The notes beneath the pieces were generated by a model. The model did not search any database and had not been told where the DNA came from. It worked only from the letters and a program-made list of their open reading frames with translations. This document shows positions 1 through 64,000 of a DNA stretch of 64,000 bases, in pieces; within the stretch, counting starts at the first letter, position 1, and the number at the start of each line of letters is the position of its first letter. This DNA comes from an uncultured Planctomycetales bacterium. Lineage in GTDB: Bacteria; Omnitrophota; Gorgyraeia; Zapsychrales; GWA2-47-8. The stretch lies in contig CAZCLW010000002.1 of assembly GCA_964499685.1 (NCBI GenBank), positions 93,013 through 157,012 on the forward strand, given 5' to 3'. The translations under genes and the position numbers were made by a program.

Positions 1-42
1 GATTTCTTTAACCGCGAGGTCGGCCCGACCAGTTATATCATC

Positions 43-483
43 ATGAGCGTCATCGCGGTGTTGTTCTACAGTCAGGGAAAGGCCAAAATGCTTTATCTCG
101 AAGAGGCCGGCGGTATCCGCAAAAGCATTTTGGTCGTCGACGACGATCCTTCCTTGCTTAAATCCATTAAACCTTTATTGCTGTCCAAGGGATTCAGCGT
201 CCTGACCGCCCTGACGGGCGAGAAGGGGCTGCAGATCGCCAAGCGCCAGAAACCCGACCTTATCCTTCTGGACGTCATTCTTCCGGGGATCAAGGGAAGA
301 CAGGTCTGCGCCAAATTAAAGGAAGACGCCGATACCCAGCGCATCCCGGTCATTTTCCTGACCGCCAAGGATTCACCCGACGATGTCAAGGCGGAGCTCG
401 CCGTCGGTGCCATTGCCCACGTGACCAAGCCTTTTAACTCGAACAAATTGCTGGAAGAGATCAAGAAAGCCTTGCCTTCCTGA
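43..483 (+). CDS. Response regulator receiver domain protein (CheY-like, stand-alone REC)
   Basis: Translation contains the canonical receiver fold motifs (VVDDD...LILLDVILPG...TAK). An alternative start exists at the ATG at 88. Confidence 0.8.
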   Translation: MSVIAVLFYSQGKAKMLYLEEAGGIRKSILVVDDDPSLLKSIKPLLLSKGFSVLTALTGEKGLQIAKRQKPDLILLDVILPGIKGRQVCAKLKEDADTQRIPVIFLTAKDSPDDVKAELAVGAIAHVTKPFNSNKLLEEIKKALPS

Positions 484-509
484 AGACTTGCATGCCTGTG
501 TGATCCGGA

Positions 510-1478
510 GTGCAATTTCACATGAGATGGGAAGACCGTATTAAAATTTTTAAACGCATGATGGCGCGCCGCGGCCTCTTTTTTGCCACGGGGCTGCTCA
601 AAAAAATATCCTATCCGGCCCTGCATGGCCTGACCACGGTCTTTTTTACCGTCGGATTTCCCTTCCTGATCAAACAAAAACGCATGGCCCGCGAAAGCCT
701 GGAGATCGCCTTCGGGAAAGAAAAAAGCAAGGTCGAGATCGACCGCATTTTTCACGCCTGTTTTGAAAACCTGGCGCGCGGCATGATGGAATTGATGTAC
801 TACATGGAGCATCCGGAGTGGATCACGAAAAAGACATATTTCGAAGGCAAGGAACATCTGGATGCGGCCCTGCGGCAGGGCAAGGGTGTCATTCTGGTCA
901 GCGCGCATTTCGGTATTTTCCCTCTGATGCTGCTGCGCTGCGTTCAGGAAGGATACGCAACAAGCGCCATCATCCGCCAGACGCGCGATGAAACCGTCGA
1001 AAAATATTTTCAGGACCTGCGCACGCGCCTGGGATTGAAGACGATCTACGCCCTTCCGCGCAAAGAATGCGTGGACACGGCCCTTAAGGCCCTGCGCAAC
1101 AATGAACTGGTCTTTATCCCGCTCGACCAGAATTTCGGCAGCGGACGCGGGGTCTTCGTGGAATTTTTTGGCCAGCAGGCCGCGACCGCGACGGGACCGG
1201 TCGTGCTTTCCCTGCGTACGGGCGCGCCGATCGTGCCGATCTTCACCATCCGCGAAAACGATGAACGGCATAAGATCATTGTCGAACCGGCAATGACCCT
1301 GGAGCACAGGGAGGACGACAAGGAAACGGTGCAGGTCAATATCGCCAGGATCACCCGCCTGATCGAAGACTATATCCGGCGTTATCCGCAGGAGTGGGGA
1401 TGGATGCACCGGCGCTGGAAGACCCAGCCGGCAAGTACAGAGTCTGCCGCGGAAACGGCGGGGGAACAGATCGTATAA
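510..1478 (+). CDS. Lipid A biosynthesis lauroyl/myristoyl acyltransferase family protein (LpxL/HtrB-like lysophospholipid acyltransferase)
   Basis: 322 aa with an N-terminal hydrophobic anchor. The VSAHFGIFPLM segment resembles the HX4D acyltransferase region of the LpxL family, and the length is typical. Confidence 0.65.
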   Translation: MQFHMRWEDRIKIFKRMMARRGLFFATGLLKKISYPALHGLTTVFFTVGFPFLIKQKRMARESLEIAFGKEKSKVEIDRIFHACFENLARGMMELMYYMEHPEWITKKTYFEGKEHLDAALRQGKGVILVSAHFGIFPLMLLRCVQEGYATSAIIRQTRDETVEKYFQDLRTRLGLKTIYALPRKECVDTALKALRNNELVFIPLDQNFGSGRGVFVEFFGQQAATATGPVVLSLRTGAPIVPIFTIRENDERHKIIVEPAMTLEHREDDKETVQVNIARITRLIEDYIRRYPQEWGWMHRRWKTQPASTESAAETAGEQIV

Positions 1479-1489
1479 GAGGAGCGGAC

Positions 1490-1663
1490 ATGGCCCAAAA
1501 AACGAATAAAACAGTCTTGGGAGCGATCGGCGCCGTGTGTGTGGTTGTGGGCGTTGGCTTGATCCTCGCATGGTGGCCCAGCCTGGTCGTGGTTTTCAAG
1601 GGGGTGGCTGGTTTTGCCTTGGCGCTGGCCGGGATGTTCATCCTGTACACCGTCAGGGAATAA
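1490..1663 (+). CDS. Small two-helix membrane protein, hypothetical
   Basis: Internal ATG (MAQKTNK...) inside ORF 1394..1663. It is preceded by AAGAGGAG and begins right after the stop of the acyltransferase, and it has two hydrophobic helices. Confidence 0.4.
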   Translation: MAQKTNKTVLGAIGAVCVVVGVGLILAWWPSLVVVFKGVAGFALALAGMFILYTVRE

Positions 1664-1745
1664 GCGCTCTAAAAAATTGAAAATTGATTTTTAATTTCGG
1701 TTTTCACAATTATAATAAAAGAGAAATCGAAAGAGAGGATATTTT

Positions 1746-1826
1746 ATGAGTAAGCGTAAACGTCGCGGTAAATTGAACTGGCGTTCGAAGCGCGCCAATC
1801 ACGGGCGCAAACCCACGCGCGGTTAA
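1746..1826 (+). CDS. 26-aa highly basic peptide, possibly ribosomal protein bTHX-like (MSKRKRRGKLNWRSKRANHGRKPTRG)
   Basis: Strong RBS (AGAGAGGA) 7 nt upstream of the ATG. A TATAAT box lies about 30 nt upstream. The RRGK-x-W-R...R-K-P pattern resembles Thermus Thx (bTHX). It is too short for the ORF track. Confidence 0.35.
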   Translation: MSKRKRRGKLNWRSKRANHGRKPTRG

Positions 1827-1850
1827 TAAGACCTGATTTTCAGCCTGGTG

Positions 1851-2240
1851 ATGAGACCCTTCAAGTCCTTACAAGCGGCTTTTCTTTCAGTTTTGATCCT
1901 GTCGATGAGCGGGTGTGTTTACCTTGTTGTCGGCAGCCTCGGGGCTCTGGGCGGGTATGTGATCAGCCCTGATACGGTCGAAGGTATAACCGGTTATGAA
2001 CAGTCCGAGATCTGGGACGCGGCCATCGAGATCCTGTCGATCATGGGCACGATCGACGAGGACCAGGCCGAGGGCGGGATCATCGTCGCCAAGGTCAACG
2101 GCACCAAGGTCACGGTCAACATTTCACCGATCAGTAGCCGTACCAACAAAATCACGGTCAAGGCCCGGAAGGGTATCTTCCCGAAGATCGCGGTGGCCCA
2201 GGAAATTTACGTCAAGATCATGACCCGCCTCAGCGAATAA
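1851..2240 (+). CDS. Lipoprotein of unknown function (signal peptide plus lipobox LSMSGC)
   Basis: The N-terminal hydrophobic segment ends in a lipobox-like L-S-M-S-G-C, followed by a soluble beta-rich region. The ORF-table start is a GTG at 1848. Confidence 0.55.
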   Translation: MRPFKSLQAAFLSVLILSMSGCVYLVVGSLGALGGYVISPDTVEGITGYEQSEIWDAAIEILSIMGTIDEDQAEGGIIVAKVNGTKVTVNISPISSRTNKITVKARKGIFPKIAVAQEIYVKIMTRLSE

Positions 2241-2336
2241 CCCTTCTTTTTCCGCCAAAGCGCATAATCAATCATTGACAGTTTTAATGGCGTTGGTATA
2301 AAATGTGTCCTTATTCTAGGGCTCTTTGGAGGCTTT

Positions 2337-2409
2337 GCCGAGATAGCTCAGGTAGTAGAGCGCAGGACTGAAAATCCTGGCGTCCCCAGTGCAAGTCTGG
2401 GTCTCGGCA
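2337..2409 (+). tRNA. tRNA-Phe (anticodon GAA)
   Basis: Cloverleaf readable by eye. Acceptor stem GCCGAGA/TCTCGGC, D-arm GCTCAGGTAGTAGAGC, anticodon stem CAGGA/TCCTG with loop CTGAAAA, T-arm CCCAG-TGCAAGT-CTGGG. The T-loop is slightly atypical. Confidence 0.75.
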
Positions 2410-2425
2410 CTTTCCTTACGCTTCT

Positions 2426-3967
2426 TTATTCCTCAAGCGGCTCCCACACCATCATCTTTAATTCCGATCCTACCTTGGCCGTGGTCAATAGTAAATTTTC
2501 TTTCAAGCGATAATTTTTTATCAGGATATCCTCCGGGACCGGTTCACGTGAACCTTGGGAGAGAATGATCAATTTGAATTCGCGTTGCGCGATCGCGTCC
2601 CTGATTTCCGTCTTATATTCGTCAAATCGGGAGAGGATCCTTTGGTCGGCCGAACGGTTCAGAATTGACGGGGGATAGGCGCCCAGGACAAAATATTCCG
2701 ATGTCCCTGAGAAGTGGATCTCTTGGCCCAGGCTTTGCCGTAAAGGCGTGAGAACGGGAGAAGCGAGGATTTTTTTATCCGTGGAGGCGATGTCATAGAG
2801 CCTTTGCCAGGCCGAGACATCGCCGTTTATTTTTTGTATGTCCTGCACTTTCAGCAGGCGGAAGCACAGATAGTACATATTAAGGACCAGAACGATCGCG
2901 ATCAGCGCCGACCAGGTTTTAAGCCGGGGCGTTAGACCAAAGATCCAGATGACCAAAAAAGGCGCGACAAGATGGAGATGATAAAGCATCCACACCCCGC
3001 TGCTGCGGCCCATGGTAAAGAGGACCAGGATAGAGGAAAGAACGAGGCAGAAGAAAGAAAGATCACCGCGGGCCTGAATCAACGGCCTTGAACGCTCACC
3101 CTTGAGCCGTTCGCGCAGCGTTATCGCCGTCGCCCACACCCAGATAAAAAACACCCCGCCAAAAATCCTGATCATGGCGATGAATTGCAGCCGGGAGAAA
3201 TCGAGGCCATGATATCCCACCCCCGCAAAAGCCATGTGCGTAAAGAGCACATTGTTAAAATAAAATTCCGAAATATGCTCGACGAACAACGCGCTGGCAG
3301 CCAGCAATCCCAGCGAAAGCGCGCCGTAGAGAAGCCCTTTTTCCTTTGACACAAAAAAGAACAAAAAAAGCGCCAGGAAGGGAATGCCCAACACGAAATA
3401 GACCTTGGTGTAGAATGCCGCCACGCCCAGAAGCGCGCTCAGTACGAGACTGGAGGACGAAAATTGCCGCAGGTACGGAAGCCAAAGGGTGGAAAGAAAA
3501 AGGAACAGGCCGAGCCCGTCGGGTTTGGCCAAAGGTGTCGTGTAATACAGCCAGGCGGCATAAAGGAGCGCGGTCCCGCCGAGGTTTAAAAGAACAGGCA
3601 CGCCTTTACGCTTAAGGACAAGGAATACGAGGCTTGCGCTCAGAAGAATGAAGACGCCGTTAACGGCTCGGTGGACGGGAAGGGTGGGCCCGAATACCTT
3701 GGCGAACGGAAACACCGCCAGGTTATAAACAATGCCGTAAATGTTCGTGTATTGCGGCTGGATGGAAAGGCTGAAAGGGTCGCGGCCTTTGAGCAGAAGT
3801 TCCGTGGTCAAGGCCGGTGCGCCTTCGCGGTACTCCAGCGGAAAAGGGTTGTTGACCAATTGGACGTGGTAACGCAGAAGCAGGACAATGAAGAGGAAGC
3901 AGGCAGCGCCAAACAGAGCGGCAAGAAGGATGTGAGCGGAAGGCCTCGGAGAGGGCTTGTCGGGCAT
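2426..3967 (-). CDS. GT-C fold membrane glycosyltransferase, ArnT/PMT (GT83/GT39)-like
   Basis: 513 aa with more than 10 predicted TM helices. The N-terminal region shows the ArnT/PMT_2-like pattern, with a periplasmic loop after TM1 and a C-terminal soluble domain. Confidence 0.5.
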   Translation of the reverse strand: MPDKPSPRPSAHILLAALFGAACFLFIVLLLRYHVQLVNNPFPLEYREGAPALTTELLLKGRDPFSLSIQPQYTNIYGIVYNLAVFPFAKVFGPTLPVHRAVNGVFILLSASLVFLVLKRKGVPVLLNLGGTALLYAAWLYYTTPLAKPDGLGLFLFLSTLWLPYLRQFSSSSLVLSALLGVAAFYTKVYFVLGIPFLALFLFFFVSKEKGLLYGALSLGLLAASALFVEHISEFYFNNVLFTHMAFAGVGYHGLDFSRLQFIAMIRIFGGVFFIWVWATAITLRERLKGERSRPLIQARGDLSFFCLVLSSILVLFTMGRSSGVWMLYHLHLVAPFLVIWIFGLTPRLKTWSALIAIVLVLNMYYLCFRLLKVQDIQKINGDVSAWQRLYDIASTDKKILASPVLTPLRQSLGQEIHFSGTSEYFVLGAYPPSILNRSADQRILSRFDEYKTEIRDAIAQREFKLIILSQGSREPVPEDILIKNYRLKENLLLTTAKVGSELKMMVWEPLEE

Positions 3968-3976
3968 AAGAAGTTA

Positions 3977-4049
3977 AGCTGGCGAGAGGAATTGAACCTC
4001 CGACCCGCGCATTACGAATGCGCTGCTCTACCAACTGAGCTACGCCAGC
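3977..4049 (-). tRNA. tRNA-Thr (anticodon CGT)
   Basis: The reverse complement gives GCTGGCG-TA-GCTCAGTTGGTAGAGC-A-GCGCA TTCGTAA TGCGC-GGGTC-GGAGGTTCAATTCCTCT-CGCCAGC. This is the classic D and T arms with anticodon CGT. Confidence 0.85.
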
Positions 4050-4114
4050 GCTGTTTATCAAATAGACGATTTCTCAGGTGAAAAACTGTCCTATTGTAGC
4101 CGATAACGCCAAAA

Positions 4115-6067
4115 TTGACAATATCTGGGTTTAGGAAAAATTCATTTTCGCGGTTAGTCAACTTTCCAAGTTATGCTAAAGTATTAATACTATTTAATGC
4201 CATGAAAAGATCCACGACGGCCAATTTTTGGAACAATCCGCGGCTTATTATCCTCCCGCTGGTCCTGTGCTTCGCGGCGTATTCGTTCATGCTGACCGCG
4301 CCGTTCAAGACCCTCGACGACGAATTTATCATCGAAAAGAACGAAACGATCCGCAGTTTCGCCAATGTGGGCAAGGTCTTTCGCTCGTCTTTTTTCGGCG
4401 GGAACGCCTACTACCGGCCGCTGGTCACCTTCAGCCACATGATCGAGTACCATTTTTACGGCCTCGATACGTTCTACTATAATCTCACCAATATTTTCCT
4501 GCACCTATTCTCAACGCTTTTGGTCTTCGCCCTGGCGCGGCTCTTGCTTAAAAAGCAGCCCGAGGCTCTGTTCATCGCCTCGCTTTTTGCCATTCATCCG
4601 GTGCACTGGGAAGCGATCGCCAACATCGCGGGCCGCTCCATCATCCTTTGCGGGCTTTTCAATCTGGCCGCGTTTTGTTTGTATGTCCTTTACCGACGGG
4701 AAAAGAAGACGGCGCTGCTGGCCGGTTCGCTGGGATGTTTTCTCCTGGCGCTTTTGTCCAAGGAGGCCGCCGGCGTTTTTCCAGGGCTTTTGCTCGCTTA
4801 CGAGTGGTTCCTGGAAAAAAAGAATTTCCGGCACTGGAAAGAAGTGGCGCAGGCGGTGGCGCCTTTCATCATTCTTGAACTTGTTTACATCCTTTGGCGC
4901 CATTCCTTGGGCATCACCAAATTTTTTTACTGGCGCAACATCGGTGAGAACATTCTCGGATTTTTGACCTTTTTGCGCAGTGTGATCACCGACGTGCGGC
5001 TCTTCCTGTGGCCGGTTGATCTGCATTTTGACCGGATGCAGAGGGTCTTTCTGTTCTTTTCCGAACCCCAGGCTGTCCTGACCTTGTTGATCGTCCTGAC
5101 CGCGGCCGCGCTGTTGGGCCGTTCCTGGAAGGATATCCCGGCGGCGGCCAAATTTTTCTTCTGCTGGTTCTTCATTGAACTTCTGCCCGTCGCGCAGATC
5201 CTGGTCTCGGTGGGCGTTCAGCCCGGGTATATTTCGACCGCCGAACATTTCCTCTATACACCGTCGGTCGGTTTTTTTGCCGTCTTGGTCTTGACGGTGC
5301 AGGCCCTTGTTAAAAGATATCCGCGCTTTTTAACGGCCTTTACCGTGACTGCCTGCGCCGGCGCGTATTTTGTTTTTCTGTTTCTTATCACTGTTGAACA
5401 GGCGATCTACGCCTCCAGTGAGACCACCATGTTCGAACGCACCTTGCGCCTGAGCCCGGACAACAGCCGCATCCGCACCTCACTTGCCTTGTCTTTTGCC
5501 CGGCAAAAGGACTTCAAGGCCGCCGAATATCATTTCCGCAGATCCGTAGAATCCAATCCCTATAACAACCGCGGCCGGATAGGCCTGGGCCGTTCGCTCT
5601 ATGATCAGGGCCGTTATTTCGAGGCCATGCAGGAGTTCGAGAAAGTGGACGATCCCGGGAATTTACGCGAGAACCTGGTCAAAAATCTCGATGAGACTTA
5701 CCGTAAACTGGTCGAGGCTTACCAGAAGCGGATACAAAAGGAGCCCGACAACGGCCGGATGCATTACAGTCTGGGCCTCATTTATACCAAGCAGAATTAT
5801 GACCTGGGCGCCATTGAGGCCTACAAGCGGGCCCTGCGCCTGGATCCGCGATTAAAAGAAGCGCAGTTGAATTTGGCCTCGACTTACGCTAAATTAGGCG
5901 ATATACCAAACGCCATAGACGCCTATCGCCGGCTCCTGGAGATGAAGGGCCCCAAAGACGCGATCGACTATCATGCCGCGGAGCATCTTTCCGGTCTTTA
6001 CCGCCGCAGCGGCGAGGAAGAAAAGGCGGCGTACTATGAAGAGATGGCGGAGAAATTAAAACTTTAA
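4115..6067 (+). CDS. TPR-repeat membrane protein with TMTC/PMT_2-like (DUF1736-type) N-terminal domain, putative GT-C glycosyltransferase
   Basis: An N-terminal domain of about 420 aa with multiple TM helices includes a YYRPLVTF...NIFLHL segment. The C-terminal 220 aa is predicted to form TPR-like helical repeats; no TPR sequence match was confirmed. The true start may be the ATG at 4202. Confidence 0.55.
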   Translation: MTISGFRKNSFSRLVNFPSYAKVLILFNAMKRSTTANFWNNPRLIILPLVLCFAAYSFMLTAPFKTLDDEFIIEKNETIRSFANVGKVFRSSFFGGNAYYRPLVTFSHMIEYHFYGLDTFYYNLTNIFLHLFSTLLVFALARLLLKKQPEALFIASLFAIHPVHWEAIANIAGRSIILCGLFNLAAFCLYVLYRREKKTALLAGSLGCFLLALLSKEAAGVFPGLLLAYEWFLEKKNFRHWKEVAQAVAPFIILELVYILWRHSLGITKFFYWRNIGENILGFLTFLRSVITDVRLFLWPVDLHFDRMQRVFLFFSEPQAVLTLLIVLTAAALLGRSWKDIPAAAKFFFCWFFIELLPVAQILVSVGVQPGYISTAEHFLYTPSVGFFAVLVLTVQALVKRYPRFLTAFTVTACAGAYFVFLFLITVEQAIYASSETTMFERTLRLSPDNSRIRTSLALSFARQKDFKAAEYHFRRSVESNPYNNRGRIGLGRSLYDQGRYFEAMQEFEKVDDPGNLRENLVKNLDETYRKLVEAYQKRIQKEPDNGRMHYSLGLIYTKQNYDLGAIEAYKRALRLDPRLKEAQLNLASTYAKLGDIPNAIDAYRRLLEMKGPKDAIDYHAAEHLSGLYRRSGEEEKAAYYEEMAEKLKL

Positions 6068-6080
6068 AAAAGGAAACTCC

Positions 6081-7337
6081 TTGTTCAGATTTATACGTCT
6101 CAGCGAACACAGTAATTTCTTGCGGCTTTGGTGGGCGCAGCTCATCTCGCAGCTCGGTGACCGCATTCATCAGATGGCTCTGATCGCTCTTATCGCCGAA
6201 AAAGCGCCCGGCTCGGCCTTGGAGCTGGCCAAGCTGCTTTCATTCACCATCATCCCCGTCTTCATCGTCGGCCCGATCGCCGGCGTGTATGTGGACCGCT
6301 GGGACCGGCGCACCACGCTTTTTGCATGCGATTTCCTGCGTGGCATGCTGGTCACGCTTATCCCCCTTATTTTTATTTTGCGTGATTCCATGGTGCCGAT
6401 CTATATCATCGTCTTTTTGGTCTTCTGTCTAAGCCGCTTTTATGTTCCTGCCAAACTTTCCTTCGTGCCCGACCTGGTCGACAACGAGCATCTGTTGGCC
6501 GCCAACTCACTGCTTACGACCAGCGGCATGATCGCCTTCGTCATCGGCTGCGCGTTAGGCGGTTTTCTCGTCGATAAAATAGGCGCACGCGGCGGCTTTA
6601 TCATCGATGCCTGGACGTTCTTTCTCTCCGGGATGCTGGTCTTTTCGATCGTCCGGCCGCTCAAGTTCGACAGGCAGAAAATCCTGGCGACCGGGGAAGA
6701 GATGCTCGGCGTCATCAAAAAGTCCCTCTGGGATGAGTTCAAGGAAGGCCTTGTCTATCTCAAAAACCATAAAGAGATCCGTTTTATCATCAATATGCTC
6801 TTTACGCTGTTTGCCGCCGCGGGCGCGATCTATGTCGTGATTATCGTATTTATCCAGCAGACGTTCCAAAGCGTCACCAAGGATTTGGGTATCCTGGCTG
6901 TCCTGCTGGGGGTGGGCCTGTTTTTCGGGGTCATTCTGTACGGAAAATGGGGGAAGCGTTTCGCCTGGGACAAGACCATATTCTTCTGCCTGACCTTCGG
7001 CGGGATCGCGCTGAGTTTCTTTGCCTGGATCACATACAACTATCCCAGTCTGGCGTTTGCGGGAATGCTTTCGGTCCTGATCGGCATGATCAGCGGCCCA
7101 ATTTTCATTGCGGCCAACACCATGACCCAGCAGGTCTGCGAACAGAGCATGCGCGGGAAGGTCTTCAGCGCGCTCGAGATCGTGATCCATTTCGCGTTCC
7201 TGATCGCCATGTTCATCAGTTCCGTGCTTTCGGAGCATGTCGAGCGCGTTTGGATCCTGGCTGTGGTGGGCGGCCTCATTATGCTCGTCGGCTTGGCCGG
7301 ATTTGTAAGGTCCAAGAAGCCCTTGTCAGGCGTTTAG
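6081..7337 (+). CDS. MFS transporter (DHA3/EntS-like efflux family)
   Basis: 418 aa with 12 predicted TM helices and an N-terminal LRLWWAQLISQLGDRIHQMAL motif typical of macrolide/enterobactin-exporter-type MFS proteins. Confidence 0.8.
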   Translation: MFRFIRLSEHSNFLRLWWAQLISQLGDRIHQMALIALIAEKAPGSALELAKLLSFTIIPVFIVGPIAGVYVDRWDRRTTLFACDFLRGMLVTLIPLIFILRDSMVPIYIIVFLVFCLSRFYVPAKLSFVPDLVDNEHLLAANSLLTTSGMIAFVIGCALGGFLVDKIGARGGFIIDAWTFFLSGMLVFSIVRPLKFDRQKILATGEEMLGVIKKSLWDEFKEGLVYLKNHKEIRFIINMLFTLFAAAGAIYVVIIVFIQQTFQSVTKDLGILAVLLGVGLFFGVILYGKWGKRFAWDKTIFFCLTFGGIALSFFAWITYNYPSLAFAGMLSVLIGMISGPIFIAANTMTQQVCEQSMRGKVFSALEIVIHFAFLIAMFISSVLSEHVERVWILAVVGGLIMLVGLAGFVRSKKPLSGV

Positions 7338-7382
7338 AAAAAGGGCATACTTAATGAGTATGTGAAGCAAAAGGAGCAAGCA

Positions 7383-8003
7383 ATGCCACGGTTCGCTGTC
7401 TTTGTTTCCGGTAACGGTTCCAATCTGCAGGCCATTATCGATGCGGTAAAATCAGGTGAGATCAAGGCCGAGCTTGTCTTGGTTTTTTCCAGCAACGAAA
7501 AAGCCTTTGCCTTAAAGCGCGCCGAAGAGGCCGGTATCAAGACGCTCGTCTTGGACCCTAAGAATTACACCAACCGTCAAAGTTACGACCGCGACATCAT
7601 CATTCGCCTGAAGGAATTTAACATCGATTTTATCGCCATGGCTGGCTATATGCGGCTGCTGACCCCGTTTTTCCTCAAGAATTATCCGCGCAAGGTGCTC
7701 AATGTGCACCCTTCGCTCTTGCCTTCCTTTAAAGGCGTGCAGGGGATCAAGGACGCCATGACCTATGGCGCCAAGGTGACCGGCGTGACCATCCACTTTG
7801 TCGACGAGAAAATGGACCACGGCCCCATCATCCTGCAGGAATCCGTCAAGATCGCCGACAATGACACCCTCGAGAGCCTCACTGAAAAAGTCCACAAGCT
7901 TGAGCACAAATTGTATCCGAAAGCCATCCAGCTTTTTGTCGAAGGAAAGCTCAAGGTCAAAGGGCGCAAGGTACAAGTACTGGAAAAAAGCGAACCGCGG
8001 TAA
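7383..8003 (+). CDS. purN: Phosphoribosylglycinamide formyltransferase PurN
   Basis: FAVFVSGNGSNLQAIIDA...NVHPSLLPSFKG...HFVDEKMDHGPII matches the formyl-transferase catalytic motifs (N, H, D). RBS AAAGGAG upstream. An alternative upstream ATG exists at 7362. Confidence 0.85.
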   Translation: MPRFAVFVSGNGSNLQAIIDAVKSGEIKAELVLVFSSNEKAFALKRAEEAGIKTLVLDPKNYTNRQSYDRDIIIRLKEFNIDFIAMAGYMRLLTPFFLKNYPRKVLNVHPSLLPSFKGVQGIKDAMTYGAKVTGVTIHFVDEKMDHGPIILQESVKIADNDTLESLTEKVHKLEHKLYPKAIQLFVEGKLKVKGRKVQVLEKSEPR

Positions 8004-8005
8004 GA

Positions 8006-8740
8006 ATGTCGCAAAAACGCAAAAGCATCTTGCTGTGTGCAGGCTTTCTCGCCTCCATCGCCCTGACTGTTTTTGTCATCCACCGGATCAACTGGTCACT
8101 TTCGCTTAAAGTCCTCGCGGAAACCTTCCTCAATATTCTTATCCTCGGAAGTCTTCTTTTGTTCCGTCCTTTTCGCGCATATATCCTGCGCCTGCCCTTG
8201 CCGCATCTGACAGTTCTGTCCACCCTGATCTATGGATTATGTGTCGGCCAACTCATCCCCGCGGCCCGCACTACATTCCCGTTCGTTCCATGGCAGATGT
8301 TCGCCAACGTGATGAAAGAAGGCGTGTATTATGCGTACTGGGGATTAAGCCCCTCCGGGGCGCGTGTCCGGATCAATGTGGGAGCGGTATTCCCGTCTTT
8401 GCGTGAAGGACGCATCAGCGGGGGATTAAGACAGCGCATGAGCTCGATCCGCAATGGGGGAACGAAGCCGCCATCGGAAGAGGTCCAGGGCCGCAAAGGT
8501 GTTTTGCGCACAGCAGCCCTTTTTGTTCGTAAAAGTCTCATTGATGAATATGATGCGCAGCCTTCTTTGGCGGAGAGAAAGAAGCAATTCAATGACATAT
8601 TGATCGCGATAGGAGAGATGTATAATCGCAAAACCCATGAACCGGTTCATTCCCTGGAGGTTTCGCGGTGCGTCATCGCTCTGGCCGACCAAGCCCCGCG
8701 GTGCGAGACCGTCTGGCAAGTCGATCTGGAACACCCATGA
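8006..8740 (+). CDS. Hypothetical membrane protein (N-terminal TM bundle plus soluble C-terminus)
   Basis: 244-aa ORF that follows purN with a 2-nt gap. It has 3-4 N-terminal TM helices and no recognised motifs. Confidence 0.4.
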   Translation: MSQKRKSILLCAGFLASIALTVFVIHRINWSLSLKVLAETFLNILILGSLLLFRPFRAYILRLPLPHLTVLSTLIYGLCVGQLIPAARTTFPFVPWQMFANVMKEGVYYAYWGLSPSGARVRINVGAVFPSLREGRISGGLRQRMSSIRNGGTKPPSEEVQGRKGVLRTAALFVRKSLIDEYDAQPSLAERKKQFNDILIAIGEMYNRKTHEPVHSLEVSRCVIALADQAPRCETVWQVDLEHP

Positions 8741-9615
8741 AAACAGCTCAACTTATCCATAGCCGTGCGACCCCGCAAGCCAGGCGTTTTTTAACACAGC
8801 TGGTTTTCGGGATATGGTGGATATACATTCTCTGCGACCCTCTGTCCGATCTTGCCTCTTTGCCGCCGGCGATGTTCCAGGTTACCGGCATTCTTACCTT
8901 GCCGTTCGTCCATGGATATTTGACCGTGCCCGTGCTTTGGGTGCTGAAAATATCTTTGCTGTTGTTTTTAGCAATGGCTTTTCTGAAGGTCCGTTTTATT
9001 CTGAGCGCGCTGGCCAGCGCTGTTTTACTGACCCTTCATCAGGGACTCGTGCGGGGATTCGGGCACATTAATCATGCGGAAATTGTTTTACTGCTGGCCG
9101 TGTATGTGCTGGTTTTATGCGCCGCGGCGGACCGGTGGACGGAAAGAAAAGGGAAAGGACCCGATGAGTTCAATGCCGACAGCGTTCCCTTTATCGGGAT
9201 CCTGCTGGTCATGTGTCTTACGTATATGTTCACGGGCATCCGGCGCCTGATCTGGGCCGGGCTCGAGCCGTTTACCTCAGATACGATTTTATATCATATT
9301 CTCGTCAATTCTCTGCTCAATGATACGCCGCGGGGAGAAATCTATCGGCTGATCGTGGATAATCCTCTGATGTCAGCGTTACTGAGGGTCGGTTTTATGG
9401 TTATAAATATTTTCGAAATCCTGGCGCCATTTTGTCTTGTCTCCCGAAAATTCCGTTATGCCTTTGTGGCCGTCATGGCGCCGTTCCATATTCTGAGTTG
9501 GCTTTTAATGCATGTTTTTTTCTGGCAGACCCTGGCGTTGTATTTCCTCTTCTTCGACGTATCCTCGCGGCAGCCCAAAGGTCTTTTCCGTATTTTTATT
9601 CCCGTTTTCCGTTGA
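8737..9615 (+). CDS. Polytopic membrane protein, hypothetical (possibly HTTM/DoxX-like)
   Basis: The ATG overlaps the previous stop (ATGA). It has 8 or more TM helices and a C-terminal FHILSWLLMHVFFW segment. Family assignment is uncertain. Confidence 0.4.
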   Translation: MKTAQLIHSRATPQARRFLTQLVFGIWWIYILCDPLSDLASLPPAMFQVTGILTLPFVHGYLTVPVLWVLKISLLLFLAMAFLKVRFILSALASAVLLTLHQGLVRGFGHINHAEIVLLLAVYVLVLCAAADRWTERKGKGPDEFNADSVPFIGILLVMCLTYMFTGIRRLIWAGLEPFTSDTILYHILVNSLLNDTPRGEIYRLIVDNPLMSALLRVGFMVINIFEILAPFCLVSRKFRYAFVAVMAPFHILSWLLMHVFFWQTLALYFLFFDVSSRQPKGLFRIFIPVFR

Positions 9616-9646
9616 TAAACACCTACCAGGCATTTACAATACATCA

Positions 9647-10606
9647 ATGCGCCAATACCGCACCGAGTTCAAAAACCCGGCTTCTTACATCACGCTTTAC
9701 CTCAAAGGGGTCTGTATGGGCATCGCCGACCTCATTCCCGGCATTTCCGGCGGGACGATCGCTTTTATTACCGGCATTTATGAGGACCTTATCGAGGCTA
9801 TCAAGTCCTTCAACCTGCAGTTCATCCGCGAATGCCTTTCCTTTAAACTTAAAAAAGCCTTCACGCACGTCAACTGGCGCTTTCTGGTCACTCTGCTTGC
9901 CGGTATTTTCACCTCCGTTTTCTCGCTCTCCAAAGTAATGCATTGGCTGTGGATCTATCAGGCGGTCTGGACAAAAGCCTTCTTTCTGGGATTGATCGCG
10001 GCGACCGTTCCTATTATCGGCAGTCATATTAAAGATAAATGGGCGTTCAAAAATGTAGCGGCGATCGCGGTCTCCACGGTTATCACGTATTATATCGTGG
10101 GCCTGGTTCCGGTCACCACGCCTGAATACGCCTGGTTCATTTTTTTAAGCGGCGCGATCGGTGTCTGTGCGATGATCCTCCCGGGGATTTCGGGTTCGTT
10201 CATCTTGCTGGTCTTGGGGAAATACGAATTCATTATCGCCGCGGTCAGCAACCGGGATTTCGCTACCCTGCTTATCTTTGCCGCGGGGGGCCTTACGGGG
10301 TTGCTCAGCATCGTGCGTTTCTTGAGCTGGCTCCTGCACAAATACCATAATCCGACCCTGGCAGTCCTCACCGGATTGGTCATCGGATCGATGCGCAAGA
10401 TCTGGCCCTGGACCGAGGCTTTGGAGACCATGACCACGCCTAAGGGTAAAGTGATTATCCTCGAAGAGATCAATGTCCTGCCTTCAACCTTCGGCACCCC
10501 TGAGATGATCGCCGTTGTTTTTATCGCTCTGGGTTTTGCCGCCGCGTATCTCCTTAGTTCCGTCAAGACGGAACACCTCAAGACGACCTATCACGAGAAG
10601 AAATAG
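9647..10606 (+). CDS. DUF368 family membrane protein (PopT-like polyprenyl-phosphate translocase candidate)
   Basis: Duplicated signature PGISGGTIAF / PGISGSFILLVLG, characteristic of DUF368. The upstream part of ORF 9512 overlaps the previous gene, so an internal ATG (9647, or 9716 at MGIAD) is used. Confidence 0.7.
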   Translation: MRQYRTEFKNPASYITLYLKGVCMGIADLIPGISGGTIAFITGIYEDLIEAIKSFNLQFIRECLSFKLKKAFTHVNWRFLVTLLAGIFTSVFSLSKVMHWLWIYQAVWTKAFFLGLIAATVPIIGSHIKDKWAFKNVAAIAVSTVITYYIVGLVPVTTPEYAWFIFLSGAIGVCAMILPGISGSFILLVLGKYEFIIAAVSNRDFATLLIFAAGGLTGLLSIVRFLSWLLHKYHNPTLAVLTGLVIGSMRKIWPWTEALETMTTPKGKVIILEEINVLPSTFGTPEMIAVVFIALGFAAAYLLSSVKTEHLKTTYHEKK

Positions 10607-10678
10607 CTTTAATCCTATTTTCATCTTCCCTTAATCCTCCCTTTGGTAAAGTGAATTCAGCACGCTAAAGGAGGGGGT

Positions 10679-11101
10679 ATGCGCCAGCAAAAAATAACGA
10701 AGTTCTACAGTGCCGGGCTCGCGGCGCTGATCTGGACTTCCACGGCCGCCGTTCCGACGGTAGAGCAGGGTATTCAAGGGGTAAACCCCGAAGTCTCCCA
10801 GGAAATACAGTTGCGTTCTCCCGGCGAGCGATATGAAGGCGCAACCAGCGGCGAATCGTTTTCTCTCTGGCCGGAGAACGCGGTCAATGTCATCCGGGGC
10901 GAGGTCGTCTGGGTGGATGCGGACGATCAGATGATCACGGTCAAGGACATCGCGACCGGCATGCAGTTGACGACCCGTGTGGCCGATCCCAGCACGCTGG
11001 GGTCTTTCGCGCCGGGCGACCGGGTGCGGGTGACGTTTGGGACCGATGATAAGACGACCGCTACATCCGTGGTGGCGGAGGAAGACTGGAAAAAAGAATG
11101 A
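10679..11101 (+). CDS. Small secreted OB-fold protein, CusF-like / DUF5666-like (paralog 1 of 3)
   Basis: Signal peptide. The C-terminal pattern G-x-V-x-x-VD....ITV.D..TG......V....L..F..GD.V.V matches the periplasmic CusF-type barrel. It lacks the Met/His metal ligands. RBS AAGGAGGGGG. Confidence 0.45.
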   Translation: MRQQKITKFYSAGLAALIWTSTAAVPTVEQGIQGVNPEVSQEIQLRSPGERYEGATSGESFSLWPENAVNVIRGEVVWVDADDQMITVKDIATGMQLTTRVADPSTLGSFAPGDRVRVTFGTDDKTTATSVVAEEDWKKE

Positions 11102-11319
11102 CCTGTTAACGGGATTTTAACGTTCTTTTAATCAGGATTATTGTATAAAGATATTGGCTCTTTGTGAGGGTCTGGAAGCCTTATTGCCGGGATCTGATTT
11201 TCATACAAAAAGGATTTTGGAAAACCTGCAGAGGAAACTCTGTTAGGTTTTCCGCTAGATCCGGTAATAAGGCTTCATTAACAGATTTTCGCAAAGAGCC
11301 TTTTTTATGGAGGTCCGCC

Positions 11320-12042
11320 ATGTTGAATAAAGCCAAAGAATTATTAGGTTTTCGCATCCATGCCAGGGACGGTGAAATAGGGGATGTGTATGATGTCCTC
11401 TTTGATCAGGAGGGATGGATCGCACGTTATCTGGTCGTCGAGACCGCGTTGTTTTTGGGCCGGCGCGTGCTTATTTCGATCGGTGCGGTTAAAGGAGAGC
11501 CCGATTCTATCGCCAAAGAGTTCCATGTCGATCTGACCCGGGACCAGGTCAAGAACAGCCCGGTCGTAGACACCGAACTTCCGATAACCCGTAAAGTGGA
11601 AAAAGCGGTCAATGACTATTACCGCTGGCCTTTGTACTGGAATACCAGTATGGCGGCCGGTTATGTTGTTCCGGTTTCGCCGCCGGTTGCTGTCGCAGAG
11701 CCCGAGCAGGCAACACATTTAAGGTCTTTGCGTGAAATGACCCATTATGCCATTCACGCTTCCGACGGAAAACTCGGTCATGTGGAGGACCTGATCGTTG
11801 ATCCGCAGGGGAGGGTTCTGTACCTCATCATCGATACCAAAAACTGGCTGCCGGGTAAAAAGGTCCTGATCGCGGTTTCCTGGATCAAAACGATCTCATA
11901 CGCGGATGAGGAGGTCACCACTGACCTGAGCCGTTCGGAGATCAGGCGCAGCCCGCCGTATGATCAGAGGGTGCTTTTAAGCCGGGAATATGAAGAAGAC
12001 CTGTATAAATATTATGACCGTCCGGGTTACTGGAACAGTTGA
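11320..12042 (+). CDS. PRC-barrel domain protein (two tandem PRC barrels)
   Basis: The internal ATG is preceded by GGAGG. Two repeats of the H...DG.IG.V.D...D......YL pattern (HARDGEIGDVYDVLFDQEGWIARYLVV and HASDGKLGHVEDLIVDPQGRVLYLII) are present. Confidence 0.6.
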   Translation: MLNKAKELLGFRIHARDGEIGDVYDVLFDQEGWIARYLVVETALFLGRRVLISIGAVKGEPDSIAKEFHVDLTRDQVKNSPVVDTELPITRKVEKAVNDYYRWPLYWNTSMAAGYVVPVSPPVAVAEPEQATHLRSLREMTHYAIHASDGKLGHVEDLIVDPQGRVLYLIIDTKNWLPGKKVLIAVSWIKTISYADEEVTTDLSRSEIRRSPPYDQRVLLSREYEEDLYKYYDRPGYWNS

Positions 12043-12087
12043 AAAGGGCAAAATTTTCTGTACACCCCGGCGGTAAGCTGTTATATT

Positions 12088-13332
12088 TTGGGCAAAACTA
12101 TGTTACGTTTTGCCTTTCGCTATTTCTACAGCCAGATCGACGAGATCAAAAACGACACGGCCCTGCGTCTTTACGGTGCCTTTGTGGCCTTTGGCTATTT
12201 CCTTTGCTATACCGTCTGGGACGGCAAGCGCACCGCTCTTGAACTGGCCGATCCCGCCCAAGCGTACTGCTGGCCGTTCTTCCTGAACTGTTACGAACAC
12301 CGCTATCTTAACGCCGCCCAGGTCGAACAGATCATCCTGTTCTATGGCCTTGCCTGTGTTGTGGGTGTTTTACTTTTTCTCTCCCGCAAGACGACGTCCG
12401 CCGCCTACTGGTGGCTCGTCGGCATAACCATCCTCAAGACTTTGATCTACGTGCAGGACTACCGTCTGCGCATGAACCAGCATTACATGCTCTACTGGGT
12501 CACGCTGGCTTATTTATTCTTTCCGTATAAACGCCAGATGCTGCGTTATCTTCTTGTCTTTTTTTATTTTTGGGCGTCTGTTTTGAAATACAACGTGGAA
12601 TGGATGTCGGGAAAGGCGCTTTACGCCAAGCCGTTTCTGGTGCCGTGGCGCTTAGTGCCGGCGTCCTGTGTGTACGCCGCGCTGTTGGAGACGTTCATTT
12701 CCTGGGGAACGCTAAGCGCGAACCGCTGGATATACTGGTTCGCGCTCTCGCAGTTGTGGCTGTTCCATATCGCTTCGTGGAATGTGGTGGGGCCGTTCTA
12801 TCCGATGTTGATGTTCGGGCTGTTGATGATCTTCCCGCTCACCTATTTTACGCCGCCCGCCCCATCGGAGCCTAAAAGTCTTTGGGCCGCGCTGGTCAAA
12901 GGAAAGCAGCAGCCGGTCATTTATATTTTTCTGGGCGTTTTTTCCATATTTCAATTGGTCCCCATCGTCATCCCCGGCGATGAAAAGATAACCGGTGAGG
13001 GACGGCTTTTCGCACTGCACATGTTCGACGCCCGGGTCAAATGCCAAGGGGCGGTCACTGTGAAGTTTAAAGACGGGAGGACCGAGGTGATCGAGATCCC
13101 CGTCAAACACACGGCCCGCATCCAGTGCGATCCGGTCGTCAACTTGACGATCGCCAAGCGCACGTGCTACTTGAATCGCGATAATCCGGACTTCCGGAAC
13201 GTAGACCTCTATTATGAGGCCCGCCGGGCGCATGAAAAGGTAATGCGGCCGCTCGTCGATATTCCGGATGTCTGCGACAAGGACATTTCCTACCGCCTGC
13301 TGGGCACCAACGACTGGATAAAACGTTACTGA
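12088..13332 (+). CDS. Polytopic membrane protein, possibly HTTM-like, hypothetical
   Basis: 414 aa with an N-terminal 270-aa multi-TM domain (Trp/Tyr-rich helices, ...LWLFHIASWNVVGPFYPMLMFGLLMIF) and a C-terminal soluble region of about 140 aa. Confidence 0.4.
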   Translation: MGKTMLRFAFRYFYSQIDEIKNDTALRLYGAFVAFGYFLCYTVWDGKRTALELADPAQAYCWPFFLNCYEHRYLNAAQVEQIILFYGLACVVGVLLFLSRKTTSAAYWWLVGITILKTLIYVQDYRLRMNQHYMLYWVTLAYLFFPYKRQMLRYLLVFFYFWASVLKYNVEWMSGKALYAKPFLVPWRLVPASCVYAALLETFISWGTLSANRWIYWFALSQLWLFHIASWNVVGPFYPMLMFGLLMIFPLTYFTPPAPSEPKSLWAALVKGKQQPVIYIFLGVFSIFQLVPIVIPGDEKITGEGRLFALHMFDARVKCQGAVTVKFKDGRTEVIEIPVKHTARIQCDPVVNLTIAKRTCYLNRDNPDFRNVDLYYEARRAHEKVMRPLVDIPDVCDKDISYRLLGTNDWIKRY

Positions 13333-13333
13333 T

Positions 13334-13876
13334 CTATTCGATATCTTCGGAACCCGTCTCCAGGAATTCGCTTTCCCCGGTTTGGGCTTCCTCATTGATA
13401 CCGCTCTCGGCGATCTCGGTCAATTTCTTGTCCGCTTCTTTTTCCTCTTCCAGAGTCTGCTGTAAAAGATCAAGGTCCTGGTTCTGCCCGAGGCGTTCGG
13501 CAAAAGTGCACAGCGTGCCGTAGGCCGCGATCTCATAATGCTCGGCCCGCTGGGCGGCTTCGATCAATCCCGCGTCCATCACTTCGGGGGCGGCCTTCAT
13601 CTGCAGCAGAGAAGAGCCTTCCTTGATGATCCCCTTGATGCCTTCACAGGAGACATTGTCCGGCTTTTGCTCGTGATTATGGAGGATTTTCTCGATGCGG
13701 TTGACCTGTTCTTCGGTCACGCGCAGGTGTTCTTCCAGGGCACTGCGCAGCTGGGGCGAAGAGGCCTTTTTGGCCAGCTTGGGCAGGGCCTTGGTCAGCT
13801 GGACCTCGGCGTTGTGCATGTCCTGAAGATCGTGGATATAAAGATCGTTTAAGGAATTCAATGTTTCTTTTTTCAT
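13334..13876 (-). CDS. Ferritin-like protein of the YciE/YciF (DUF892) family
   Basis: LNDLYIHDLQDMHNAEVQLTKALPKLA...EHYEIAAYGTL matches the DUF892 ferritin-like four-helix signature. Confidence 0.8.
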   Translation of the reverse strand: MKKETLNSLNDLYIHDLQDMHNAEVQLTKALPKLAKKASSPQLRSALEEHLRVTEEQVNRIEKILHNHEQKPDNVSCEGIKGIIKEGSSLLQMKAAPEVMDAGLIEAAQRAEHYEIAAYGTLCTFAERLGQNQDLDLLQQTLEEEKEADKKLTEIAESGINEEAQTGESEFLETGSEDIE

Positions 13877-13977
13877 AATGCGCTCCTTTCTTTAACACGC
13901 AAAATATTGTAAGCGTATTGTAAAAGAACGCATGTTAAGGCGGGATTAAAAAAGGATTAAAAAGGGAATAGAATATA

Positions 13978-14031
13978 TAGGGACAGACTCTATTTATTTA
14001 AGAGTCTGTCCCTAAACAGGGTCTGTCCCTA
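13978..14031. repeat. Cluster of three copies of the palindromic motif TAGGGACAGnCCC (one pair forms an 11-bp stem hairpin)
   Basis: TAGGGACAGAC ... GTCTGTCCCTA ... GGGTCTGTCCCTA. It lies in the intergenic gap downstream of the TorF-like gene and upstream of the yciE-like gene. Confidence 0.7.
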
Positions 14032-14035
14032 TGTA

Positions 14036-14833
14036 TTAAAACGCAAAGGCGAGCGACATCCCGCCGTAGAATCTGTCCTCCTGAACGTTGATCCCGCCGT
14101 TGGCGGTGTCATCTTCCAGATCATCCCACGGTGTGCTGTAGGCGATCTTGGGGGTCAAGGTCACGTTCTCCGAAAGCGGCACGGTCAACGAGGCGGTCGT
14201 CAAAGAATACCCGCCCTCGCCGATGATGAAGGCGTCGTTGTTCAGGCCGATCTCCTGGCCCAGATTGAGCGCGATACCGTATTTTTCGTTTAAGGTGAAG
14301 CTGTGGCTGATGCCGAACATGTAATATTGCCCGTCGGCGCCGCCATGGGCTTCATCGCCGTAATCGAGATACGCGGTAAAATACGGCGAAAGAAGCGTAG
14401 CGAGGCTCAGGCCCACGTAGAATTCCTCCGTGTGCGTCCCGGCCTCGGGAAAAGCGTACCACGTATGGCCGAACTTTACGTCCACCACTTCGAGTGCTTC
14501 ATTAATAAAACCAAGATCGTGATGATAGCCAACCCAGCCGTCAACCTCATCAGAGGCCAGGGCGTCCTTGGACTCGAGGTCCCAGCTCCCCCAAAACCCG
14601 CCCTGAAAACCTCCGGACGTCACGGTCAGGGCCGGCTGCATCACGTTGTCTTTATCGAGGGTAAACCCGCGCCAGACGTATTTGTCGTAGTAATCGATCG
14701 AAGCGGTCACTTCCAGATCGACGCCTTTTTCTTTTAAAAGATCGCCGAACAGGGTTTCCGCGGCGGCGGGCCGGGTGAGGCACAGGACCAGCAGTATTCC
14801 GAGCCACATTGAGGTTAGATTTTTGCGTTGCAT
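14036..14833 (-). CDS. TorF-family putative porin (outer-membrane beta-barrel)
   Basis: Signal peptide. The SIDYYDKYVWRGFTL...GGFQGGFWGSWDL motif is typical of the TIGR02001/TorF family. Alternating amphipathic strands and a C-terminal ...SLAFAF ending in Phe. The internal ATG has a perfect GGAGGAACA RBS. Confidence 0.7.
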   Translation of the reverse strand: MQRKNLTSMWLGILLVLCLTRPAAAETLFGDLLKEKGVDLEVTASIDYYDKYVWRGFTLDKDNVMQPALTVTSGGFQGGFWGSWDLESKDALASDEVDGWVGYHHDLGFINEALEVVDVKFGHTWYAFPEAGTHTEEFYVGLSLATLLSPYFTAYLDYGDEAHGGADGQYYMFGISHSFTLNEKYGIALNLGQEIGLNNDAFIIGEGGYSLTTASLTVPLSENVTLTPKIAYSTPWDDLEDDTANGGINVQEDRFYGGMSLAFAF

Positions 14834-15101
14834 TGTTCCTCCTTCTGTTGGTGTGGTTTGACGGTTTGGCTTTTTCTGCTCTCCCAACAGAAAAAGCCCC
14901 TGAGGGAAATTCCCCCAAGGGCTTCAACGCCTTTTTCCGAAAAAGACCCCGTGTCTTTTTTACGGAAAATAAAAAAATCCGGCTCGCGTTTATTCACGGC
15001 CGGACTTCAGTGTCTTTTTAAGCGCATGCGAGCTTCTTTGCTCAAATGCAACGCTGACAATATAAAACACCTCGGTGTATGTGTCAAGGGTTTTGTTTTT
15101 G

Positions 15102-15335
15102 TCACGCGCGGTCCTGCACCAGATGCGCGCCGGACTCGGTGGCGCAATGCGCGCAGCAGAAGATCTGGCCGTTCTCTTCGACGCCGTGGCCGATGATCTT
15201 GCACGCACAGTGCGGACACGAGGGAGCGAGCGCGTGGATCGCGCATTCAAAACAATCGAACGTTTCTTCTTTATCGCCCATCACGACCGTGAAGGTCTTG
15301 TCATATTCATTCCCGCAGGTTTTGCATTTAGCCAT
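15102..15335 (-). CDS. Small cysteine/histidine-rich metal-binding protein
   Basis: 77 aa with CxxCG, CFEC, CPHCAC and CCAHC clusters (12 Cys plus several His). GGAGGTG RBS. Confidence 0.5.
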   Translation of the reverse strand: MAKCKTCGNEYDKTFTVVMGDKEETFDCFECAIHALAPSCPHCACKIIGHGVEENGQIFCCAHCATESGAHLVQDRA

Positions 15336-15410
15336 AGTACACCTCCATTATTTTTTGTTATAATCGCATTTTAAGGAAAGCAAGATGAAGGGAGAATTAA
15401 AAGAAAATTA

Positions 15411-16076
15411 ATGGGCAGATACGCCTGGCTTAGTATTTTCTCCATCCTTATGACCGCATCGATTGGACATACGGCCCAACCCTTACGCTATCTGGCGCTG
15501 GGCGATTCCTACACCGCCGGCCACGGCCTAAAACCGGCTGAGAGCTGGCCCTACCAATTGGCCGCGCATGTGCACGCCAAGGGCCTCGCGATTGCCGAAC
15601 CCGTCGTGATCGCCGTGTCCGGCTGGACAACGGCCAATCTTTTATCCGCCCTTGAAAGGAAGAGCTTCGAGCAGCCCTTTGACCTGGTCACGCTGATGAT
15701 CGGCACCAATGACCAGTTTCAGGGCCGCGATCCCATGGTCTTTGCCAAGGATTTAAATACACTGATCCAGAAAGCGGTTACCCTGGCCGGCAATGACCCT
15801 GCGAAGGTCCTGGTCATCACGCTTCCCGACTGGAGCGTGACACCCTATGCCGTCGATCTAAACCGCGCCCTCATCGCCCGGGATATAGACGGGTTTAACG
15901 GGATCGTATCCGCCCTGGCCGCCAAAAATCAGGCCGCTTATTTCGACATCGCGCCCGCCTCCCGCGGACAAACACAAGAGGATATGTTCATCGACGACGG
16001 CCTGCACCCGTCGGCAAAAGGCTATGCCGGCTGGGCAAAAGCCATTTTGCCCGAAGTCCTGCGCCTGCTCAAATGA
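15411..16076 (+). CDS. SGNH/GDSL family hydrolase (secreted esterase/lipase-like)
   Basis: Signal peptide. GDSYTAG block I (catalytic Ser), GTND block III, DGLHP block V. Confidence 0.8.
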   Translation: MGRYAWLSIFSILMTASIGHTAQPLRYLALGDSYTAGHGLKPAESWPYQLAAHVHAKGLAIAEPVVIAVSGWTTANLLSALERKSFEQPFDLVTLMIGTNDQFQGRDPMVFAKDLNTLIQKAVTLAGNDPAKVLVITLPDWSVTPYAVDLNRALIARDIDGFNGIVSALAAKNQAAYFDIAPASRGQTQEDMFIDDGLHPSAKGYAGWAKAILPEVLRLLK

Positions 16077-17860
16077 AAAAGACCGCCTTAGCGACAATTT
16101 TTTTATTCCTCTGCGGATGCGCGGCGCCTGTCGCGCAGGAGCGCACCGCCTCCATTATCTTGAATGATGTTCATTCGCGGCTGAATCCCACGCGCGTGGC
16201 TGAAGTCCATTATCCTAAATCAACCAAAGACATCGTCGCCATCGTCAAAGACGCCAAGCGCCGTCAAAAGCCGGTGAGCATTTCCGGCGGACGGCACGCC
16301 ATGGGCGGACAGCAATTCGGCGAGGACACGGTCCACATCAGCATGAAGGAGATGAACGATGTCCTTTCCTTTAATAAGGAGACCGGCATTGTGCGCGTGG
16401 AGGCCGGTATCGGCTGGCCCAAACTGCTCGACTATCTCGCCAAAGAACAGGAAGGGCAGTGGCCGCAATGGGCGATCGCTCAGAAGCAGACCGGCGCGGA
16501 TGAGCTCTCGCTGGGCGGCGCGCTTTCGGCCAACGCGCACGGCCGGGGCGTGCGTTACAGGCCCATTATCCAGGATGTGGAGCGCTTCACGCTGGTTGAC
16601 AGCGATGGGAAAGTTTTACAGGTAAGCCGCACGGAGAATGCGGAATTGTTCTCTCTGGCGATCGGCGGTTATGGACTTTTCGGCGTTATCGCGACCGTGG
16701 ACTTACGGCTCCAGCCGCGTCAGAAACTGCAAAGAGATGTTGAGGTCATTTCGATCGAGGATCTCCCGGAAAAGACGAAGCAAAAATTGGCCGAAGGCTA
16801 TCTCTACGGCGATTTCCAGTACAAGACCGACGCGGCCGCGAGTGATTTCATGCAGAAAGGTGTTTTCACCGGCTACAAGCCCGTACCGCCCGAGACGCCT
16901 ATCCCTGAGGGGCAAAAGGTTTTGACAACCGACGAGTGGTATAAATTGATCCACCTCGCGCACGTGGACAAGTCCCGGGCCTTTGAGGTCTACAGTCAGC
17001 ATTATTTGAAGACCAACGGCCAGATCTATTGGTCCGATACCATGCAGCTGGGATTTTACGCGGACCAGTACGTGGAATATCTGGAGAAGGCCATGCCGGA
17101 TTATCCCCAGGGTTCGCTGATGATCACGGAAGTGTATGTGCCGCGGCCCAAACTGACTGAATTCATCTATAAAGTGATCGACGACGCACGGGCCCACAAT
17201 GTCAACATCATCTACGGCACCATGCGCTTGATCGAGAAAGATGATGAAAGTTTTCTGGCCTGGGCCAAACAAAATTATGCCTGCGTTATCTTTAATCTGC
17301 GCGTGGACGCGGGCGAGGAGGGATCGAAGAAAGCGCAGGAAGATTTTCAGCGGCTGATCGACCGGGCGTTGGAGTTTGATGGCTCCTATTTCCTGACCTA
17401 TCACCGCTGGGCGCGCAAAGACCAAGTGCTCAAAGCCTATCCGCAATTCCCTGAATTCCTGCGCTTAAAGTTAAAATACGATCCCGAAGAGCGTTTCCAG
17501 AGCGAGTGGTACCGGTATTACAAGAAGTTTATCGGAACAGGCCCCGCCGACCCATTTTTCCAAAAGCATGTTGAGCCGTGGCTTGACGATCCGGAGACCG
17601 AATCCATCTTTTTAGGCGCGGCGCTGGAAGACCCCCAGCCGCATCTTGAAGGCCCGTGGCCGCACTATGTTGTGGGCTTCCGGGTCGAAAAGCAATTTAA
17701 GGGCGCTCCGGAAGCGGAGATCGAGCTCCTGCTCGATGCGCCCCTTGATGAAAACTTTGTCGAGATCAACGAAGGCGGGACGTACCTTATCCGGAAGGAA
17801 CAGGGGAACTTTTTGAACGTCATCCCGGCGCCAAAGGACCAATCCCCGTCGGAAATTTAG
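16073..17860 (+). CDS. FAD-binding oxidoreductase (PCMH-type FAD_binding_4 domain, GULO/alditol-oxidase-like) lipoprotein
   Basis: Lipobox LFLCGC. The FAD-binding segment PKSTKDIVAIVKDAKRRQKPVSISGGRHAMGG is typical of the vanillyl-alcohol-oxidase superfamily. A long C-terminal extension is present. Confidence 0.7.
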   Translation: MKKTALATIFLFLCGCAAPVAQERTASIILNDVHSRLNPTRVAEVHYPKSTKDIVAIVKDAKRRQKPVSISGGRHAMGGQQFGEDTVHISMKEMNDVLSFNKETGIVRVEAGIGWPKLLDYLAKEQEGQWPQWAIAQKQTGADELSLGGALSANAHGRGVRYRPIIQDVERFTLVDSDGKVLQVSRTENAELFSLAIGGYGLFGVIATVDLRLQPRQKLQRDVEVISIEDLPEKTKQKLAEGYLYGDFQYKTDAAASDFMQKGVFTGYKPVPPETPIPEGQKVLTTDEWYKLIHLAHVDKSRAFEVYSQHYLKTNGQIYWSDTMQLGFYADQYVEYLEKAMPDYPQGSLMITEVYVPRPKLTEFIYKVIDDARAHNVNIIYGTMRLIEKDDESFLAWAKQNYACVIFNLRVDAGEEGSKKAQEDFQRLIDRALEFDGSYFLTYHRWARKDQVLKAYPQFPEFLRLKLKYDPEERFQSEWYRYYKKFIGTGPADPFFQKHVEPWLDDPETESIFLGAALEDPQPHLEGPWPHYVVGFRVEKQFKGAPEAEIELLLDAPLDENFVEINEGGTYLIRKEQGNFLNVIPAPKDQSPSEI

Positions 17861-17948
17861 ATTGACAAATTTTCCCTCGGGCGCTACAAGAGGAATTAGG
17901 GTACCATACCTATTTTGACGATATAAAAAGAATTCCTGGGGTTAAAAA

Positions 17949-18353
17949 ATGAGTAATTCGGATATTGAAGAAAGCATCAAACAATATTTACTCAATTTAA
18001 AGACGTTGTATGGTGAGATTAAATCTATTTGGCTGATCGGCTCAAGAGCGAACAACGCTGCAACTGATAATTCGGATTGGGATTTTCTGCTCTTCGGGAG
18101 TAAAAATGTTTTCAGGGCGTTGCAAAATGATCAATCATTTAAAAGAGAAAAAATAGATTTACTTGTCGTGGATGAGGATGGGGAATTTAAAGATCCATGG
18201 CAAAATAAAAACGGCGATCTCGCCTCCTGGCGTTGGAAAAAACAATCAGAAAATACAGCAACTTATCGTTCTACAAAATTTATACCGGATGAGCCAGAGG
18301 GCGATTTGGGTACTTTTGAAGAGAAATGGTTTAAAGCTATAAGGATTTTATAA
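17949..18353 (+). CDS. Minimal nucleotidyltransferase (Pol-beta-type NTase fold)
   Basis: hG[GS]...DxD signature IWLIGSRANNAATDNSDWDFLLFG plus a downstream acidic LLVVDED. 134 aa. The region is strongly AT-rich relative to its flanks. Confidence 0.6.
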   Translation: MSNSDIEESIKQYLLNLKTLYGEIKSIWLIGSRANNAATDNSDWDFLLFGSKNVFRALQNDQSFKREKIDLLVVDEDGEFKDPWQNKNGDLASWRWKKQSENTATYRSTKFIPDEPEGDLGTFEEKWFKAIRIL

Positions 18354-18389
18354 GGATAAGGCATGCGCAATTAACTGGAGAGTCTTGAT

Positions 18390-19343
18390 TTGGAATCTAA
18401 GAAAAGCATAGCGGCGCTTAATCGCGAATTACGCAATTTACCCGAATATGAATTGTACTTGTCGATTACAACCTTTGACATATCGCGGCACATATTTAAC
18501 AGAAATTATTATGAATTGTCTAAATTAATATCCTTTTTGGTAAATGACCCAAAAGCGGATCAATATATGATAGTAAAAAACCGTGATAAATTGGATATAT
18601 TATTAGATGAGATTATTCGCATGACGCATAATTTCGTAGCTTCCGCAATGTCTCTGGTTGATCATACAAGGATTTTCTATAAGAAATCATATGAAAAGAA
18701 TGACAGATTTCCTGATTATCAGGCAAAAATTGATGACACTTTTACGAATGATAATTTAGTACAGTTTGTTCATTGCCTGAGGCAATATTGCCAGCACTAT
18801 AGGTCTCCGAATATTTCTGTTGAGGAATCATGGAATCAGGGAGACCAACGCCCAAAGAGGTCAATAAAACTCTTAAAACGAGATTTAAATACATTTTCTG
18901 GGTGGAATTCTAAGGCAAAGAATTATTTGATGGGGGAGGATGAAAAAATTGACTTAATTTCTGTGATAGATATTTATAAGGATAAGATTTTAAATTTTCA
19001 TTCATGGCTCCGGAAAAGACAGGGAGAAATACATGCTGCTGAATTCAAAGTTTTAAGAGATAAGGAAAAAGAAGTTTTAGTTGCACAAATTGTTATGTTC
19101 TTAAATGGAGCTTTAAAGAATGATCGAATGCAATATTCAGGTGAAGATGAAATATTTTATGGCATATTTACATCTAAAGATTACGAAGAACTAGAAGCTT
19201 ATTCGTGGGATTCTCCAGCCAGATCAAAGCGAGCCATTGAGTTATTAAAACAACGTCTCGATGTACCCGAGGATGTCATCAGGAGAATCCGATTGTGGTA
19301 TGAGAAGAAAGCACAGAGAAGCGGCCTTGTAAACAAGAGATAA
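18390..19343 (+). CDS. Hypothetical alpha-helical protein, possible HEPN/Abi-like partner of the NTase
   Basis: 317 aa, AT-rich codon usage, apparent TTG start. Contains an R-x4-H motif (LRQYCQHYR) of the kind found in HEPN RNase domains. No other recognisable motifs. Confidence 0.35.
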   Translation: MESKKSIAALNRELRNLPEYELYLSITTFDISRHIFNRNYYELSKLISFLVNDPKADQYMIVKNRDKLDILLDEIIRMTHNFVASAMSLVDHTRIFYKKSYEKNDRFPDYQAKIDDTFTNDNLVQFVHCLRQYCQHYRSPNISVEESWNQGDQRPKRSIKLLKRDLNTFSGWNSKAKNYLMGEDEKIDLISVIDIYKDKILNFHSWLRKRQGEIHAAEFKVLRDKEKEVLVAQIVMFLNGALKNDRMQYSGEDEIFYGIFTSKDYEELEAYSWDSPARSKRAIELLKQRLDVPEDVIRRIRLWYEKKAQRSGLVNKR

Positions 19344-19453
19344 AGAACCAATGGACAAGGAAGCAATAGTTTTTTGGATAAAAAACTGTGAAAGAACTTA
19401 CGTGGATATGCAAGAGATGCGCGCATAACAATTAATCATGCACTGAAATAAGA

Positions 19454-20479
19454 TTGATTATTCCCATGTCTGCCCAATTCCTTACCAAATCCTCCTATTT
19501 TAAGCTCCTCCATTCCATCTGCTCCGAAATGTCTTCCGGTCTCGCCCGCGTCGAGAAGCTCCTTGAGCGCCAGAAGGTCGTGACTTATTGGGAGATCGGC
19601 AGACACATCAACCGCTACCTGGCAAAAAACGCGCCGGTGCGGGGCAAGATTGGGTCATTTTATGACCGGCTCTCCGGCGATATCAAGGTCAGCGCCAGGA
19701 CACTTCAGCATTGTGAGCAATTTTTCCGCTATTTTCCCCGGTTGCCCAAAGCGGACGGCCTAAGCTGGTCGCATTACCGTTTTCTTCTGGTCCTGCCGGA
19801 GGAGAAGGAACGCCTAAGCTGGATCAACCGTATCCGGCGGGCCAATATTTCGGTCAATGACCTGCGGCTCGAACTGCTTTCCAAGACCGGAAGTTTGGAA
19901 GAAGAGGAAGGGCAGCGGCTCGATGGACCGCGCCGCGGCGCATTGTACACCTATCGTTTGCGCCGTGCCGAAGGCCTGGAAGGGGTCGGGGTGCCGTGGT
20001 TCGTGGATTGCGGGTTTTCCTGCCGCATTGAGGCGCCTCTATCCCGGAGCGCTTTGGAACTCAAATATATCTACACTTCGGAAAAAACAAAAGAGGGCTA
20101 CCGGCTCAAGGTGACCGATACACCGGCGGATGCGATCTATACCTACAAGGCCAAGATGCGCCGGGTGATCGACGGTGATTCGCTGCTCGTCGACGTGGAC
20201 CTGGGCTTCGGCATCTGGACCGAACAGCGTCTGCGCCTGCGGCTGATCGATACGCCTGAGCTTGATACTCTGGCCGGACAAAAGACCAAACGCTGGCTGG
20301 AGAATGAATTGAAGGACTGCCCCTTTGTCATCGTCAAGACGTACAAGAGCGATAAATATGACCGGTATCTCGTTGATGTATTTTATGCGCCCGGTGAGGA
20401 AGACGCACAAGCGGTTGCCGATGAAGGAACGTATCTGAACGGCCGGTTGGTGGAGTTGAAACTGGCCAAGCTCTGGTAA
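19454..20479 (+). CDS. Fusion protein: DUF1016_N (YhcG N-terminal-like) domain plus staphylococcal-nuclease (SNase/thermonuclease) domain
   Basis: N-terminal KVVTYWEIGRHI...LSWSHYRFLL resembles the YhcG N-domain. C-terminal RVIDGDSLLVDV...LRLRLIDTPE...KYDRYLVDV...GTYLNGRLVELKLA matches the SNase catalytic core. Confidence 0.55.
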   Translation: MIIPMSAQFLTKSSYFKLLHSICSEMSSGLARVEKLLERQKVVTYWEIGRHINRYLAKNAPVRGKIGSFYDRLSGDIKVSARTLQHCEQFFRYFPRLPKADGLSWSHYRFLLVLPEEKERLSWINRIRRANISVNDLRLELLSKTGSLEEEEGQRLDGPRRGALYTYRLRRAEGLEGVGVPWFVDCGFSCRIEAPLSRSALELKYIYTSEKTKEGYRLKVTDTPADAIYTYKAKMRRVIDGDSLLVDVDLGFGIWTEQRLRLRLIDTPELDTLAGQKTKRWLENELKDCPFVIVKTYKSDKYDRYLVDVFYAPGEEDAQAVADEGTYLNGRLVELKLAKLW

Positions 20480-20595
20480 TAACGGACTTGCCTGAAGCCG
20501 GAAGCCGTGTAATACTTGTTTCTGCCCTCACAGTTATAACCTTCCTTATCCGATTTCCCCTAAAGCATAAACTAAACAATCCGCAAAGGGGAACT

Positions 20596-21009
20596 ATGTC
20601 TGTTGTAATTCCGCAGGAAGTCATCGAACAGAAAATCTATTTAATCCGAGGTAAGAAAGTGATGCTGGACAAAGATTTAGCCCAATTATACGGGGTACCA
20701 ACTAAGCGCCTCAAGGAACAGGTCCGCCGCAATCCCAGACGATTTCCGAATGATTTTATGTTTGAGCTGACATGGGAAGAAGCGGAGACGCTGGCTTCAA
20801 GGTCGCATTTTGCGACCTTGAAAAAAGGTAAAAATATTAAATATCTGCCCTATGTTTTTACCGAGCAAGGGATTGCCATGTTAGCCCGGAAACTTGAAGA
20901 GCTGGAAAGGAAATACGATGCACAGTTTAAAGTCGTTTTTGACGCGATCCGGCAAATTGTAGCACCGCCTGATCCGCCTAAGCGTAAGATAGGTTTTCAT
21001 GCTTATTAA
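20596..21009 (+). CDS. ORF6N domain DNA-binding protein (phage/mobile-element-associated family)
   Basis: LIRGKKVMLDKDLAQLYGVPTKRLKEQVRRNPRRFPNDFMFELTWEE is the characteristic ORF6N/KilA-like N-terminal domain. Confidence 0.6.
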   Translation: MSVVIPQEVIEQKIYLIRGKKVMLDKDLAQLYGVPTKRLKEQVRRNPRRFPNDFMFELTWEEAETLASRSHFATLKKGKNIKYLPYVFTEQGIAMLARKLEELERKYDAQFKVVFDAIRQIVAPPDPPKRKIGFHAY

Positions 21010-21071
21010 TCTTTTTTTAACCTTCCCTTAATCTCCCGCGGCGCACAATGGCGTCGGAAAGGGAGGTGGAT

Positions 21072-21422
21072 ATGAAAAAGGTATATTTGAACATGATGGT
21101 GGCGATGATGGTGAGTTTGGTTTGGCCGGTTGCGGGTTTCAGCCAAGGGACGGTGCAGGATGCGTCTCCTGATGTTCTCGAGGCCCCGCCGTCGGCGACA
21201 CAGGACCTGTTGATCGGAGAAGGGCAGTCTATCGAAGGCACGGTGACGTCGCTGGACCCCGCGGGCAACACGGTCAGCATCGCGGAAGACGCGACCGGGG
21301 AGGTCCGCACCTTTTCGGTCAGCGATGAAGAGGTCTTGAACGATATTGAGACCGGCAATCAGGTCAATGTGACGCTTATGGAAGATAATCCCGGCCGGGT
21401 CGAAAGTATTCAGAAAATATAA
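21072..21422 (+). CDS. Small secreted OB-fold protein, CusF-like / DUF5666-like (paralog 2 of 3)
   Basis: Signal peptide. Same G-x-V-x-x-LD...TV.I..D.TGE.....V.......I..G..V.V pattern as ORF 10679. RBS GGGAGGTGG. Confidence 0.45.
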   Translation: MKKVYLNMMVAMMVSLVWPVAGFSQGTVQDASPDVLEAPPSATQDLLIGEGQSIEGTVTSLDPAGNTVSIAEDATGEVRTFSVSDEEVLNDIETGNQVNVTLMEDNPGRVESIQKI

Positions 21423-21471
21423 GGGGACAGTCCCTATTTAGGGACAGACCCTCAAAACGGGTCAGTCCCTA
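21423..21471. repeat. Cluster of three copies of the same palindromic motif (GGGGACAGTCCCTA, TAGGGACAGACCC, GGGTCAGTCCCTA)
   Basis: Lies between convergent genes 21072..21422 (+) and 21452..23404 (-). The third copy falls inside the 3-prime end of the minus-strand gene. Confidence 0.7.
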
Positions 21472-23404
21472 AATTTTTTTCTCCGAAGCGCGCGGCGTGA
21501 TAGTCCTCCAGGAATGATTCAACCCTGTTCAGCGACTCTGCCGGAACGTCAGGGCGTTTTTTAAGACGTTCGACCACATCTTCGTCGGTTTCCGCCGCTC
21601 CACGTGTCTCACCGAATGACCGCTTCAGATATTGCTCATAACGCCGGTAAACGGCCTGCAGATGCGCCGGAGTCTTGAAGGCGGGTTTTTTCTGTTTCTG
21701 CCGGCCCAGCAGGCGTTTTATCCCGAGAATGATCGCTTTGGCGTTCATGACCAGCATGACCGCCATAAGCGTCAGAAGCACATTCATCTTCAATCTGTCT
21801 TTGTCCATGTTCTGCACATGCGCCGAAAAACGTAAAAAGCCCAGCCACATTTGTTCCGCCAATCTGTCCAGATCGATGAGTTTCTTTCGGCCTGAGCCCG
21901 TCGGAAGCACTCCCGCCGGGGTCGGGTCCAGCCCGGTCCAGGTTATGATCCTTTCTCCTGTCCCTGAATGTTCCGCCAGCAAAAGGACCTCCACCCACGC
22001 GTGCGCATCCCGGACGCGCGCCAAAAACCTGCTTTGCCGGCGGTCGGTCATCTCCTGGGTATAAAAGCCGGTCACGACGCGGGCCGGGATATTTTCCGCG
22101 CGCAAAAGCAGCGCCATGGCGGTCGCGAAATACGTGCAGTACGCCGGGCGCCGTTCCCTCATCATGGCGATCAAACTCTTATTATCCGCCCGGAAATCCG
22201 TCTCGAGCGAATACGCGAACTCATTCTGGAAAAAATTCTTGATCAGAAGGGCCTTTTGGGCCGGATCGGTCTCGTTCCCGACGATGGAAGAGGAAATGGC
22301 TTTGAGATCGGCCGCCATGTCGGGCGGGACCTTGATGTGCCGGAAAAGTTCCCGGCGTGTCAGCCGCGCCGGGATCAGTTTGTCACCGGCGAGGAAGGTG
22401 AGGATGCGGCTGCGCCTTTCTTCGCGGTCATACACGATCCAGTTCTCGTCCATTTCATACGCGCCGGGGCCGCGCACCTCCGTAAGGCCGGGCGGGGAAG
22501 GCACAATGTCTTTCAGGGAAGTGAACATCGTCAACTCGATCTCTTTGTCGCTGCCGGTGAGGCCGCCTCCGACGGGAATATATTCCAAGTCTTCCGGTTC
22601 CTTCCAGACACCGTTATTGAAGTCCCGGAAGACCTGTGTCCGTAGATACACTTCCGCGGTTCCCGGATATTTCACCTCCAGGACCGGACGCCGGTCAAAG
22701 GCGCTGTTTCCCGGAGAGATCAGATTAAGCTGTGGGCTGATGTTCAAAAAGTGCGTGTAGTGCCGCGGCATGATGTAATTGCGCATGACGTTCATAAAGG
22801 CCTCATCGAGCGCCCGGACCGCGGTCGAAATGTTGAAGAACGACACGATCATGAGCGCGATCAGCAAAAACGAAAAGAACGTGAAATTACGGTAATAACG
22901 GAAGATATGTTTACGTGTAGGCGGCCGGTGGAAGGTGTTGAGGATGACGATGACGACCGATAAAAGCGTGAAGATCGAGAAATCCAGGAACAGCGGGCGC
23001 GAATACGGGACGTTGATCGAGGAGGTGACGGTGAGCCAGGCCATGAAGATGATCAGAAAGAAGTTGTGGCGGTTGAAAGGTTTAAGCCACAACAGGACGG
23101 ACGCGATGATGGCCGCCGACTGGATGGCGGCGGTCAGCTCCGGAAAAGGCGACATGGCTTCTTCAGGCATAGGTACTGAAGAGCGGTAAAAATATCCCGC
23201 GACCAGCGACAGCAGGATGACCGCAAAAAGCGGCAGGCGCTCGAAGAGTTTAAAGCGTTTTTCCGTCGAGCCCAGTCTGAGAAAAGATGAAAGGACCACG
23301 ATGCTCCCCGCGATCAAAGGGAGTGCAGCCTCCTTCTGGCAGCTGGCATAGATGTTCCAGGAAAAAAAGAGGAGAACGGCGCTGTGGATGTAGCGTTTAA
23401 CCAT
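21452..23404 (-). CDS. Transglutaminase-like domain membrane protein (DUF3488/TGase family)
   Basis: N-terminal multi-TM region. Catalytic Cys-His-Asp core ...RRPAYCTYFATAMALLLRAENIPARVVTGF...RDAHAWVEV. The start overlaps the upstream DUF58 gene stop (ATGGTTAA). Confidence 0.75.
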   Translation of the reverse strand: MVKRYIHSAVLLFFSWNIYASCQKEAALPLIAGSIVVLSSFLRLGSTEKRFKLFERLPLFAVILLSLVAGYFYRSSVPMPEEAMSPFPELTAAIQSAAIIASVLLWLKPFNRHNFFLIIFMAWLTVTSSINVPYSRPLFLDFSIFTLLSVVIVILNTFHRPPTRKHIFRYYRNFTFFSFLLIALMIVSFFNISTAVRALDEAFMNVMRNYIMPRHYTHFLNISPQLNLISPGNSAFDRRPVLEVKYPGTAEVYLRTQVFRDFNNGVWKEPEDLEYIPVGGGLTGSDKEIELTMFTSLKDIVPSPPGLTEVRGPGAYEMDENWIVYDREERRSRILTFLAGDKLIPARLTRRELFRHIKVPPDMAADLKAISSSIVGNETDPAQKALLIKNFFQNEFAYSLETDFRADNKSLIAMMRERRPAYCTYFATAMALLLRAENIPARVVTGFYTQEMTDRRQSRFLARVRDAHAWVEVLLLAEHSGTGERIITWTGLDPTPAGVLPTGSGRKKLIDLDRLAEQMWLGFLRFSAHVQNMDKDRLKMNVLLTLMAVMLVMNAKAIILGIKRLLGRQKQKKPAFKTPAHLQAVYRRYEQYLKRSFGETRGAAETDEDVVERLKKRPDVPAESLNRVESFLEDYHAARFGEKNLGTDPF

Positions 23405-24653
23405 GCCGCGGCTCCTTGTCCCGCCGCGGCGGGGCTTGGGGCGTATAGAGCGCAACGGACATATCATCGACCGCTAGCGTTGTCTCTTTGTCGCGCACAA
23501 TGATCGTTTTGACCTTAAGCCCGGTCTCTTTGAGGCGCCGGATGAATTCCGCGCGCTCCCGGTCCCAGTCCTTTAAGAAAACGATGAGCTCGGAAAGTTC
23601 GCGGCCGTATTCTTTTAAATGAGCAAGGCTTTGGGCAAAATCGACCTTCCGGTCGCCTTCAATGCTTGAGAGGAACTCGAAAATGCGGTCCAGGTTATTC
23701 AGCCCCCGCCCGGACTGGATGTGCTGTTTTCTTTCGCTTAAGAAGATATCCAGGATGTAATCGCGTTCGTTCAACTCGCGGCACATGCCTGCGCAGAGGG
23801 AAAGACGCGCTTCAAAAGAAAGATGCTTTTCGAAGCGTTTGAGTTCCGTGTCGATATAAAAACCGATCCGCACGAAATATTCTTCGATGTATTCTTTGAC
23901 GATGAGATCACCGGTGCGGGCGGTGGAGGTCCAATGGATGTCCCTGAGCCGGTCGCCGTGGCGGTAATCGCGGGTGCTGGCGAATTCGTTGGAATCGCCG
24001 ACTTTATGGCTTTCCGAGATGCCGCCGCGCTGGTACGTGCGGTGTTTCTCGACGGGTATGTCTTCCGGCACGATAATGCGCGGATACACGATGAATTTGG
24101 CCGCTGCGCCGGTCTTTCGCACACTGCGGAAAAGCCCCGACGGGAAGTCCGAACAGGCGAGCAGCGGAGAGAGCTCAAAGATGCCGCGCCGGGGGGTTCG
24201 GAAAACCAGCGTGCAGGTCGCCTGCTCTCCCGGTTCCAGCCAGTCCACGGAGTTCTTGAATTCGGGATGGTCGAGGTCCGGATAAAGACCATAGGGCAGG
24301 CATTGTTCAAAGAGGGAAAGGTTGCGCAGGATCCGCTTGCCCGTATTTTTGACAAGGACTTTATAGACAAAATGTCCGCCGGCCGTGGTCGGCGAAAGGA
24401 TGCGCCGGGCTTCCACGCGCGGCCGGGCAAAGAGGGAAAGGAGCCAGGACGTGACAAAAAGTGCGAGCACAAAACTCGGTAAAAAATAGGCAAAGGACTG
24501 TATTCCGACCGAGGAAATGCCAAGACCGAACAGTCCGACGGAAAAAATGGCCTGGCCCCAGGGCGTGAACCTCGACTGGATAAAGGCGAGCAGCCGTTTA
24601 AATTGATGATGATCTTCGGCCGGTAAAAAGAATGACCATTCGACTCTGGGCAT
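23397..24653 (-). CDS. DUF58 domain protein (VWA-like, MoxR partner)
   Basis: GDSNEFASTRDYRHGDRLRDIHWTSTARTGDLIVKEY is the DUF58 signature. Two N-terminal TM helices. Confidence 0.8.
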   Translation of the reverse strand: MPRVEWSFFLPAEDHHQFKRLLAFIQSRFTPWGQAIFSVGLFGLGISSVGIQSFAYFLPSFVLALFVTSWLLSLFARPRVEARRILSPTTAGGHFVYKVLVKNTGKRILRNLSLFEQCLPYGLYPDLDHPEFKNSVDWLEPGEQATCTLVFRTPRRGIFELSPLLACSDFPSGLFRSVRKTGAAAKFIVYPRIIVPEDIPVEKHRTYQRGGISESHKVGDSNEFASTRDYRHGDRLRDIHWTSTARTGDLIVKEYIEEYFVRIGFYIDTELKRFEKHLSFEARLSLCAGMCRELNERDYILDIFLSERKQHIQSGRGLNNLDRIFEFLSSIEGDRKVDFAQSLAHLKEYGRELSELIVFLKDWDRERAEFIRRLKETGLKVKTIIVRDKETTLAVDDMSVALYTPQAPPRRDKEPRHG

Positions 24654-25600
24654 CAGCGCGGGACTTTAATGTTCGAAACTATTTCTTGCGTGATATCGGA
24701 AGCGGATGTGCCGCCGTATTGCGAACGCGAATCCAGGATGAGACGGTGGGACAGTACGGGCGCGGCCAGATTCTTTACATCCTCCGGGATTGTATAATCG
24801 CGGCCCTCCAGCAGGGCGCGGGCACGGACGATTCTCGCGTACAGCAGGCTGCCGCGGGTTGAAACACCCAGGCGGACCTTGGGATGTTCACGGGTCGCGT
24901 GCACGATCTCGAGCAGATATTGGCTTACCGAAGGCTCCAATTTTACCGCGTCCACGCAGCTTCGAAGCGCCAGTATCTCCTCCAGCGAAATGATCGGCCT
25001 GATCGACTCCACCGGATCGACGCTGGTACGGTTGATGGCCAGCGATTCTTCCACTTCGCGGGACGGATAGCCCAGGTCCAACTGGAGCATAAAGCGGTCG
25101 AGCTGGGCTTCGGGCAGAGGATAGGTCCCGTGGTATTCGATGGGGTTTTCGGTCGCGAGCACGATAAAAGGCGAAGGCAGCGCATAGGTGACCCCGTCGC
25201 TGGTGACATGCTCGTCGCTCATGGCCTCCAGAAGTGCGGACTGGGTGCGGGCCGAGGCGCGGTTTATTTCATCGGCTAAAATGATATTGGCGAAGATCGG
25301 GCCTTTTTTGAAAATGAATTGGCCCGAGGATTGCTCGTAGATATTGACGCCGGTGATGTCGGTCGGAAGCAGGTCGGGCGTGAACTGGATACGGGTGAAT
25401 TTTCCGGCGATCGTCTTGGCGAGGCTGCGGGCAAGTGTTGTTTTACCCACGCCGGGGATGTCTTCGATGAGGACGTGGCCGCCGGCGGTCAGCGCCAGGA
25501 CCAGCAGTTCGATCTTGTCTTCTTTACCCTGGATCACGCGGCCTAAGTTGCCGATCACGGCGCGCATTTGGGTGCTTATTTTATCGAGGGGAAGATTCAT
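24653..25600 (-). CDS. MoxR-family AAA+ ATPase
   Basis: Walker A GHVLIEDIPGVGKTTLARSLA, Walker B IILADEINRASARTQSALLEAM, and a typical MoxR C-terminal. The ATG at 25600 is preferred over the TTG at 25621. Confidence 0.9.
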   Translation of the reverse strand: MNLPLDKISTQMRAVIGNLGRVIQGKEDKIELLVLALTAGGHVLIEDIPGVGKTTLARSLAKTIAGKFTRIQFTPDLLPTDITGVNIYEQSSGQFIFKKGPIFANIILADEINRASARTQSALLEAMSDEHVTSDGVTYALPSPFIVLATENPIEYHGTYPLPEAQLDRFMLQLDLGYPSREVEESLAINRTSVDPVESIRPIISLEEILALRSCVDAVKLEPSVSQYLLEIVHATREHPKVRLGVSTRGSLLYARIVRARALLEGRDYTIPEDVKNLAAPVLSHRLILDSRSQYGGTSASDITQEIVSNIKVPR

Positions 25601-25651
25601 TAGATTGTCAAAATAGCACAAAAAAAGGAGACAGGCTACTTTTTTAATAAA

Positions 25652-25666
25652 TAGGGCCTGTTCCTA
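25652..25666. repeat. Single copy of the palindromic motif (TAGGGCCTGTTCCTA) in the divergent moxR / small-gene promoter region
   Basis: Direct inspection. Confidence 0.5.
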
Positions 25667-25687
25667 TTTATATGCTAATCTATTTTC

Positions 25688-25882
25688 ATGGCCGAACAAA
25701 TCTGTCCCCATTGCAAACAATCCACCTATGACGATGAGGCGCTCTTGTGTCATTTTTGCGGGGAAAGCCTGGGCCGCACCAGCCGCGGCGCTTTAGGCAA
25801 AATGACCGGCGCGTCGGCCAAATGGCTCTTCGCCGCGGTCGCCGTTATCCTCATCATCAGTTTCCTGCTGCTGTTTTGGTAA
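25688..25882 (+). CDS. Small zinc-ribbon membrane protein
   Basis: CPHC...CHFCG double CxxC followed by a C-terminal TM helix. 64 aa. Confidence 0.4.
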   Translation: MAEQICPHCKQSTYDDEALLCHFCGESLGRTSRGALGKMTGASAKWLFAAVAVILIISFLLLFW

Positions 25883-26005
25883 AAGCCATTCTGTTTCCCT
25901 GATGGTCTCTTTCTGTGATACGATAGAATTATTCAGTTGTTTAACCGGGACGCGTGAGGCCGCTTTTACGACCGTACGGGTTTCCTTCACGAAGGGAAGG
26001 TGAGT

Positions 26006-26497
26006 ATGAGCGGTTCTATCATTGTGGCCGGGCAAGCCGGCAACGAAATGACGCGCATGGTGACAGGATTGACCAACTACGGGTATACAGTTTTTCCCGC
26101 CGAGAACGGAGAGGCGGCCGCGGGGCTGGTCAAGGAGAAGAAAGAGCTGGTCGCCATTATCATCGGTTCGGCCCTGCAGGGTTTGAGCGCGAGCGATCTT
26201 TGCAAACAGATCAAGCAGATCGGCCGGCTGGACAAGGTACCGGTCTTTATCCTTGAGGACAAAGGGTTTTTACAGACCACGTACGCGGACCTGGGGATCA
26301 CGCAATTTTTTAAGGAGCCGTTCAGCACGACGGCGGTCGTGCGCGAGATCAAGTCGCTCAGCAGTGATGCCGGGCCTCTCGTCGGTAAACAAAACACAGG
26401 GAAACAACTGATAGGCGTCTGGATCGCTCTGGCGATAGCCTTGTGTATCCTGACTTTTTTTATATTCATCCCCCTGATGGCCGGCGGGTCCAAGTAA
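26006..26497 (+). CDS. Receiver-like (pseudo-receiver) domain protein with C-terminal membrane anchor
   Basis: CheY-like alpha/beta fold pattern (IVAG...AIIIGS...VFILED...). It lacks a clear phospho-acceptor Asp-Asp pair. A terminal TM helix is present. RBS GGAAGGTGAG. Confidence 0.35.
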   Translation: MSGSIIVAGQAGNEMTRMVTGLTNYGYTVFPAENGEAAAGLVKEKKELVAIIIGSALQGLSASDLCKQIKQIGRLDKVPVFILEDKGFLQTTYADLGITQFFKEPFSTTAVVREIKSLSSDAGPLVGKQNTGKQLIGVWIALAIALCILTFFIFIPLMAGGSK

Positions 26498-26694
26498 AGT
26501 CTTTATAAAGCTTTTACTTGACATTTCGGCGCCAGGCCTCATACTCATAGTGTAGTAAATAAAGGGAGAAGGAATCTTTAGACCGCAAGGCAAGAATTCG
26601 CCTGGCGGTTTTTTTGTTATTCGGTACTCCTGTCGTTGATGCTGTCGATCATCGAATTATTTACTTCAGTGTCATCGAGAGGAGGTAATTCACT

Positions 26695-26895
26695 ATGGCA
26701 ACAGGAAAAGTAAAATGGTTTAACGACCAAAAAGGTTACGGTTTTATTTCCCCGGAGTCAGGCAAGGATGTTTTTGTCCATCACAGTGCAATTCAGGGTG
26801 ATGGTTACAAATCATTAGCCGAAGGTCAGGCGGTCGAGTTCGATATCACCGACGGTCCTAAAGGCGAACAAGCCCAAAACGTGAGGAAATTATAG
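26695..26895 (+). CDS. cspA: Cold-shock protein CspA family
   Basis: [33 protein letters not shown] carries the RNP1/RNP2 motifs. 66 aa. A long 5-prime UTR of about 200 nt and a strong terminator are present. Confidence 0.9.
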
Positions 26896-26904
26896 CCTCG
26901 AAAA

Positions 26905-26934
26905 GGCCCGGTCTCCAAAAGACCGGGCCTTTTT
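26905..26934 (+). terminator. Rho-independent terminator after cspA
   Basis: GGCCCGGTC-loop-GACCGGGCC hairpin followed by TTTTT. Confidence 0.75.
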
Positions 26935-26958
26935 AATTCACGAGAAAACAGGAGTCCA

Positions 26959-27180
26959 ATGTCAAAAGAAGAAGCTATCGAAGTACAAGGGGTCGTCCTT
27001 CAGGCCCTGTCGAATGCGAAGTTCCGTATCGAGCTAGAGCACGGCCATTCCATCATCGCCTACCCTGCCGGAAAAATGAGCAGGCATTTCATTAAGATCT
27101 TACCCGGCGACAAGGTCACCGTCGCCATGTCGCCCTATGACCTCACCAAAGGGCGCATCACCTTCAGGCATAAAACCTAA
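26959..27180 (+). CDS. infA: Translation initiation factor IF-1
   Basis: [63 protein letters not shown] is an almost canonical IF-1 S1-like domain. Confidence 0.9.
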
Positions 27181-27194
27181 AAGGAGGGCGTCCC

Positions 27195-27449
27195 ATGGGA
27201 CCCCAAAATGAAGAACGTATCCGGACCAAAGGGTCGATGGACCTTTTGCATGTTGAAAAGCTGCTCACCCGTTCCAACGGGAGTTTATATCTTTTGTTGC
27301 GTCTGGCCATGAAGCGTGCCCAGGAGCTGGCCGACGGGAAGCCGTGCCTGATCAAAGACCCGATGTCGGAAAAAACGGCTACCATCGCGCTCCAGGAGAT
27401 ACTGCAGGGCAAGATCGCCATCAAAGAAGGAAACGGCCGAAAGTCTTAG
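27195..27449 (+). CDS. rpoZ: DNA-directed RNA polymerase subunit omega
   Basis: LYLLLRLAMKRAQELADGKPCLIKDPMSEKTATIALQEILQGKI matches the RpoZ core. RBS AAGGAGGG. An alternative ATG start lies at 27237. Confidence 0.6.
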   Translation: MGPQNEERIRTKGSMDLLHVEKLLTRSNGSLYLLLRLAMKRAQELADGKPCLIKDPMSEKTATIALQEILQGKIAIKEGNGRKS

Positions 27450-27835
27450 AGCTCGGTCGGGCCTTCGGGCTGCGTCACGGCTTCGTTGACCTCATCGGTC
27501 GTCTCGTTGGCCGAAGCATCTGCATCCGCATCGATCAATTCCACATAGTTGGCGTCCCAATAGCCCTGCTCCTTGTTGGCGCGCGCATCCAGTTTGATTT
27601 CCTGGCCGCTGCGCAGTTCATCGAGGGAGGCGAGGTTTTTGAGCTTCGCGTTCTCCAGGATCTTGACATCAAGCTCCTTGGAATAGGCCTCTTGGAACTG
27701 TGCGCCGCTTCGTTCGATCGTCACCATCCTTTCGCCCAAGTCCACTTCCTTGACCACTCCCGACATCCATGCCGCGTAAGAGGGCGTCTGCATCAAAAAC
27801 AGGCTCATAAAAATGAATAAAAGTGTCTTTTTCAT
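27446..27835 (-). CDS. Small secreted OB-fold protein, CusF-like / DUF5666-like (paralog 3 of 3)
   Basis: Signal peptide MKKTLLFIFMSLFLMQTPSYA. SGVVKEVDLGERMVTIE...LRSGQEIKLDA repeats the pattern of ORFs 10679 and 21072. RBS AGGAGGTAAAA. Its stop overlaps the rpoZ stop (convergent). Confidence 0.45.
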   Translation of the reverse strand: MKKTLLFIFMSLFLMQTPSYAAWMSGVVKEVDLGERMVTIERSGAQFQEAYSKELDVKILENAKLKNLASLDELRSGQEIKLDARANKEQGYWDANYVELIDADADASANETTDEVNEAVTQPEGPTEL

Positions 27836-28004
27836 TTTTACCTCCTTGCCCGCCTCAGGCGGGCTTTTTATGGTTCGTCTTGATGCTAGCAAGCGCTTCA
27901 TGAAAAGAGGATTAAAAGAAAATTAAACACAGGCTGTAATGTTAATTTTATTTTAATTCTGTCTTCATGTTGCTACCCTTAAAATTTCAGATAAAGGATA
28001 AACA

Positions 28005-29288
28005 ATGAAGCAATTACAGACGATCAATATACTTTTGCCCGAGAACTTAAAGCCGGTCGGTTCGCTGCGGGACTATCTGGACACGGGCGGTTTTGACGGT
28101 TTTAAGAAGGCCAAGAGTTTAAGCGCTGTCCAGCTCATTGAAGAGGTCAAGCGGTCGGGTTTGCGCGGCCGGGGCGGGGCGGGTTTCCCCACCGGTATCA
28201 AATGGGAGACCGTCTACCGTGACCCGTGCCCTACCAAATATGTCGTCTGCAACGCCGCTGAAGGCGAGCCCGGCACGTATAAAGACCGTTACCTTATCCG
28301 GATGAACCCATATCAACTGATCGAAGGGATCCTGATCGCGTGCGGGGTGGTGGAGCCGCCCAAGGCCATTATCGGCATCAAGAAAAAATTCGTGCGTGAG
28401 ATCGAATCTTTGCGCCGGGCGATACGGGAAATTGAAGATGCCGGCATTATGCCCAAAGATTTTATTGAGCTTTTTCTTGGGCCGGATGAGTATCTTTTTG
28501 GGGAAGAAAAAGCCCTTTTGGAGGCGATCGACGGACGCGGCGCTTTGCCGCGTATCCTGCCCCCGTATGTCTTAGGTATCTATGAAAGTCCGGGCTTTCC
28601 GAACCCCACGATCGTCAACAATGTCGAGACCTTCAGTCATCTGCCGCATATTTTTGCCAACGGCGCGCACTGGTATTATTCGACCATAGGCGTGGAAGGT
28701 TCATCCGGGACCATGATCTTTACGCTGACCGGCGATGTCAAAAAGCCGGGCCTTTACGAGCTTCCTCTGGGCACGCCGTTGCGGGAACTTTTATACGATA
28801 TCGGCGGTGGGCCGCGCAACGGGCATTCGTTCAAGGCCGTTTTTTCAGGCGCGGCCAATCCGGTCATTACCCCGGAGATGTTCGATACGCCGATGGATTT
28901 TGTCGCTCTGCGCAAGGCCGGTTCAGGCCTGGGTTCTGCCGGATTCATCGTCTTTGACGACCGTACCTGCATGGTCAAAGCCGCTGCGCTTTTTTCCGGA
29001 TTTTTGGCCGCCGGGTCCTGCGGGCAGTGCGTTCCCTGTATCACCGGCACGAACAAAATAACCCAGCTTTTGGAAAAGATCGACCGGGGGAAGGGAGAAG
29101 GGGACGATATTGACGCGGTCCTGCGCGAGGCCGCCCGCACACCGGAACAGAGCCGCTGTTATCTGGCGACCCAGGAGTCCGTCTTGGTCACCAGTGTGGT
29201 CAGGAAATTCCGGCAGGAATTTGAACAGCATCTGGGCGCGAAATGCCCGTTGCCGCGCACGCTTGTCCTTCCCCGTCTCGAAATTTAA
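28005..29288 (+). CDS. NuoF-family flavoprotein (NADH-binding 51-kDa subunit-like, FMN plus 4Fe-4S)
   Basis: FMN/NADH motif RGRGGAGFPTGIKWE, YVVCNAAEGEPGTYKDRYL, and the SLBB region. 4Fe-4S motif SCGQCVPC. It is an orphan: no NuoE or other Nuo genes lie adjacent. Confidence 0.8.
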   Translation: MKQLQTINILLPENLKPVGSLRDYLDTGGFDGFKKAKSLSAVQLIEEVKRSGLRGRGGAGFPTGIKWETVYRDPCPTKYVVCNAAEGEPGTYKDRYLIRMNPYQLIEGILIACGVVEPPKAIIGIKKKFVREIESLRRAIREIEDAGIMPKDFIELFLGPDEYLFGEEKALLEAIDGRGALPRILPPYVLGIYESPGFPNPTIVNNVETFSHLPHIFANGAHWYYSTIGVEGSSGTMIFTLTGDVKKPGLYELPLGTPLRELLYDIGGGPRNGHSFKAVFSGAANPVITPEMFDTPMDFVALRKAGSGLGSAGFIVFDDRTCMVKAAALFSGFLAAGSCGQCVPCITGTNKITQLLEKIDRGKGEGDDIDAVLREAARTPEQSRCYLATQESVLVTSVVRKFRQEFEQHLGAKCPLPRTLVLPRLEI

Positions 29289-29294
29289 ATTAAA

Positions 29295-29308
29295 TAGGGT
29301 CTGTCCCT
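29295..29308. repeat. Single copy of the palindromic motif (TAGGGTCTGTCCCT) between the NuoF-like and UbiA-like genes
   Basis: Direct inspection. Confidence 0.5.
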
Positions 29309-29323
29309 TGTTATTTCTGTATA

Positions 29324-30852
29324 ATGTTTTCCATGAAGCGCTTCCTGGTCCGCATTGTCACCTATCTTGAAACAGCCGACATCCCTTTTCATTATTTCAT
29401 CCTGACATTCTTTGCAGCCGTTACTTTGCGCAATCTTTTTGAACAGCTGGTCTTTGCCGACACCGATCCCGCGCACATGGCCGCTGACCTTTTTCATTAT
29501 TACCTCAACTATATTTTTCTGGCCCTGGGCTTCATCAGCCTCCTGCAGGCCGCGACCAAAGAAAATGTCCTGCGTGTGGCCCGGGTCGTCCTGCCGTGCT
29601 TTATCATCCTTAACATCGTTCCCCTGATCGATTCTTTTTTCCGGGGCGCCCATCCATACTCTTTAGGATATATGTTCCCCGGCGAACATGACCCGCTGTG
29701 GTTGAACTTTGTGACCTTTTTCGGCCCGCTTAAAGATACCGGCATCACGATCGGCATGCGCACGGAGATCGCTATCGTCCTGGCCGGCTGCCTGTCCTAT
29801 TTTTCGCTCAAAGGCTTAAGCTGGCTGAAGAATATTTTGTTCTGCTTTCTGATCTACGCGTTCGTCTTTGTGACCGGCGCCTTACCCTATATCATCAAGG
29901 CGGTCATGGGCTTTTTAAAGATCAATTACAGTTTCAAGGCCCTGCTTTTTATCCATATGTATTTTGTCCTGCTTTTTCCGCTGATCATTTGGGTCTTCTT
30001 TGTGTACCGGCCGGATTATATGCGCGCGCTTGTGAAGGATATCCGGTTCCTGCGCGTGCTGCATTTTGAGTTGATGTTCTTTATCGGCATGGCCGCGGGC
30101 CGTTATTACGGGAAGGGGATACATGCCCTCACCCAATACAGCTTTTTCGAGATCACCCTGACCGCGATCGCCATTTTTCTCGCCTGTGTCTTTGCGCTGA
30201 CCACCAACAATCTGGCGGATGTCCGTATCGACGCGGTCAGTAACGCCAAACGGCCGACCGTTTCAGGTGCGATTCCGATGGAGCATTACCGGTTCATCCC
30301 CTGGTTTTTTCTTTTGGGCGCCCTGCTTTATTCTTGGATCGTCAATGTCTCGGCCTTGTTCGTCATAGGCACGTTCATGTCGGTTTATTATCTATATTCC
30401 ATGCCGCCGCTCCGGTTAAAGCGTATCCCCATCCTCAGCAAAGGCTTCATTGTCCTTAATTCCATTTTGCTTCTGGCTCTCGGCTATTACATGCAGGACC
30501 AGACCGTAAGGCTCGCGCTCGACGTTCCGCGGTTTTTTTTTACCTAGTTTGGCTCACTCTGGCGTGTAATTTTATCGACCTGAAGGACGTGGAAGGGGAC
30601 CGCGCCGAAGGCATTAAAACACTGCCTGTTTTGATCGGCAAAAGACAGGCGCAGGCCCTGATCAGCGCCTTTTTCTTTCTGTCCTATGCGATGGTCGGAA
30701 AGACGTTCAACGATCCCAAGGTGTTCGTTTTTTCCGTCACCGCCGGTTTTCTGCAGGCCATCCTCATCAATCAAAAAAATTATAGGGAAGGACCGGTCTT
30801 CCTGGTCTACGTGTTGAGCCTGATGTTCGTGCTTTTGACCTTGCATCAATAG
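29324..30852 (+). pseudogene. UbiA-family prenyltransferase with N-terminal membrane extension, interrupted by an apparent frameshift in a T9 homopolymer (30533-30541)
   Basis: ORF 29324..30547 contains the first Asp-rich motif (NNLADVRIDAVSN). The second motif (IDLKDVEGDRAEGIKTLPV) continues in the +2 frame (ORF 30589..30852) immediately after the T9 run. Together they would give about 509 aa. Confidence 0.5.
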
Positions 30853-30936
30853 GCCGCTTTTTCCTGATTTATTTTGACTTGAACGATGTCTTTGGATATA
30901 ATAGCCACATTATTCCCGCATCGGGAGGAGAAATTG

Positions 30937-31620
30937 ATGGCTTCCTCGCCTCATACAATCCGCTTGAATGACGTCGCGCTGTTCCAGGACCTTTCCGAGG
31001 GTGAACTTCAAGCCTTGTCGTCCTTCTTACAAGAAAATTCGTTTGAGAAAGATGAGATCATCGCCTTTGAAGGTGAAGAATGCCGTCGGATCTTCATCGT
31101 TCAGTCTGGACGCATAAAAATTTTCCGGTGCGCGGGCTCCGGCCGCGAGCAGATCCTGGAAGTCCTGGGCCCGGGCGATTCCTGTGCCTGTAATCCCGGC
31201 GTTCAGGTCTGGCAATGTTCGGCTACGTCGCAGGCCCTTTCCCCCTGCAAGGTGTGGTTTCTTCCACGCCAGCATTACAACAATCTGATCAATTCCAACT
31301 CCAAGCTCATGAAAAAGCTGACGCATATTTTTGCGACCCGTCTTTGCCGGTTCAGCTCGCTTATCGAGGATGTTTCCCTGACTGATTCCCGCCATCGCCT
31401 GGTCCGGTTCCTTTTGAACATGTTCGGGGCGCAAAAGGCGGTGCCGGGGAAACCCGTCTCGATCTCCTTTACCCGCGAAGAAATCGCGCAACGTCTGGGC
31501 CTTGTCCGCGAAACAGTGACCCGTCATCTGCAGAATTTAAGACGGAAAAAATTAATCGACATTAAAGCCCAACAGATCCTCCTACTGGACCGCCAAGGCC
31601 TTGAAAAACTGCTGGATTAA
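30937..31620 (+). CDS. CRP/FNR family transcriptional regulator
   Basis: cNMP-binding beta-barrel (EIIAFEGEECRRIFIVQSGRIKIF...GPGDSCA) and C-terminal HTH REEIAQRLGLVRETVTRHLQNLRRKKLI. RBS GGAGGAGAAAT. Confidence 0.8.
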   Translation: MASSPHTIRLNDVALFQDLSEGELQALSSFLQENSFEKDEIIAFEGEECRRIFIVQSGRIKIFRCAGSGREQILEVLGPGDSCACNPGVQVWQCSATSQALSPCKVWFLPRQHYNNLINSNSKLMKKLTHIFATRLCRFSSLIEDVSLTDSRHRLVRFLLNMFGAQKAVPGKPVSISFTREEIAQRLGLVRETVTRHLQNLRRKKLIDIKAQQILLLDRQGLEKLLD

Positions 31621-31647
31621 AACTTCCATTCTTCCGTTTTTTCCTTA

Positions 31648-31663
31648 TGTGACGGCCGTCACA
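31648..31663. promoter_or_regulatory. Perfect CRP-type palindrome TGTGACGGCCGTCACA (TGTGA-N6-TCACA)
   Basis: Lies 28 nt after the stop of the CRP/FNR gene and about 95 nt upstream of the hemerythrin-like/hemA/cytochrome gene string. Confidence 0.45.
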
Positions 31664-31755
31664 GACATTTTTTAAAAATATATTATATCTATACCATCAT
31701 CAATGTATGCCTTTTAGGGAGGAGAGAGTGTATTTTTCGGCCCTCTGGGAACAGG

Positions 31756-32271
31756 ATGAGGCAAAAAATAGAAATCCATCAGGAAAAGGCGCTCCAAACG
31801 GCCGACAGGCTTTATGAGGCTTTGCACAATCTTCGCTATGAAGGGAAAATATTTCTGAAAAGAAATATCAGGATCATCCAGGAAGCGGTCGATTTTTTTA
31901 AAGAGGAGCATATTTCTTATATACGGCTCGATGAGGAAGTCATTTTTCCGTTCCTACGGGTCCATATTCCCAAACTTGAACAAATGTTGGACGTGCTCCA
32001 GGCCGAGAATAACGAGTTCAGAGAAAAATTGGCCGAATTGGAAGGCCTTTTCCGCCAACTGAAGTCAGAAGCTTCGGACAGCGGCCGTTTCCGCAAGATC
32101 ATGGAAAACATCTGTGATCAGGGCACTTATCTATTCTGTCTGGTCCGGAATCACATGCAGGTCAAGGCGGAGGCCGTTTATAAGGTCATGGACCGGGAGC
32201 TGCATCAGGATGAGAAGCGCAGTCTTTACAAGAATATTGCGGATTTCACCGCCGGGATAAAAACGACCTAG
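31756..32271 (+). CDS. Hemerythrin-like (HHE cation-binding) domain protein
   Basis: Four-helix pattern with H...HxxxE and H....H spacing (EHISYIRLDEEVIFPFL, NHMQVKAEAVYKV). Confidence 0.45.
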   Translation: MRQKIEIHQEKALQTADRLYEALHNLRYEGKIFLKRNIRIIQEAVDFFKEEHISYIRLDEEVIFPFLRVHIPKLEQMLDVLQAENNEFREKLAELEGLFRQLKSEASDSGRFRKIMENICDQGTYLFCLVRNHMQVKAEAVYKVMDRELHQDEKRSLYKNIADFTAGIKTT

Positions 32272-32278
32272 AGGATCT

Positions 32279-33376
32279 ATGCGCATTATTGCCGTCGGCA
32301 CCAATCACAAAATCGCCCCTCTCGAAATAAGAGAAAAATTCTATCTTCAAAAGATCGAGCGCGAACTGCTGTTGAGCGCGTTACGCAATGACCCTTCCGT
32401 GGCCGAGGCGCTGGTCCTTTCGACTTGCAACCGTACGGAAATTTATGCCCATATCATCGATACCGGCCGGGTGGACCTTGTGTCCGCGCTTTTTAAGACC
32501 AAAGATATTGCTCCTAAAGATGAAGAGCGCTTGAGGCAATATTTTTACGTGTACGAGGATGAATCGGCTATCCGGCACCTTTTTTCCGTTTCCGCAGGCC
32601 TGGATTCGCTGATCGTGGGCGAAAAGCAAATTCTGGGACAGGTCAAGACCGCCGCGGAATTATCCCGGCAAATGGGCATGAGCGCCAAGGTATTCAATAT
32701 CCTGACCAATATGGCCATCCGGGCGGGCAAAAAAGCGCGGCATGAGACCGATATCGATGCCGGCGGGGCCTCCATCAGCTGGGCGGTGATGAAGACCGCG
32801 GAAAGACTTCTGGGTTCGCTCAAAGACCGGTCTGTCCTGATCGTCGGCGCCGGAAAAATGGGCAAACTGGCCATCAATTGCTTTGACGGGAAAGGCCTGA
32901 AACGCCTTTATGTCATGAACCGCAATCAGGAGAAGGCTGATGAAGTCGCTCTCCATTACGGTGATGTCCTGGCTGAACCTTTCTGGAAATTAAAGGATAT
33001 TTTGGCCGATGTCGATGTCTGCGTCTGTTCTACAAGCTGCCCGCATTATTTAGTGGAAGCGGGGCTGGCCGCACAAGTCATGTCCGGCCGCCGTGCCCGT
33101 CAGCTGATATTCATTGATATCTCCGTCCCCCGCAATATCGATCCGGCAATCGCCGGTCTGGCCAATGTCCGTTTGATCACGACGGACCATTTGACCGATG
33201 TTGTGCAAGGGAACTTGAAAAAACGTCAAGCCGCCGCCGGGAAGGTCGAAGCGATCATCGAAACTAAGTTGCATGATTTTTATAAAAAGATCATTAGGCG
33301 GGAACGTCCTACATATGTTCAGCCCGGAGGAGATCGCCCTGGAAAAGCCGCGATTTCAGGAAAGGAGTCAGTATGA
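32279..33376 (+). CDS. hemA: Glutamyl-tRNA reductase HemA
   Basis: MRIIAVGTNHKIAPLEIREK... with the invariant LSTCNRTEIY active-site motif, an NADPH Rossmann segment LIVGAGKMG and a dimerisation tail. 365 aa, which is short. Confidence 0.85.
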   Translation: MRIIAVGTNHKIAPLEIREKFYLQKIERELLLSALRNDPSVAEALVLSTCNRTEIYAHIIDTGRVDLVSALFKTKDIAPKDEERLRQYFYVYEDESAIRHLFSVSAGLDSLIVGEKQILGQVKTAAELSRQMGMSAKVFNILTNMAIRAGKKARHETDIDAGGASISWAVMKTAERLLGSLKDRSVLIVGAGKMGKLAINCFDGKGLKRLYVMNRNQEKADEVALHYGDVLAEPFWKLKDILADVDVCVCSTSCPHYLVEAGLAAQVMSGRRARQLIFIDISVPRNIDPAIAGLANVRLITTDHLTDVVQGNLKKRQAAAGKVEAIIETKLHDFYKKIIRRERPTYVQPGGDRPGKAAISGKESV

Positions 33377-34134
33377 CCGGAAAATCTACTGCCAAAATTT
33401 TAAGCTTATCGATCGGCTTTTTTGTGCTGCTCTTGGTGCCTCCGAGCGCCTTTTCTGACTCTAAGGAGCTTCCTCTTATGAAAGGGGCTACCTATGTCGG
33501 CATGGAAACCTGTGCCACCTGCCATGAAAAGGAGCATAAGGAGTATCTTCTTTCCACTCATGCGCGCATCAGTGTTAAGGATGACAAGACCGGACAGCCG
33601 CAGGACTGCGAAATGTGTCACGGTCCGGGAAGCGTTCACGTGGACGATGGGGAAGGCAGGAGAGGTACCATTATCAATCCGCGGAAGAATCCGGAAGTAT
33701 GTTTCAGCTGTCACATGGACAAGAAAATGGAATTTATGCTGCCGCACCGCCATCCTGTCCTTGAAGGAAAAATGAGCTGCGCGGACTGCCATTCCGCCCA
33801 TGGGACCGATGTCAGGCCTTGGTCGTCAACGACCATGGAGGGAGTAAATGAGCTTTGCTTCAAATGTCATAAAGAACAGCGCGGTCCATTTATCTTTGAG
33901 CATGAGGCCCTTCGTGAAGGTTGTACGACCTGCCATAAAGTGCACGGATCGATCAACGACAAAATGCTTTTAGCGCGGGACAGCAATCTTTGTTTACGCT
34001 GCCATGTGCAAACGAACTTTCCGTTCATCGGAGATAATAATCATAGCGGCCGGCTGTTCCGAGCCACCTGCTTCAGCGCCGGATGCCATACAGCCGCACA
34101 TGGATCTAATTTTGATGATCACTTGCGCTATTGA
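33373..34134 (+). CDS. Periplasmic multiheme c-type cytochrome (7 CxxCH plus 1 CxxxCH, octaheme-like; OmaB-like size)
   Basis: Signal peptide. Heme motifs CATCH, CEMCH, CFSCH, CADCH, CFKCH, CTTCH, CLRCH and CFSAGCH in 253 aa. The start overlaps the hemA stop. RBS AGGAAAGGAG. Confidence 0.8.
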   Translation: MTGKSTAKILSLSIGFFVLLLVPPSAFSDSKELPLMKGATYVGMETCATCHEKEHKEYLLSTHARISVKDDKTGQPQDCEMCHGPGSVHVDDGEGRRGTIINPRKNPEVCFSCHMDKKMEFMLPHRHPVLEGKMSCADCHSAHGTDVRPWSSTTMEGVNELCFKCHKEQRGPFIFEHEALREGCTTCHKVHGSINDKMLLARDSNLCLRCHVQTNFPFIGDNNHSGRLFRATCFSAGCHTAAHGSNFDDHLRY

Positions 34135-34147
34135 GAAGGAGGGTCCC

Positions 34148-36217
34148 ATGAGAAAAATTCCCCAATTTATTTTTACGGTCTTTGTGACGATAATGTCCTG
34201 CCATATGGCAGCCTCCCGCTCAATGGCCGAAGAGGAGGACAATCCCATCCATATTCTTTTAATGCCGGCCTACTATGCCTCGGTCAAAGGAGATGTGCAA
34301 AGGTTCCGTGCGCACACGTGGACTAATGACGGATATATGGGCGGCATCAAGGACCTGTGGGCCGATTATGTGCTGCCTAATGACACGAAGATGTCCTTTG
34401 AGGGGCATTATATCCATGGCAACGGGGACATCGGCGCCGATCTGCTTTTAAGCAACGAGAATATCGGGGATTTTAACGTCGATTACCACACCCTTCGCAA
34501 ATATTATGACGGATCCGGCGGGAGCTTTGCGCGCTTTCCCACGCTTCATACGCTGCAAACCAACAACGACCTTCAGATGGACATGGGCCATCTGGGGGTT
34601 ACCTTTGCGCCCACTTTAACGCTTGGGAGCTGGCATGATTTTGTGCTCGGCTATGAACACCATACCAAAGATGGGACCAAGTCCAGATTGTCCTGGGGGC
34701 AAGTAGTGGACCTTACGAACCGCAGCGTAGGCCCTTCATTCCAGGAGATCAGCGAGATATCAGACATCATCACGCTGCAAGGGCAAACGGAATTTGCCGG
34801 TTTCGATGTTACAGCCCGGCAACTGTATGAAATGACTTCCATCGATTCCATGAGGCAGGAACAAAATCTGGATACCTCCTCGACACCCAGTGCAAGCAAT
34901 CTGATACGTCAGCAGTATCAGCAGCCCTCGTCCGATACGGCCATGACGTTGTTGCATGGGGAAAAATGGTTCAACAAAGACAAGTCTTTTGTTTCCATGG
35001 CCTATCGTTTTCATAAGATCAATGCCAATGAATCGGAAGATCTTTATGAATTGAACAGCTTTAACGGCCAGCCCACCAATTACGGAACAAATGCCCACCA
35101 GCGCCGGGGCGCGGGGGCCGAGACTCATCTGGATTCCCACACTTTTTTGGGGAATTACAATACCAGACTGAGCAAAGATCTGAATTTTATCGCCAAACTG
35201 AAGACCGAGTACATCAAGCGGGACGGCAAGTCGATCTATCCATACGATCATCTCCCGGGCAACGGGGGGCTTCCCGATGGGACCATTGATGCGATTGATT
35301 ATAGCGAAAGCCGTCAATCCGCCCTGATCTGGGGGCAGAATCTCGGATTGCGTTACTCCGGGATTCCTAAAACCAGTCTCTATGCTGACGCCGATGTCTC
35401 GGAATCCAGAGGTAATATCCGCGAACAGCAGCAAAATATTACCAAGGTCCTGAACTGGGAAAGAGAAACAAACACCCACATCACTAAAGCGGCCTGGACG
35501 GTGGGCGGCAGATATGTTCCCATCAGCAAGTTCTACGGCACCCTCCAGTATCGGCACCGGCTGGAATTAAATAAGTATGAAGATAAGCGGGACACAGCCG
35601 GAACGATTAATTCTGCTTTCGTCGACCGGATGGACATTATTTCCGATGAACTTTCCACGAAGCTGAACTGGAAGCTTCACCAAAAAGTCCAGACAGCCTT
35701 CCGTTATCAACTGGCGGACCGTAATTATACGACCCGGGTGCAGGGCCAGCAAGAACAGGATGCGAAGGTCCTTTCGCATACCTTCACCTATGATGTCACT
35801 GTTCTTCCGGTGGAACGCTGGCTGCTGAACTTGTCGTTCTCACAGCAGAATTTAAAGACTTCTACAGCGGCAACCGCCTATGGTACGGCCGATTCGGTCC
35901 CCGGTTTTGTCGGGGATGTCCGGACGCTGCTTCTCGGTGCCAGCTACACAGCGACGGAAAGCCTGAACTATACCGGCTCAGCCTATTATTCCTGGACGGA
36001 TAATTTCGATGATTATTCCGTTTCCGGTTTGCCGTTGGGGCTGGACAGCGGGCATCTCGGAGTGGAATTGGGCGCACAGTGGAGGCCGACGAAGAACGAA
36101 GAAGACTTTTTGGTCGAGCCGCATTACGGCTATTATAGCTATGATGCCGACTCGGTGGTCGAACGGACAGCCTATAGCGCACATGTTCTGTGGCTCGACT
36201 TGTCATTGAAATGGTAA
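34148..36217 (+). CDS. Outer-membrane beta-barrel protein, MtrB/PioB-like porin of a putative porin-cytochrome conduit
   Basis: Signal peptide. 689 aa, rich in G/Y/T/N/S with alternating amphipathic strands, and a C-terminal ...LDLSLKW aromatic ending. It sits between two multiheme cytochromes. RBS GAAGGAGG. Confidence 0.45.
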   Translation: MRKIPQFIFTVFVTIMSCHMAASRSMAEEEDNPIHILLMPAYYASVKGDVQRFRAHTWTNDGYMGGIKDLWADYVLPNDTKMSFEGHYIHGNGDIGADLLLSNENIGDFNVDYHTLRKYYDGSGGSFARFPTLHTLQTNNDLQMDMGHLGVTFAPTLTLGSWHDFVLGYEHHTKDGTKSRLSWGQVVDLTNRSVGPSFQEISEISDIITLQGQTEFAGFDVTARQLYEMTSIDSMRQEQNLDTSSTPSASNLIRQQYQQPSSDTAMTLLHGEKWFNKDKSFVSMAYRFHKINANESEDLYELNSFNGQPTNYGTNAHQRRGAGAETHLDSHTFLGNYNTRLSKDLNFIAKLKTEYIKRDGKSIYPYDHLPGNGGLPDGTIDAIDYSESRQSALIWGQNLGLRYSGIPKTSLYADADVSESRGNIREQQQNITKVLNWERETNTHITKAAWTVGGRYVPISKFYGTLQYRHRLELNKYEDKRDTAGTINSAFVDRMDIISDELSTKLNWKLHQKVQTAFRYQLADRNYTTRVQGQQEQDAKVLSHTFTYDVTVLPVERWLLNLSFSQQNLKTSTAATAYGTADSVPGFVGDVRTLLLGASYTATESLNYTGSAYYSWTDNFDDYSVSGLPLGLDSGHLGVELGAQWRPTKNEEDFLVEPHYGYYSYDADSVVERTAYSAHVLWLDLSLKW

Positions 36218-36232
36218 GCGCTGGGTGACAGT

Positions 36233-37471
36233 ATGAATTCAAAAATGGATATTCCGGGAATCCATCCCTTTTGGGTGATCGGCATATCCATTTTTATTCT
36301 CTTTAACAGCACAAGCGCTCTTTCTCAGGAAGTGACCGGAAATTCCTGCGTGGATTGTCACGCCGATATGTGGGAAGAGATGAAGGACAGTGTCCATTCC
36401 CAGCAGCAGATTACGTGTCACCGCTGTCACGGCGGTGATCCTACAAAGGCCGATCAGGATGCCGCTAAAGCCCCGGAGACAGGATATATCGGCGTACCCG
36501 AAAAGAAACAGATCATGCAGATCTGTGGCGGATGTCATGCCGATGTGGAAGTCATGAATTTTTACGGTATCCGGACCGATCAGCTGGCGCAATATAAAAC
36601 GAGCCAGCACGGTAAAAGCCTGCTGGAGGGAAATAGCCGGGTCGCGGTCTGCAGCGATTGTCATGGTTACCACGACGTTCTCTCTGTCTCCGATCCCAAC
36701 AGCACGGTTTATGCCCTCAATCTTCCCAAAACCTGCAATAAATGTCACGGCAATGAGAAGATCATGAACCACTATGATCTGCCGACGGATATATTTGAAA
36801 AATACAAAAACAGCGTCCACGGCCGCGCCTTGTTCGAGAAAAAGGACACCGGTGTTGCGAATTGCGCCAGTTGCCACGGAAGTCACGGCGCGGTCCCGCC
36901 CGGTGTCAAGGACATCGGTGCAACCTGCGGAAAATGCCACGTGAACGAAAAAAACAATTTTTTGGAAAGCGTTCATGCGAAGGTCGTGGAACAGGGCAAA
37001 TTTTCTGAATGTGTTTCCTGCCACAGTAACCACGAGGTCGCTCCGGCGAATGTTGCCATGTATGATCATGTGTGTGCCCAATGTCATCAGCCGCAAAGCC
37101 CCGCCTTTCAGGTAGGCCAGAGGATCCACGACCTCCTGCAGCGGTCCGAAAATGAGCTCTCTGAAACGACCATGATCGTCAAGCAGGCGGCCATCGAAGG
37201 TATTTTTGTGGAGGAAGAAGAGGGTTTATTGGAAGAAGCCAAGACCAAGGTCGTGGAAATGCAGCCTTTGCAGCACACATTGTCTTATCAGAAGTTAGCT
37301 GAAGTTTACGGCCAGGCTGAGGCCAGGACGACTGAGATAAAGAAGATGATCGCCGATAAACGGCAAGGATTAAAATGGCGCAAGATAGCACTTATCCCTA
37401 TCTGGATATTTGTCTTTATCATGAGCTGGGCTTTGATCATGAAATACAAACAACTTAAAGGACATGGATAA
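36233..37471 (+). CDS. Nonaheme c-type cytochrome with C-terminal TM anchor
   Basis: Nine CxxCH motifs (CVDCH, CHRCH, CGGCH, CSDCH, CNKCH, CASCH, CGKCH, CVSCH, CAQCH). N-terminal signal/anchor and a C-terminal TM helix WRKIALIPIWIFVFIMSWALIM. Confidence 0.8.
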   Translation: MNSKMDIPGIHPFWVIGISIFILFNSTSALSQEVTGNSCVDCHADMWEEMKDSVHSQQQITCHRCHGGDPTKADQDAAKAPETGYIGVPEKKQIMQICGGCHADVEVMNFYGIRTDQLAQYKTSQHGKSLLEGNSRVAVCSDCHGYHDVLSVSDPNSTVYALNLPKTCNKCHGNEKIMNHYDLPTDIFEKYKNSVHGRALFEKKDTGVANCASCHGSHGAVPPGVKDIGATCGKCHVNEKNNFLESVHAKVVEQGKFSECVSCHSNHEVAPANVAMYDHVCAQCHQPQSPAFQVGQRIHDLLQRSENELSETTMIVKQAAIEGIFVEEEEGLLEEAKTKVVEMQPLQHTLSYQKLAEVYGQAEARTTEIKKMIADKRQGLKWRKIALIPIWIFVFIMSWALIMKYKQLKGHG

Positions 37472-37925
37472 ACCTTTACCGACACAGTATGCAGGAGCCC
37501 CTAAGGCTGTTTCCCGCCGTGATTTTTTAAGCTGGCTGATCAAGTGCGGTCTTTTTGTGACGCTGTCGAGCATGATCATGCCGGCCTTGGCGTATCTTTG
37601 GCCCGTCACCCGACGCGGGCCCGCCGGAGGGATGAATGATATCGGGGGCGAGGAGGACTTTCCGGAATGGGGATCGAAGAAAGTGATCCTGGGTGGCAGT
37701 GCGATCCTGGTGATACGCACGCCGCAGGGGTTTAAGGCGTTTTCCGCGATCTGTACACATCTGGGATGCCTGGTCCACTGGGATAATAAAAAACGTGAGA
37801 TCGTCTGTCCTTGTCACGCGGGTTTGTTTGATATGGAAGGGCGGGTGGTGGCTGGCCCGCCTCCGCGGCCGCTTCCGTCCCTGCCGGTCAGCGTGGTCAA
37901 CGGCCGTGTCATGGTGAAAGTATAA
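37464..37925 (+). CDS. Rieske [2Fe-2S] iron-sulfur protein of a cytochrome bc/b6f-type complex (TAT substrate)
   Basis: Twin-arginine motif SRRDFLSWL. Rieske boxes CTHLGCLVHW and CPCHAGLFD. Confidence 0.85.
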   Translation: MDKPLPTQYAGAPKAVSRRDFLSWLIKCGLFVTLSSMIMPALAYLWPVTRRGPAGGMNDIGGEEDFPEWGSKKVILGGSAILVIRTPQGFKAFSAICTHLGCLVHWDNKKREIVCPCHAGLFDMEGRVVAGPPPRPLPSLPVSVVNGRVMVKV

Positions 37926-37934
37926 AGGAAAACG

Positions 37935-39077
37935 ATGTTTAAGGCGAAGATCCTGGACTGGCTGGACAAACGCTTTGATCTTAAAAAGATCGAAGAGCCG
38001 CTCCGTTATCAGGTCGAGAAACCGCTGCCGAAAAATATCGGTTGGTTCCATACGCTGGGAAGCATGTCGCTCTTTCTCTTTATCAGTCAGGTCCTCACTG
38101 GGATCCTGTTGCTGGTCTATTATCGTCCGACGGTGGACGAGGCTTTCGAGAGCGTCAAATTCATTATGACCAAGCCTTATCTAGGATGGCTGTACCGGCA
38201 GATCCATGCGTGGGGTGCCAACCTCATGGTCATCATTGTTTTTCTGCACATGCTCCGGACATTTTTTACCGGTTCCTTCAAGAAGCCGCGGGAATTGACT
38301 TGGATCATAGGCGTATTTTTGTTTATCCTGACGCTTGTTTTCGGTTTTACAGGATATCTTTTGCCGTGGAACCAGCTGGCTTATTGGGCCACGACCGTCG
38401 GAACGGAAGTCGCCGGCGCCATACCCTTTGTGGGTGAAGGCATGAAAACATTTATGCGCGGCGGGAGTTCCGTGGGTGCGGAAACTTTATCGCGGTTCTT
38501 TGTCATTCATGTGATCATTCTACCCTGGCTGGTATTCTTTTTGATCATGGTGCACCTGGTACTGGTGCGCTATCAGGGCATTGCCACCATGGACCCTGTC
38601 GGAGAAGAGCAGGAGACCAAGAAGGGCGAAGGCACGCCCTTCTTCCCGCACCATGTCCTGAAAGAGGGGGTGGTCTGGTTCATCCTGCTGGGTGTCCTTG
38701 TGACTTTGTCCATTCTCATGCCTTTTGAGCTGGGAGAAAAGGCCGATCCGCTGAAGACGCCGGAGGGGATCAAGCCGGAATGGTATTTTCTCCCGATGTA
38801 TCAGGTCCTGAAATATTTTTCTAAACTGCTAGGGATCTTTGTGGTGACCTTGGCGCCTATTTTTCTTTTTCTCTGGCCGTTCCTGGATAAGACTAAATTT
38901 CGTCATCCGGCCAGGAGGTCCGTTTCCGTTATGATCGGAATTTTGGTATTATTATCATTGCTTATTTTTGGCATCCTAGGCCATCTCTCGGAAAGCAAGA
39001 GAGAGTTTTTTGGTAAAACGTATGAATTTGATATTTACGGCATTCCGCACGAAGTGAAGCCGGGTGCCGATCATTAA
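37935..39077 (+). CDS. Cytochrome b6 fused to subunit IV (PetB-PetD fusion, b6f-type cytochrome b)
   Basis: YYRPTVDEAFESVKFIMT, KKPRELTW, LPWNQLAYWATTVGT, RGGSSVGAETLSRFF and VRYQGIA are near-identical to cyt b6 blocks. C-terminal PEWYFLPMYQVLKYF is the subunit IV block. Confidence 0.85.
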   Translation: MFKAKILDWLDKRFDLKKIEEPLRYQVEKPLPKNIGWFHTLGSMSLFLFISQVLTGILLLVYYRPTVDEAFESVKFIMTKPYLGWLYRQIHAWGANLMVIIVFLHMLRTFFTGSFKKPRELTWIIGVFLFILTLVFGFTGYLLPWNQLAYWATTVGTEVAGAIPFVGEGMKTFMRGGSSVGAETLSRFFVIHVIILPWLVFFLIMVHLVLVRYQGIATMDPVGEEQETKKGEGTPFFPHHVLKEGVVWFILLGVLVTLSILMPFELGEKADPLKTPEGIKPEWYFLPMYQVLKYFSKLLGIFVVTLAPIFLFLWPFLDKTKFRHPARRSVSVMIGILVLLSLLIFGILGHLSESKREFFGKTYEFDIYGIPHEVKPGADH

Positions 39078-39102
39078 ATGCGTTCTCAAAACGGGAGGTC
39101 TT

Positions 39103-39639
39103 ATGAAATTACCGCTCATGGTCATTTGTTTTATCATGGTTTTATCGTGCCGTTCCGATGCCCAGACCGAACCGCCCCAACATGAGTTTGTGGGCGCGGC
39201 CAAGTGCGCGCTGTGCCATAAAAAACCGGAACAGGGCGAGCAGTACCGTATATGGCAGGAATCGAAGCATGCCAAGGCGCTCGAAACTTTAAAGACGCCT
39301 GAGGCCAAAGAGATCGCGGCCAAACAGGGCATTGATGACCCGGCGACCAGCGGAAAATGTTTGAAATGCCATTCCACTGCCTATTGGTTCTCGGAAAATA
39401 AGGTGACGGAAGCTATTGCCGTCGAAGAAAGCATCTCCTGCGAAACCTGCCATGGTCCGGGCAAGGATTACATGAAAAAGAGTATTATGGAAGACCGGGA
39501 CGAGTCCATCGCCAATGGCCTGATTATCCCCACCGAAGAGACGTGCCTGAAATGCCATAATCAGGAATCCCCGACGTATAAGCCTTTTAATTTCAAGGAA
39601 AGATGGGAAAAGATCAAGCATCCCGTTCCCGAGAAATAA
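39103..39639 (+). CDS. Tetraheme c-type cytochrome (periplasmic)
   Basis: Signal peptide. CALCH, CLKCH, CETCH, CLKCH. RBS GGGAGGTCTT. Confidence 0.75.
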   Translation: MKLPLMVICFIMVLSCRSDAQTEPPQHEFVGAAKCALCHKKPEQGEQYRIWQESKHAKALETLKTPEAKEIAAKQGIDDPATSGKCLKCHSTAYWFSENKVTEAIAVEESISCETCHGPGKDYMKKSIMEDRDESIANGLIIPTEETCLKCHNQESPTYKPFNFKERWEKIKHPVPEK

Positions 39640-39746
39640 GGCGTCAGACAAGCGTTTTCCTTGCATTTCTATATCCCTTTCGGGCGTGGACTTCATGGAA
39701 AAATGCGTTATAATACGCTGAAAATAAGAGCTAAATAAGGGTCTTT

Positions 39747-41264
39747 ATGCCACCAGACAATGAACCGGCCGCCCCTCAGCGCCGACGATTCTCAATTTAT
39801 TTCTATAATTACATAACGTATGCCGGTATATTTTTGAGCTTGGCGATCTTTACGGCCGAGCTCTTTCTTTTCGGGCTTGATTTTTTTACCGGTTCCACCA
39901 ATGTCTATCTCGGCATTCTCACCTACTGTTTTCTCCCCATCTTTTTGATCATCGGGCTGATCCTGATCCCGGCCGGGGCCTTATGGAAAAGAAGGCGTAT
40001 TCTGAAGGGGCTGGCTGACTGGAGACCGAAGAAGCTGCTGATCGATCCTGCCATTCCCAGTCACCGTAATGCCCTTTTTATTTTTTCGATCGGCACTATC
40101 ATTCTCATTGTTATGTCCGCCGTCGGCGCTTATAAAGCTTTTCAGTATACGGAGTCGGTGCATTTTTGCGGGATCGTCTGCCATAAGATCATGATCCCCG
40201 AATATACGACCTATCTTAATTCGCCGCATGCGCGGGTCAAATGTGTGGAATGTCACATCGGGGAAGGGGCGACATGGTATATGAAATCCAAGGTCTCCGG
40301 TGCCAGGCAGGTGCTGCGCATGCTGACTAATACGTATGAAAAACCAATCGCCTCGCCGGTCCATAATCTGCGCCCTTCAGAACAGACCTGCGAACATTGC
40401 CATTGGCCGGGCAAGTTCTACGGGTCTTCTGAAATAAGGAAGACGTATTATGCCCGCGATGTGGAAGAACCGCGCAAATGGTTTTTACGCATGTTGATGC
40501 ATGTTGGGCGGAGCGAGAACGAAGACTACGGGATCCATGCCCATATGTACGTAGATAATGAGATCTATTATGCGGCCGAAGACGACCGCCGCCAGAAGAT
40601 CACCTGGATCAAAAGCGTGGACAAAAAAGGCCAGGAGACCATTTTCACGACATCAAAATCCAAATTCAAGGACCAGGAGCCGCCGCCGGAGGCCATCCGC
40701 AAGATGGATTGCATTGATTGCCATAATCGGCCCACTCACCGTTTCGAACCGCCCTATAAGTTGGTCAATGCCGCCTTGCTCGCCAACGAAATCGATCCGG
40801 AGATCCCGAATATCAAGTCTAAGCTCATGGATGTTTTGGGCGCCCAATATACAAGCACGCAGGAAGCGGAAGAAAAGATCCGGCAAAAGCTCCGCGATTA
40901 CTATACGCAAAAACAGGCCGAATTTTATGGAAGCCATCAGGCCAAGGTCGAGCAAGCGATCGAAAAGGCGGTGGAGATCTTCAAGAATAACTTCTTCCCG
41001 GCGATGGAGGCCCGATGGGATACGCATTATAACAATATCGGACATCTCTGGTCGAACGGCTGTTTCCGGTGTCACGACGGAGAGCATCGCTCTTCCGACG
41101 GAGAGGTGATCAGCCGGGATTGCAACATTTGCCATACGATCATTGAGCAGGGGCCGGTCGATGCGCTGCAGACCGACACCAAGGGTCTTCCCTTTGTGCA
41201 CCCCTTTGAAGACGACGGCGCCTGGCAGGAAATGAACTGTTCGGATTGTCATACGGGCAATTGA
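39747..41264 (+). CDS. Membrane-anchored multiheme cytochrome c, NapC/NirT/NrfH-like (heptaheme)
   Basis: Three N-terminal TM helices, then CGIVCH (CxxxCH), CVECH, CEHCH, CIDCH, CFRCH, CNICH and CSDCH. The NSPHARVKCVECH arrangement is typical of the quinol-dehydrogenase NapC/NrfH class. Confidence 0.7.
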   Translation: MPPDNEPAAPQRRRFSIYFYNYITYAGIFLSLAIFTAELFLFGLDFFTGSTNVYLGILTYCFLPIFLIIGLILIPAGALWKRRRILKGLADWRPKKLLIDPAIPSHRNALFIFSIGTIILIVMSAVGAYKAFQYTESVHFCGIVCHKIMIPEYTTYLNSPHARVKCVECHIGEGATWYMKSKVSGARQVLRMLTNTYEKPIASPVHNLRPSEQTCEHCHWPGKFYGSSEIRKTYYARDVEEPRKWFLRMLMHVGRSENEDYGIHAHMYVDNEIYYAAEDDRRQKITWIKSVDKKGQETIFTTSKSKFKDQEPPPEAIRKMDCIDCHNRPTHRFEPPYKLVNAALLANEIDPEIPNIKSKLMDVLGAQYTSTQEAEEKIRQKLRDYYTQKQAEFYGSHQAKVEQAIEKAVEIFKNNFFPAMEARWDTHYNNIGHLWSNGCFRCHDGEHRSSDGEVISRDCNICHTIIEQGPVDALQTDTKGLPFVHPFEDDGAWQEMNCSDCHTGN

Positions 41265-41333
41265 GGCCAAAATGCTCCGGCTGTTTTTATTGAAATCAAA
41301 AATGCTTTCTGTTACGATAAGGACTTAATTATT

Positions 41334-42173
41334 ATGAAAAAATATTATTTCAGTCAGTATTTTCTTTCTATGGCCTGTACGTTCCTGCTCTTGGCGGGAT
41401 GTGAGCGGTCTCCCGTTGTGCGCGCGTACACCGAGATCACGCTTGCGCCCGAAAGCTCCCCTAAAAAACCTTCCGGTCCCAATGCCTTCCCTAAAGGCAT
41501 GATGCCCGAGGATGACATCCATAAGGATTTGATGCCCCAGGACGACATTCATAAAGGCCTGATGCCGCAAGATGATATTCACACCGGATTGATGCCTCAG
41601 GATGATATCCGCACGGGGCTGATGCCCGACGATGACATCCATCGGGGCATTACGGCGCAGGGCCAAGCGCCTGCCGGTATGGATATGAAGAACATGGCTC
41701 TTGATCCCCGGCTCAATGATTCCGTCGACAGAACACCCTTAAAGTGGACAACGCCGGAAGGGTGGTTGGAGAGCAAAGGGAGCGGAATGCGCCTGGCCAC
41801 ATTCGTCCATACCGATAAAAACAATCCTATTGAAGTGAGCATTATTTCCCTGGGCGGTTCGGCCGGAGGATTATCGGGCAATATTGTCCGCTGGATGCAG
41901 CAGATCAATGTCCCGGTGCCGGCGGGGGCGGAATGGGAGCGATTTATGGGCCGGCAGGAAAATTTTAAGACCGTTTCCGGCTTGCCGGTTGTGCTGATCG
42001 ACTTTACCGAATTGCAAAAAGAACAAAAGGGGGATGCCCCTAGCATGATGGCGGCCGTTATTGACCGGCAGGACGCTCAGATCTTCATCAAGATGACCGG
42101 CAGCAAGCAGGCGGTCATTGCGAGCCGCGCTGCTTTCCGATCGCTGGCCGAATCGATCGAGGTGAGAGAATAA
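41334..42173 (+). CDS. Lipoprotein with five tandem decapeptide repeats (LMPQDDIHKG-like) and a C-terminal globular domain
   Basis: Lipobox LLAGC. Repeats MMPEDDIHKD / LMPQDDIHKG / LMPQDDIHTG / LMPQDDIRTG / LMPDDDIHRG are encoded by a 30-bp tandem DNA repeat. Confidence 0.5.
   Translation: MKKYYFSQYFLSMACTFLLLAGCERSPVVRAYTEITLAPESSPKKPSGPNAFPKGMMPEDDIHKDLMPQDDIHKGLMPQDDIHTGLMPQDDIRTGLMPDDDIHRGITAQGQAPAGMDMKNMALDPRLNDSVDRTPLKWTTPEGWLESKGSGMRLATFVHTDKNNPIEVSIISLGGSAGGLSGNIVRWMQQINVPVPAGAEWERFMGRQENFKTVSGLPVVLIDFTELQKEQKGDAPSMMAAVIDRQDAQIFIKMTGSKQAVIASRAAFRSLAESIEVRE
41501..41650 (+). repeat. 5 x 30-bp imperfect in-frame tandem repeat (GATGCCNNANGANGANATNCANANNGGNNT)
   Basis: Direct inspection: units begin at 41501, 41531, 41561, 41591 and 41621. 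Confidence 0.85.
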
Positions 42174-42174
42174 G

Positions 42175-43338
42175 ATGAAGGATTTCCGTCAAAAATTCCG
42201 TCGAAATAAAGCCGTAAAACTTCTGACTTCGGTCAAATTGACCGTTGTTTTCCTTTTACTGCTTTTTATTCTTACGCTCTGGGGGACCGTGGCCCAAGTG
42301 CACCAGGGGCTCTATCTGGCGCAAGACAGATATTTTCATTCTTTTTTCTTTTTGGCGATGGGATTTTTGCCGTTTCCCGGCGGACAGCTGGTCATGTGGG
42401 CGCTCTTTTTCAATCTGGTCGCGGTGGCGATCTTCCGTTTGAATTATAAGTGGCGCCATGCCGGTATTATCATCATCCATTTCGGGCTTTTATCGTTCCT
42501 GGTTGCGGGATTCGTGACCATGCGATGTGCTAAAGAAAGTTTTCTCATGCTGCTCGAAGGTCATGCCTCGAATGTTTCCTCGGCTTATCATGAATGGGAG
42601 ATTTCTTTTTGGAAGGATCAGTCTCCGACCCCGGCAGGCAAAGAGGAGCGGAATATTATTGCGGTCAGTACGGCGGCCTTTAAGCCAGGCCGGACGGTCC
42701 ATGTGGATGAATTAGACCTTAAACTGACGGTCAAAGAATATTGCCGCAATTGCGAAGCCTTTGTGGGGAGCGGATTGGAGGCCCTGAACGCGTCCGGTAT
42801 CCAGCGTCTGAAGTCCGTGCCGCTGTCCAAAGAGCCGGAAAGAAACGTTCCCGGCGGTGTCTTTCAGATGGAAACATCCGGCGGACGTCATTATGATGTA
42901 TTGCTGTTCGGGAATGAATCCAAACCGACCGCCATTGAGATAAACGGTGTTGCTTACAATGTGATCCTGCGCCTGCAACGATATCCGCTTCCCTTTACGC
43001 TAAGACTGGTTGATTTTATGATGGAAAAACATCCCGGGACCAATACGCCGCGCGCCTTCAAGAGCCTGGTATCCATCGAGACCGGCGGCGCCTGGCGGGA
43101 TAAGCTGATCTCCATGAACAATCCTTTGCGTTATAAAGATTTCACGCTGTATCAGGCTTCTTACCAGATCGATGAGTTGGGCCGGGAATTTTCAACCCTG
43201 GCTGTCGTAAAAAATGTAGGGCGCATTTTACCGTATGTATCAACCTTTGTGACCTTTGGAGGTCTGGCTCTTCATTTTATTATGATGGCCTTCACCGCCA
43301 GGAAAGGTGTCGAGTCGCCGTATGTGGGCAGCGAATAA
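42175..43338 (+). CDS. ccsB: Cytochrome c biogenesis protein ResB/CcsB (System II)
   Basis: N-terminal TM, periplasmic domain, and the conserved C-terminal block ISMNNPLRYKDFTLYQASYQ characteristic of ResB. Confidence 0.8.
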   Translation: MKDFRQKFRRNKAVKLLTSVKLTVVFLLLLFILTLWGTVAQVHQGLYLAQDRYFHSFFFLAMGFLPFPGGQLVMWALFFNLVAVAIFRLNYKWRHAGIIIIHFGLLSFLVAGFVTMRCAKESFLMLLEGHASNVSSAYHEWEISFWKDQSPTPAGKEERNIIAVSTAAFKPGRTVHVDELDLKLTVKEYCRNCEAFVGSGLEALNASGIQRLKSVPLSKEPERNVPGGVFQMETSGGRHYDVLLFGNESKPTAIEINGVAYNVILRLQRYPLPFTLRLVDFMMEKHPGTNTPRAFKSLVSIETGGAWRDKLISMNNPLRYKDFTLYQASYQIDELGREFSTLAVVKNVGRILPYVSTFVTFGGLALHFIMMAFTARKGVESPYVGSE

Positions 43339-45265
43339 GAAGGTATCTATTGTGTTTAAAGGCTTTTTATTGACGGCCGTTTTGACCGCGGGCTTGTTTC
43401 CCCCGTCGACATTAGGCGCGCAGGCCATTTGTCCGCTGGATACGCGGAAACCGCAAAAGATCGGATCGTTGGACGTTTTCAAACGGATCCCAGTCCTCAA
43501 CGAAGGCCGGATCAAACCGATGGAGACGTATGGACAGAATTTATTGTTGCTCCTCTCCGGGAAAAAGCGCTATGAAAAAGAGTCAGGTGCCGAGTGGTTT
43601 GCCCGCTTTTTATTTGCCCCCCGTACGACATATAATGACCGGATCTTCCTTATCAATAATTCCGAGATCCCCGAGGCCCTCGGCATCCATCCGGATAAAA
43701 AGCGCCGGTACAGCTTCAGGGACATCGAGCCCGCGTATGGTAAATTAGAACAGTTGGCCCAAGCCTCCCGGAAGATCGACGAGAAAAGCCAATCCGTGGT
43801 TGAGAAAGAGATCCTGAGGCTTTATAACAATGTCTTTATCTATGTCCAGCTCTCCGGCGCCATGCTGTATGCGGTCCCGCATCCGGATTTTGCGATCGGA
43901 TCGGCAGAGGTCATTGAGCGGCTGCAGCTGCCCAAGGAAGAGAATACCTTCAGTTTTTTTGATCTCATCGAAAGAAGCCAGCTGCTGCACAAAGCGACCG
44001 AAGGTTTGGAAACCAAAAAACAGAGCGAATGGACCGAAGAGGACAAGATCCTGGCGCGGTTAATGAACGCGATCTTTTTCTGGGCCGAGCATTACGCCGA
44101 TTGTCCGTTCGGCCTGATCCCGTCCCAGGATGAGCAGGATGAACACTGGTTAAGCCCCATGGACGTCATCCTTTCCCGTTTTTCGGATCCGGCCTATCAT
44201 GAGGCCATTAAGAATGCCAGGGACATGACCCTGGCCTATTGGAACGGCGCCCAATTGGAGTTTGATCTGGCCGGCCGGGCCTTTATGAACTCGGTCTCCA
44301 AGGTCTATTCGGTCAAAGAGCAGCAGGCCGTCTCCAAGATCCCGCTTGAGCTGCTTTATAACAAACTGAACTTATTTTTTTGGGCCAAAGTTTTTTACGG
44401 TGCGGCTATTTTTCTTTTCTTATTTTCGCTGATGTCCGAGAGAAAGTGGCTCTATCCCGCAGCGGTCGCCGTTGTTGTCGCCGGTTTTATTCCTCATGCC
44501 GCGGCGCTGTTTCTGCGTATCGCCATTTTGTCCCGGCCGCCGGTCAGCAATCTCTATGAAACGTTTATTTTTGTCGGCTTGATCAGCGCCCTTTTAGGTT
44601 TATTGCTGGAATTCTTCAACCGGAACTGGCTGGGCATCATTGTGGCAGCTGTCAGCGGGTTTACTTTTCTGCTGATCTCCGGTAAATTTGCCGTCGAGGG
44701 TGATACCATGCAGATGCTGGTTGCTGTCTTAAATTCTAATTTCTGGCTGAGCACACACGTCTTGGCCATTACCATAGGATATGCTGGATGCAGTGTTGCC
44801 GGGGTTTTGGGGCATGTATACATTTTGCAGGCCATGGCCAGACCCAACGACAAAAAGCGGCTGGAAGGGACCTATAAGAACATGATGGGGATCCTTGGTT
44901 TCGGTTTGACGATGACCTTTTTGGGGACCATGCTGGGCGGGATATGGGCAGACCAGTCCTGGGGCCGTTTTTGGGGCTGGGACCCGAAAGAGAACGGTGC
45001 CCTATTGATCGTCCTGTGGTCGGCGATCATCTTTCACGCCCGCTTGGCCAAGTTTATCAATCCGCTGGGCGCTGCGGTCGGTTGCGTTTTCGGTCTGGTC
45101 GTTGTGATGTGGGCCTGGTTCGGCGTGAATTTATTAAGCGTGGGCCTGCATTCCTATGGATTTACGTCCGGCATCGCCTTTGCTCTGGGTGCTTATGTCG
45201 TGGCCGAATTGGTTTTTGTGGCCGTGGCCGGCCTTGTCCTTGGCAAAAAAAATATTAAATTTTGA
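43322..45265 (+). CDS. ccsA: Cytochrome c biogenesis protein CcsA/ResC with long N-terminal periplasmic extension
   Basis: WWD heme-handling motif WADQSWGRFWGWDPKENGALLIVLW plus conserved His residues. About 330 extra N-terminal residues. The start is uncertain: GTG at 43307, ATG at 43322, or GTG at 43352 with an AAGAAGG RBS. Confidence 0.8.
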   Translation: MWAANKKVSIVFKGFLLTAVLTAGLFPPSTLGAQAICPLDTRKPQKIGSLDVFKRIPVLNEGRIKPMETYGQNLLLLLSGKKRYEKESGAEWFARFLFAPRTTYNDRIFLINNSEIPEALGIHPDKKRRYSFRDIEPAYGKLEQLAQASRKIDEKSQSVVEKEILRLYNNVFIYVQLSGAMLYAVPHPDFAIGSAEVIERLQLPKEENTFSFFDLIERSQLLHKATEGLETKKQSEWTEEDKILARLMNAIFFWAEHYADCPFGLIPSQDEQDEHWLSPMDVILSRFSDPAYHEAIKNARDMTLAYWNGAQLEFDLAGRAFMNSVSKVYSVKEQQAVSKIPLELLYNKLNLFFWAKVFYGAAIFLFLFSLMSERKWLYPAAVAVVVAGFIPHAAALFLRIAILSRPPVSNLYETFIFVGLISALLGLLLEFFNRNWLGIIVAAVSGFTFLLISGKFAVEGDTMQMLVAVLNSNFWLSTHVLAITIGYAGCSVAGVLGHVYILQAMARPNDKKRLEGTYKNMMGILGFGLTMTFLGTMLGGIWADQSWGRFWGWDPKENGALLIVLWSAIIFHARLAKFINPLGAAVGCVFGLVVVMWAWFGVNLLSVGLHSYGFTSGIAFALGAYVVAELVFVAVAGLVLGKKNIKF

Positions 45266-45344
45266 TCCCGGCCCCTCTTCAGATTAGCATCTCTTCTTTT
45301 TTCTTTTGTGCTATAATTTTTCCAGATATCTTCCCTGACGAGTT

Positions 45345-46472
45345 ATGGACAAAGAAAAACTAAAATCCTTAAGATTTCTGCACCAGGAAATCGAGCATAC
45401 CCTTGCTGAATCCCTGAAGGAACTGACCGATATCAAGTTTGCTCTTGATGTTTCGACCATTGTGGCGATCACCGATCAAGCCGGCAAGATCATTTATGCG
45501 AACGATAAATTCTGCGAGATCTCGAAATACGCGCGGGAAGAACTGTTGGGGCAGGACCATCGCATCATCAATTCAGGATTTCATCCCCAGGAGTTTATGC
45601 GTGACCTCTGGCGGACCATCGCCTCGGGGAAGGTCTGGCACGGCGAGATCCGCAATCGTGCTAAAGATGGCGCTATGTATTGGGTCGATACGACCATTGT
45701 TCCGTTCCTGAATGATAAAGGTAAGCCTTATCAATATGTGGCCATACGCCATGACATCACCCAGCGTAAGGCCCTGGAAGAATCCATCAAACAGCTTCCT
45801 CAGCGGATCCTGCAGGCCCAGGAGACCGAGAAAAACCGCATTGCCAAGGATATTCATGATGATCTGGGGCAGTCCTTGGCCACTTTAAAGATGATGATCC
45901 AGTCCACGACCGCGGAGTTTTCGTCCGGCAACCCGCAGTTAAAAGAATGCGTGGATAAAGTGATCAAGGATGTGAACGGCATTATCGAGAAAACCCGCAG
46001 TATCGCCACAGGCCTACGGCCTCCGACGCTGGAAGTGCTGGGCCTGGAAGCAGCCGTATCCACGCTTATTGAGAATGTCAAGAGGCGGACCGGGCTCAAG
46101 ATAAAACTTTCCGGGGATTGTTTGGATGACGTTCAATTTAAGGATGAATCCATACACTTTTATAGGATCATCCAGGAGGCGTTGAACAATGTGGCCAAGC
46201 ATGCGCGGGCAACCAGGGTCGATATCGGCATCGAACTCAGCGAAGGAAAAATGATAGTCGGCATCAAAGATGATGGCCAGGGTTTTTTTGTTCCAAAGCA
46301 CAAGGCGAAAGATACCGCTGATCAGATCATTCAGGGCCTTGGTTTGGCCATCATGGAAGAGCGTACGCGGGCCTTGGGCGGCGATTTTCATATTTCTTCA
46401 GAGGCCGGCGGCGGAGGGACCATGATCGTTCTTTCCATCCCGGTCATTGTGGAACCCAAAAGAGAATATTAA
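45345..46472 (+). CDS. Cytoplasmic PAS-domain sensor histidine kinase (HisKA_3 / NarX-UhpB-type)
   Basis: PAS segment with ...HGEIRNRAKDGAMYWVDTTIVP. H-box EKNRIAKDIHDDLGQSLATLKM. HATPase_c N/G boxes (EALNNVAKHA, DDGQGF, GLGLAIMEER). No TM helices. Confidence 0.8.
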   Translation: MDKEKLKSLRFLHQEIEHTLAESLKELTDIKFALDVSTIVAITDQAGKIIYANDKFCEISKYAREELLGQDHRIINSGFHPQEFMRDLWRTIASGKVWHGEIRNRAKDGAMYWVDTTIVPFLNDKGKPYQYVAIRHDITQRKALEESIKQLPQRILQAQETEKNRIAKDIHDDLGQSLATLKMMIQSTTAEFSSGNPQLKECVDKVIKDVNGIIEKTRSIATGLRPPTLEVLGLEAAVSTLIENVKRRTGLKIKLSGDCLDDVQFKDESIHFYRIIQEALNNVAKHARATRVDIGIELSEGKMIVGIKDDGQGFFVPKHKAKDTADQIIQGLGLAIMEERTRALGGDFHISSEAGGGGTMIVLSIPVIVEPKREY

Positions 46473-47119
46473 TGCCTTCCTATAGGATTATATTAGCGGA
46501 TGACCACAATCTTTTCCGTACGGGGCTGAAGGGCCTTATCGAAAAGGATCCGGAATTCAAGGTCGTGGCTGAGGCCCAAGACGGCGAACAGCTGCTGGAA
46601 AAAATGGGTCGAGTGAAAGCCGATCTGGTCGTCCTCGATCTTTCCATGCCGAATATGGACGGCCTGGAAACCCTTAAAGAGATCCGCAAAAAATTTTCCA
46701 AGCTCAAGATCCTCATCTTGACCATGCTTAAGGACCCTGAACATCTTAAGCATGCTCTCGCCGGCGGGGCCAACGGCTACATGCTCAAGGACGATGCCTA
46801 TGACCAGTTGCTCATGGGCCTTAAAATGATCCTCAAAAAAGACAAACAATTTGTTTCCCCGGCAATTTCCGGCGTCATTGCCGACCATTATGTGCGTTCC
46901 ATGGATGAAGTGGACGCGCCATCCATGGAGATCTTGACTAAACGCGAGCAGGAAATCCTCAAATTGATCGCCCAAGGCCTGCCTAATAAGGCGATCGCCG
47001 CCAAGCTCAAGATCAGTATCCGCACCGTCGAGACCCACCGCGGGAATCTTTCCGCCAAATTGGGCCTGAAGAATACCGCTGCCCTCGTCAAATATGCCAT
47101 TTCCAAAGGCCTTGCCTGA
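46472..47119 (+). CDS. NarL/FixJ-family response regulator (REC plus LuxR-type HTH)
   Basis: ILADDHNLFRTGL...DLSMPNMDGLETLKEIRK (REC). LTKREQEILKLIAQGLPNKAIAAKLKISIRTVETHRGNL (LuxR HTH). The ATG overlaps the kinase stop (ATGA-type coupling). Confidence 0.85.
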   Translation: MPSYRIILADDHNLFRTGLKGLIEKDPEFKVVAEAQDGEQLLEKMGRVKADLVVLDLSMPNMDGLETLKEIRKKFSKLKILILTMLKDPEHLKHALAGGANGYMLKDDAYDQLLMGLKMILKKDKQFVSPAISGVIADHYVRSMDEVDAPSMEILTKREQEILKLIAQGLPNKAIAAKLKISIRTVETHRGNLSAKLGLKNTAALVKYAISKGLA

Positions 47120-47131
47120 TTTATTTTCTTC

Positions 47132-47147
47132 TACGTAATTTTACGTA
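47132..47147. promoter_or_regulatory. 7-2-7 inverted repeat TACGTAA-TT-TTACGTA (NarL-type heptamer arrangement); third TACGTA at 47154-47159
   Basis: Lies 13 nt after the response-regulator stop and about 60 nt upstream of the B12-radical SAM gene start. It is part of a perfect 18-bp palindrome CTACGTAATTTTACGTAG. Confidence 0.4.
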
Positions 47148-47204
47148 GGTATCTACGTATATTTACCAATTCTTTCTCCCTTCCAATTCGAATAAAATTT
47201 ATCT

Positions 47205-48710
47205 ATGAAAGTATTATTTCTTACGCCTCCGATCGGCTCGTGGGCCACACACGGCAACCACAAAGCCCCCAATCAATTTTATGCGCAGCTCGCCGCTTAT
47301 GTCCGCCAGGAAGATCTGGCTGAAGTGGAAGTCTTGGATTGTAAAGCTTTGGGGCTTTCCTACGGTCAGATGCTCAGCCGTGTACGTGAAATCGCACCGG
47401 ATATGGTCGTCATGGGTGACCTGCTGCATTCAACCGGGGGGTTGGCGGTCATCTGGCATTTTAATGAGAGCGCGCGCCTGATCAAAGGTATTCTGCCGGA
47501 TACTTTGATCGTGGTGGGCGGTTTATGGTATTCGGCGTTTTACGCCGAAACGATGGAAGAGGTGCCGCAGATCGATTTTATTCTGATCGGTGAAGGGGAG
47601 CTGACCCTGGCGGACCTGCTGACTCATTTAAATTCCGAAAGATTACGGGTGCATCTGGATTTTTCGCATAAGAAAAAGGCCTTGCGGGGAATCCCGGGCC
47701 TGGTTTCGCGCGGTCAAAATGGCCAGATCTATGTCGGCCCGCACCGTCCCCTGATCCCCCATCTCGATGCCTTACCGATGCCGGCCTATGATCTTTTTCC
47801 CATGGACCAATATGTGGGGCATACCTATTGGAAGCCTTTTTCGGAATTAATGACTTCCCGCGGGTGCCCGGGGGGATGCCATTTCTGCTATGAGTGGAGC
47901 CTTTATGACCCGCGTTCCAATCAAAAGGATTTCACTTCCTGGCGCTGCCGTTCAGCCAAAAGCATTTGCGATGAACTGGACCTTTTGGAAAAGACTTACG
48001 GGATCAGAGTGGTGGTCATACAGGACGATGCGTTCAATGTGAGCGCCGATCTGGTCCGGTCGTTTTGTGAAGAAAAAATTAAAAGAGGCAATCAGATCAA
48101 ATGGGTTTGTCTTGGCCGTGCCGATGATTGGACCCAGCAAAAGGACCTTATCCCTTTGATGGCCCAAGCCGGTCTTTTTATGGGCCTGGTCGGCGTGGAG
48201 GTCGAAAAAAACACTAAGCTGAGCCGTATTGGGAAGGGAGTAACGCTGGAGCAGATCAAAGGCACGGTCGACATTTTAAGGGCGAACAATGTAGCTACCG
48301 TCGGAACGGTCCTGATCGGCCTGGAAGACGACGATGAAGCCGCGATCAAGGAACGGTTGCGCGTGGTCAATGAAGTGGACCCCGATATCCTGGCGCTGGA
48401 TTACGTGACACCCGTGCCGGGTTCGCCCATTTGGCGCAAGGCGGTCAAGAGCGGCCTGCTGGACCCCAAGAAGATCAACCTGAAAGAATGGGACTTTCAT
48501 CACCCTGTTATCCCGACGAAATATCTTTCCCTTGAGGATGTGGGCCGTTTGGGCGCCTGGTGTATGCGGGAATTCTATTCGCGGCCTGAGAGGATCCACC
48601 GCATCATGGACAGCGGCTATGACGATCTTGTTAAGCTCTGCGTGAAGGATTTTATGAGCAATATAAGCAAATTTGAGGCGACATCCCGGCGAGAACGCAC
48701 CTATGTTTAA
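47205..48710 (+). CDS. B12-binding domain-containing radical SAM protein
   Basis: N-terminal cobalamin-binding Rossmann region. Radical SAM cluster motif TSRGCPGGCHFCYEW. 501 aa. Confidence 0.85.
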   Translation: MKVLFLTPPIGSWATHGNHKAPNQFYAQLAAYVRQEDLAEVEVLDCKALGLSYGQMLSRVREIAPDMVVMGDLLHSTGGLAVIWHFNESARLIKGILPDTLIVVGGLWYSAFYAETMEEVPQIDFILIGEGELTLADLLTHLNSERLRVHLDFSHKKKALRGIPGLVSRGQNGQIYVGPHRPLIPHLDALPMPAYDLFPMDQYVGHTYWKPFSELMTSRGCPGGCHFCYEWSLYDPRSNQKDFTSWRCRSAKSICDELDLLEKTYGIRVVVIQDDAFNVSADLVRSFCEEKIKRGNQIKWVCLGRADDWTQQKDLIPLMAQAGLFMGLVGVEVEKNTKLSRIGKGVTLEQIKGTVDILRANNVATVGTVLIGLEDDDEAAIKERLRVVNEVDPDILALDYVTPVPGSPIWRKAVKSGLLDPKKINLKEWDFHHPVIPTKYLSLEDVGRLGAWCMREFYSRPERIHRIMDSGYDDLVKLCVKDFMSNISKFEATSRRERTYV

Positions 48711-48740
48711 TGGAAGAAAATCGTGAAAGGAACAAATATC

Positions 48741-49223
48741 ATGGAAAAGACCATATCCTCATTTTATGCGCATGATCATGATGAACTGGACGGTTTCCTG
48801 CAGGCCTTTCAAAGGCTTAAAAAGACCGATTATGCGAGCGCCAAAGAAAATTTCAAGAAATTCAAATTCGGGTTGCAGAAACACATTGCCTGGGAAGAAG
48901 AGATCCTGTTCCCACTGTTCGAAGAAAAGACCGGCCTGAAAGAAGGCGGTCCGACGGAGGCGATGCGCGATGAGCACCGCCGGATCAAAGACGCTTTGGA
49001 GGACCTGCATAAGAAGGTCCAACGGCAGGACCCGAACAGCGACAGTGAAGAGCTGATGCTTTTGGCCCTTTTGCACGAACACAATGAGAAAGAAGAGCAT
49101 GTTTTATACCCTGCGATCGACCGCCTGGCTTCCGATGAGGAGCGTAAAAAAATTTTCGGCCGGATGGATGCTCTGCCTGAACAGAAATACAAGACCTGTT
49201 GTGGTCTAAAAATGGATCACTGA
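48741..49223 (+). CDS. Hemerythrin-like HHE cation-binding domain protein
   Basis: HDHDELD...QKHIAWEEEILFP...RDEHRRIKD...LLHEHNEKEEHVLYP carries repeated H/E ligand motifs of the hemerythrin fold. RBS GAAAGGAAC. Confidence 0.6.
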   Translation: MEKTISSFYAHDHDELDGFLQAFQRLKKTDYASAKENFKKFKFGLQKHIAWEEEILFPLFEEKTGLKEGGPTEAMRDEHRRIKDALEDLHKKVQRQDPNSDSEELMLLALLHEHNEKEEHVLYPAIDRLASDEERKKIFGRMDALPEQKYKTCCGLKMDH

Positions 49224-49486
49224 TGAAGGCGGTTTCCTATAAATGGCTTCCTGTTGTCGAAGCTGATCGGTGCACAGGCTGCGGTGAGTGTGTTTTGGCC
49301 TGTGGGCCTCAATGTCTCGATATAGTCAACGGTATCGCCGTTCTGACCAACCCGGATATTTGCGGCAGTGAAGAGCATTGTATTGCACCGTGTCCGGAAA
49401 AGGCCATCCGCATGGAGTGGGTGCCTTGCAAAGGTGACCATACACGGGGTCAATGGAGCAATACGCCTGATGGATACGAAATTTGA
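49223..49486 (+). CDS. 4Fe-4S ferredoxin-like protein
   Basis: CTGCGECVLACGPQC and CGSEEHCIAPCP cluster motifs. The start overlaps the hemerythrin stop (TGATG). Confidence 0.55.
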   Translation: MKAVSYKWLPVVEADRCTGCGECVLACGPQCLDIVNGIAVLTNPDICGSEEHCIAPCPEKAIRMEWVPCKGDHTRGQWSNTPDGYEI

Positions 49487-50276
49487 AGCATTTCGATTTA
49501 TCTACGGTCCGGTCCAATCTTGGCGGATGGGAAAATCTTTGGGCATTGATCCGCTTTCCGACTCGACAAAAATCTGCAATCTCAACTGCATTTACTGCCA
49601 GCTTGGCAAGACCTCTCTCCTGACGAATGAACGCCGGGAGTATGTTTCGACATGGGAGATTCTCGACGAAATCCAGCGGTTTTTTCAAGAGCGGGCTGCT
49701 GACTCTGCGGACATCGATTATCTGACATTTTCGGGCCGCGGCGAGCCGACCTTGGCGAAAAATTTAGGTGCGATGATCAAGGGGGTGCGCCGGATCTGCC
49801 AGGAAGAGATTGCGGTCATCACCAATGCGACCTTTTTGGGACGGCCGGACGTGCAGGAAGACCTGGCTGCGAGCGACTTGATCATTACCAAGCTGGACGC
49901 CTACGATGAGGCTTCGTTCCGCAAAGTGGACAGAGGGATCAGGGGAATCAGTTTTGAAAAGACCCTGGAAGGCATCAAATCTTTTCGGGAAATTTACACG
50001 GGCACTTTGGCCATCCAGATCATGTTCGTGGAAGAGAACCGCACGCTGGCGGAAGAAATAGCGAAGCTTGTCAGAGAGATCAACCCCGATGAGATCCAGA
50101 TCAATACACCGCTGCGGCCGTCCGGCGCCAGGCCGCTCGACAAGGCCGGCATTGATGAAATTAAGTCCTGTTTTGCCGGAATGCCTGCCGTTACCGTTTA
50201 TGACAGAGAACGGAAGGAAACCGTGCCTTTCGATAGGGTGCAGACGATTAAACGACATGGTAATTTTTATGGATAA
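49470..50276 (+). CDS. Radical SAM protein of unknown function
   Basis: CNLNCIYCQ (Cx3Cx2C) near the N-terminus and GxGEP-like LTFSGRGEPTL. 268 aa. An internal ATG is used because the upstream frame overlaps the ferredoxin. Confidence 0.6.
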   Translation: MDTKFEAFRFIYGPVQSWRMGKSLGIDPLSDSTKICNLNCIYCQLGKTSLLTNERREYVSTWEILDEIQRFFQERAADSADIDYLTFSGRGEPTLAKNLGAMIKGVRRICQEEIAVITNATFLGRPDVQEDLAASDLIITKLDAYDEASFRKVDRGIRGISFEKTLEGIKSFREIYTGTLAIQIMFVEENRTLAEEIAKLVREINPDEIQINTPLRPSGARPLDKAGIDEIKSCFAGMPAVTVYDRERKETVPFDRVQTIKRHGNFYG

Positions 50277-50292
50277 CTAAAGGGAGGTACTC

Positions 50293-52563
50293 ATGGGGCT
50301 GGATATTTCAGAGAACTCGAGGAAAGTTTTAGAGAGGCGGTATCTAAAGAAAGACAAGGAAGGCCGCATTTCTGAAATGCCGGATGAAATGTTCCGGCGG
50401 GTCGCCCATGAAATAGCCTCGGTAGATAAGATCTATGGTTATAACCTTAATGAGATCAGTTATACGGAAGAGGCGTTCTTCCAGATGATGATGAACCTCG
50501 AATTTATGCCGAATTCCCCGACGCTGATGAACGCCGGCCGGCCGCTGGGCCAGCTGAGCGCCTGTTTTGTCCTTCCCATTCATGATTCCATGGAATCCAT
50601 TTTTGATGCCTTGAAGTGCACGGCCATTATCCATAAATCCGGCGGCGGCACAGGCTTTTCTTTCTCGCAGCTGCGGGAGAAGAACAGTTTGGTCCAGGCG
50701 ACCGGCGGCGTTGCTTCGGGACCGGTCTCTTTCCTGAAGGTTTTTGACAGCGCCACACAGGCGGTCAAACAGGGTGGTACCCGACGCGGGGCCAATATGG
50801 GGATCCTGCGCATCGATCACCCCGACATCCTGGAATTCATTGCCTGTAAAGAAAAAGACAAGGAGATCTCCAATTTTAATATCTCGGTTTCCATTACCGA
50901 TAAATTCTGGCAGGCCTTGGAAAAGGGAGAGGATTATGAACTTGTTTCTCCTTTGACGGGTAAGACGGTCAAAAAATTGAGCAGCCATAAAGTTTTCGAC
51001 CTTATCGTCAAGAGTGCGCATCGTAACGGCGAACCTGGCTTGATCTTTATCGACCGCATGAATGAATTCAATCCCACGCCCGAACTCGGTGCGTATGAGG
51101 CTACGAACCCCTGCGGCGAACAGGTGCTTCTTCCTTATGAGAGCTGTAATCTGGGTTCCATCAATTTGATCCGCATGATCAAAAAAACGGAGCATGGATA
51201 CGATGTTGACTGGGACAAGTTGCAGGTCACGGTGCGGCGGGCGGTCCATTTTCTGGACAATGTGATCGACGCCAACAAACACCCGGTCAGGGAGATCGAA
51301 GAGCAGACAAAGTTGACCCGCAAGATCGGCTTAGGGATCATGGGCTGGGCATCGCTCTTGCTGCGGCTTGGTATCCCTTATGATTCCGAACAGGCTTTGG
51401 AGCTTGCCGAACGGGTGATGTCTTTTATTCTGACGGAAGCCAAGATGAAGTCACTGGAACTAGCCAAGGCCAAAGATGTTTTCCCGGCTTTTGAGCAAAG
51501 TGTGTATGCTGTCGGTGGAGAAAAAATGAGGTTCAGGAACGCTACTTTGACAACCATCGCGCCCACAGGGACGATCAGCATTATTGCCGGCCCGTGCTCG
51601 TCGGGAATAGAGCCGGTCTTTTCGATTTGCTATTATCGTAACGTTATGGACCAGACCAAACTGGTGGAGGTTGACCGGACTTTCGAGGAAGTGGCCAAGG
51701 AAAGAGGTTTTTATAGTCCGGCCTTGATGGACCGGATCGCTTCGGAAGGCGGCATCCAATCGATAGACGAGATCCCGGCGGATATCAAACGTATTTTTGT
51801 CACATCTCACGATATTGCTCCGGAATGGCATGTGAAAATGCAGGCCGCTTTCCAGAAATATACCGATAATGCCGTTTCAAAGACGATCAATTTTCAGCAT
51901 GCGGCCACCGAGGAGGATGTGCGTGAGGCCTTTAAGCTGGCCTATGAGCTTGGCTGCAAAGGGATCACGGTTTACCGCGATGGAAGCCGCGAAGACCAGG
52001 TCCTCAACATTTCCAAACAGGAAAAAAAGGAAAAACCGGCCACGGAAATTCCCGGCCACTTGGAGCCGCGGCCCAGGCCGGAGATTACCGAAGGTACAAC
52101 CGTTAAAGAGCTGACCGGTTGCGGAAATCTATATGTTACTATAAATGACGATGAAGAAGGGCGGCCATTCGAGGTCTTTACTCAGATGGGGAAAACCGGC
52201 GGCTGTGCGGCGAGTCAGCTGGAGGCCATCGCCCGGCTGACCTCCTTGGCTTTACGTTCGGGGATCGATGCCAAGGTCGTGGCCGATCAATTACGCGGCA
52301 TCCGCTGTCCGGCACCGGCGTGGAACAAGGGAAAGCGCATTTTTTCCTGCGCCGATGCGATCTCGCAGGTTTTGCAGAAACGCCTGCAGGCCGAGCGATC
52401 GCCCCAGGCGCCGCTTTCCGCCCGGATCAAGGTCGACCCGCCTCTGGCCGTACAGGCTGTATCCAAAAATAATGTTGTGGGGGTCTGCTTAGACTGCGGT
52501 TCGCCGCTTCACCATGAAGAGGGATGTTTAAAGTGTTACAGTTGCGGATTTACAAAATGCTGA
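50293..52563 (+). CDS. nrdJ: Adenosylcobalamin-dependent (class II) ribonucleotide reductase
   Basis: N-terminal VLERRYLKKDKEG...ETPDEMFRRVA. Active-site EATNPCGEQ...CNLGSINL. C-terminal Zn ribbon CLDCG...CLKCYSCG. RBS AAGGGAGGT. Confidence 0.85.
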   Translation: MGLDISENSRKVLERRYLKKDKEGRISEMPDEMFRRVAHEIASVDKIYGYNLNEISYTEEAFFQMMMNLEFMPNSPTLMNAGRPLGQLSACFVLPIHDSMESIFDALKCTAIIHKSGGGTGFSFSQLREKNSLVQATGGVASGPVSFLKVFDSATQAVKQGGTRRGANMGILRIDHPDILEFIACKEKDKEISNFNISVSITDKFWQALEKGEDYELVSPLTGKTVKKLSSHKVFDLIVKSAHRNGEPGLIFIDRMNEFNPTPELGAYEATNPCGEQVLLPYESCNLGSINLIRMIKKTEHGYDVDWDKLQVTVRRAVHFLDNVIDANKHPVREIEEQTKLTRKIGLGIMGWASLLLRLGIPYDSEQALELAERVMSFILTEAKMKSLELAKAKDVFPAFEQSVYAVGGEKMRFRNATLTTIAPTGTISIIAGPCSSGIEPVFSICYYRNVMDQTKLVEVDRTFEEVAKERGFYSPALMDRIASEGGIQSIDEIPADIKRIFVTSHDIAPEWHVKMQAAFQKYTDNAVSKTINFQHAATEEDVREAFKLAYELGCKGITVYRDGSREDQVLNISKQEKKEKPATEIPGHLEPRPRPEITEGTTVKELTGCGNLYVTINDDEEGRPFEVFTQMGKTGGCAASQLEAIARLTSLALRSGIDAKVVADQLRGIRCPAPAWNKGKRIFSCADAISQVLQKRLQAERSPQAPLSARIKVDPPLAVQAVSKNNVVGVCLDCGSPLHHEEGCLKCYSCGFTKC

Positions 52564-53789
52564 AAGACAATATCTCTTTGATAAAGATGCTGCTGAATGT
52601 TGTCGAAGTTATCTGCCGCGAACCCTACCGTTTGTTCTTTCCGCTTGGGACGTGGATGGGCATCGTAGGCGTCAGTCCGTGGCTTTTTTACGCTTTCGGG
52701 TTCAGCCACAGTTACTCCGGGCTTTTTCATTCGTCCATCCAAATGATGGTCTTCATGAACTGTTTTGTAGTCGGTTTTTTGATGACCTTTATCCCGCGTT
52801 TTACCGGGACATCTGTGGCCCGCCGGAGCGAGGTGTTTTCGTTCCTTTTCCTGTTCTTGGGCATGTCCGTTTTTTTGCGGATGGAAGAGTGGATCAAGGC
52901 TGAACTTCTTTATGTCGTATGGTTTGTCCTTCTTTTGCGTTTTCTTCTGATCCGCATCCCCCGACGCAGAAGTGATCCTTCTGCCAAGCCGCCTATTGAA
53001 CTTGTCTGGATTCCGGCCGCCGTGCTGCACGGGATTTTGGGGACCGGGCTCATGATCATGGCCCGCCTGGGAATCTTACCGGCCGGTTTATTAAAGATGG
53101 CCAAGCCTATGATGGAACAGGGCTTTATTCTCTCGATTGTTATCGGTATCGGAAGTTTTCTGGTTGCACGGTTGATGAAGACGCTTGTCAGAGAAGAGGG
53201 GAAACCCAATATGCTGTTTCAGATGGCGTGCATCGCCGGTTTTATGACAAGCTTTATCATCGAGGGCTTGGGTCTCTATCCCGCAGCTTATGGATTACGC
53301 GCACTCGTGACCGCGGCTGTCTTTACAAGAGCCAATATCCTTTTTAGGGTCCCGCGGGCCGTTGATTTTTATGTTGTCCTGGCCTGGGTCTCGGTGTGGA
53401 TGGTCGTTGCCGGTTTCGCCGGCGCGGCCTTATTTCCTCTTTACAGTGTGGCCATGCTGCATATTGCATTTATCGGCGGCTTTAGTCTGTTGATCTATGC
53501 CATCGCCACCATGGTCATTATGTCGCATGCCGGACAAAGGGATCAGCTCAGCCGTCGCTTATGGGTCCTTTGGGTGGTGGCGATAGGCATTCTCCTCGCG
53601 TTGACCAAGCGCTTCGTGGTCATCTTTTTTCCCGATGTCTTCTTTAAAATGTTAGGGATCGCCTCAATTGTCTGGACCATCACGGGCGTCTGCTGGCTGC
53701 TTTTTATTCTACCTAGACTGTTCATTGTCCCTTCTGAAGACGAATTTGGCCGCATGCACGAGCAGGCCAAGAAGCAAATCAACCGGTAA
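52557..53789 (+). CDS. NnrS-like polytopic membrane protein (putative heme-copper NO-response protein)
   Basis: About 12 TM helices. EPYRLFFPLGTWMGIVGV resembles the NnrS N-terminal block. Context: denitrification-type genes downstream. The start overlaps the nrdJ stop. Confidence 0.4.
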   Translation: MLKDNISLIKMLLNVVEVICREPYRLFFPLGTWMGIVGVSPWLFYAFGFSHSYSGLFHSSIQMMVFMNCFVVGFLMTFIPRFTGTSVARRSEVFSFLFLFLGMSVFLRMEEWIKAELLYVVWFVLLLRFLLIRIPRRRSDPSAKPPIELVWIPAAVLHGILGTGLMIMARLGILPAGLLKMAKPMMEQGFILSIVIGIGSFLVARLMKTLVREEGKPNMLFQMACIAGFMTSFIIEGLGLYPAAYGLRALVTAAVFTRANILFRVPRAVDFYVVLAWVSVWMVVAGFAGAALFPLYSVAMLHIAFIGGFSLLIYAIATMVIMSHAGQRDQLSRRLWVLWVVAIGILLALTKRFVVIFFPDVFFKMLGIASIVWTITGVCWLLFILPRLFIVPSEDEFGRMHEQAKKQINR

Positions 53790-53809
53790 AGAAGAAAAAT
53801 GCATTTTTG

Positions 53810-53818
53810 TGATATAAT
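53810..53818 (+). promoter_or_regulatory. Extended -10 promoter element TGATATAAT upstream of the molybdoenzyme gene string
   Basis: TG-n-TATAAT lies 25 nt upstream of the ATG at 53844. No strong -35 box. Confidence 0.3.
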
Positions 53819-53843
53819 CATCCCCGGAAAGGAGAGGGTATAA

Positions 53844-54896
53844 ATGTTCATGCGGTTATATCCGCCGGGTATTGTAAAGGGATTGACGGGAGTCGGTTTC
53901 CTTTCTATCTTGATCGTCATCGGGTCGCGCAAGCTCTTCTACTTTGACGCCGCCTTGATTCCCTACCTTATTGCTACCGTCTTCGCCGTCTTTGGCTGTA
54001 TTTACCGCTATTCGGTCTGGCTTTTTCGTCCTCCGACGAGAATTCTATGGCAGCGCAGCCTGAAAATGGTTTTTAACCGTGATTTTCTCCCCAATATGGG
54101 CCTTGTCGTAAAGGCATTCTTCGAAAATATTTTCCTGCAGAAATTCATCAGCAAACGCAGCCCCTATCGGTGGATCATGCATTTTCTTTTGGCCTGGGGA
54201 TGTATTTTAGGGTTCGCGATCACTTTTCCGCTGGTATTCGGGTGGCTCCATTTTGCCAATCCTCCCGGCGCGTTCCATATGTATCAATTATACCTTTTCG
54301 GTTTTTCCACGGTTATCTTTGACCCTTACGGCATCATCGGTTTTTTATTCTTTAATGCTTTGAATTTTTGTTCGTTAATGATCGTCATCGGGACGCTGAT
54401 GGCCTTCGGCCGCCGCTTGGTGCATCCGGGCGAGGTGACGACCCAAACCTTTGCCGATGACCTTTTACCGCTGATCATTCTGTTTCTTGTCGCTGTCTCC
54501 GGTCTTTTTTTGACTTTCAGTATGCATTACTTGGGAGGGCAGCATTACCGCGTTCTTTCCACCGTCCATTGCTGGACGGTCGTTGCCTTTTTGGTTTATC
54601 TGCCGTTCGGCAAATTTTTCCATATTTTCCAGCGTTCGGCCCAGATGGGCGCAGAGCTGTATATCCGTGAAAAAGAAACGGGAACACCGGCCGTTTGTCC
54701 CAAGACCGGCGAGAGGTTTATCAGCGAAGTACAAAAAGAGGACGTCAAAAAACTTTTGCAGGAAATTGGTTTTAAGTTCCAGGCAGGGGAAAATGAGATT
54801 TCAGTCCAGGACTTAAGCCCGCGGGCCAGGCGCCAACTTCTCGTGGCGGCCCAGCACAAACGCATTAACGGAAAGTTTGACATCGCCAAAGATTAG
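53844..54896 (+). CDS. NarI/DsrM/HdrE-like diheme cytochrome b membrane subunit with cytoplasmic C-terminal extension
   Basis: 5-6 TM helices with paired His in helices (HFLLAW...GWLHF; HYRVLSTVH) and a YLPFGKFFHIF block of the NarI family. C-terminal soluble domain of about 90 aa. Confidence 0.45.
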   Translation: MFMRLYPPGIVKGLTGVGFLSILIVIGSRKLFYFDAALIPYLIATVFAVFGCIYRYSVWLFRPPTRILWQRSLKMVFNRDFLPNMGLVVKAFFENIFLQKFISKRSPYRWIMHFLLAWGCILGFAITFPLVFGWLHFANPPGAFHMYQLYLFGFSTVIFDPYGIIGFLFFNALNFCSLMIVIGTLMAFGRRLVHPGEVTTQTFADDLLPLIILFLVAVSGLFLTFSMHYLGGQHYRVLSTVHCWTVVAFLVYLPFGKFFHIFQRSAQMGAELYIREKETGTPAVCPKTGERFISEVQKEDVKKLLQEIGFKFQAGENEISVQDLSPRARRQLLVAAQHKRINGKFDIAKD

Positions 54897-54908
54897 CAGG
54901 AGATCATC

Positions 54909-57095
54909 GTGGCAAGATTACCGATCGAAGAAGAGAAGATCATTGAGGAATTCGGACCGCATGTGAAACATGAGCCGCCCGGCGGGTGGGAGGCGTCCGT
55001 CGTCGAGCCTGATAAGCGCGTGAAAACACATTGCTGCTTCTGTGGACAGCAGTGCGGGATCATCCTGAAGGTCAAGAACAATGAGGTAACGGGGTTTGAC
55101 CCTTGGGAGGCCTTCCCTTTCAATCAAGGGAAACTCTGCCCGAAAGGTGTGAAGCGTTATATGCAGGGCAGTCATCCCGACCGGTTGATGCATCCCCTTG
55201 AAAATAATTTTGGTAAGGGTTATGAACGGGTTTCATGGGACAAGACGTACAGCCGTGTCGTGTCGGAAATTCAGCGCATCCAGCAGAAATACGGTAAAGA
55301 CAGCTTTGCCATGCTTTCGGGTGTCTCCCTTTCGAATGAGAAGTCTTACCTCGTCGGAAAATTTGCCCGGGTCGCCTTGCAGACGGCCAATTTGGATTAC
55401 AACGGACGTTTATGTATGGTTTCGGCCGGGGCCGGGAACAAGAAGGCCTTTGGAGTGGACCGTGCCGCCAATTCCTGGGCAGATCTTTTGGAGACCGATC
55501 TTATCCTTTGCGCCGGGACCAATGTCTCGGAATGCGCGCCCATTACGACGGATTATATCTGGAAGGCGCGTGACATGCGTAAAGCCAAATTGATCGTCGT
55601 GGACCCGCGCATCACGCCGATCGCCCGTACCGCCGACCTTATTCTTCCCGTCCGTCCGGGAACGGATTCCTATTTATTCAACACCCTTCTGAACCTGATT
55701 ATCCGGGCCGGTGATATAGATGAAGAATTTATTCGCGATCATACGCTTGGTTTTGAGGAGGTTAAAAAGACCGTAGAAAAGTATACGGTCGAAGAATGCG
55801 AACGGATCACGGGTGTCCCGGCCAAAAGCATCAGGCTCGCCGCGGAATGGTGGGGAAAGGCCAAGAGGAGCTTTCTTTTGCATGCGCGGGGGATCGAGCA
55901 TCACACCAAGGGCGTCGATAACGTGCTTTCTTGTATTAATCTTGTGTTGGCAACGGGCCGTATCGGTAAGATCGGCTGCGGCTACGCGACGATTACTGGA
56001 CAAGGCAACGGTCAAGGCGGCCGGGAACACGGCCATAAATGCGACCAGCTCCCCGGCAACCGGGACATCACTAATCCCGAACACCGTCAATATATCGCCA
56101 AGGTCTGGGGGATCGAAGAAAAGGACCTCCCCGGGAAAGGTTTATCGGCCCAGGAGATCATGAATGAGATTCATGCGGGAAAGATCAAGGGCTTGATCAG
56201 CATTTGTTTTAATCCGCTGGTGAGCCTCCCCGACGCCAATTTTACCAGAGAGGCCTTGGAAAAATTGGAATTTTATGTCGCGATCGATTTCTTTTTAAGC
56301 GAAACCGCCCGTTACGCGGATATTATCTTGCCCGGGTCTTTGCATGAGGAGGATGATGGTACCTCGACGTCGGCCGAAGGCCGGGTTATCCGCATTCAAA
56401 AGGCGGTCAACCCGCCGGGCGAAGCGAAAGTGGACTGGGAAATTCTTCTGGAAATAGCCAATCGCCTTGGAAAAGGGAAATATTTCAATTTTAAAAACCC
56501 TGAAGAAATGTTCAATGAATTACGTGTTGCCTCCAAAGGCGGAACAGCGGATTATTACGGGATCACTTATGAGAAGATCGATAAGAACATGGGTGTCTTC
56601 TGGCCATGTCCGAGCTTGGACCATCCCGGGACCCCGCGGTTGTTTGAAGACGGGAAATTTTATCATCCTGACGGAAAAGCACGATTTAATATGGTCGAAT
56701 ATAAACCTTCGGCCGATGAGATAAACAGTGAATACCCGATCTATTTGACGACGGGCCGCGTGATCTATCATTATCTTTCCGGAACGCAAACGCGCCGCAT
56801 CGGATTTCTGGCCGATCAGTCTCCTGGGCCATATGTTGAGATCCACCCCGCCTTGGCGCAGAAGTATGAGATTAAGGAAGGGGATCTGGTCAGGATAACA
56901 TCGCGCCGGGATTCGATCGAATTGAGAGCCAGGGTGGTCAAAACTATCCGGCCGGACACTTTGTTTGTCCCTTATCACTGGGCCGGCAGGCAATCCATAA
57001 ACCGTTTAACCCAGCGGGCGCTCGATCCGGTCTCCAAGATCCCGGAATTCAAAATGAGCGCTGTTCGCATCGAAAAGATCGAAAAAAGCAAATGA
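54909..57095 (+). CDS. Molybdopterin (bis-MGD) oxidoreductase catalytic subunit, NasA/NarB/FdhA-type; no TAT signal
   Basis: N-terminal 4Fe-4S motif CCFCGQQCG-x27-C with GKLCPKG. MGD-binding blocks. C-terminal MopB_CT-like barrel. 728 aa. Confidence 0.8.
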
Positions 57096-57703
57096 ACCAA
57101 TGGCTGGAAGAAAACGATCTGTTCATCGACCCGCAACGCTGTATCGGCTGCCGGGCCTGTGAAGCGGCCTGTGCTGAATGCGGGACCCACCGGGGGGTTC
57201 CCATGATCCACTTGGAACCTTATGACCGCGCTGAGTCGGTCAAGACCGCCCCTACCTTATGTATGCATTGTGATGATCCCGCCTGTGCCGCGGTCTGTCC
57301 GGCCGATGCCATTAAGCGCACAGAAGACGGTATAGTCCAATCATCGACCAAATCACGCTGCATCGGATGTTCTAACTGTTATGTGGCCTGTCCGTTCGGT
57401 GTTCCGAAAATTTACAAGGCCCGGGCGCAGATGAATAAATGCGATATGTGTTATGACCGGACCTCCGTCGGCCTCAAGCCCATGTGCGCCACTGTCTGTC
57501 CGTCTGAGGCGATCTATTTCGGGCCGAAGTCGGTCATTGAATCCCGGCGCAGCAATAAAGCGAACAACCAATTCGTCTTCGGCCGGCAGAAGATCACGAC
57601 CAAGGTCTATGTCATGATGGACCGCTCCGATGAGGCCATTGAATTGGACGTGATGGAATTTATCAGCACCAACATCGAAGATCCGCAGCCCTGGATCGCA
57701 TAG
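57092..57703 (+). CDS. Four-cluster 4Fe-4S ferredoxin-type electron-transfer subunit (FdnH/DmsB/NrfC-like)
   Basis: [37 protein letters not shown] and [21 protein letters not shown]. The start overlaps the catalytic-subunit stop. Confidence 0.8.
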
Positions 57704-57715
57704 AGAGAAGGAATT

Positions 57716-58261
57716 ATGTCCGCACCTCAAGATCCGATTGAAAAAAGACTGAAGGAAAAATACAGGGAAATCCCGAAATGGTTCGAGGATTTTCCGCTCG
57801 ACAATCAACGGGATGCCAACATTTCGCGGAGGGATTTTATCCGTTATTTAGGGTTGGTCTCGTTCGGTTTTTTCAGCGGCACGGCCGGCGTATGGATAAG
57901 ATCGCTTTTCCGCACTTCGACGGAACGCCGTTATGAACCCATGCGGATCGTGGGAAAAGATGATCTAAGGGTGGGAGAATCCTATGTGTTCCAAATTCCG
58001 GGTTTCAAGGAGCCGGTGATCCTTGTGCGTTTAAACAACGAGGAGTTCGTCGCCTACGGGCAGAAGTGTACGCATTTGCAGTGTCCGGTCATTTGGAAAA
58101 AGGAGGAAAATATTTTCTTCTGTCCTTGTCATAAAGGGGCTTTTAAATCAAGCGGAGAGGTTTTTTACGGTCCCCCGGAACGGCCGCTCCCCAAACTGAA
58201 ACTGGAGGTCAGGCCGGAAGGTATTTATTTTGTGGGTATGGAACGGGGAGAATTGGTATGA
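57716..58261 (+). CDS. Membrane-anchored Rieske [2Fe-2S] protein (TAT motif)
   Basis: SRRDFIRYLGLVSFGFFSGTAGVWI (twin-Arg plus TM helix). Rieske boxes CTHLQCPV and CPCHKGAF. Confidence 0.8.
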   Translation: MSAPQDPIEKRLKEKYREIPKWFEDFPLDNQRDANISRRDFIRYLGLVSFGFFSGTAGVWIRSLFRTSTERRYEPMRIVGKDDLRVGESYVFQIPGFKEPVILVRLNNEEFVAYGQKCTHLQCPVIWKKEENIFFCPCHKGAFKSSGEVFYGPPERPLPKLKLEVRPEGIYFVGMERGELV

Positions 58262-58539
58262 GATTCGCCGACAAAAAAGAACAATTTATCCGCACGATCG
58301 AAATGGTTTCACTGACGATCAGCTTGGGTGCCGTGTTTTTCCAGATCTGGATCCTGATAACGGCGCTGGAGGCTTTTTTCAGGGGGCAGTATAAGGTCCT
58401 GCTGCCCAGCCTGATCTTAAGCGGTTTGGCCTTTCTCGCATGCGCCGTCGGGGCGCTGCTAACCAATATTCCCTTCTTAAAAGGAATTTATGCGGGACGC
58501 AGCCAGAATTATTCGGAAGCTAAACGGGGGATGAAATGA
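58258..58539 (+). CDS. Small two-to-three-helix membrane protein, hypothetical
   Basis: 93 aa. Translationally coupled between the Rieske and transporter genes (overlapping stops and starts). Confidence 0.4.
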   Translation: MRFADKKEQFIRTIEMVSLTISLGAVFFQIWILITALEAFFRGQYKVLLPSLILSGLAFLACAVGALLTNIPFLKGIYAGRSQNYSEAKRGMK

Positions 58540-59813
58540 CGAAAATAAAAGGGACGCCTGATTTAGGCGGAATGAGCGCCACCATCGGATTTTTTATCGG
58601 GTTCGCGGCTGTATCCTTGTTTGGTGTTACGGCTACAAAAATTAAGGAAATCATGCAGGTCAGTCCGATGCTGCTGGGACTTTTAATTTCCATGCCGGCC
58701 TTGTCAGGTTCGCTTTTACGCATTCCGTTTGCGGCATGGACCGATACCAACGGCGGCCGTAAGCCATTTCTGGCATTGCTGATCCTCTCCATCATCGGCA
58801 TGACGGGATTGTATATCGTGATGAGCCGTTTTTACCCGGATCGCTTGACAAGTGATTTTTATCCGTTGTTTTTGCTTTTGGGCATGTTGTGTGGATGCGG
58901 GATAGCGACCTTTTCCGTCGGTGTTGGACAGGTTTCTTACTGGTTTCCGCAAAGCAAGCAGGGGACAGTGCTGGGATTGTTTGCCGGTTTGGGAAATCTA
59001 GCGCCGGGGTTGTTCGCGCTCATCCTACCCTTTGCCATGAAGCAGTTAGGGTTACCGCTCACATATTTGGGCTGGCTGATTTTTTTAGTTACAGGAACGA
59101 CCGCTTATTGGCTGTTGGGAAAGAATGCGTGGTACTTTCAGCTTATTGAGCAAGGGATGAACCCTGCGGATGCCAAGATAGAAGCACAGACCAAATATCA
59201 TCAGGAAATATTTCCAAAAGGGAACGCCAAACAAAGCCTGCAGGCCTCAGCCCAGAATTGGAAAACCTGGGCATTTGTCGCGATTTACTTTGCCACCTTC
59301 GGCGGATTCATTGCATTGACCGCCTGGTTTCCGACATACTGGGTTTCATTTTACCAATTGCCTCTCGTTCAGGCCGGTATGCTGACGGCGTTGTATTCTA
59401 TCCTTGCGTCACTTATGCGTGTGGTGGGCGGACAAGTGGCAGATATCTACAGTGGGGAACGGACCTTAATTTTCTCTCTTGGCATAATGACTGCCGGGTC
59501 TTTCGTCATGTCTGGTTCGCAAGATTTCATGGTTTCGATCATCGGATGTGTTTTGTTGGCCATCGGCATGGGTATGGGCAACGCGGCCGTCTTTAAGCTG
59601 GTTCCACAGGAAATTCCGGAAGCGGTGGGCGGCGCCGCAGGCTGGATCGGCGGCTTGGGCGCTTTTGGCGGGTTTGTCATTCCGCCGTCCATGGGATTTA
59701 TGGTCAATCTTGCCGGTCAAAGGGGTTACAGCCGGGGATTTATTATTTTTATTTTACTATCCGTTCTTTCCTTGGCCTTGACGTTTATCTTACGGTCAAA
59801 GAGAAAGTCTTAG
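58536..59813 (+). CDS. narK: MFS transporter, nitrate/nitrite porter (NarK/NNP family)-like
   Basis: 12 TM helices. RIPFAAWTDTNGGRKPF and GLFAGLGNLAPG resemble NNP-family signatures. Genomic context supports the call. Confidence 0.55.
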   Translation: MTKIKGTPDLGGMSATIGFFIGFAAVSLFGVTATKIKEIMQVSPMLLGLLISMPALSGSLLRIPFAAWTDTNGGRKPFLALLILSIIGMTGLYIVMSRFYPDRLTSDFYPLFLLLGMLCGCGIATFSVGVGQVSYWFPQSKQGTVLGLFAGLGNLAPGLFALILPFAMKQLGLPLTYLGWLIFLVTGTTAYWLLGKNAWYFQLIEQGMNPADAKIEAQTKYHQEIFPKGNAKQSLQASAQNWKTWAFVAIYFATFGGFIALTAWFPTYWVSFYQLPLVQAGMLTALYSILASLMRVVGGQVADIYSGERTLIFSLGIMTAGSFVMSGSQDFMVSIIGCVLLAIGMGMGNAAVFKLVPQEIPEAVGGAAGWIGGLGAFGGFVIPPSMGFMVNLAGQRGYSRGFIIFILLSVLSLALTFILRSKRKS

Positions 59814-59820
59814 GTTTGAA

Positions 59821-60267
59821 ATGGCCACCATTATCTCCATTAATATTTCCAGAGGGGGGATCCCGAAAGTCCCCGTGCCCGCCGTCCGGTTCAGTTTTTC
59901 CGGTCTGGAAGGCGACGGCCACAATCATGCCAAACATAACACGCCCCTTCAGGCGGTCTGCATCCAGGATATCGAAAAGCTGGAAGAATTGGGCCGGAGT
60001 GCCCCTTATAAATTGGAACCCGGCCAGGCCGGAGAGAATTTGACCGTTCAGGATCTTCATGTGAACGGTCTGGCCCTTGGGACTATCCTGGAATTATCCG
60101 GCGGCGTGGTCCTGGAGATCTCCAGAGTCCGGAAGCCCTGTTATGTGATGGACTCTATCCACCCCCAGTTGAAAAACGATGCGTGGGGCCGTCACGGTAT
60201 GTATGCCCGCGTCATCAGAGAAGGCTTCGTCCGCGCGGGCGAAACCATCCGCGTTATTTCCTCCTGA
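59821..60267 (+). CDS. MOSC domain protein
   Basis: GENLTVQDLHV...GTILELSGGVVLEISRVRKPCYVMD carries the conserved MOSC Cys. 148 aa. Confidence 0.7.
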   Translation: MATIISINISRGGIPKVPVPAVRFSFSGLEGDGHNHAKHNTPLQAVCIQDIEKLEELGRSAPYKLEPGQAGENLTVQDLHVNGLALGTILELSGGVVLEISRVRKPCYVMDSIHPQLKNDAWGRHGMYARVIREGFVRAGETIRVISS

Positions 60268-60401
60268 TCCTCATTTCCCTTTCATTTCCTCTTTTTTCCT
60301 TATCTCCGTAGAATTACTTAGAAGTCTGCGTACTATATCCCATTATATTCGCTTCAAAAGCGTCTTATAGTAATGGTGATGCATAAAAAGGAGGCGAGTA
60401 A

Positions 60402-60797
60402 ATGGTTTCACGTATATTGATCGTTGAGGACAATCAGGCCTTCAGGGAAGCGGTAAAGGACCATATCAAGCAGCTTCCGGATGCTGAGATCTTTGAAGCT
60501 TCGACGGCTGAGATGGGCGTGACTAAGGCGGCTTGTGTCAAACCTGATATTGTGGTCATGGACCTTAATCTTCCGGGAGAGAACGGATTCAATGCCTCCC
60601 GGCAGATCAAGGAGGACAATCCTGGCTGCGACGTGATCATTTTGACGATGTTCGAGATAGAATCCTTCCGGAAGCTGGCCCGGGAATCACGCGCCAAGTA
60701 TTTCATTGGGAAAAGCGAAGTTTATGAGCGTCTCATTCCGGTGATCAAAAGATGTTTGAAGAATAAGAATGGCAAAGTCAAAAAGGAGGAAAAGTAA
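60402..60797 (+). CDS. Stand-alone response regulator receiver protein
   Basis: ILIVEDNQAFREAV...DIVVMDLNLPGENGF...IILT REC motifs. It directly precedes nirK with an internal RBS. Confidence 0.8.
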   Translation: MVSRILIVEDNQAFREAVKDHIKQLPDAEIFEASTAEMGVTKAACVKPDIVVMDLNLPGENGFNASRQIKEDNPGCDVIILTMFEIESFRKLARESRAKYFIGKSEVYERLIPVIKRCLKNKNGKVKKEEK

Positions 60798-61961
60798 ATG
60801 AGTCACAAGACAGCAATCGGAATATTTATTCTTTTACTTTTGGGAGTATTTAGTTCTTGGGGAGAATCGGCCGATAAGGTATCAGTTATCAAATTCCCCA
60901 AATTAAGAGAAAAAGCGGTCTTGACGCATGCGCCGGAAGTGCCTCCGCCTATAACCCGCAAGCAACCCGTCCTTGTAGAGGTGCACCTTCAATCCGGACG
61001 AAAAGTGGCGGAGATCAAGCCGGGCGTAAAGTATGAATACTGGACATTTAATGATGATGTTCCCGGCCCGTTTATCCGCCTGCGTGAAGGGGATGTGCTG
61101 GAAGTTCACCATACCAGCACGGACACCATGGGCATGCCGCATAATATTGATTTTCATGCCGTAACCGGCCCCGGAGGCGGGGCGACCGTCACGACCGTTG
61201 TCAAAGGCGAAGAACGTGTTGCCTGGTTTAAGGCGCTTCATCCCGGGCTCTACGTTTATCACTGCGCGGCGCCGCCTGTTATGGACCACATTGCCAATGG
61301 GATGTATGGATTGATCCTGGTAGAACCCAAGAAGGGCTTGCCGAAAGTGGACAAAGAATTCTATGTCATGCAGAGTGAGTTTTACACGCCCAAATATGAG
61401 ACCAAACCGGAAACCGTCGGGCATGATCATCACGGTGCCGTAGCCGAGGCAACTGAAGCAGCGGAAGACTTCTGGGGAGAAGAAACGGACGGCGGGCCGG
61501 CGGCTGCATTGCCGGAAGTCTGGCCTTTTTCTCATCAGGAAGGATTGAATGAACATCCTACGTTCGTGGTCTTTAACGGTAAAGTCGGTTCTTTGATAGG
61601 AGAAAATGTCATTAAGACAAAGACCGGAGAAAAGGTAAGGATATATTTCGGTAACGGCGGTCCTAATCTTATTTCTTCGTTCCATGTGATCGGTGAGATT
61701 TTTGACAATGTCTATCGAGAAGGGGATCTTATCAGCAAGCCGGCTCGAAGCGTCCAAACGACACTGGTCCCGGTCGGTGGCGCCACGGTTGTGGAATTCG
61801 GTGTGGAGGTTCCGGGGACCTATACGTTGGTTGATCATGCGATTTTCCGCGTCGAGAAAGGCGCTGTCGGGTATCTGGAAGTTGAAGGCGATCCCCGGCA
61901 TGATATTTACGTTTCCGACCAGGATCCGGTCATTTGTGAGGGATGCATGGTCCATCCCTAG
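60798..61961 (+). CDS. nirK: Copper-containing nitrite reductase (NO-forming) NirK
   Basis: Signal peptide. T1Cu/T2Cu ligand blocks HNIDFHAVTGPGGG and YVYHCAAPPVMDHIANGMYG. Two cupredoxin domains. Confidence 0.85.
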   Translation: MSHKTAIGIFILLLLGVFSSWGESADKVSVIKFPKLREKAVLTHAPEVPPPITRKQPVLVEVHLQSGRKVAEIKPGVKYEYWTFNDDVPGPFIRLREGDVLEVHHTSTDTMGMPHNIDFHAVTGPGGGATVTTVVKGEERVAWFKALHPGLYVYHCAAPPVMDHIANGMYGLILVEPKKGLPKVDKEFYVMQSEFYTPKYETKPETVGHDHHGAVAEATEAAEDFWGEETDGGPAAALPEVWPFSHQEGLNEHPTFVVFNGKVGSLIGENVIKTKTGEKVRIYFGNGGPNLISSFHVIGEIFDNVYREGDLISKPARSVQTTLVPVGGATVVEFGVEVPGTYTLVDHAIFRVEKGAVGYLEVEGDPRHDIYVSDQDPVICEGCMVHP

Positions 61962-61974
61962 GAAGGAGGATTGA

Positions 61975-63744
61975 ATGGGCTACATTGCCAAAGATAAAGA
62001 GATCAATCTTCTGCACACAGAAGCCGAGCGCATGTATCGTCGGCTGGTGGAGAATTTGCATATTGGTATTTACATGGCCGATGCCAAAGGGGACCTTTTT
62101 TATGTCAATAGTGCCTTTGTCGAGATGCTCGGCTATCAAAACCGGGATGAGGTTCTGGGCCTGAATCTGGCCAGGAATTTGTATGTTGATCCGACAGACC
62201 GCGATACTTTTCTTAAGCGGATGGAAAGGCTGGGTTTTGTCCGGGATTATATCGTAAAAAACAAGCGAAAGGATGGCACCACCATTATCCTCTCGGTCAC
62301 CAGTAATTTTATCCGCAATGACAGTGGGGGGATTATCGGAGTGGAAGGGGTGGCCGAGGATATCACCAGCCGGAGCCTGCTGGAAGCGGAGGCAAGAATG
62401 CTGACCAACGCGGTCAGTCAAACGGCCGATCATGTGATGATCACGGACAGTAAGGGGGCTATTTTGTATGTAAACCCGGCTTTTGAAAAAACGACGGGTT
62501 ATGCCATGGTTGATGTCTACGGGAGGAGTCCGCGGATATTGAGGTCGGGCGTCCATGGGAAAGAGTACTATGACAAATTGTGGTCCACTCTTCTCAGCGG
62601 AAATGCTTTTCAGGCCCAAACGACCAATAAGAACAAGTACGGAAAAATGTATATAGCCGATCAGACGATAACCCCGATCAAAAATGAGGCGGGTGAGATC
62701 ACGCATTTTGTCTCTGTCTGGACAGACGTGACCGATAAGATCCGTTGGGAGGAGCGCCTGAAAAATGAAAAGCGCAAGCTGGAAGAGATCATTGGGTTTG
62801 ACGAGAAGGTAAGTGCCATAAGGAAGCTGGACCGGCTTTTTGATTTTGTGGTCAAAAAAGCCTCCGAAATTCTGGAAGCCAACAAGTGCCTGCTGATGCT
62901 GGTCGATCATGCCGAAGGAGAGCTTAATATCAAAGGAGCGGTAGGTTTTCCCGATGATATCTTTAAGCGCAAGATCAAGGTCGGAGAATCAATCGCCGGC
63001 CGGGTGGCTCAAAGCGGACAACCGCTACTTGTCCGCGGGATCGAACAAGAACCGCAATATGAAGGCGGATTTTCTTATCTGGGGAATTCGTTCGTTTGTG
63101 TCCCGGTCAAGGTCAACGACCATGTCATCGCGGTCATGACCGTGGCAGGAAAGGGCGAATTCGGAGATGAGGCCTTTGATGAGACGGACCTCAAGATCCT
63201 GGACGCCATGGGGCGGGAGGTGGCCGTGGCTTTGGACAATTTGAAGCTTTATAAAGAATTGCACTATCTGTCCATCACCGATCCGCTGACCCATCTTCAC
63301 AATTTCCGTTATTTTCACCGAGGCCTGGATTACGAGCTGAAAAGGATCAAGAGACATCCGCGCCCTTTGGCCGTGATGATGATCGATGTGGACAATTTTA
63401 AATCTTACAACGACAGCTTCGGCCATCCGGAGGGAAGCCAGCTGCTTATGGACATAGGAAAAATCCTGAAGAAAGATCTGCGTGAAGTGGACATCCTATG
63501 CCGATACGGCGGAGATGAGTTTGCCGTCGTTCTTCCGGAAACCGGAAAAGACCAGGCCGAAGCGGTGGCCGAGAAAATAAGAAAAGCGGTCCAGGAGGCC
63601 AAATTCAGGCACCCGGTGACGGTCAGTATAGGGATCGGCATGTATACACCTAATGCCGGCCGCTATGAATTGACGTCCAAGGCCGACCGGGCACTGTATC
63701 AAGCCAAACATGAAGGCAAAAACAAGGTTTGCGTCTACGGTTAA
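61975..63744 (+). CDS. PAS-PAS-GAF-GGDEF diguanylate cyclase
   Basis: Two PAS blocks, a GAF region, and a GGDEF domain with RYGGDEF and the typical DxLT...R...K...D signature. Confidence 0.85.
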   Translation: MGYIAKDKEINLLHTEAERMYRRLVENLHIGIYMADAKGDLFYVNSAFVEMLGYQNRDEVLGLNLARNLYVDPTDRDTFLKRMERLGFVRDYIVKNKRKDGTTIILSVTSNFIRNDSGGIIGVEGVAEDITSRSLLEAEARMLTNAVSQTADHVMITDSKGAILYVNPAFEKTTGYAMVDVYGRSPRILRSGVHGKEYYDKLWSTLLSGNAFQAQTTNKNKYGKMYIADQTITPIKNEAGEITHFVSVWTDVTDKIRWEERLKNEKRKLEEIIGFDEKVSAIRKLDRLFDFVVKKASEILEANKCLLMLVDHAEGELNIKGAVGFPDDIFKRKIKVGESIAGRVAQSGQPLLVRGIEQEPQYEGGFSYLGNSFVCVPVKVNDHVIAVMTVAGKGEFGDEAFDETDLKILDAMGREVAVALDNLKLYKELHYLSITDPLTHLHNFRYFHRGLDYELKRIKRHPRPLAVMMIDVDNFKSYNDSFGHPEGSQLLMDIGKILKKDLREVDILCRYGGDEFAVVLPETGKDQAEAVAEKIRKAVQEAKFRHPVTVSIGIGMYTPNAGRYELTSKADRALYQAKHEGKNKVCVYG

Positions 63745-63760
63745 CTAAAGGAGGAAAGTC

Positions 63761-63985
63761 ATGAAAATCAAGATCGGGAGAAAAAGAAAAGACCAAAAAG
63801 TATTGAATGAGGAGCGTAAGCGCTGTTCCCTGGACATTGCACAAGCGTTTCCTTCCTTTGCGGAAAAGGAAGAAAAGATCCGTAAAAAGGCTTACGAACT
63901 CTATGAAAAACGGGGCTGCCAGCCGGGTCATGAATGGGATGACTGGTTTGAAGCGGAAAAATGTATAGGTGTTCAAAATGAATAA
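63761..63985 (+). CDS. DUF2934 domain protein
   Basis: IRKKAYELYEKRGCQPGHEWDDWFEAEK matches the DUF2934 helix-hairpin signature. Confidence 0.6.
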   Translation: MKIKIGRKRKDQKVLNEERKRCSLDIAQAFPSFAEKEEKIRKKAYELYEKRGCQPGHEWDDWFEAEKCIGVQNE

Positions 63986-64000
63986 ATTGAGGATCATTGC

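Follow-up and report, generated by a model that had tools for sequence, protein, structure and literature searches.

An intergenic quasi-palindrome of an Omnitrophota genome matches the inverted repeats that flank Y1 transposase genes and probably forms a REP-like family

What kind of element is a short quasi-palindrome that recurs beside functionally unrelated genes in a 64-kb stretch of an Omnitrophota genome (hereafter, the window)? The initial annotation of this DNA reported the motif at four loci and offered three readings of it: a REP-like dispersed element, a terminator family, or the operator of a dimeric regulator. We find the first of these to be supported, as the same sequence flanks a Y1 transposase gene in related genomes and is dispersed among unrelated genes in many genomes.

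Eight copies at four loci

The window was searched with TAGGGACAGACCCTA, allowing up to three mismatches. Eight copies of the 15-bp quasi-palindrome were recovered at the four annotated loci, all non-coding or at gene ends, and none in the window beyond them (Table 1). As first described, two of the loci, 13978-14031 and 21422-21471, hold three clustered units apiece. The core had been given as GGGAC-N-GTCCC, but what is conserved is better described as TAGGG-ACAGA-CCCTA, a unit whose centre is asymmetric and whose flanks are A/T-rich; GGGACNGTCCC with up to one mismatch is not significantly enriched (five found, 1.9 expected).

Table 1. Repeat units and hairpin doublets in the window
Feature	Position	Strand	Sequence	Description and context
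Repeat unit 1	13978..13992	+	TAGGGACAGACTCTA	Left arm of hairpin doublet 1; 1 mismatch to 15-mer consensus, exact 11-mer
Repeat unit 2	14000..14014	-	TAGGGACAGACTCTT (on - strand)	Right arm of hairpin doublet 1; exact 11-mer
Hairpin doublet 1	13978..14014	.		REPIN/MITE-like; perfect 14-bp stem, 9-nt loop
Repeat unit 3	14017..14031	-	TAGGGACAGACCCTG	Direct repeat of unit 2, 17-nt period; 4 nt past stop of Gcw_chp/TorF-like porin gene (14036-14887, -)
Repeat unit 4 (variant)	21422..21436	+	AGGGGACAGTCCCTA	GGGGACAG matches GGGGWSAS 8/8; begins on final base of stop codon of CusF-like gene (21048-21422, +)
Repeat unit 5	21439..21453	+	TAGGGACAGACCCTC	Left arm of hairpin doublet 2; overlaps tgpA stop codon (21452-21454)
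Repeat unit 6	21457..21471	-	TAGGGACTGACCCGT	Right arm of hairpin doublet 2
Hairpin doublet 2 + T-run	21437..21480	.		10+5-bp stem, one mismatch (about 21437-21473), 7-nt loop; followed by seven T on + strand (21474-21480); between convergent cusF-like and tgpA genes
Repeat unit 7 (degenerate, solo)	25652..25666	-	TAGGAACAGGCCCTA (with flanks AAATAGGGCCTGTTCCTATTTA)	Between divergent starts of moxR (25621, -) and a 64-aa zinc-ribbon ORF (25688, +)
Repeat unit 8 (solo)	29295..29309	-	AAGGGACAGACCCTA	In 35-nt gap between nuoF-like gene stop (29288) and UbiA-like gene start (29324)

That short core, insignificant by itself, would suit chance recurrence of a G+C-rich palindrome within A/T-rich intergenic DNA, but the longer sequences do not. 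Shuffles of the window gave a mean of 0.72 copies of the 15-mer and reached eight or more in 0 of 100 trials; the 11-mer TAGGGACAGAC occurs exactly four times, against about 0.03 expected by our own calculation; and the copies also share their extended flanks (repeat-family grouping, family D2). We regard the chance of coincidence as negligible. Location points the same way: in a crude ORF map, non-coding DNA makes up about 7% of the window, so four independent loci would all be non-coding or at gene ends by chance with a probability of roughly 1e-4 to 1e-5 (own calculation). The claim that copies occur only in intergenic or gene-end positions holds insofar as all are extragenic or at gene ends, with seven of the eight at gene 3' ends or between tandem genes, but the unit at 21457-21471 is not strictly intergenic and encodes the last six codons of tgpA.

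Both doublets fold into hairpins with stems longer than the 11 bp first described (Table 1). Doublet 1 reaches -33.6 kcal/mol as RNA in an 86-nt context (z -6.7) and -17.3 kcal/mol as DNA (z -6.9); the values for doublet 2 are -29.9 kcal/mol on the + strand and -33.4 on the - strand (z -5.4), and -15.7 kcal/mol as DNA (z -5.6). Folding is weak for the solo units of loci 3 and 4 (-5 to -8 kcal/mol); unit 7, at locus 3, gives a weak hairpin (RNA -8.5 kcal/mol; DNA z -4.1). Rfam covariance models gave no match at gathering score, with sub-threshold matches only to generic hairpins (miRNA precursors, plastid 3'UTR), and plasmid and phage collections gave no match.

A Y1 transposase gene bracketed by the same repeat

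In inverted orientation, TAGGGACAGAC brackets a Y1_Tnp gene of about 225 aa in three Omnitrophota, one Phycisphaerae and two Burkholderiales MAGs and in many metagenomic contigs. Three such repeat-bracketed loci (L196 and L170 from Burkholderiales, L125 from Phycisphaerae) are among the GTDB matches to the hairpin pattern described below, which were captured at random, and their proteins match Pfam PF01797 with E-values of 2e-9 to 1e-10, while the best NCBIfam match of the Y1 proteins, REP_Tyr_transpos, scores 59-63 bits, below its cut-off of 80. The proteins are 217-228 aa long and carry the signatures NHVH; LWE, LWQ or LFQ; and YIELNP, YVERNP or YIERNP. Members of the clade come from Omnitrophota, Elusimicrobia, Auribacterota, Planctomycetota and uncultured Burkholderiales, and the 11-mer does not differ between enzymes of only 32-41% identity.

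Scanning metagenomes with the Y1 proteins yielded 80 loci. In 28 of them the upstream flank was long enough and the start clearly placed; of these, 16 have a + oriented unit (up to two mismatches) 53-71 nt upstream of the ATG and none has a - oriented one. A - oriented unit (up to two mismatches) lies within 20 nt of the stop in 12 of the 25 loci with enough downstream flank. By our own calculation, about 0.01 units would be expected by chance per 100-nt flank window per orientation. The three named Omnitrophota MAGs carry the exact 11-mer in both flanks, as aaaaTAGGGACAGACACCTAtttt 57 nt before the ATG and as ATAGGTGTCTGTCCCTAtttt 2-10 nt past the stop. The units differ in length by one base between the window (TAGGGACAGACCCTA or ...CTCTA, 15 nt) and the Omnitrophota transposase loci (TAGGGACAGACACCTA). 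In its +/- polarity, hairpin doublet 1 agrees with the pair of repeats enclosing the transposase gene of related genomes.

This arrangement resembles that of TIRtrons, elements built on genes for TIR-associated tyrosine transposases (TIRYT; Di Nocera et al., 2013, PMC3733652); the same proteins have been classified as RAYT group 1 (Bertels et al., 2017, PMC5581495) and as TnpAY1 subclass 2.1 (Quentin et al., 2018, PMC6006769). Because the same 11-mer flanks Y1_Tnp genes in inverted orientation, we read the window copies as solo and doublet derivatives of a TIRtron. Most probably, they belong to a REP-like family of small non-autonomous repeats, built from the terminal inverted repeat of a TIRtron, that would be mobilised as single-stranded DNA by a Y1 enzyme. 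In a full TIRtron, one unit precedes the start codon by about 56 nt and is followed by a TTGACA-17-TATAAT promoter, and an inverted unit comes a few nucleotides after the stop; between them lies a putatively single-copy gene whose product is an IS200-like Y1 (HUH) tyrosine transposase of RAYT group 1 (TnpAY1 subclass 2.1, TIRYT). The solo units and head-to-head doublets look like a TIRtron from which the gene has been deleted, as in a REPIN or MITE. Judging from the enzyme family, the predicted transposase would recognise the small hairpin of the unit in single-stranded DNA, for example at a replication fork, then cleave and rejoin the unit without target-site duplications, and may be currently active.

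No Y1 transposase gene or fragment was found within the 64-kb window, and the cognate enzyme is therefore assumed to be encoded elsewhere in the source Omnitrophota genome. Around the three Omnitrophota TIRtron loci, the surrounding 11-18 kb contain almost no extra dispersed copies, and proliferation is therefore lineage-specific.

Dispersal, an insertion in tgpA and competing readings

The hairpin pattern TAGGGACAGAC-N(0-30)-GTCWGTCCCTA occurs at more than 118 places in GTDB genomes, a cross-phylum count that may in part be background, since for a random 11-mer our own extrapolation predicts roughly 10-50 perfect hairpins in 596 Gb. Unseeded inner bases ([AC]C[CT]A) are also shared by 65 of 117 pattern matches, against 1.8 expected (own calculation, 1/64 per match), and 59 of these 65 have an upstream A-run. 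Pattern matches are scattered among unrelated genes, individual genomes yielding at least several each, and family members lie mainly at gene 3' ends, just past stop codons. A GTAG foot was seen only in a short-loop subfamily of other phyla.

Outside the motif, the flanks are reverse complements of each other or unrelated, and the check for flanking target-site duplications suggested in the annotation found no direct repeats. This bears on whether the copies might instead be MITEs of a DDE-type insertion sequence (e.g. IS630 or IS5-like), with a duplicated TA target and GGGACAGAC... as terminal inverted repeat. The doublets do resemble a short variable core enclosed by a pair of inverted terminal repeats, and the motif starts and finishes with TA, but reverse-complementary flanks leave no target-site duplication visible, the sole gene found between inverted copies encodes a Y1/HUH transposase and never a DDE enzyme, and plasmid and phage collections are without a match. 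We consider a DDE origin very unlikely.

On the - strand, repeat unit 6 encodes the last TgpA residues, (N)LGTDPF, so that the protein ends in ...ARFGEK-NLGTDPF, versus ...ARFGEK-EDVRLEEMR in homologs. It is the repeat that encodes this divergent tail, and in relatives the site carries none; one copy has thus replaced the last tgpA codons by insertion. The insertion at 21.4 kb has in this way rewritten the end of the gene, and the case shows that such repeats can alter protein C-termini.

In relatives with 44-60% protein identity, the motif is absent around the orthologous moxR-DUF58-tgpA loci (L210-L213, L299, L300). On these grounds a conserved operator was rejected, and the suggestion of operator sites for a dimeric transcription factor with half-site TAGGG, regulating adjacent genes, fares poorly more generally. 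Its appeal lies in the dyad symmetry (TAGGG-N5-CCCTA) and in the one copy in the divergent moxR start region; against it stand the 3' location of most copies, the functionally unrelated adjoining genes, the copy inserted in a coding 3' end, and doublet arm spacings of 0 to 30 nt across the family, a misfit for one dimer site. We give it very little credence.

More can be said for a family of bidirectional intrinsic terminators whose stems are alike by common descent or convergence only, with no link to a mobile element. Many members in other genomes have upstream A-tracts and downstream T-tracts, members lie within a few nucleotides of the stop codons of convergent or tandem genes, and at locus 2 a strong hairpin is followed by T7 on the + strand. 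A stem-loop with a U-tract is not present at loci 1, 3 and 4, however, and a simple consensus terminator scan flags none of the four loci. The weakly folding solo units, the copy at 25652 between divergent gene starts and the replaced coding 3' end fit terminators badly, and the inverted bracketing of a transposase gene in several phyla is left unexplained. As an account of the family we therefore hold the terminator reading to be improbable; as a secondary effect, it is compatible with a REP-like origin, and the 21.4-kb doublet, with its hairpin and T-run, could plausibly act in the host as a bidirectional terminator.

Taken together, the copies are best read as TIRtron-derived REP-like repeats, a previously uncatalogued family that is otherwise ordinary among a known kind of bacterial repeat. 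An intergenic motif of the uncultured phylum Omnitrophota is now tied to a concrete mechanism and enzyme family, and its annotation as a regulatory site is therefore unnecessary. A bolder reading, which we put forward tentatively and hold to be somewhat less likely than its negation, is that one large, horizontally spreading group-1 RAYT/TIRYT clade, whose core (TAGGGACAG) is near-invariant in half a dozen or more phyla, is actively generating REPIN-like doublets, contrary to published reports of no REPs in subclass 2.1, that hosts use as compact bidirectional terminators and that can rewrite gene 3' ends. If true, such a clade would amount to a pan-bacterial REPIN system whose DNA code is fixed and open to biochemical testing. 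To our knowledge, group 1 is the largest RAYT group and the one whose DNA partners are least characterised; here a terminal repeat, its fixed distance to the start codon, a built-in promoter and dispersed doublets are all visible. A core that is identical between such divergent enzymes provides a defined substrate for testing DNA recognition by domesticated Y1 transposases, and the repeats could serve as a marker of horizontal transfer, and of spread within a genome, in metagenome-assembled genomes.

Comparison with known Y1-associated repeats

With IS200/IS605 elements (TnpA Y1, subclass 1.1), the system shares the HUH/Y1 catalytic domain (PF01797) and, by analogy, ends that would be recognised as hairpins in single-stranded DNA, without target duplication or terminal inverted-repeat chemistry. 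IS200/IS605 elements are multicopy and their subterminal end hairpins are not identical to each other, whereas here the ends are inverted copies of one unit, the gene is apparently single-copy and it is the small repeats that multiply.

Canonical REP, BIME and REPIN sequences with TnpA-REP belong to RAYT groups 2 and 3 of Enterobacteria and Pseudomonas, and have secondary roles as terminators or mRNA stabilisers. Like them, the window copies are short imperfect extragenic palindromes, occur clustered in alternating or direct orientation, and form long hairpins as inverted doublets (two here, z -5.4 to -6.9); as in a REPtron, the repeats flank a single-copy Y1 transposase gene and lack target duplications. 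Unlike canonical REPs, the window copies lack a GT[AG]G foot (they have ATAG, TTAG and CAAG instead), the unit is A/T-flanked with a G/C stem of only 5 bp, and the associated enzyme comes from a different RAYT group, its REP_Tyr_transpos score being below cut-off.

The closest likeness is to TIRtrons. By signature motifs rather than phylogeny, the Y1 protein is assigned to RAYT group 1 (TnpAY1 subclass 2.1, TIRYT): its gene encodes about 225-240 aa with NHVH, W[EQ]/FQ and YIELNP-type motifs, and the signatures tabulated for subclass 2.1 are HuH NHVH, W[EQ]/FQ, a YIELNP-like Y motif and about 238 aa (Table 1 of PMC6006769). TIRYT genes have TIRs with GGGGWSAS in common, and these make up repeat families of single, dimeric and clustered copies (PMC3733652). 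Here, too, the inverted repeats have a GGGGWSAS-type core, matched at 8/8 positions by copy 4 and at 7/8 by the main form, AGGGACAG, with TGGGGACAGAC variants of the core in related loci; copies occur singly, as dimers or in clusters elsewhere in the genome; and the patchy occurrence over a wide range of taxa is consistent with horizontal transfer. Published TIRtrons come from cultured Proteobacteria, Acidobacteria and similar bacteria, whereas the present clade spans the groups listed above; a further difference is the 11-mer, identical here between such distant enzymes. No REP-like sequences were reported for subclass 2.1 (PMC6006769), whereas perfect REPIN-like hairpin doublets are common here; these doublets and the near-invariance of the core across distant phyla give the family its moderate interest.

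The repeat unit and its copies in the window

The motif that the initial annotation had described as recurring at four loci was confirmed. Reading these loci gave a 15-bp consensus unit, TAGGG-ACAGA-CCCTA, in which an asymmetric centre of 5 nt separates two 5-bp arms of dyad symmetry and which is usually found within A/T-rich flanks (AAATAGGG...CCCTATTT). A search of the whole window for the 15-mer, allowing up to three mismatches, identified exactly eight copies, all at these loci, compared to a mean of 0.72 in shuffled sequences, which never reached eight; the 11-mer TAGGGACAGAC occurs four times without mismatch. The core first proposed as the conserved unit, GGGAC-N-GTCCC, is not itself enriched in the window. 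Every copy is non-coding or located at a gene end, as had been claimed, even though a crude ORF map leaves only ~7% of the window as non-coding sequence.

Coordinates of the repeat copies and of other features in the window (strand in brackets) and at loci retrieved from other genomes and metagenomes (L numbers)
Feature	Position	Description
Locus 1		4 nt after stop of Gcw_chp/TorF-like porin gene; ~100 nt before DUF892 (YciE-like) gene
Locus 1, inverted doublet	13978-14014	Perfect 14-bp stem
Locus 1, third unit	14017-14031 (-)	In direct repeat, with a 17-nt period
Locus 2		Between convergent cusF-like and tgpA genes; variant unit AGGGGACAGTCCCTA
Locus 2, inverted doublet		10+5-bp stem, then seven T
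Locus 3		Degenerate solo unit between the starts of moxR and a small, divergently oriented zinc-ribbon ORF
Locus 4		Solo unit in 35-nt gap between nuoF-like and ubiA-like genes
Terminator-like hairpin	14893-14925 (-)	15 pairs, then T-run; just upstream of porin gene
A/T-rich motif GGATTAAAAGAAAATTAA	13934-13960, 15385-15411, 27900-27926; also 10609-10636, 11106-11133, 21006-21033, 27942-27969	Other strand TTAATC...TTAATC
Paired upstream regions	15343-15411 / 27942-28010	69 nt each, 74% complementary (inverted similarity)
Low-GC island	17900-21050	GC 0.41 versus ~0.52; ends beside locus 2
cspA thermoregulator match	26586-26934 (+)	Upstream of or over small ORF 26695-26895
Tandem coding repeats	41500-41661	Five 30-nt repeats (TGATGCCCGAGGATGACATCCATAAGGATT-like) within an ORF, encoding a protein repeat of 10 residues
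Left repeat and promoter, Omnitrophota TIRtrons	L294 9944-10003; L295 702-760; L297 7018-7076
Repeat of the L170 paralog, AAAATCGGGGTCAGACC	L170 2560-2600 and 3314-3340
Short-loop subfamily	L114, L115, L131, L136, L172, L178, L179, L180, L184, L206
Re-duplication sites	Downstream flanks of L222, L225, L229, L232, L250, L267; L093 1339-1400

Both doublets, in which two units lie in inverted orientation, fold far better than shuffled sequences (z -5.4 to -6.7 as RNA and -5.6 to -6.9 as DNA), and the solo units at loci 3 and 4 fold weakly. The suggestion that the copies form a terminator family describes at most a secondary role, as the hairpin at locus 2 is followed by seven T but a simple terminator scan flagged none of the four loci. 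As an A-tract, a hairpin and a T-tract come right after stop codons, it is plausible that doublets act as putative terminators or mRNA stabilisers. The strong, canonical terminator-like hairpin near the porin gene does not resemble the repeat family in sequence, indicating that this genome also uses ordinary terminators. Rfam searches of the window and eight related loci, by gathering score and by E-value, returned only generic hairpin matches for the repeat. We know of no convincing complementarity of the unit to rRNA.

Several other features of the window were observed. The A/T-rich motif closely precedes several start codons, perhaps as a promoter or 5'-UTR element common to these genes. 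The cspA thermoregulator match is below threshold (57.6 bits, E 1.6e-12; gathering score 78), and the region is probably the 5' UTR of a cold-shock protein gene.

Matching hairpins and a Y1 transposase in other genomes

When one genome per GTDB species was scanned with the pattern TAGGGACAGAC-N(0-30)-GTCWGTCCCTA, more than 118 hairpin loci were matched. The matches listed carry MAG labels including Burkholderiales/Betaproteobacteria, Omnitrophota, Elusimicrobia, Planctomycetota, Nitrospirae, Chloroflexi and Clostridia, among others, although this list of phyla may be inflated by MAG taxonomy and binning. Perfect 11-nt inverted repeats occur at a density of 74-366 per Mb in the retrieved sequence, and by extrapolation from this density a random 11-mer would be found in roughly 10-50 such hairpins in 596 Gb, so the raw count is not decisive alone. 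We consider that the decisive weight rests instead on flanks that the search did not seed and on linkage to a transposase. The inner bases [AC]C[CT]A, which lie outside the search pattern, are common to 65 of the 117 matches listed (1.8 expected, calculated at 1/64 per match), and 59 of these 65 also have an upstream A-run; thus, each arm in these matches is the window unit, AAAA-TAGGG-ACAGA-CC(C/T)A-TTTT.

Among the matches listed, several genomes contribute three to nine each, and most hairpins separate genes in convergent or tandem arrangement, with few between divergent ones. Additional solo units are present within the same hairpin loci, and the TAG of the motif often serves as the stop codon of the adjoining gene. 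All-against-all clustering of ORFs from the 118 hairpin loci listed revealed no shared neighbour family, the largest cluster covering at most 10 loci, which argues that the element is scattered through unrelated gene neighbourhoods. A BLAST search of plasmid and phage collections with the consensus doublet found no match, a scan of viral contigs for TAGGGACAGACCCT gave 91 single, chance-like and uninformative matches, and a full-text literature search with the repeat sequence strings matched primers and guide RNAs only. A dif/Xer-like 11+6+11 site was rejected given a spacer that varies from 0 to 30 nt.

Short spacers characterize 34 of the matches listed, whose sources include Prevotella, Caulobacter and actinobacterial MAGs; some of these may be chance matches and others members of a distinct REP family of GTAG type. 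Among the 34 is a short-loop subfamily with a GTAG foot, GTAGGGACAGACC-TNAA-GGTCTGTCCCTAC (spacer also given as T(T/A/G/C)A(A)), from MAGs with seven different labels (Nitrospirae, Brocadiales, Chloroflexi, Dehalococcoidales, Betaproteobacteria, Burkholderiales and Gemmatimonadota), which may represent a canonical REP of GTAG type with this core in common.

The transposase was noticed by inspecting loci with several doublets, after ORF clustering had given nothing. Two doublets bracket a ~220-aa gene in two Burkholderiales MAGs (L196 and L170), and one doublet and one solo unit bracket a 226-aa gene in a Phycisphaerae MAG (L125). All three proteins match Pfam Y1_Tnp (PF01797), and their best NCBIfam match is the REP-associated tyrosine transposase, below the equivalog cut-off. 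The initial proposal of a REP-like element is therefore supported and can be sharpened to a specific enzyme family, as the repeats bracket Y1_Tnp genes in other genomes. The 64 kb of the window contain no Y1 transposase gene or fragment. L170 encodes a second, paralogous Y1 transposase bracketed by a different, related repeat, TCGGGGTCAGACC, yielding two enzyme-repeat pairs in one Burkholderiales MAG genome. The AAAATCGGGGTCAGACC repeat also adjoins TAGGGACAGAC doublets at L099 and L176.

A metagenome scan with an alignment of the bracketed proteins (A1) returned 80 loci with a constant architecture: upstream, the unit AATAGGGACAG[TA]C[AC]CCTATTT followed by a TTGACA box and, just after the stop, an inverted unit, ATAGG..CTGTCCCTATT. 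Among loci with clear flanks and start, a plus-oriented unit lies 53-71 nt before the ATG in 16/28 and a minus-oriented unit in 0/28 (up to 2 mismatches), and a minus-oriented unit lies within 20 nt of the stop in 12/25; the calculated chance expectation is ~0.01 unit per 100-nt flank window per orientation. More distant homologs are associated with related cores such as GGGGACGCTACCC, CCGGGGACAGACGGGACG and TTAGGGACACTCCC.

Homologs of TgpA assign the window to Omnitrophota, and one database protein is 100% identical to TgpA. The exact 11-mer also flanks the transposase gene at L283, whose homologs include Omnitrophica/Omnitrophota, Elusimicrobia and Auribacterota proteins; transposase homologs number roughly 6,000-7,700. 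In three Omnitrophota MAGs (MHFD01000031, with the gene at L294 10001-10681, JADHWH010000047 and JAQURQ010000008), aaaaTAGGGACAGACACCTAtttt is located 57 nt upstream of the transposase ATG and is followed by TTGACA-17-TATAAT, and ATAGGTGTCTGTCCCTAtttt is located 2-10 nt past the stop. At these TIRtrons (transposase genes bracketed by terminal inverted repeats), the left repeat abuts the promoter, whose -10 box is separated from the ATG by only ~6 nt. From this arrangement, a leaderless or almost leaderless transposase mRNA is predicted, and the enzyme could autoregulate by binding to the left end of its own element. The 11-mer is the same even though the Omnitrophota enzyme shares only 41% identity with the Phycisphaerae enzyme and 32% with the Burkholderiales enzyme. 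A phmmer search of Protein Data Bank sequences with the Omnitrophota enzyme returned no relevant match. A DNA uptake sequence was rejected because identity across phyla would be implausible for one and the transposase link explains the pattern.

Insertion at tgpA and a proposed mechanism

Orthologous moxR-DUF58-tgpA loci of relatives (44-60% TgpA identity) have no unit after tgpA or elsewhere in their contigs, and the proposal that the motif is the operator of a dimeric regulator was rejected on this basis. A CsoR-type operator was likewise discarded, its G and C tracts being in the reversed arrangement. The C-terminus of TgpA reads ...ARFGEK-NLGTDPF* in the window and ...ARFGEK-EDVRLEEMR* or similar in homologs, and the last seven codons and stop (NLGTDPF*; 21452-21475, minus strand) are encoded by a repeat unit (21457-21471, minus strand) and its A-run. 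The divergent tail being encoded by the repeat, the element has taken the place of the gene's original 3' end, and the window copies appear to be insertions, not conserved sites. No direct target duplication, which the initial annotation had proposed looking for, is visible at any copy. Y1/HUH chemistry is expected to leave none, in which it differs from DDE-type MITEs.

Repeat-encoded tails of a similar kind (IGTDPIF and the like) are present in ORFs of other loci. The ORFs of the low-GC island, read from their translations, comprise a small nucleotidyltransferase-like gene, two of unknown function and an ORF6N/KilA-N-like gene, and the island resembles an islet that was acquired horizontally or is of defence type; in one relative (L210), an ORF6N gene also directly follows tgpA.

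Single-stranded DNA is cleaved and rejoined next to hairpins by Y1/HUH enzymes, as shown for IS608 and E. coli TnpA-REP (cited in Quentin et al., 2018; PMC6006769). By analogy, an enzyme of the TIRYT clade would cleave and rejoin single-stranded DNA beside the unit hairpin, in which TAGGG and CCCTA can pair as a 5-bp stem, lengthened by A·T pairs, around an ACAGA loop. The plus/minus polarity of a doublet is that of the two ends of a TIRtron, such that the doublet looks like a TIRtron from which the gene has been deleted. Short tandem re-duplications of the outer repeat end (8-17 nt) are frequent both beside transposase genes and in dispersed clusters, including CCCTATTATCCCCTATTATCC, GTCCCTAATATATGTCCCTAATATAT, four copies of a 16-nt period at L093 and, in the window, the minus-oriented units at 14000-14014 and 14017-14031. 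This pattern may be the trace left where the outer border of the repeat was cleaved and rejoined several times.

Relation to known repeat and transposase families

The transposases are ~225 aa long with the signatures NHVH, LW[EQ]/LFQ and YIE[LR]NP, which match those of TnpAY1 subclass 2.1 (Table 1 of Quentin et al., 2018; PMC6006769), and by these motifs only we assign the enzyme to this subclass. It corresponds to RAYT group 1, the largest and most widely distributed group, with some plasmid carriage and flanking 16-mers that are moderately repeated (Bertels et al., 2017; PMC5581495). Such genes have been termed TIRYTs and their loci TIRtrons; many of the flanking inverted repeats have GGGGWSAS in common, and in some genomes they make up families whose copies occur singly, as dimers or in clusters (Di Nocera et al., 2013; PMC3733652). 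Because the window motif fits GGGGWSAS (GGGGACAG in the copy at 21422-21436, plus strand, and AGGGACAG elsewhere) and, unlike a canonical REP, lacks a GT[AG]G foot, we place it with the TIRtron/TIRYT kind, as a repeat that appears to work like a REP/REPIN without being a canonical GTAG REP. Its interest, which we judge moderate, lies in a core that is constant across phyla and in REPIN-like doublets within a subclass reported to be without REPs.

Follow-up and report, generated by a model that had tools for sequence, protein, structure and literature searches.

A compositionally foreign two-gene islet encoding a minimal nucleotidyltransferase and an R-x4-H protein of a large unannotated family

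Type VII toxin-antitoxin modules of the HepT/MntA type combine a minimal Pol-beta nucleotidyltransferase (MNT) with a helical R-x4-H protein encoded directly downstream (PMC7641770, PMC11586414). HepT toxins are small proteins of ~110-140 aa, and the Tyr at position H+2 of their RX4HXY motif is the site of AMPylation. The HEPN superfamily is defined by a conserved Rx4-6H motif, the Arg of which is followed by a polar residue (PMC3710099). This motif is found at the C-terminal end of a helix, and helix 2 carries a conserved acidic residue, typically within E-x3-[KR] (PMC3710099). Single-gene HEPN proteins involved in abortive infection are AbiD/AbiF (corresponding to Pfam Abi_2), AbiV, AbiU2 and AbiJ (PMC3710099), i.e. 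stand-alone and mostly helical proteins of ~200-350 aa with an Rx4-6H motif. A HEPN protein encoded by an integron cassette, Vpc_cass2 (PDB 3jrt), has 166 aa.

The locus described here lies in a window of 64 kb, which is the whole stretch of DNA that was analyzed. As in HepT/MntA, the gene for an MNT (gene 1, 134 aa) is located directly upstream of a gene for a helical R-x4-H protein (gene 2, 317 aa), and the MNT is closest, among solved structures, to MntA-type antitoxins. However, the gene 2 protein is more than twice as long as HepT, with a beta-hairpin and extra domains, DUF86 and HEPN profiles do not match it, and the Tyr of its motif is at H+1. In contrast to MntA, the MNT of the window is far under the equivalog cut-off and has a C-terminal extension specific to its family. 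Unlike the HepT/MntA module, the pair is not conserved across other genomes. Like the single-gene HEPN Abi proteins, the gene 2 family occurs on mobile elements and in regions rich in defence genes, with no obligatory partner, but none of 146 members matches Abi_2 or a HEPN_* model in Pfam, and the family has a second strongly conserved motif, HN...DH.R. Vpc_cass2 is far smaller than the gene 2 protein, and the two show a low structural score and no detectable sequence relation.

Composition and borders of the islet

The GC content at 17900-19400 is 35.2%, against a mean of 51.6% elsewhere in the window (z = -8.9). The background was taken from all 1.5-kb windows outside 17.5-21.5 kb (sd 1.8, minimum 47.5%), and the AT-rich dip at 17.9-19.4 kb is the only one of such depth in the 64 kb. 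It spans exactly two co-oriented genes, gene 1 and gene 2 (Table 1). The GC3 of both (0.34 and 0.33, respectively) is far below the 0.68-0.70 of the flanking genes (FAD oxidase, 0.69; 341-aa nuclease, 0.675; CusF-like protein, 0.70). The two-gene islet is a real horizontal acquisition. The sliding-window GC and codon-usage check called for by the original prediction thus bears out its view of a compositionally foreign, horizontally acquired islet that coincides with two genes. The GC content of the flanks had been overestimated, at ~58% instead of the ~52-55% measured.

Table 1. Coordinates in the window of the islet, its two genes and the genes downstream
Feature	Position	Strand	Basis or details
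5' AT-rich border and leader of the insert	17861..17948	+	GC falls from 0.56 to 0.26-0.32 across 17800-17950
Minimal nucleotidyltransferase (gene 1), 134 aa, ATG start	17949..18353	+	Pfam NTP_transf_2 and Polbeta
Intergenic spacer, 36 bp	18354..18389	+	Read from the sequence
Member of a large unannotated family (gene 2), 317 aa, TTG start	18390..19343	+	Profile search, AF2 model
Conserved stripe HNFVASAMSLVDHTR in the long second helix of gene 2	18627..18671	+	H80, N81, D91, H92, R94
R-x4-H motif RQYCQHY of gene 2 (R131...H136), putative catalytic site	18780..18800	+	Conservation, AF2/DSSP
3' AT-rich border of the insert	19344..19465	+	35.5% GC; host-level composition again by ~19500
DUF1016_N and staphylococcal-nuclease-like fusion, outside the imported stretch	19454..20479	+	Pfam, PHROG, PADLOC
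ORF6N-domain protein	20593..21009	+	Pfam ORF6N, PADLOC PDC-S05, PHROG

The 5' border of the insert begins directly past the FAD oxidase stop codon. Scans found no consensus promoter at this border and no terminator-like site at the 3' border, and the promoter and terminator scans of the islet were at chance level. Each composition border (17859 and 19451) has a copy of the 7-nt repeat AGATTGA, and positions 17940/21005 carry an inverted repeat of 18 nt. Att sites or target duplications were considered and rejected: the best local alignment of the borders is matched by 37% of shuffles, and is therefore no evidence for either. As originally predicted, no integrase is encoded at 9.5-30.5 kb among the ORFs with a length of 180 aa or more. 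A phage origin was rejected as well. No match was obtained by tblastn in 50,697 phage records or by a pattern scan of IMG/VR, and the sole trace of phages is a weak match to phrog_12680, a family of unknown function.

The two encoded proteins

Judged from its sequence, the product of gene 1 is a genuine minimal Pol-beta nucleotidyltransferase, as had been proposed. It exceeds the Pfam cut-offs for NTP_transf_2 (29.1 bits, cut-off 21) and Polbeta (28.8 bits, cut-off 26.9). The hG[GS]...D-x-[DE] motif, within GSRANNAATDNSDWD at 18039-18083, and the third carboxylate are both present, and the catalytic residues G31-S32, D43, D45 and D70 are invariant in an alignment of 23 sequences. In searches of its profile against the PDB the matches were 2rff (6e-7), the MNT antitoxin 7ae2_B (7.5e-5), MntA 5yep_A (9e-4), 8xeh and HI0073 (1no5), and all significant relatives are MNT antitoxin partners of HEPN toxins. 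The MntA structures align to the N-terminal nucleotidyltransferase core alone, and the conserved C-terminal extension of this MNT subfamily is marked by K87, G89, L91, W96 and Y106. With the NCBIfam equivalog for MntA of type VII systems (NF047752), the score is 23.6 bits, below the cut-off of 60.

Gene 2 is preceded by a Shine-Dalgarno-like GGAGAG (18377-18382), 7 nt ahead of its TTG. Alignments to homologues of 300-330 aa span 96% of the protein and begin at residue 1-5, which supports the TTG start assumed in the original prediction. The profile search yielded 3,050 representatives at E<=1e-3, of which 792 at E<=1e-30. The family comprises >3,000 sequence clusters and is spread over bacteria and haloarchaea, and the closest homologues are found in Omnitrophota genomes of 33-41% GC. 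The 317-aa protein has no match in Pfam or NCBIfam, and 0 families of PADLOC-DB v2 match at E<=1. Pfam revealed no fused domains in 10 longer members that are extended at the N- or C-terminus. Two other matches were dismissed. The only hit of the profile among PDB sequences, to neurolysin, was judged meaningless, and the match of the family HMM to the helix-turn-helix of an IS3 OrfA (18 bits) was taken as a chance resemblance of amphipathic helices, as the gene 2 model has a single continuous helix there.

The AF2 model (pLDDT 91.4, pTM 0.80) comprises a helical-bundle core (residues ~29-245) with a beta-hairpin insert (142-162) and a small C-terminal helical domain (250-317). Conservation was assessed on 146 representatives, each from a different 50%-identity cluster. 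R131 and H136 are each conserved in 99% of these and P140 in 88%, so the R-x4-H motif is not a chance match. The residue after R131 is polar in 79% (Q 38%, N 28%, E 8%, H 5%). According to DSSP, the motif is at the C-terminal end of a helix (122-137), as in HEPN proteins, and is followed by P140, a loop and a strand (142-147). Conservation in the second helix is also high (H80 95%, N81 98%, D91 88%, H92 97%, R94 92%), with E74 (76%, plus D in 9%) and R77 (87%) just upstream of the stripe. In this putative helix 2, the pairs E74-x2-R77 and D91-x2-R94 have a spacing that differs from the typical E-x3-[KR]. The Tyr at H+1 is conserved in 73%, and position H+2 is occupied by R, K, Q or E.

A HEPN-like nature of the gene 2 protein is plausible. 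The predicted HEPN/Abi-like partner is confirmed in its motif, with its conservation and its position at a helix end, but not in its family assignment: HEPN, DUF86 and Abi_2 profiles match none of the 146 members (Pfam, E<=0.05), Abi_2 (PF07751) does not match the 317-aa protein at E<=1, and an hhalign comparison with one PF05168 HEPN protein was null (probability 0.5%). In the proposed fold check, the best structural matches of the model include HepT toxins and the comparison is compatible with HEPN, but it is not discriminating; Foldseek gave no match below E 0.067 in the PDB or below 0.5 in BFVD, and the TM-scores were 0.1-0.3.

Occurrence of the two families in other genomes

The gene 2 family behaves as a mobile single gene. 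A Vibrio copy (WP_095466730.1) forms an integron cassette of its own between attC repeats, and the GC content of family genes is on average 6.6 points under that of their flanks, the difference exceeding 5 points in 53 of 89. Genes for TIR, ThsB, Shedu-type, restriction-modification, AbiJ and other HEPN proteins are found near family members, as are integrases and IS elements. The resulting association with defence is qualitative, coming from a neighbourhood census without a control set. The GC content of MNT homologues is also lower than that of their flanks, from which we infer that they are mobile on their own account.

A conserved association of the nucleotidyltransferase with the 317-aa protein, the absence of which the original prediction had listed as counting against it, was not found in the loci examined. 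No MNT homologue was detected by phmmer when all ORFs at 93 loci of the gene 2 family were searched, and a Pfam census of 68 immediate neighbours revealed neither NTP_transf_2 (0/68) nor any recurrent partner. Conversely, no gene 2 relative lies beside the MNT homologues in the five contexts examined, where neighbours are unrelated or lacking (a membrane protein, DUF4912, IS fragments). A kinship of gene 2 with proteins of 362, 348 and 177 aa encoded next to MNT homologues was rejected after null results with hhalign; the first of these is a multi-pass membrane protein. A conserved small antitoxin ORF upstream of gene 2 family members was rejected too, because it came down to one HTH lineage, the other small ORFs being spurious. 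As the pairing is not conserved, gene 2 evidently works without the nucleotidyltransferase elsewhere. Since the two genes are not found together elsewhere, a toxin-antitoxin or defence pair may be considered no more than plausible.

Possible function, alternative explanations and neighbouring genes

Our tentative preference, held at somewhat under even confidence, is for an imported two-gene cassette in which gene 2 would encode a HEPN-type RNase effector that is kept silent by the MntA-like product of gene 1. The region at ~17.86-19.47 kb would be a recent import of two genes from a low-GC donor, and gene 2, from a widespread, mobile and normally solitary family, would be its functional core. 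This family could be read as metal-independent RNases of the HEPN superfamily, with R131 and H136 as the putative active site, aided by E74, R77, H80, N81, D91, H92 and R94. The beta-hairpin and the extra C-terminal helices may represent a regulatory or sensing part. Such a protein would be an effector of the toxic or abortive-infection type, resembling the single-gene HEPN Abi proteins. In this lineage, the MNT would most plausibly silence the predicted RNase by nucleotidylation near its active site, e.g. on the conserved Tyr133/Tyr137.

It is also quite possible, if again short of an even chance, that each of the two genes is a mobile single-gene cassette of its own, and that they became adjacent through one AT-rich import or a common hotspot, are not coupled and act alone. 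Each family is solitary in all the other contexts that were examined, the gene 2 family occurs as a one-gene integron cassette, its closest homologues have other partners (a downstream protein of ~250 aa or a lipase-like hydrolase), and the low GC content of the MNT homologues relative to their flanks points to mobility by themselves. However, here the two genes have a common strand, frame and composition and are separated by 36 bp, and the scan found no terminator-like site between them. Moreover, the only characterized relatives of the MNT act on HEPN partners, and it is a suggestive coincidence that gene 2 bears a HEPN signature. The order of the genes and the resemblance of the MNT to MntA structures could also be explained by a type VII HepT/MntA module proper. 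This is very improbable: the MNT score is well below that of the MntA equivalog, the gene 2 protein exceeds the size of HepT and lacks its profile matches, its Tyr is not at H+2, and the pair is absent from the 93 gene 2 family loci. This explanation fails on the sequence tests that define such modules.

The 317-aa protein could instead not be an RNase, and bind a metal or small ligand or have another catalytic site, acting as a sensor, regulator or scaffold. We consider this somewhat unlikely. The spacing of the R-x4-H motif, the polar residue, the location at a helix end and the Pro and loop behind it agree with the description of HEPN, and two conserved Arg (R94 and R131) would suit phosphate binding better than a metal. 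From helix geometry, H80 and H92, 12 residues apart on one helix, would be too distant to bind one ion. In the preferred reading as an RNase, the family of >3,000 clusters would gain a predicted activity and a predicted role as mobile toxin or anti-phage effector, and could then be included in tools for finding defence systems; at present it is missing from Pfam, NCBIfam and PADLOC. It can further be imagined, at low confidence, that gene 2 represents a large family, as yet without a name, of mobile immune or toxin effectors encoded by single genes, either an enlarged HEPN branch or a new catalytic helical fold, captured here under the control of an MntA-like nucleotidyltransferase. This would mean that a normally self-regulated Abi-type effector has been turned into a type VII-like toxin-antitoxin pair. 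With its unusual MNT partner, this locus makes it simple to test whether nucleotidylation of the MntA type can regulate HEPN-like proteins well beyond the small HepT family. Should these readings be wrong, the islet is still a clean case of a very recent import of ~1.6 kb, without integrase, into a housekeeping region.

The two-domain nuclease and the ORF6N protein predicted next to the islet were both recognized, and match models of the candidate defence families PDC-S02 (YhcG/DUF1016) and PDC-S05 (ORF6N). The PDC families are untested defence candidates chosen by 'guilt by embedding' (bioRxiv 10.1101/2024.01.29.577857). The nuclease, of 341 aa from a TTG and more likely of 337 aa from the ATG at 19466, matches DUF1016_N (35.5 bits, cut-off 32.8), SNase just under its cut-off (20.3 bits, cut-off 21) and the endonuclease family phrog_452 (7e-25). 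PDC-S02 covers only residues 5-144, and the C-terminal domain is SNase-like in place of the PDDEXK of YhcG. Its host-like GC3 places the nuclease gene outside the imported stretch, so that the compositionally foreign part is limited to the two genes of the islet. The ORF6N reading frame (20488-21009) has 173 codons, with a probable start at Met36 (20593) giving 138 aa, and an intermediate GC content of 43.6%. It matches Pfam ORF6N (E 1.4e-33), PDC-S05 (E 1.2e-40, residues 40-157) and anti-repressor families of PHROG. Among 25 non-redundant long loci of the gene 2 family, 2 have YhcG/PDC-S02 genes within 5 kb of the family member.

Composition and surroundings of the islet

The sliding GC profile of the window runs at 31-39% across ~17.9 to ~19.4 kb and at 47-57% elsewhere. 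Positions 17900-19400 have 35.2% GC, against a mean of 51.6 +/- 1.8% for all 1.5-kb windows outside the region (z = -8.9), which upholds the predicted drop coinciding with two genes at 17.9-19.45 kb. The roughly 35% GC proposed for the inside was right, whereas the 58% proposed for the flanks was slightly high (actual 52-55%). Codon usage agrees with foreignness: third-position GC is 0.34 in the 134-aa gene and 0.33 in the 317-aa gene, versus 0.69, 0.675 and 0.70 in the upstream FAD oxidase, downstream 341-aa nuclease and CusF-like genes. Since these contrasts end at sharp borders (~17.86 and ~19.49 kb), the foreign stretch measures ~1.6 kb and comprises exactly two co-oriented genes and their AT-rich flanks. 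Comparison of both borders gave no significant flanking repeats for the insert, and the ORFs of 180 aa or more in the 9.5-30.5 kb interval include no integrase or transposase, in line with the original prediction that an integrase is missing. An 18-nt A/T-rich inverted repeat (17940-17957 / 21005-21022, 89% complementary) encloses the four-gene block from the start codon of the nucleotidyltransferase (MNT) gene to the ORF6N stop codon, probably by chance.

The surrounding genes are all of housekeeping type (GDSL lipase, FAD oxidase, CusF-like, transglutaminase/DUF58/MoxR set, Nuo51-type, UbiA-family). The domains predicted for the two downstream neighbours are found with Pfam, PHROG and PADLOC, but the nuclease does not belong to the foreign stretch: its gene is compositionally native, with host-like codon composition, and the ORF6N gene is intermediate (43.6% GC). 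The usual fusion partner of DUF1016_N is a YhcG PDDEXK nuclease domain; in contrast, the 341-aa protein carries a staphylococcal-nuclease-like domain (phrog_452, E 7e-25) in its place. The likely start of its gene is ATG 19466 rather than TTG 19454. Its match to PADLOC PDC-S02 is confined to the N-terminal domain, and the ORF6N protein matches PDC-S05; these phage defence candidates are untested, and were drawn from genes located within BREX, DISARM and type I restriction-modification loci (bioRxiv 10.1101/2024.01.29.577857). Two tRNA genes, the sole Rfam/ARAGORN matches in the window, lie far from the islet without evident link to it.

Features of the window, of the 317-aa model and of related loci
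Feature	Position	Strand	Source or content
134-aa MNT gene	17949-18353	+	
317-aa gene	18390-19343	+	
341-aa DUF1016_N-SNase gene	19454-20479		
ORF6N gene	20593-21009		
tRNA-Phe (GAA)	2337-2410	+	Rfam/ARAGORN
tRNA-Thr (CGT)	3977-4049	-	Rfam/ARAGORN
Long helices, 317-aa model	residues 29-52, 62-100, 110-119, 122-137, 189-214, 216-243		AlphaFold2
Beta-hairpin, then small helical C-terminal domain	residues 142-162 (hairpin)		AlphaFold2
~250-aa partner	L001:5909-6673, L002:2021-2785, L003:3323-4087, L005:6080-6838		also in L006, L012
Dense defence island	L004:1258-8877		JGI contig Draft_10000173; TIR_2, two ThsB_TIR, IS110 transposase, Shedu-type SduA_C nuclease, DUF6602

The two encoded proteins

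The 134-aa protein matches Pfam NTP_transf_2 and Polbeta, both above gathering cut-offs, and in an alignment of the window MNT with 22 homologues the catalytic residues G31, S32, D43, D45 and D70 are invariant. The protein is indeed a minimal nucleotidyltransferase of the Pol-beta type, as had been proposed. A subfamily-specific C-terminal extension is conserved in the same alignment (K87, G89, L91, W96, Y106). The alignment profile matched solved structures of MNT-type proteins only: 2rff (6e-7), the MNT antitoxin 7AE2 (7.5e-5), Shewanella MntA 5YEP (9e-4), Legionella MNT 8XEH and 8XEO, and HI0073 (1NO5). Because it reaches 23.6 bits with the NCBIfam MntA equivalog, below the cut-off of 60, it is best described at sequence level as "MntA-like" and not as an MntA.

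The apparent TTG start of the second gene has three kinds of support: the alignment with homologues of 300-330 aa begins at residues 1-5, GGAGAG lies 7 nt upstream of the TTG, and Asn39, 99% conserved, is missing from the 258-aa database copy (P0001), which begins at Met60. The homologues place the true start of that copy ~59 codons upstream, at the TTG (window 18390-18566). As P0001 starts late and the exact MNT sequence is absent from the public protein collection that includes it, the source assembly probably misannotates or omits both islet genes.

The 317-aa protein has no match in Pfam, NCBIfam or PADLOC at E<=1. A k-mer-seeded search returned only 28 relatives; an exhaustive profile search returned 3,050 representatives (50%-identity clusters) at E<=1e-3, 792 of them at E<=1e-30, and tblastn added relatives on replicons of Vibrio, one actinobacterium and three haloarchaea. 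Since no Pfam family is consistently matched by 146 diverse members, and ten longer members have no recognisable fused domain, these thousands of representatives form a large, nameless family with no entry in Pfam, NCBIfam or PADLOC.

The AlphaFold2 model of the protein, from a 28-sequence alignment, is a confident one (pLDDT 91.4, pTM 0.80). Among the 146 representatives, conservation is focused on two sites. The first is a stripe on helix 62-100 (E74 76%, R77 87%, H80 95%, N81 98%, D91 88%, H92 97%, R94 92%). The second is the R-x4-H motif (R131 and H136, 99% each), with a polar residue after R131 in 79% of members and with Y133 and Y137 (~70% each) and P140 (88%) within or just after it. 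In the HEPN superfamily a mostly polar residue follows the motif R, helix 2 bears a conserved acidic residue, and in Csx1 a beta-hairpin stands immediately behind the R-x4-H-type motif (PMC3710099). The model agrees with each of these points, provided that helices 29-52, 62-100, 122-137 and 189-214 are counted as helices 1-4. The motif originally read as a HEPN signature is thus almost invariant and stands at a HEPN-compatible position in the model, but recognition by an established Pfam family did not follow. The protein could possibly be a metal- or ligand-binding bundle instead. A HEPN-type active site is, on the model, the best single hypothesis, and one we consider slightly better than an even bet. 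The region W172...Y196...F203...W206 (family HMM 184-262) matched an IS3 OrfA HTH_Tnp_1 protein (L094:4999-5298, minus strand) with 18 bits, a resemblance taken as chance because the model has a single continuous helix there. This segment could have a DNA- or RNA-binding role.

Neighbourhoods and mobility in other genomes

The closest clade of the 317-aa gene is from Omnitrophota (50-54% identity) and has another partner downstream, either an overlapping or abutting gene for a ~250-aa protein or a lipase-like hydrolase, neither of which is in the window. The ~250-aa partner gene overlaps the downstream end of the family gene by 34 bp or 3 bp, and in L003 lies two genes upstream; its copies are 55-59% identical between loci, with a charged coiled-coil in the middle and no Pfam or PHROG match. 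In the defence island of L004, the family gene stands between the ThsB/TIR genes and the Shedu-type nuclease, and a lipase-like alpha/beta-hydrolase gene (228 aa) overlaps it by 29 bp. At other loci it adjoins AbiJ-type and Ymh-type HEPN proteins. Same-strand immediate neighbours are extremely diverse, recurrent clusters being limited to near-duplicate loci; by Pfam, 68 of them mix housekeeping genes with restriction-modification, ThsB/TIR, GmrSD, Schlafen/AlbA, kinase (PD-T4-6), NACHT-associated, integrase and IS66 types. A wider census of 134 ORFs within 5 kb, at 25 non-redundant long loci, revealed no common partner, the commonest families being phage integrases (3 ORFs) and YhcG/PDC-S02 nucleases (2 ORFs). 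Nor is any small antitoxin gene conserved upstream. "Defence-island associated" is for this family a qualitative statement, from a census without control set.

In Vibrio sp. HDW18 (NZ_CP049914.1, L101:7796-8971) a 294-aa member, WP_095466730.1, forms a single-gene cassette of the chromosomal integron array, flanked on both sides by attC-type repeats, with at least 11 occurrences in 10 kb. Next to it stand cassettes for RelE/ParE-HigA and for a "putative phage abortive infection protein". Anti-phage genes are reported to be plentiful in arrays of this type (bioRxiv 10.1101/2024.07.02.601686). The family thus behaves as a mobile single gene, and is essentially absent from phage collections except for a weak match to phrog_12680. 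Family genes average 6.6 GC points below their flanks (89 of the 93 family loci, the ones whose flanks were long enough), and MNT homologues lie 7-13 points below their surroundings in three of five loci. As both families are systematically AT-richer than their surroundings in many unrelated genomes, the AT-rich look of the islet is a family trait and not specific to the window. The horizontal acquisition inferred originally is borne out by the foreign composition of the two-gene stretch: the islet was imported recently, and both its genes are intact, one for an MntA-like nucleotidyltransferase and one for a member of a family that is large, mobile and solitary.

Pairing and possible function

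The expectation that the pair would recur elsewhere failed. When all ORFs of the 93 family loci were searched with the window MNT, no homologue appeared even at E<=10, and none of the 68 immediate neighbours is a nucleotidyltransferase. Conversely, MNT homologues occur in five contexts, alone or beside unrelated genes (membrane protein, DUF4912, IS fragments), and in none beside a relative of the 317-aa gene. The two genes are not a conserved pair, and their arrangement is so far unique to the window. The pair also lacks three tested defining features of the HepT/MntA family, the type VII HEPN-MNT toxin-antitoxin modules, and is therefore not a member of it; by analogy, it may function like such a module. 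The 317-aa protein would then be a metal-independent HEPN-type RNase, a toxin or abortive-infection effector, whose extra domains would normally regulate its own activity; in this lineage the upstream nucleotidyltransferase would neutralise it by nucleotidylation, as MntA does HepT (PMC7641770, PMC11586414). We give this whole chain somewhat less than an even chance. The main alternative, with much the same likelihood, is that the two genes have nothing to do with each other and were carried in by a single DNA fragment, since in other genomes each family does without the other. The islet is valuable chiefly because it draws attention to a large, unnamed family of candidate effectors that can be cheaply tested by experiment.

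The ORF6N protein of the window is 51% identical to that of L094:5427-5933 but is shorter by ~33 internal residues, which in the L094 protein separate the ORF6N domain from the C-terminal helix. The closest homologue of the window MNT (55% identity) is likewise in L094, 2.5 kb from the ORF6N gene with IS3 and ParE genes between, and MNT and ORF6N genes are thus near each other in both places.

Follow-up and report, generated by a model that had tools for sequence, protein, structure and literature searches.

A tightly packed gene string on the plus strand of the analysed DNA (the window, a stretch of 64,000 nucleotides) probably encodes a two-component conduit across the outer membrane, of the MtrAB/MtoAB/PioAB/OmcKL kind, which is genetically tied to an ImcH-type cytochrome and to a bc complex. 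The evidence consists of the homology of an octaheme cytochrome (CytA) to MtrA, the predicted fold of the 689-aa protein encoded next to it, a conserved gene order, and the architectures of a nonaheme cytochrome (cyt9) and of an ImcH-like protein. The string runs from hemA to ccsA. Its genes, and the two that precede them, are as follows.

30886..31620, plus strand: Crp/Fnr-family regulator (Pfam cNMP_binding and HTH_Crp_2)
31756..32271, plus strand: hemerythrin-domain protein (Pfam Hemerythrin, E=5e-8)
32279..33376, plus strand: hemA, short glutamyl-tRNA reductase (TIGR01035, 334 bits against a cutoff of 209)
33373..34134, plus strand: cytA, putative periplasmic octaheme cytochrome, MtrA/OmcK-like (253 aa, signal peptide, seven CxxCH and one CX4CH)
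34148..36217, plus strand: 689-aa outer-membrane beta-barrel with an MtrB-like fold, as predicted by a structure model; orphan sequence
36233..37471, plus strand: cyt9, nonaheme cytochrome, assigned as c subunit of the bc complex (412 aa, nine CxxCH, transmembrane helix 383-405)
37464..37925, plus strand: Rieske iron-sulfur protein (Pfam Rieske; b6f-type Rieske models matched below their cutoffs)
37935..39077, plus strand: cytochrome b of the fused b6 plus subunit IV type (Pfam Cytochrome_B and Cytochrom_B_C)
39064..39639, plus strand: cyt4, tetraheme c554-like cytochrome (four CxxCH; Pfam Cytochrome_C554)
39747..41264, plus strand: ImcH-like protein, putative inner-membrane heptaheme quinol/quinone oxidoreductase (505 aa, three N-terminal transmembrane helices, CX3CH and six CxxCH)
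41334..42173, plus strand: p279, lipoprotein with five tandem MPxDDIHxxL repeats (lipobox LLAGC; no family assigned)
42175..45265, plus strand: ResB and CcsA (System II cytochrome c maturation; Pfam ResB and Cytochrom_C_asm)

A previous sequence-only reading of this DNA had pointed to three co-oriented ORFs, now named cytA, the barrel gene and cyt9, in one string with hemA upstream and Rieske and cytochrome b genes downstream. The three ORFs are present on the plus strand, and the string was borne out, including an overlap of 4 nt between the hemA stop and the cytA start and of 8 nt between cyt9 and the Rieske gene. In ORFs of at least 60 aa, the whole 64-kb window contains 26 CxxCH motifs, all of them within four genes of the hemA-ccsA string; with an expectation of about 0.001-0.002 motifs per protein, this clustering is far above chance.

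CytA is a clear homolog of MtrA. Its alignment with MtrA in the structure of the Mtr complex (6R2Q_A) has E=2.7e-33 and covers MtrA residues 62-168 and 173-325. The best-aligned stretch corresponds to the C-terminal half of MtrA, which is the half embedded in the barrel (PMC7198977), and we propose that CytA sits inside the 689-aa barrel. The MtrA/DmsE family model TIGR03508 scored 160.7 bits (E=4.4e-47), below its curated cutoff of 192.2, and the model of the OmcK (GSU2203) family, NF041028, scored 177.9 bits, below its cutoff of 325. CytA has eight heme motifs, not the ten CXXCH of TIGR03508. The earlier count of eight motifs was thus correct, but the eighth is CX4CH (CFSAGCH) and not CxxxCH as then reported. 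This atypical motif is kept in 19 of 20 CytA homologs, the lone exception being a masked sequence. Most homologs retain a total of eight motifs, four have nine, and the C-terminus HGSNFD[DE]HLRY is conserved.

The barrel ORF starts with the ATG at 34148, 6-7 nt past AGGAGG. Its product, with a single cysteine and without heme motifs, begins with a signal-like segment and ends in ...LSLKW. Structure prediction yielded a model of about 26 strands without a plug at medium confidence (pLDDT 75.9), and Foldseek identified MtrB as the best solved match of this model, clearly apart from transporters. The 689-aa protein is therefore predicted by the model to be a large outer-membrane beta-barrel, in line with what its composition and aromatic end had already suggested. 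The proposed comparison with MtrB/PioB by HMM search turned out negative. At E<=0.01, no Pfam family, MtrB_PioB included, was found for the window barrel or for 10 relatives, and the barrel profiles A1 and A2 retrieved no PDB chain even at E=10, so that MtrB (6r2q_B) was not recovered. Because a sequence-level link to MtrB/PioB is missing, the resemblance to MtrB rests on the medium-confidence model. The model of the OmcL (GSU2204) family, NF041027, matched residues 317-472 only, with 32.5 bits (E=4e-8) against a cutoff of 350; the CXXCH motif of that family is not present in the window barrel.

Word-indexed homolog searches delivered 11 and 17 barrel relatives, all unnamed or labelled hypothetical, and in metagenomes the family comprises 846 cluster representatives, whose members are labelled hypothetical in every source. 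It is a previously unannotated family, found in Omnitrophota and in Planctomycetota-like contigs. In a sister branch, 26 of 28 extended members carry a fused N-terminal monoheme PSCyt1 domain, a fusion that ties the barrel family to electron transfer.

The surroundings of the barrel genes were compared in 26 unique loci (L numbers below). Of these, 23 could be assessed for adjacency; they are mostly from Omnitrophota, three being more divergent, and in all 23 an MtrA-like gene lies directly upstream of the barrel gene, down to barrel identities of 22-24%. Together with the MtrA homology and the MtrB-like barrel model, this adjacency supports the view that the first two genes form a porin-cytochrome pair. 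Two observations had been named in advance that would speak against such a pair, namely a soluble repeat protein in place of the barrel, or homologs that never neighbour multiheme cytochromes. Neither was made, because a barrel is predicted and the MtrA-like neighbour is invariable. Of the 19 loci with enough flank, about 15 have an ImcH-like gene no more than 10 kb away, usually after the pair. Four loci have a monoheme cytochrome c gene right after the barrel gene, with the ImcH-like gene next in L029 and L030.

The most constant partner of the pair, the ImcH-like cytochrome encoded at 39747-41264, had been overlooked previously. Its hydrophobic segments span residues 23-48, 50-82 and 107-132; CGIVCH at residue 141 is followed by six CxxCH motifs, and the N-terminal region matches NapC/NirT in Pfam. 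ImcH proteins are defined as having about 495-519 aa, three N-terminal transmembrane helices, a CX3CH motif next to the third helix and five to nine CX2CH motifs (PMC6295460). Judged on architecture, the 505-aa protein falls within this definition, and the spacing of its heme motifs equals that of Omnitrophica ImcH homologs, likewise of 505 aa, which the supplement of that survey lists, so that it can be classed as ImcH-like on both grounds. Read from the ATG at 39103, cyt4 begins with MKLPLMVICFIMVLSC, which includes a lipobox; if translation begins there, cyt4 is probably a lipoprotein. Homologs of cyt4 are found in L008 (also with a lipobox), L009 and L031.

The exchange of electrons between these proteins, and the direction of flow, we infer as follows. 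Threaded through the barrel of about 26 strands, CytA would provide a chain of hemes that connects the periplasm with the cell surface. The ImcH-type cytochrome would exchange electrons with the quinone pool, and in this genome the Rieske/cytochrome b complex, with cyt9 as its c subunit, would join the chain. Cyt4 would be the likely periplasmic relay, hemA would supply heme, and ResB/CcsA would attach it. As to direction, we lean tentatively to uptake, with extracellular Fe(II) or reduced minerals as electron donors, because a surface multiheme lipoprotein cytochrome is encoded in none of the 26 loci, because the gene order of some variants recalls the mto cluster (mtoA, mtoB, mtoD, cymA), and because N-oxide genes occur both in the window (NirK, NarK, a nitrate-reductase-like enzyme and NnrS) and in related loci (NnrS, NosL or NIR_SIR). 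Electrons would then pass from the periplasmic cytochromes to NirK and other N-oxide reductases, and the quinone pool would be connected to the chain through the bc complex and ImcH. Several observations speak against uptake. The N-oxide genes of the window lie 7-17 kb from the module with unrelated genes between, and in L005 two CbcL-like genes follow the ImcH-like gene, as in the outward chain of Geobacter. Moreover, the only role established for ImcH by experiment is that of a quinol oxidase in metal reducers, and the survey encountered it in Fe(III) reducers only (PMC6295460). We consider it doubtful that Omnitrophota and related planctomycete-like (PVC) bacteria possess a self-contained uptake module, leading from Fe(II) or minerals to periplasmic N-oxide reductases and through the bc complex and ImcH toward the quinone pool.

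A credible though less likely alternative is that the same conduit works outward in anaerobic respiration. ImcH, and the bc complex acting via cyt9, would oxidize quinol; electrons would then proceed through cyt4 and CytA and leave by the barrel, their acceptor being soluble or chelated Fe(III), Mn(IV), a humic substance or a partner cell. The ImcH architecture fits such a role, ImcH having been found experimentally to oxidize quinol when extracellular acceptors of high potential are used (PMC4251993, PMC6295460). The OmcK model gave the top score for CytA, and an Fe(III)-reducing organism responds to hematite and magnetite by inducing OmcK and GSU2204. The CbcL-like genes of L005 point the same way, and MtrAB without MtrC still reduces soluble Fe(III) chelates (PMC7198977). 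On the other hand, the 26 loci encode no surface-exposed multiheme cytochrome, and most Fe(III) minerals presumably have too low a potential to serve a bc-type complex as acceptor. To our knowledge, every characterised mineral-reducing conduit has a surface multiheme cytochrome in its cluster. The mto-like variants likewise argue against outward flow.

The reading of the 689-aa protein as a common channel for solutes or uptake, in a respiratory and cytochrome-biogenesis operon with CytA as a periplasmic carrier for the bc complex/NirK chain and no electron transfer across the outer membrane, is very unlikely. Such a channel does not explain the strict pairing with an MtrA homolog across deep divergence, the barrel relatives with a fused cytochrome domain, or the alignment of CytA with the barrel-embedded half of MtrA. 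The barrel has no plug-domain or TonB-dependent-receptor match in Pfam, and its Foldseek separation from transporters also argues against this role.

Turning to the inner-membrane side of the proposed conduit, the components of a cytochrome bc/b6f-type complex are encoded together: a Rieske protein, a cytochrome b with the subunit-IV region, and cyt9 as a membrane-anchored c-type subunit. Cytochrome b scored 246 bits with NF002990 and 233 bits with cytb_ExtP; curated equivalog cutoffs were not reached, and the complex is thus of a divergent type. As the sequence-only reading had stated, cyt9 has nine CxxCH motifs between hydrophobic N- and C-terminal segments. The N-terminal one resembles a signal of the signal-peptidase-I type without a lipobox, and the C-terminal one is an alpha-helical transmembrane anchor conserved among homologs. 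Cyt9 is present in seven of the eight loci with Rieske and cytochrome b genes, the contig of the eighth ending inside cytochrome b, and is absent wherever these two genes are absent. In L004, L005, L014 and L021 it is located downstream of cytochrome b and not beside the barrel gene. Searches of cyt9 against the MtrC/OmcA family gave no match, and those against solved structures a single weak, uninformative one. Because it lacks a lipobox, has a C-terminal transmembrane helix and occurs only with Rieske and cytochrome b, we assign cyt9 to the bc complex rather than to MtrC/OmcB-like surface cytochromes, an assignment made from sequence features and gene neighbourhood. The three-component conduit of the MtrCAB or OmaB-OmbB-OmcB (Pcc) type originally envisaged, with cyt9 as the outer or extracellular partner, is disfavoured as the least probable reading of all: although cyt9 has nine hemes and a signal peptide and follows the barrel gene in the window (15 nt) as well as in L008, L009 and L025, its anchor, its missing lipobox, its dependence on Rieske and cytochrome b and the overlap of its stop with the Rieske start all contradict that role, and no surface lipoprotein multiheme cytochrome is encoded beside the pair in the window, nor is there a candidate in the 26 loci.

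Among known systems, the proposed two-component conduit is most readily compared with MtoAB (with MtoD and CymA/MtoC; Sideroxydans, Gallionella) and PioAB (Rhodopseudomonas). These also combine an MtrA-type cytochrome and a large barrel without a surface cytochrome gene, and have in their cluster a quinone-linked inner-membrane cytochrome of the NapC/NirT type or a related one (PMC6295460); the small monoheme cytochrome c of MtoAB clusters recurs in several relatives of the window locus. They differ from the window in that CytA has eight hemes instead of ten, the last motif being the conserved CX4CH, in that its barrel is undetectable as MtrB/PioB by sequence, in that its partner is of the ImcH type (three transmembrane helices, seven hemes) and not CymA or CbcL/MtoC, and in their proteobacterial hosts, whereas the hosts here are Omnitrophota or planctomycete-like. 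MtrCAB of Shewanella (6R2Q) shares the CytA-MtrA homology and has, in the 26-strand MtrB, the closest counterpart of the barrel model (PMC7198977); the window, however, encodes no MtrC-like decaheme lipoprotein, CytA has two hemes fewer than MtrA, and the barrels are not similar in sequence. OmcK/OmcL (GSU2203/GSU2204) of Geobacter sulfurreducens, with homologs in HotSeep-1 and Seep-SRB2, are the best curated-model matches for CytA and the barrel, both far under the cutoffs of 325 and 350. They are a putative porin-cytochrome pair, proposed to be a conduit without a third partner (PMC10553843). OmcK has ten hemes as against eight in CytA, and OmcL has a CXXCH of its own, in which only the PSCyt1-fused sister branch of the barrel family is alike. 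The description of the OetABI conduit of syntrophic sulfate reducers (PMC10553843) gave no evidence for a link between the window barrel and OetI.

A conduit adjoining a Rieske/cytochrome b complex had been called an undescribed arrangement, which was only partly right. The extHIJKLMNOPQS cluster of Geobacter (Cbc6-type) already joins a porin-like gene, multiheme cytochromes, Rieske, cytochrome b and a tetraheme lipoprotein cytochrome (PMC5877670), and the window cytochrome b matched the ExtP model. In contrast to the window barrel, ExtI, at 45 kDa, is small and resembles a phosphate porin, not MtrB, and that cluster has no MtrA-type cytochrome, ImcH or hemA. The window protein agrees with ImcH of G. 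sulfurreducens in length, helices, heme motifs and NapC/NirT-like region, as judged by architecture. The 2018 survey reported no mtrAB/mtoAB genes adjoining imcH (PMC6295460), whereas here and in about 15 related loci the MtrA-like/barrel pair adjoins an ImcH-like gene. An outer-membrane conduit and an inner-membrane cytochrome of the ImcH type are thereby linked genetically, and in a consistent way, for the first time.

Porin-cytochrome conduits are the route by which Gram-negative cells trade electrons with minerals, electrodes and partner cells, and surveys for them rely mostly on homology to MtrB/PioB or to Geobacter porins. The barrel family of the window slips past such surveys, having neither a Pfam model nor sequence similarity to MtrB. 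Omnitrophota are mostly viewed as host-dependent nanobacteria; literature searches for this cluster in the phylum yielded no more than a general remark from FeGenie that genes for iron cycling occur in Omnitrophica MAGs. Provided that the module is functional, Omnitrophota would have to be counted in the iron and mineral redox cycling of aquifers. If it serves uptake, members of the phylum would live in groundwater as lithotrophs that oxidise iron with nitrate or nitrite, and ImcH-type cytochromes would be shown to act as quinone reductases. Because hemA, conduit, quinone-pool link and Ccs maturation are compactly combined, the module is attractive for heterologous tests.

Several accessory genes accompany the module. 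Homologs of the Crp/Fnr regulator (43-54% identity) are encoded upstream of it in L001, L009, L011, L012, L020 and L023. The hemerythrin gene, which ends 7 nt 5' of hemA and is kept in L009, L011 and L020, possibly encodes an O2, NO or iron sensor. HemA covers positions 1-333 of the 416 of the TIGR01035 profile and lacks the C-terminal dimerisation region; the gene is present upstream of the cytA-barrel pair in 13 of the 26 loci. Scans for promoters and terminators gave signals not above shuffled background and are therefore uninformative on operon boundaries, and a search of Rfam found two tRNAs far upstream and nothing else. The p279 gene, whose product matched nothing in family searches, ends 1 nt before resB and is linked to ResB and CcsA also in L009. 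ResB/CcsA are linked to the module in both L009 and L031.

The three genes that the sequence-only reading had joined into a porin-cytochrome conduit were recovered in place by ORF listing and motif count, and the feature is genuine. They are as follows.

33373-34134, + strand: cytA, octaheme MtrA-like cytochrome gene; 253 aa, signal-peptide-like N-terminus, seven CxxCH motifs plus one CFSAGCH
34148-36217, + strand: barrel gene; ATG start at 34148 after AGGAGG, 689 aa, a single Cys, no heme motif, C-terminus ending in LSLKW
36233-37471, + strand: cyt9, nonaheme cytochrome gene; 412 aa, nine CxxCH motifs, N-terminal hydrophobic segment, strong C-terminal hydrophobic helix at residues 383-405

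The seven CxxCH motifs of cytA had been counted correctly, whereas its eighth motif, read as CxxxCH, is in fact CX4CH. Across the six reading frames of the 64-kb window, ORFs of at least 60 aa hold 26 CxxCH motifs, all within four genes of this string; the chance expectation from composition is about 0.001-0.002 per protein. The hemA gene (32279-33376) overlaps cytA by 4 nt, and cyt9 overlaps the Rieske gene by 8 nt. Gaps of 13, 15, and 9 nt separate cytA from the barrel gene, the barrel gene from cyt9, and the Rieske gene from the cytochrome b gene, respectively.

A Pfam scan of the 689-aa protein gave no match, and its sole curated-model match, to the GSU2204 family, was weak (E=4e-8, 32.5 bits versus a cutoff of 350). 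The AlphaFold2 prediction, made from an alignment of 10 sequences, had a mean pLDDT of 75.9 and was nearly all beta; its 27 predicted strand elements, two of them contiguous, would fit a 26-strand barrel. Foldseek comparison of the model with the PDB placed MtrB (6r2q_B) at the top (E=3.6e-10, TM 0.52/0.55), followed by TonB-dependent transporters with TM values of at most 0.41. Because MtrB ranked first in this comparison while barrel sequence profiles recovered no PDB chain, likeness to MtrB is supported at the level of the predicted fold, but membership of the MtrB family by sequence is not. The same division applies to the earlier description of the protein as a large MtrB/PioB-like barrel, which agrees with the AlphaFold2 and Foldseek results and finds no counterpart in Pfam or profile matches.

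Eleven close relatives of the barrel were returned by a word-indexed search; an exhaustive profile search yielded 846 cluster representatives at E<=1e-3, of which 352 reach E<=1e-30. The best 150 matches included 120 full-length members, of which 92 are plain barrels without CxxCH and 28 carry an N-terminal extension, with CxxCH within the first 280 residues in 26 of the 28. Six extended members were scanned with Pfam, and five of them matched the PSCyt1 domain. This PSCyt1-fused sister branch (P0011, P0093, P0108, P0112, P0158, and others; locus L028) consists of proteins of ~770-914 aa with an N-terminal monoheme Planctomycete cytochrome c domain; they are large-barrel counterparts of Cyc2, itself a fused cytochrome-porin, and of OmcL.

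Related loci were collected by scanning one genome per species, which gave 20 loci, and by exact-protein look-ups, which gave 11 more; 26 were unique after de-duplication. Twelve of the 20 scanned loci carried the label Omnitrophota or Omnitrophica, and most of these twelve came from groundwater, aquifers, or deep mines. Long Omnitrophota contigs bearing the module include JAJVIE010000003.1 (1.59 Mb); the planctomycete-like contig CAZPVD010000001.1 measures 1.12 Mb. The remaining ones were labelled "uncultured Planctomycetales" or "Planctomycetia" (six), "uncultured bacterium" (one), and "uncultured Actinomycetota" (one). The sequence-only reading had regarded barrel homologs that never neighbour multiheme cytochromes as fatal to the conduit idea. 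A cytA homolog lay directly upstream of the barrel gene in all 23 loci with enough upstream DNA, counting L019 with its gap of ~485 nt, and the pairing was kept down to 22-24% barrel identity. The PSCyt1 fusions and the pairing with cytA thus link the barrel family to cytochromes in two independent ways. Among the 19 loci with enough flank, about 15 have an ImcH-like gene no more than 10 kb away.

Comparison of cytA with MtrA (chain A of the Mtr complex, 6R2Q) gave E=2.7e-33. The strongest stretch aligned to MtrA residues 173-325, the half of MtrA that forms hydrogen bonds with the inner face of MtrB and terminates in the externally exposed heme A10 (PMC7198977). On curated models, cytA scored 161 bits for the DmsE family and 178 bits for GSU2203, which is OmcK (PMC4070692), both under the cutoff. 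The two partial MtrA alignments share residues 100-144 of cytA; relative to MtrA, two central hemes are probably absent.

In the conduit architecture invoked earlier, cyt9 would be the outer or extracellular partner of the barrel. It has no lipobox and instead ends in an alpha-helical anchor; its homologs (33-59% identity) conserve the nine CxxCH motifs and the C-terminal TM helix. A cyt9 homolog was present in seven of the eight loci with both Rieske and cytochrome b genes, the eighth contig stopping inside cytochrome b, and in none of the loci lacking these two genes. In L004, L005, L014, and L021, cyt9 follows the barrel, Rieske, and cytochrome b genes in that order; therefore, it travels with the bc genes. 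Cytochrome c1 and cytochrome f have this topology of a cleavable signal and a helix at the C-terminus, and the characterised surface cytochromes of conduits are, to our knowledge, lipoproteins. Cyt9 is not the outer partner of the barrel, and we assigned it as the c subunit of a bc complex with the downstream Rieske protein (37464-37925) and fused b6/subunit-IV cytochrome b (37935-39077; 233 bits on the Geobacter ExtP model). Since no candidate gene for a surface multiheme lipoprotein was found beside the cytA-barrel pair in any locus, the conduit is two-component: of the three proposed parts, cytA and the barrel were retained, and cyt9 was not.

Further downstream, cyt4 (39064-39639) encodes a c554-like cytochrome with four hemes, which would carry a lipobox if translation begins at ATG 39103. 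It is followed by the ImcH-like gene (39747-41264), whose 505-aa product has three N-terminal TM helices, CGIVCH (CX3CH), and six CxxCH motifs. This architecture agrees in full with ImcH as described in print, and the heme motifs are spaced as in the 505-aa Omnitrophica ImcH homologs listed in that survey (PMC6295460). The string ends with p279, ResB, and CcsA. The p279 gene (41334-42173, + strand) encodes a 279-aa lipoprotein with the lipobox LLAGC and five perfect-register tandem decapeptide repeats, MP(E/Q/D)DDI(H/R)xxL, and had no match in the family search. It ends 1 nt ahead of resB and is tied to ResB and CcsA in L009 as well; p279 may assist System II cytochrome maturation by binding heme or a metal. 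The conduit-linked hemA (+ strand), translationally coupled to cytA through the 4-nt overlap, is a short form that covers profile positions 1-333 of 416 and lacks the dimerisation region at the C-terminus. Short forms of 348-388 aa lie upstream in 13 loci.

Several loci carried other genes beside the pair. L029 and L030 have the order cytA, barrel, monoheme cytochrome c, ImcH-like gene, and a monoheme cytochrome c also directly follows the barrel gene in L019 and L020. These four resemble the Sideroxydans/Gallionella mto clusters, which contain mtoA, mtoB, mtoD, and cymA or mtoC (PMC6295460). On the L029 contig there is, in addition, a gene for a PSCyt1/PSCyt2/PSD1 protein of a kind typical of planctomycetes. 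In L004/L026 (13259-18758; one Omnitrophota genome), a Qrc- or ACIII-like set (small c3-type cytochrome, molybdopterin-family subunit, 4Fe-4S subunit, and NrfD-type membrane subunit) lies between the barrel gene and the Rieske, cytochrome b, cyt9, and ImcH-like genes. L005 has, after its ImcH-like gene, a pair of CbcL/MtoC-like genes (16860-21690) for multiheme proteins of 953 and 646 aa with a Ni_hydr_CYTB domain, so that a single outer-membrane conduit is backed by several quinone-linked cytochromes of the inner membrane. In L031 (10150-11714), a cysG-N-like gene (NAD_binding_7) and hemC directly follow the barrel gene, with hemA, ResB, and CcsA upstream, placing conduit, heme synthesis, and heme attachment genes in one block.

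The window module is nearest to MtoAB/PioAB in function, to MtrAB in structure, and to Geobacter OmcK/OmcL by curated-model score, and it falls below the membership thresholds of all three. Its union with Rieske and cytochrome b genes, previously taken as undescribed, is not unprecedented, because Geobacter extHIJKLMNOPQS has a conduit-like cluster joined to such a module (PMC5877670). The systematic ImcH adjacency is apparently new; a 2018 survey did not observe imcH adjacency for mtrAB/mtoAB (PMC6295460). Also apparently new are the sequence-orphan barrel family itself, its confinement so far to Omnitrophota and planctomycete-like contigs, and the conserved octaheme partner, whose last heme motif is CX4CH. 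Literature searches turned up nothing on this cluster in Omnitrophota beyond a general mention of iron-cycling genes in Omnitrophica MAGs (PMC8478452).

Homology, predicted fold, synteny, and protein architectures are shown; physical insertion, electron-transfer partners, and direction are inferred. In the best-supported mechanism, cytA would insert into the barrel to form a heme chain across the outer membrane. The ImcH-like protein would join this chain to the quinone pool, as would, in this genome, the bc complex via cyt9. Cyt4 or the monoheme cytochrome may serve as periplasmic relay, and hemA, ResB, and CcsA would provide heme supply and attachment, to which L031 adds hemC and the cysG-like gene. 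As to direction, we lean tentatively towards electron uptake, which we give not quite an even chance, because a surface cytochrome is consistently absent, mto-like variants occur, and N-oxide genes are nearby: NirK (336 bits, over the cutoff), a NarK-family transporter, a NasC-like molybdoenzyme, and NnrS in the window, and NnrS, NosL, and NIR_SIR in relatives. Outward respiration through the same conduit is somewhat less likely. It is consistent with quinol oxidation as the only role of ImcH known from experiment (PMC6295460), the CbcL-like neighbours in L005, the resemblance of cytA to OmcK, and the reducibility of soluble Fe(III) by MtrAB alone (PMC7198977).

Elsewhere in the window, an unusual gene set was observed at 53844-58261 (+ strand), preceded by NnrS and followed by NarK (58536-59813) and NirK (60798-61961).

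within 53844-58261, + strand: polytopic membrane protein, 350 aa, no family match
within 53844-58261, + strand: NasC-like molybdopterin nitrate-reductase-type subunit without Tat signal, 854 bits, not reaching the cutoff of 1100
within 53844-58261, + strand: 4Fe-4S dicluster protein
within 53844-58261, + strand: second Rieske protein with the Tat-like motif RRDFIRYLG

Two tRNA genes (2337-2409, + strand, and 3977-4049, - strand) flank a 513-aa ORF for which no family match was found. At 18001-20000, GC content dips to 0.41 versus ~0.51-0.55 elsewhere; this segment, which contains an unassigned 317-aa ORF and a DUF1016/nuclease-like ORF, may be a small foreign insert.
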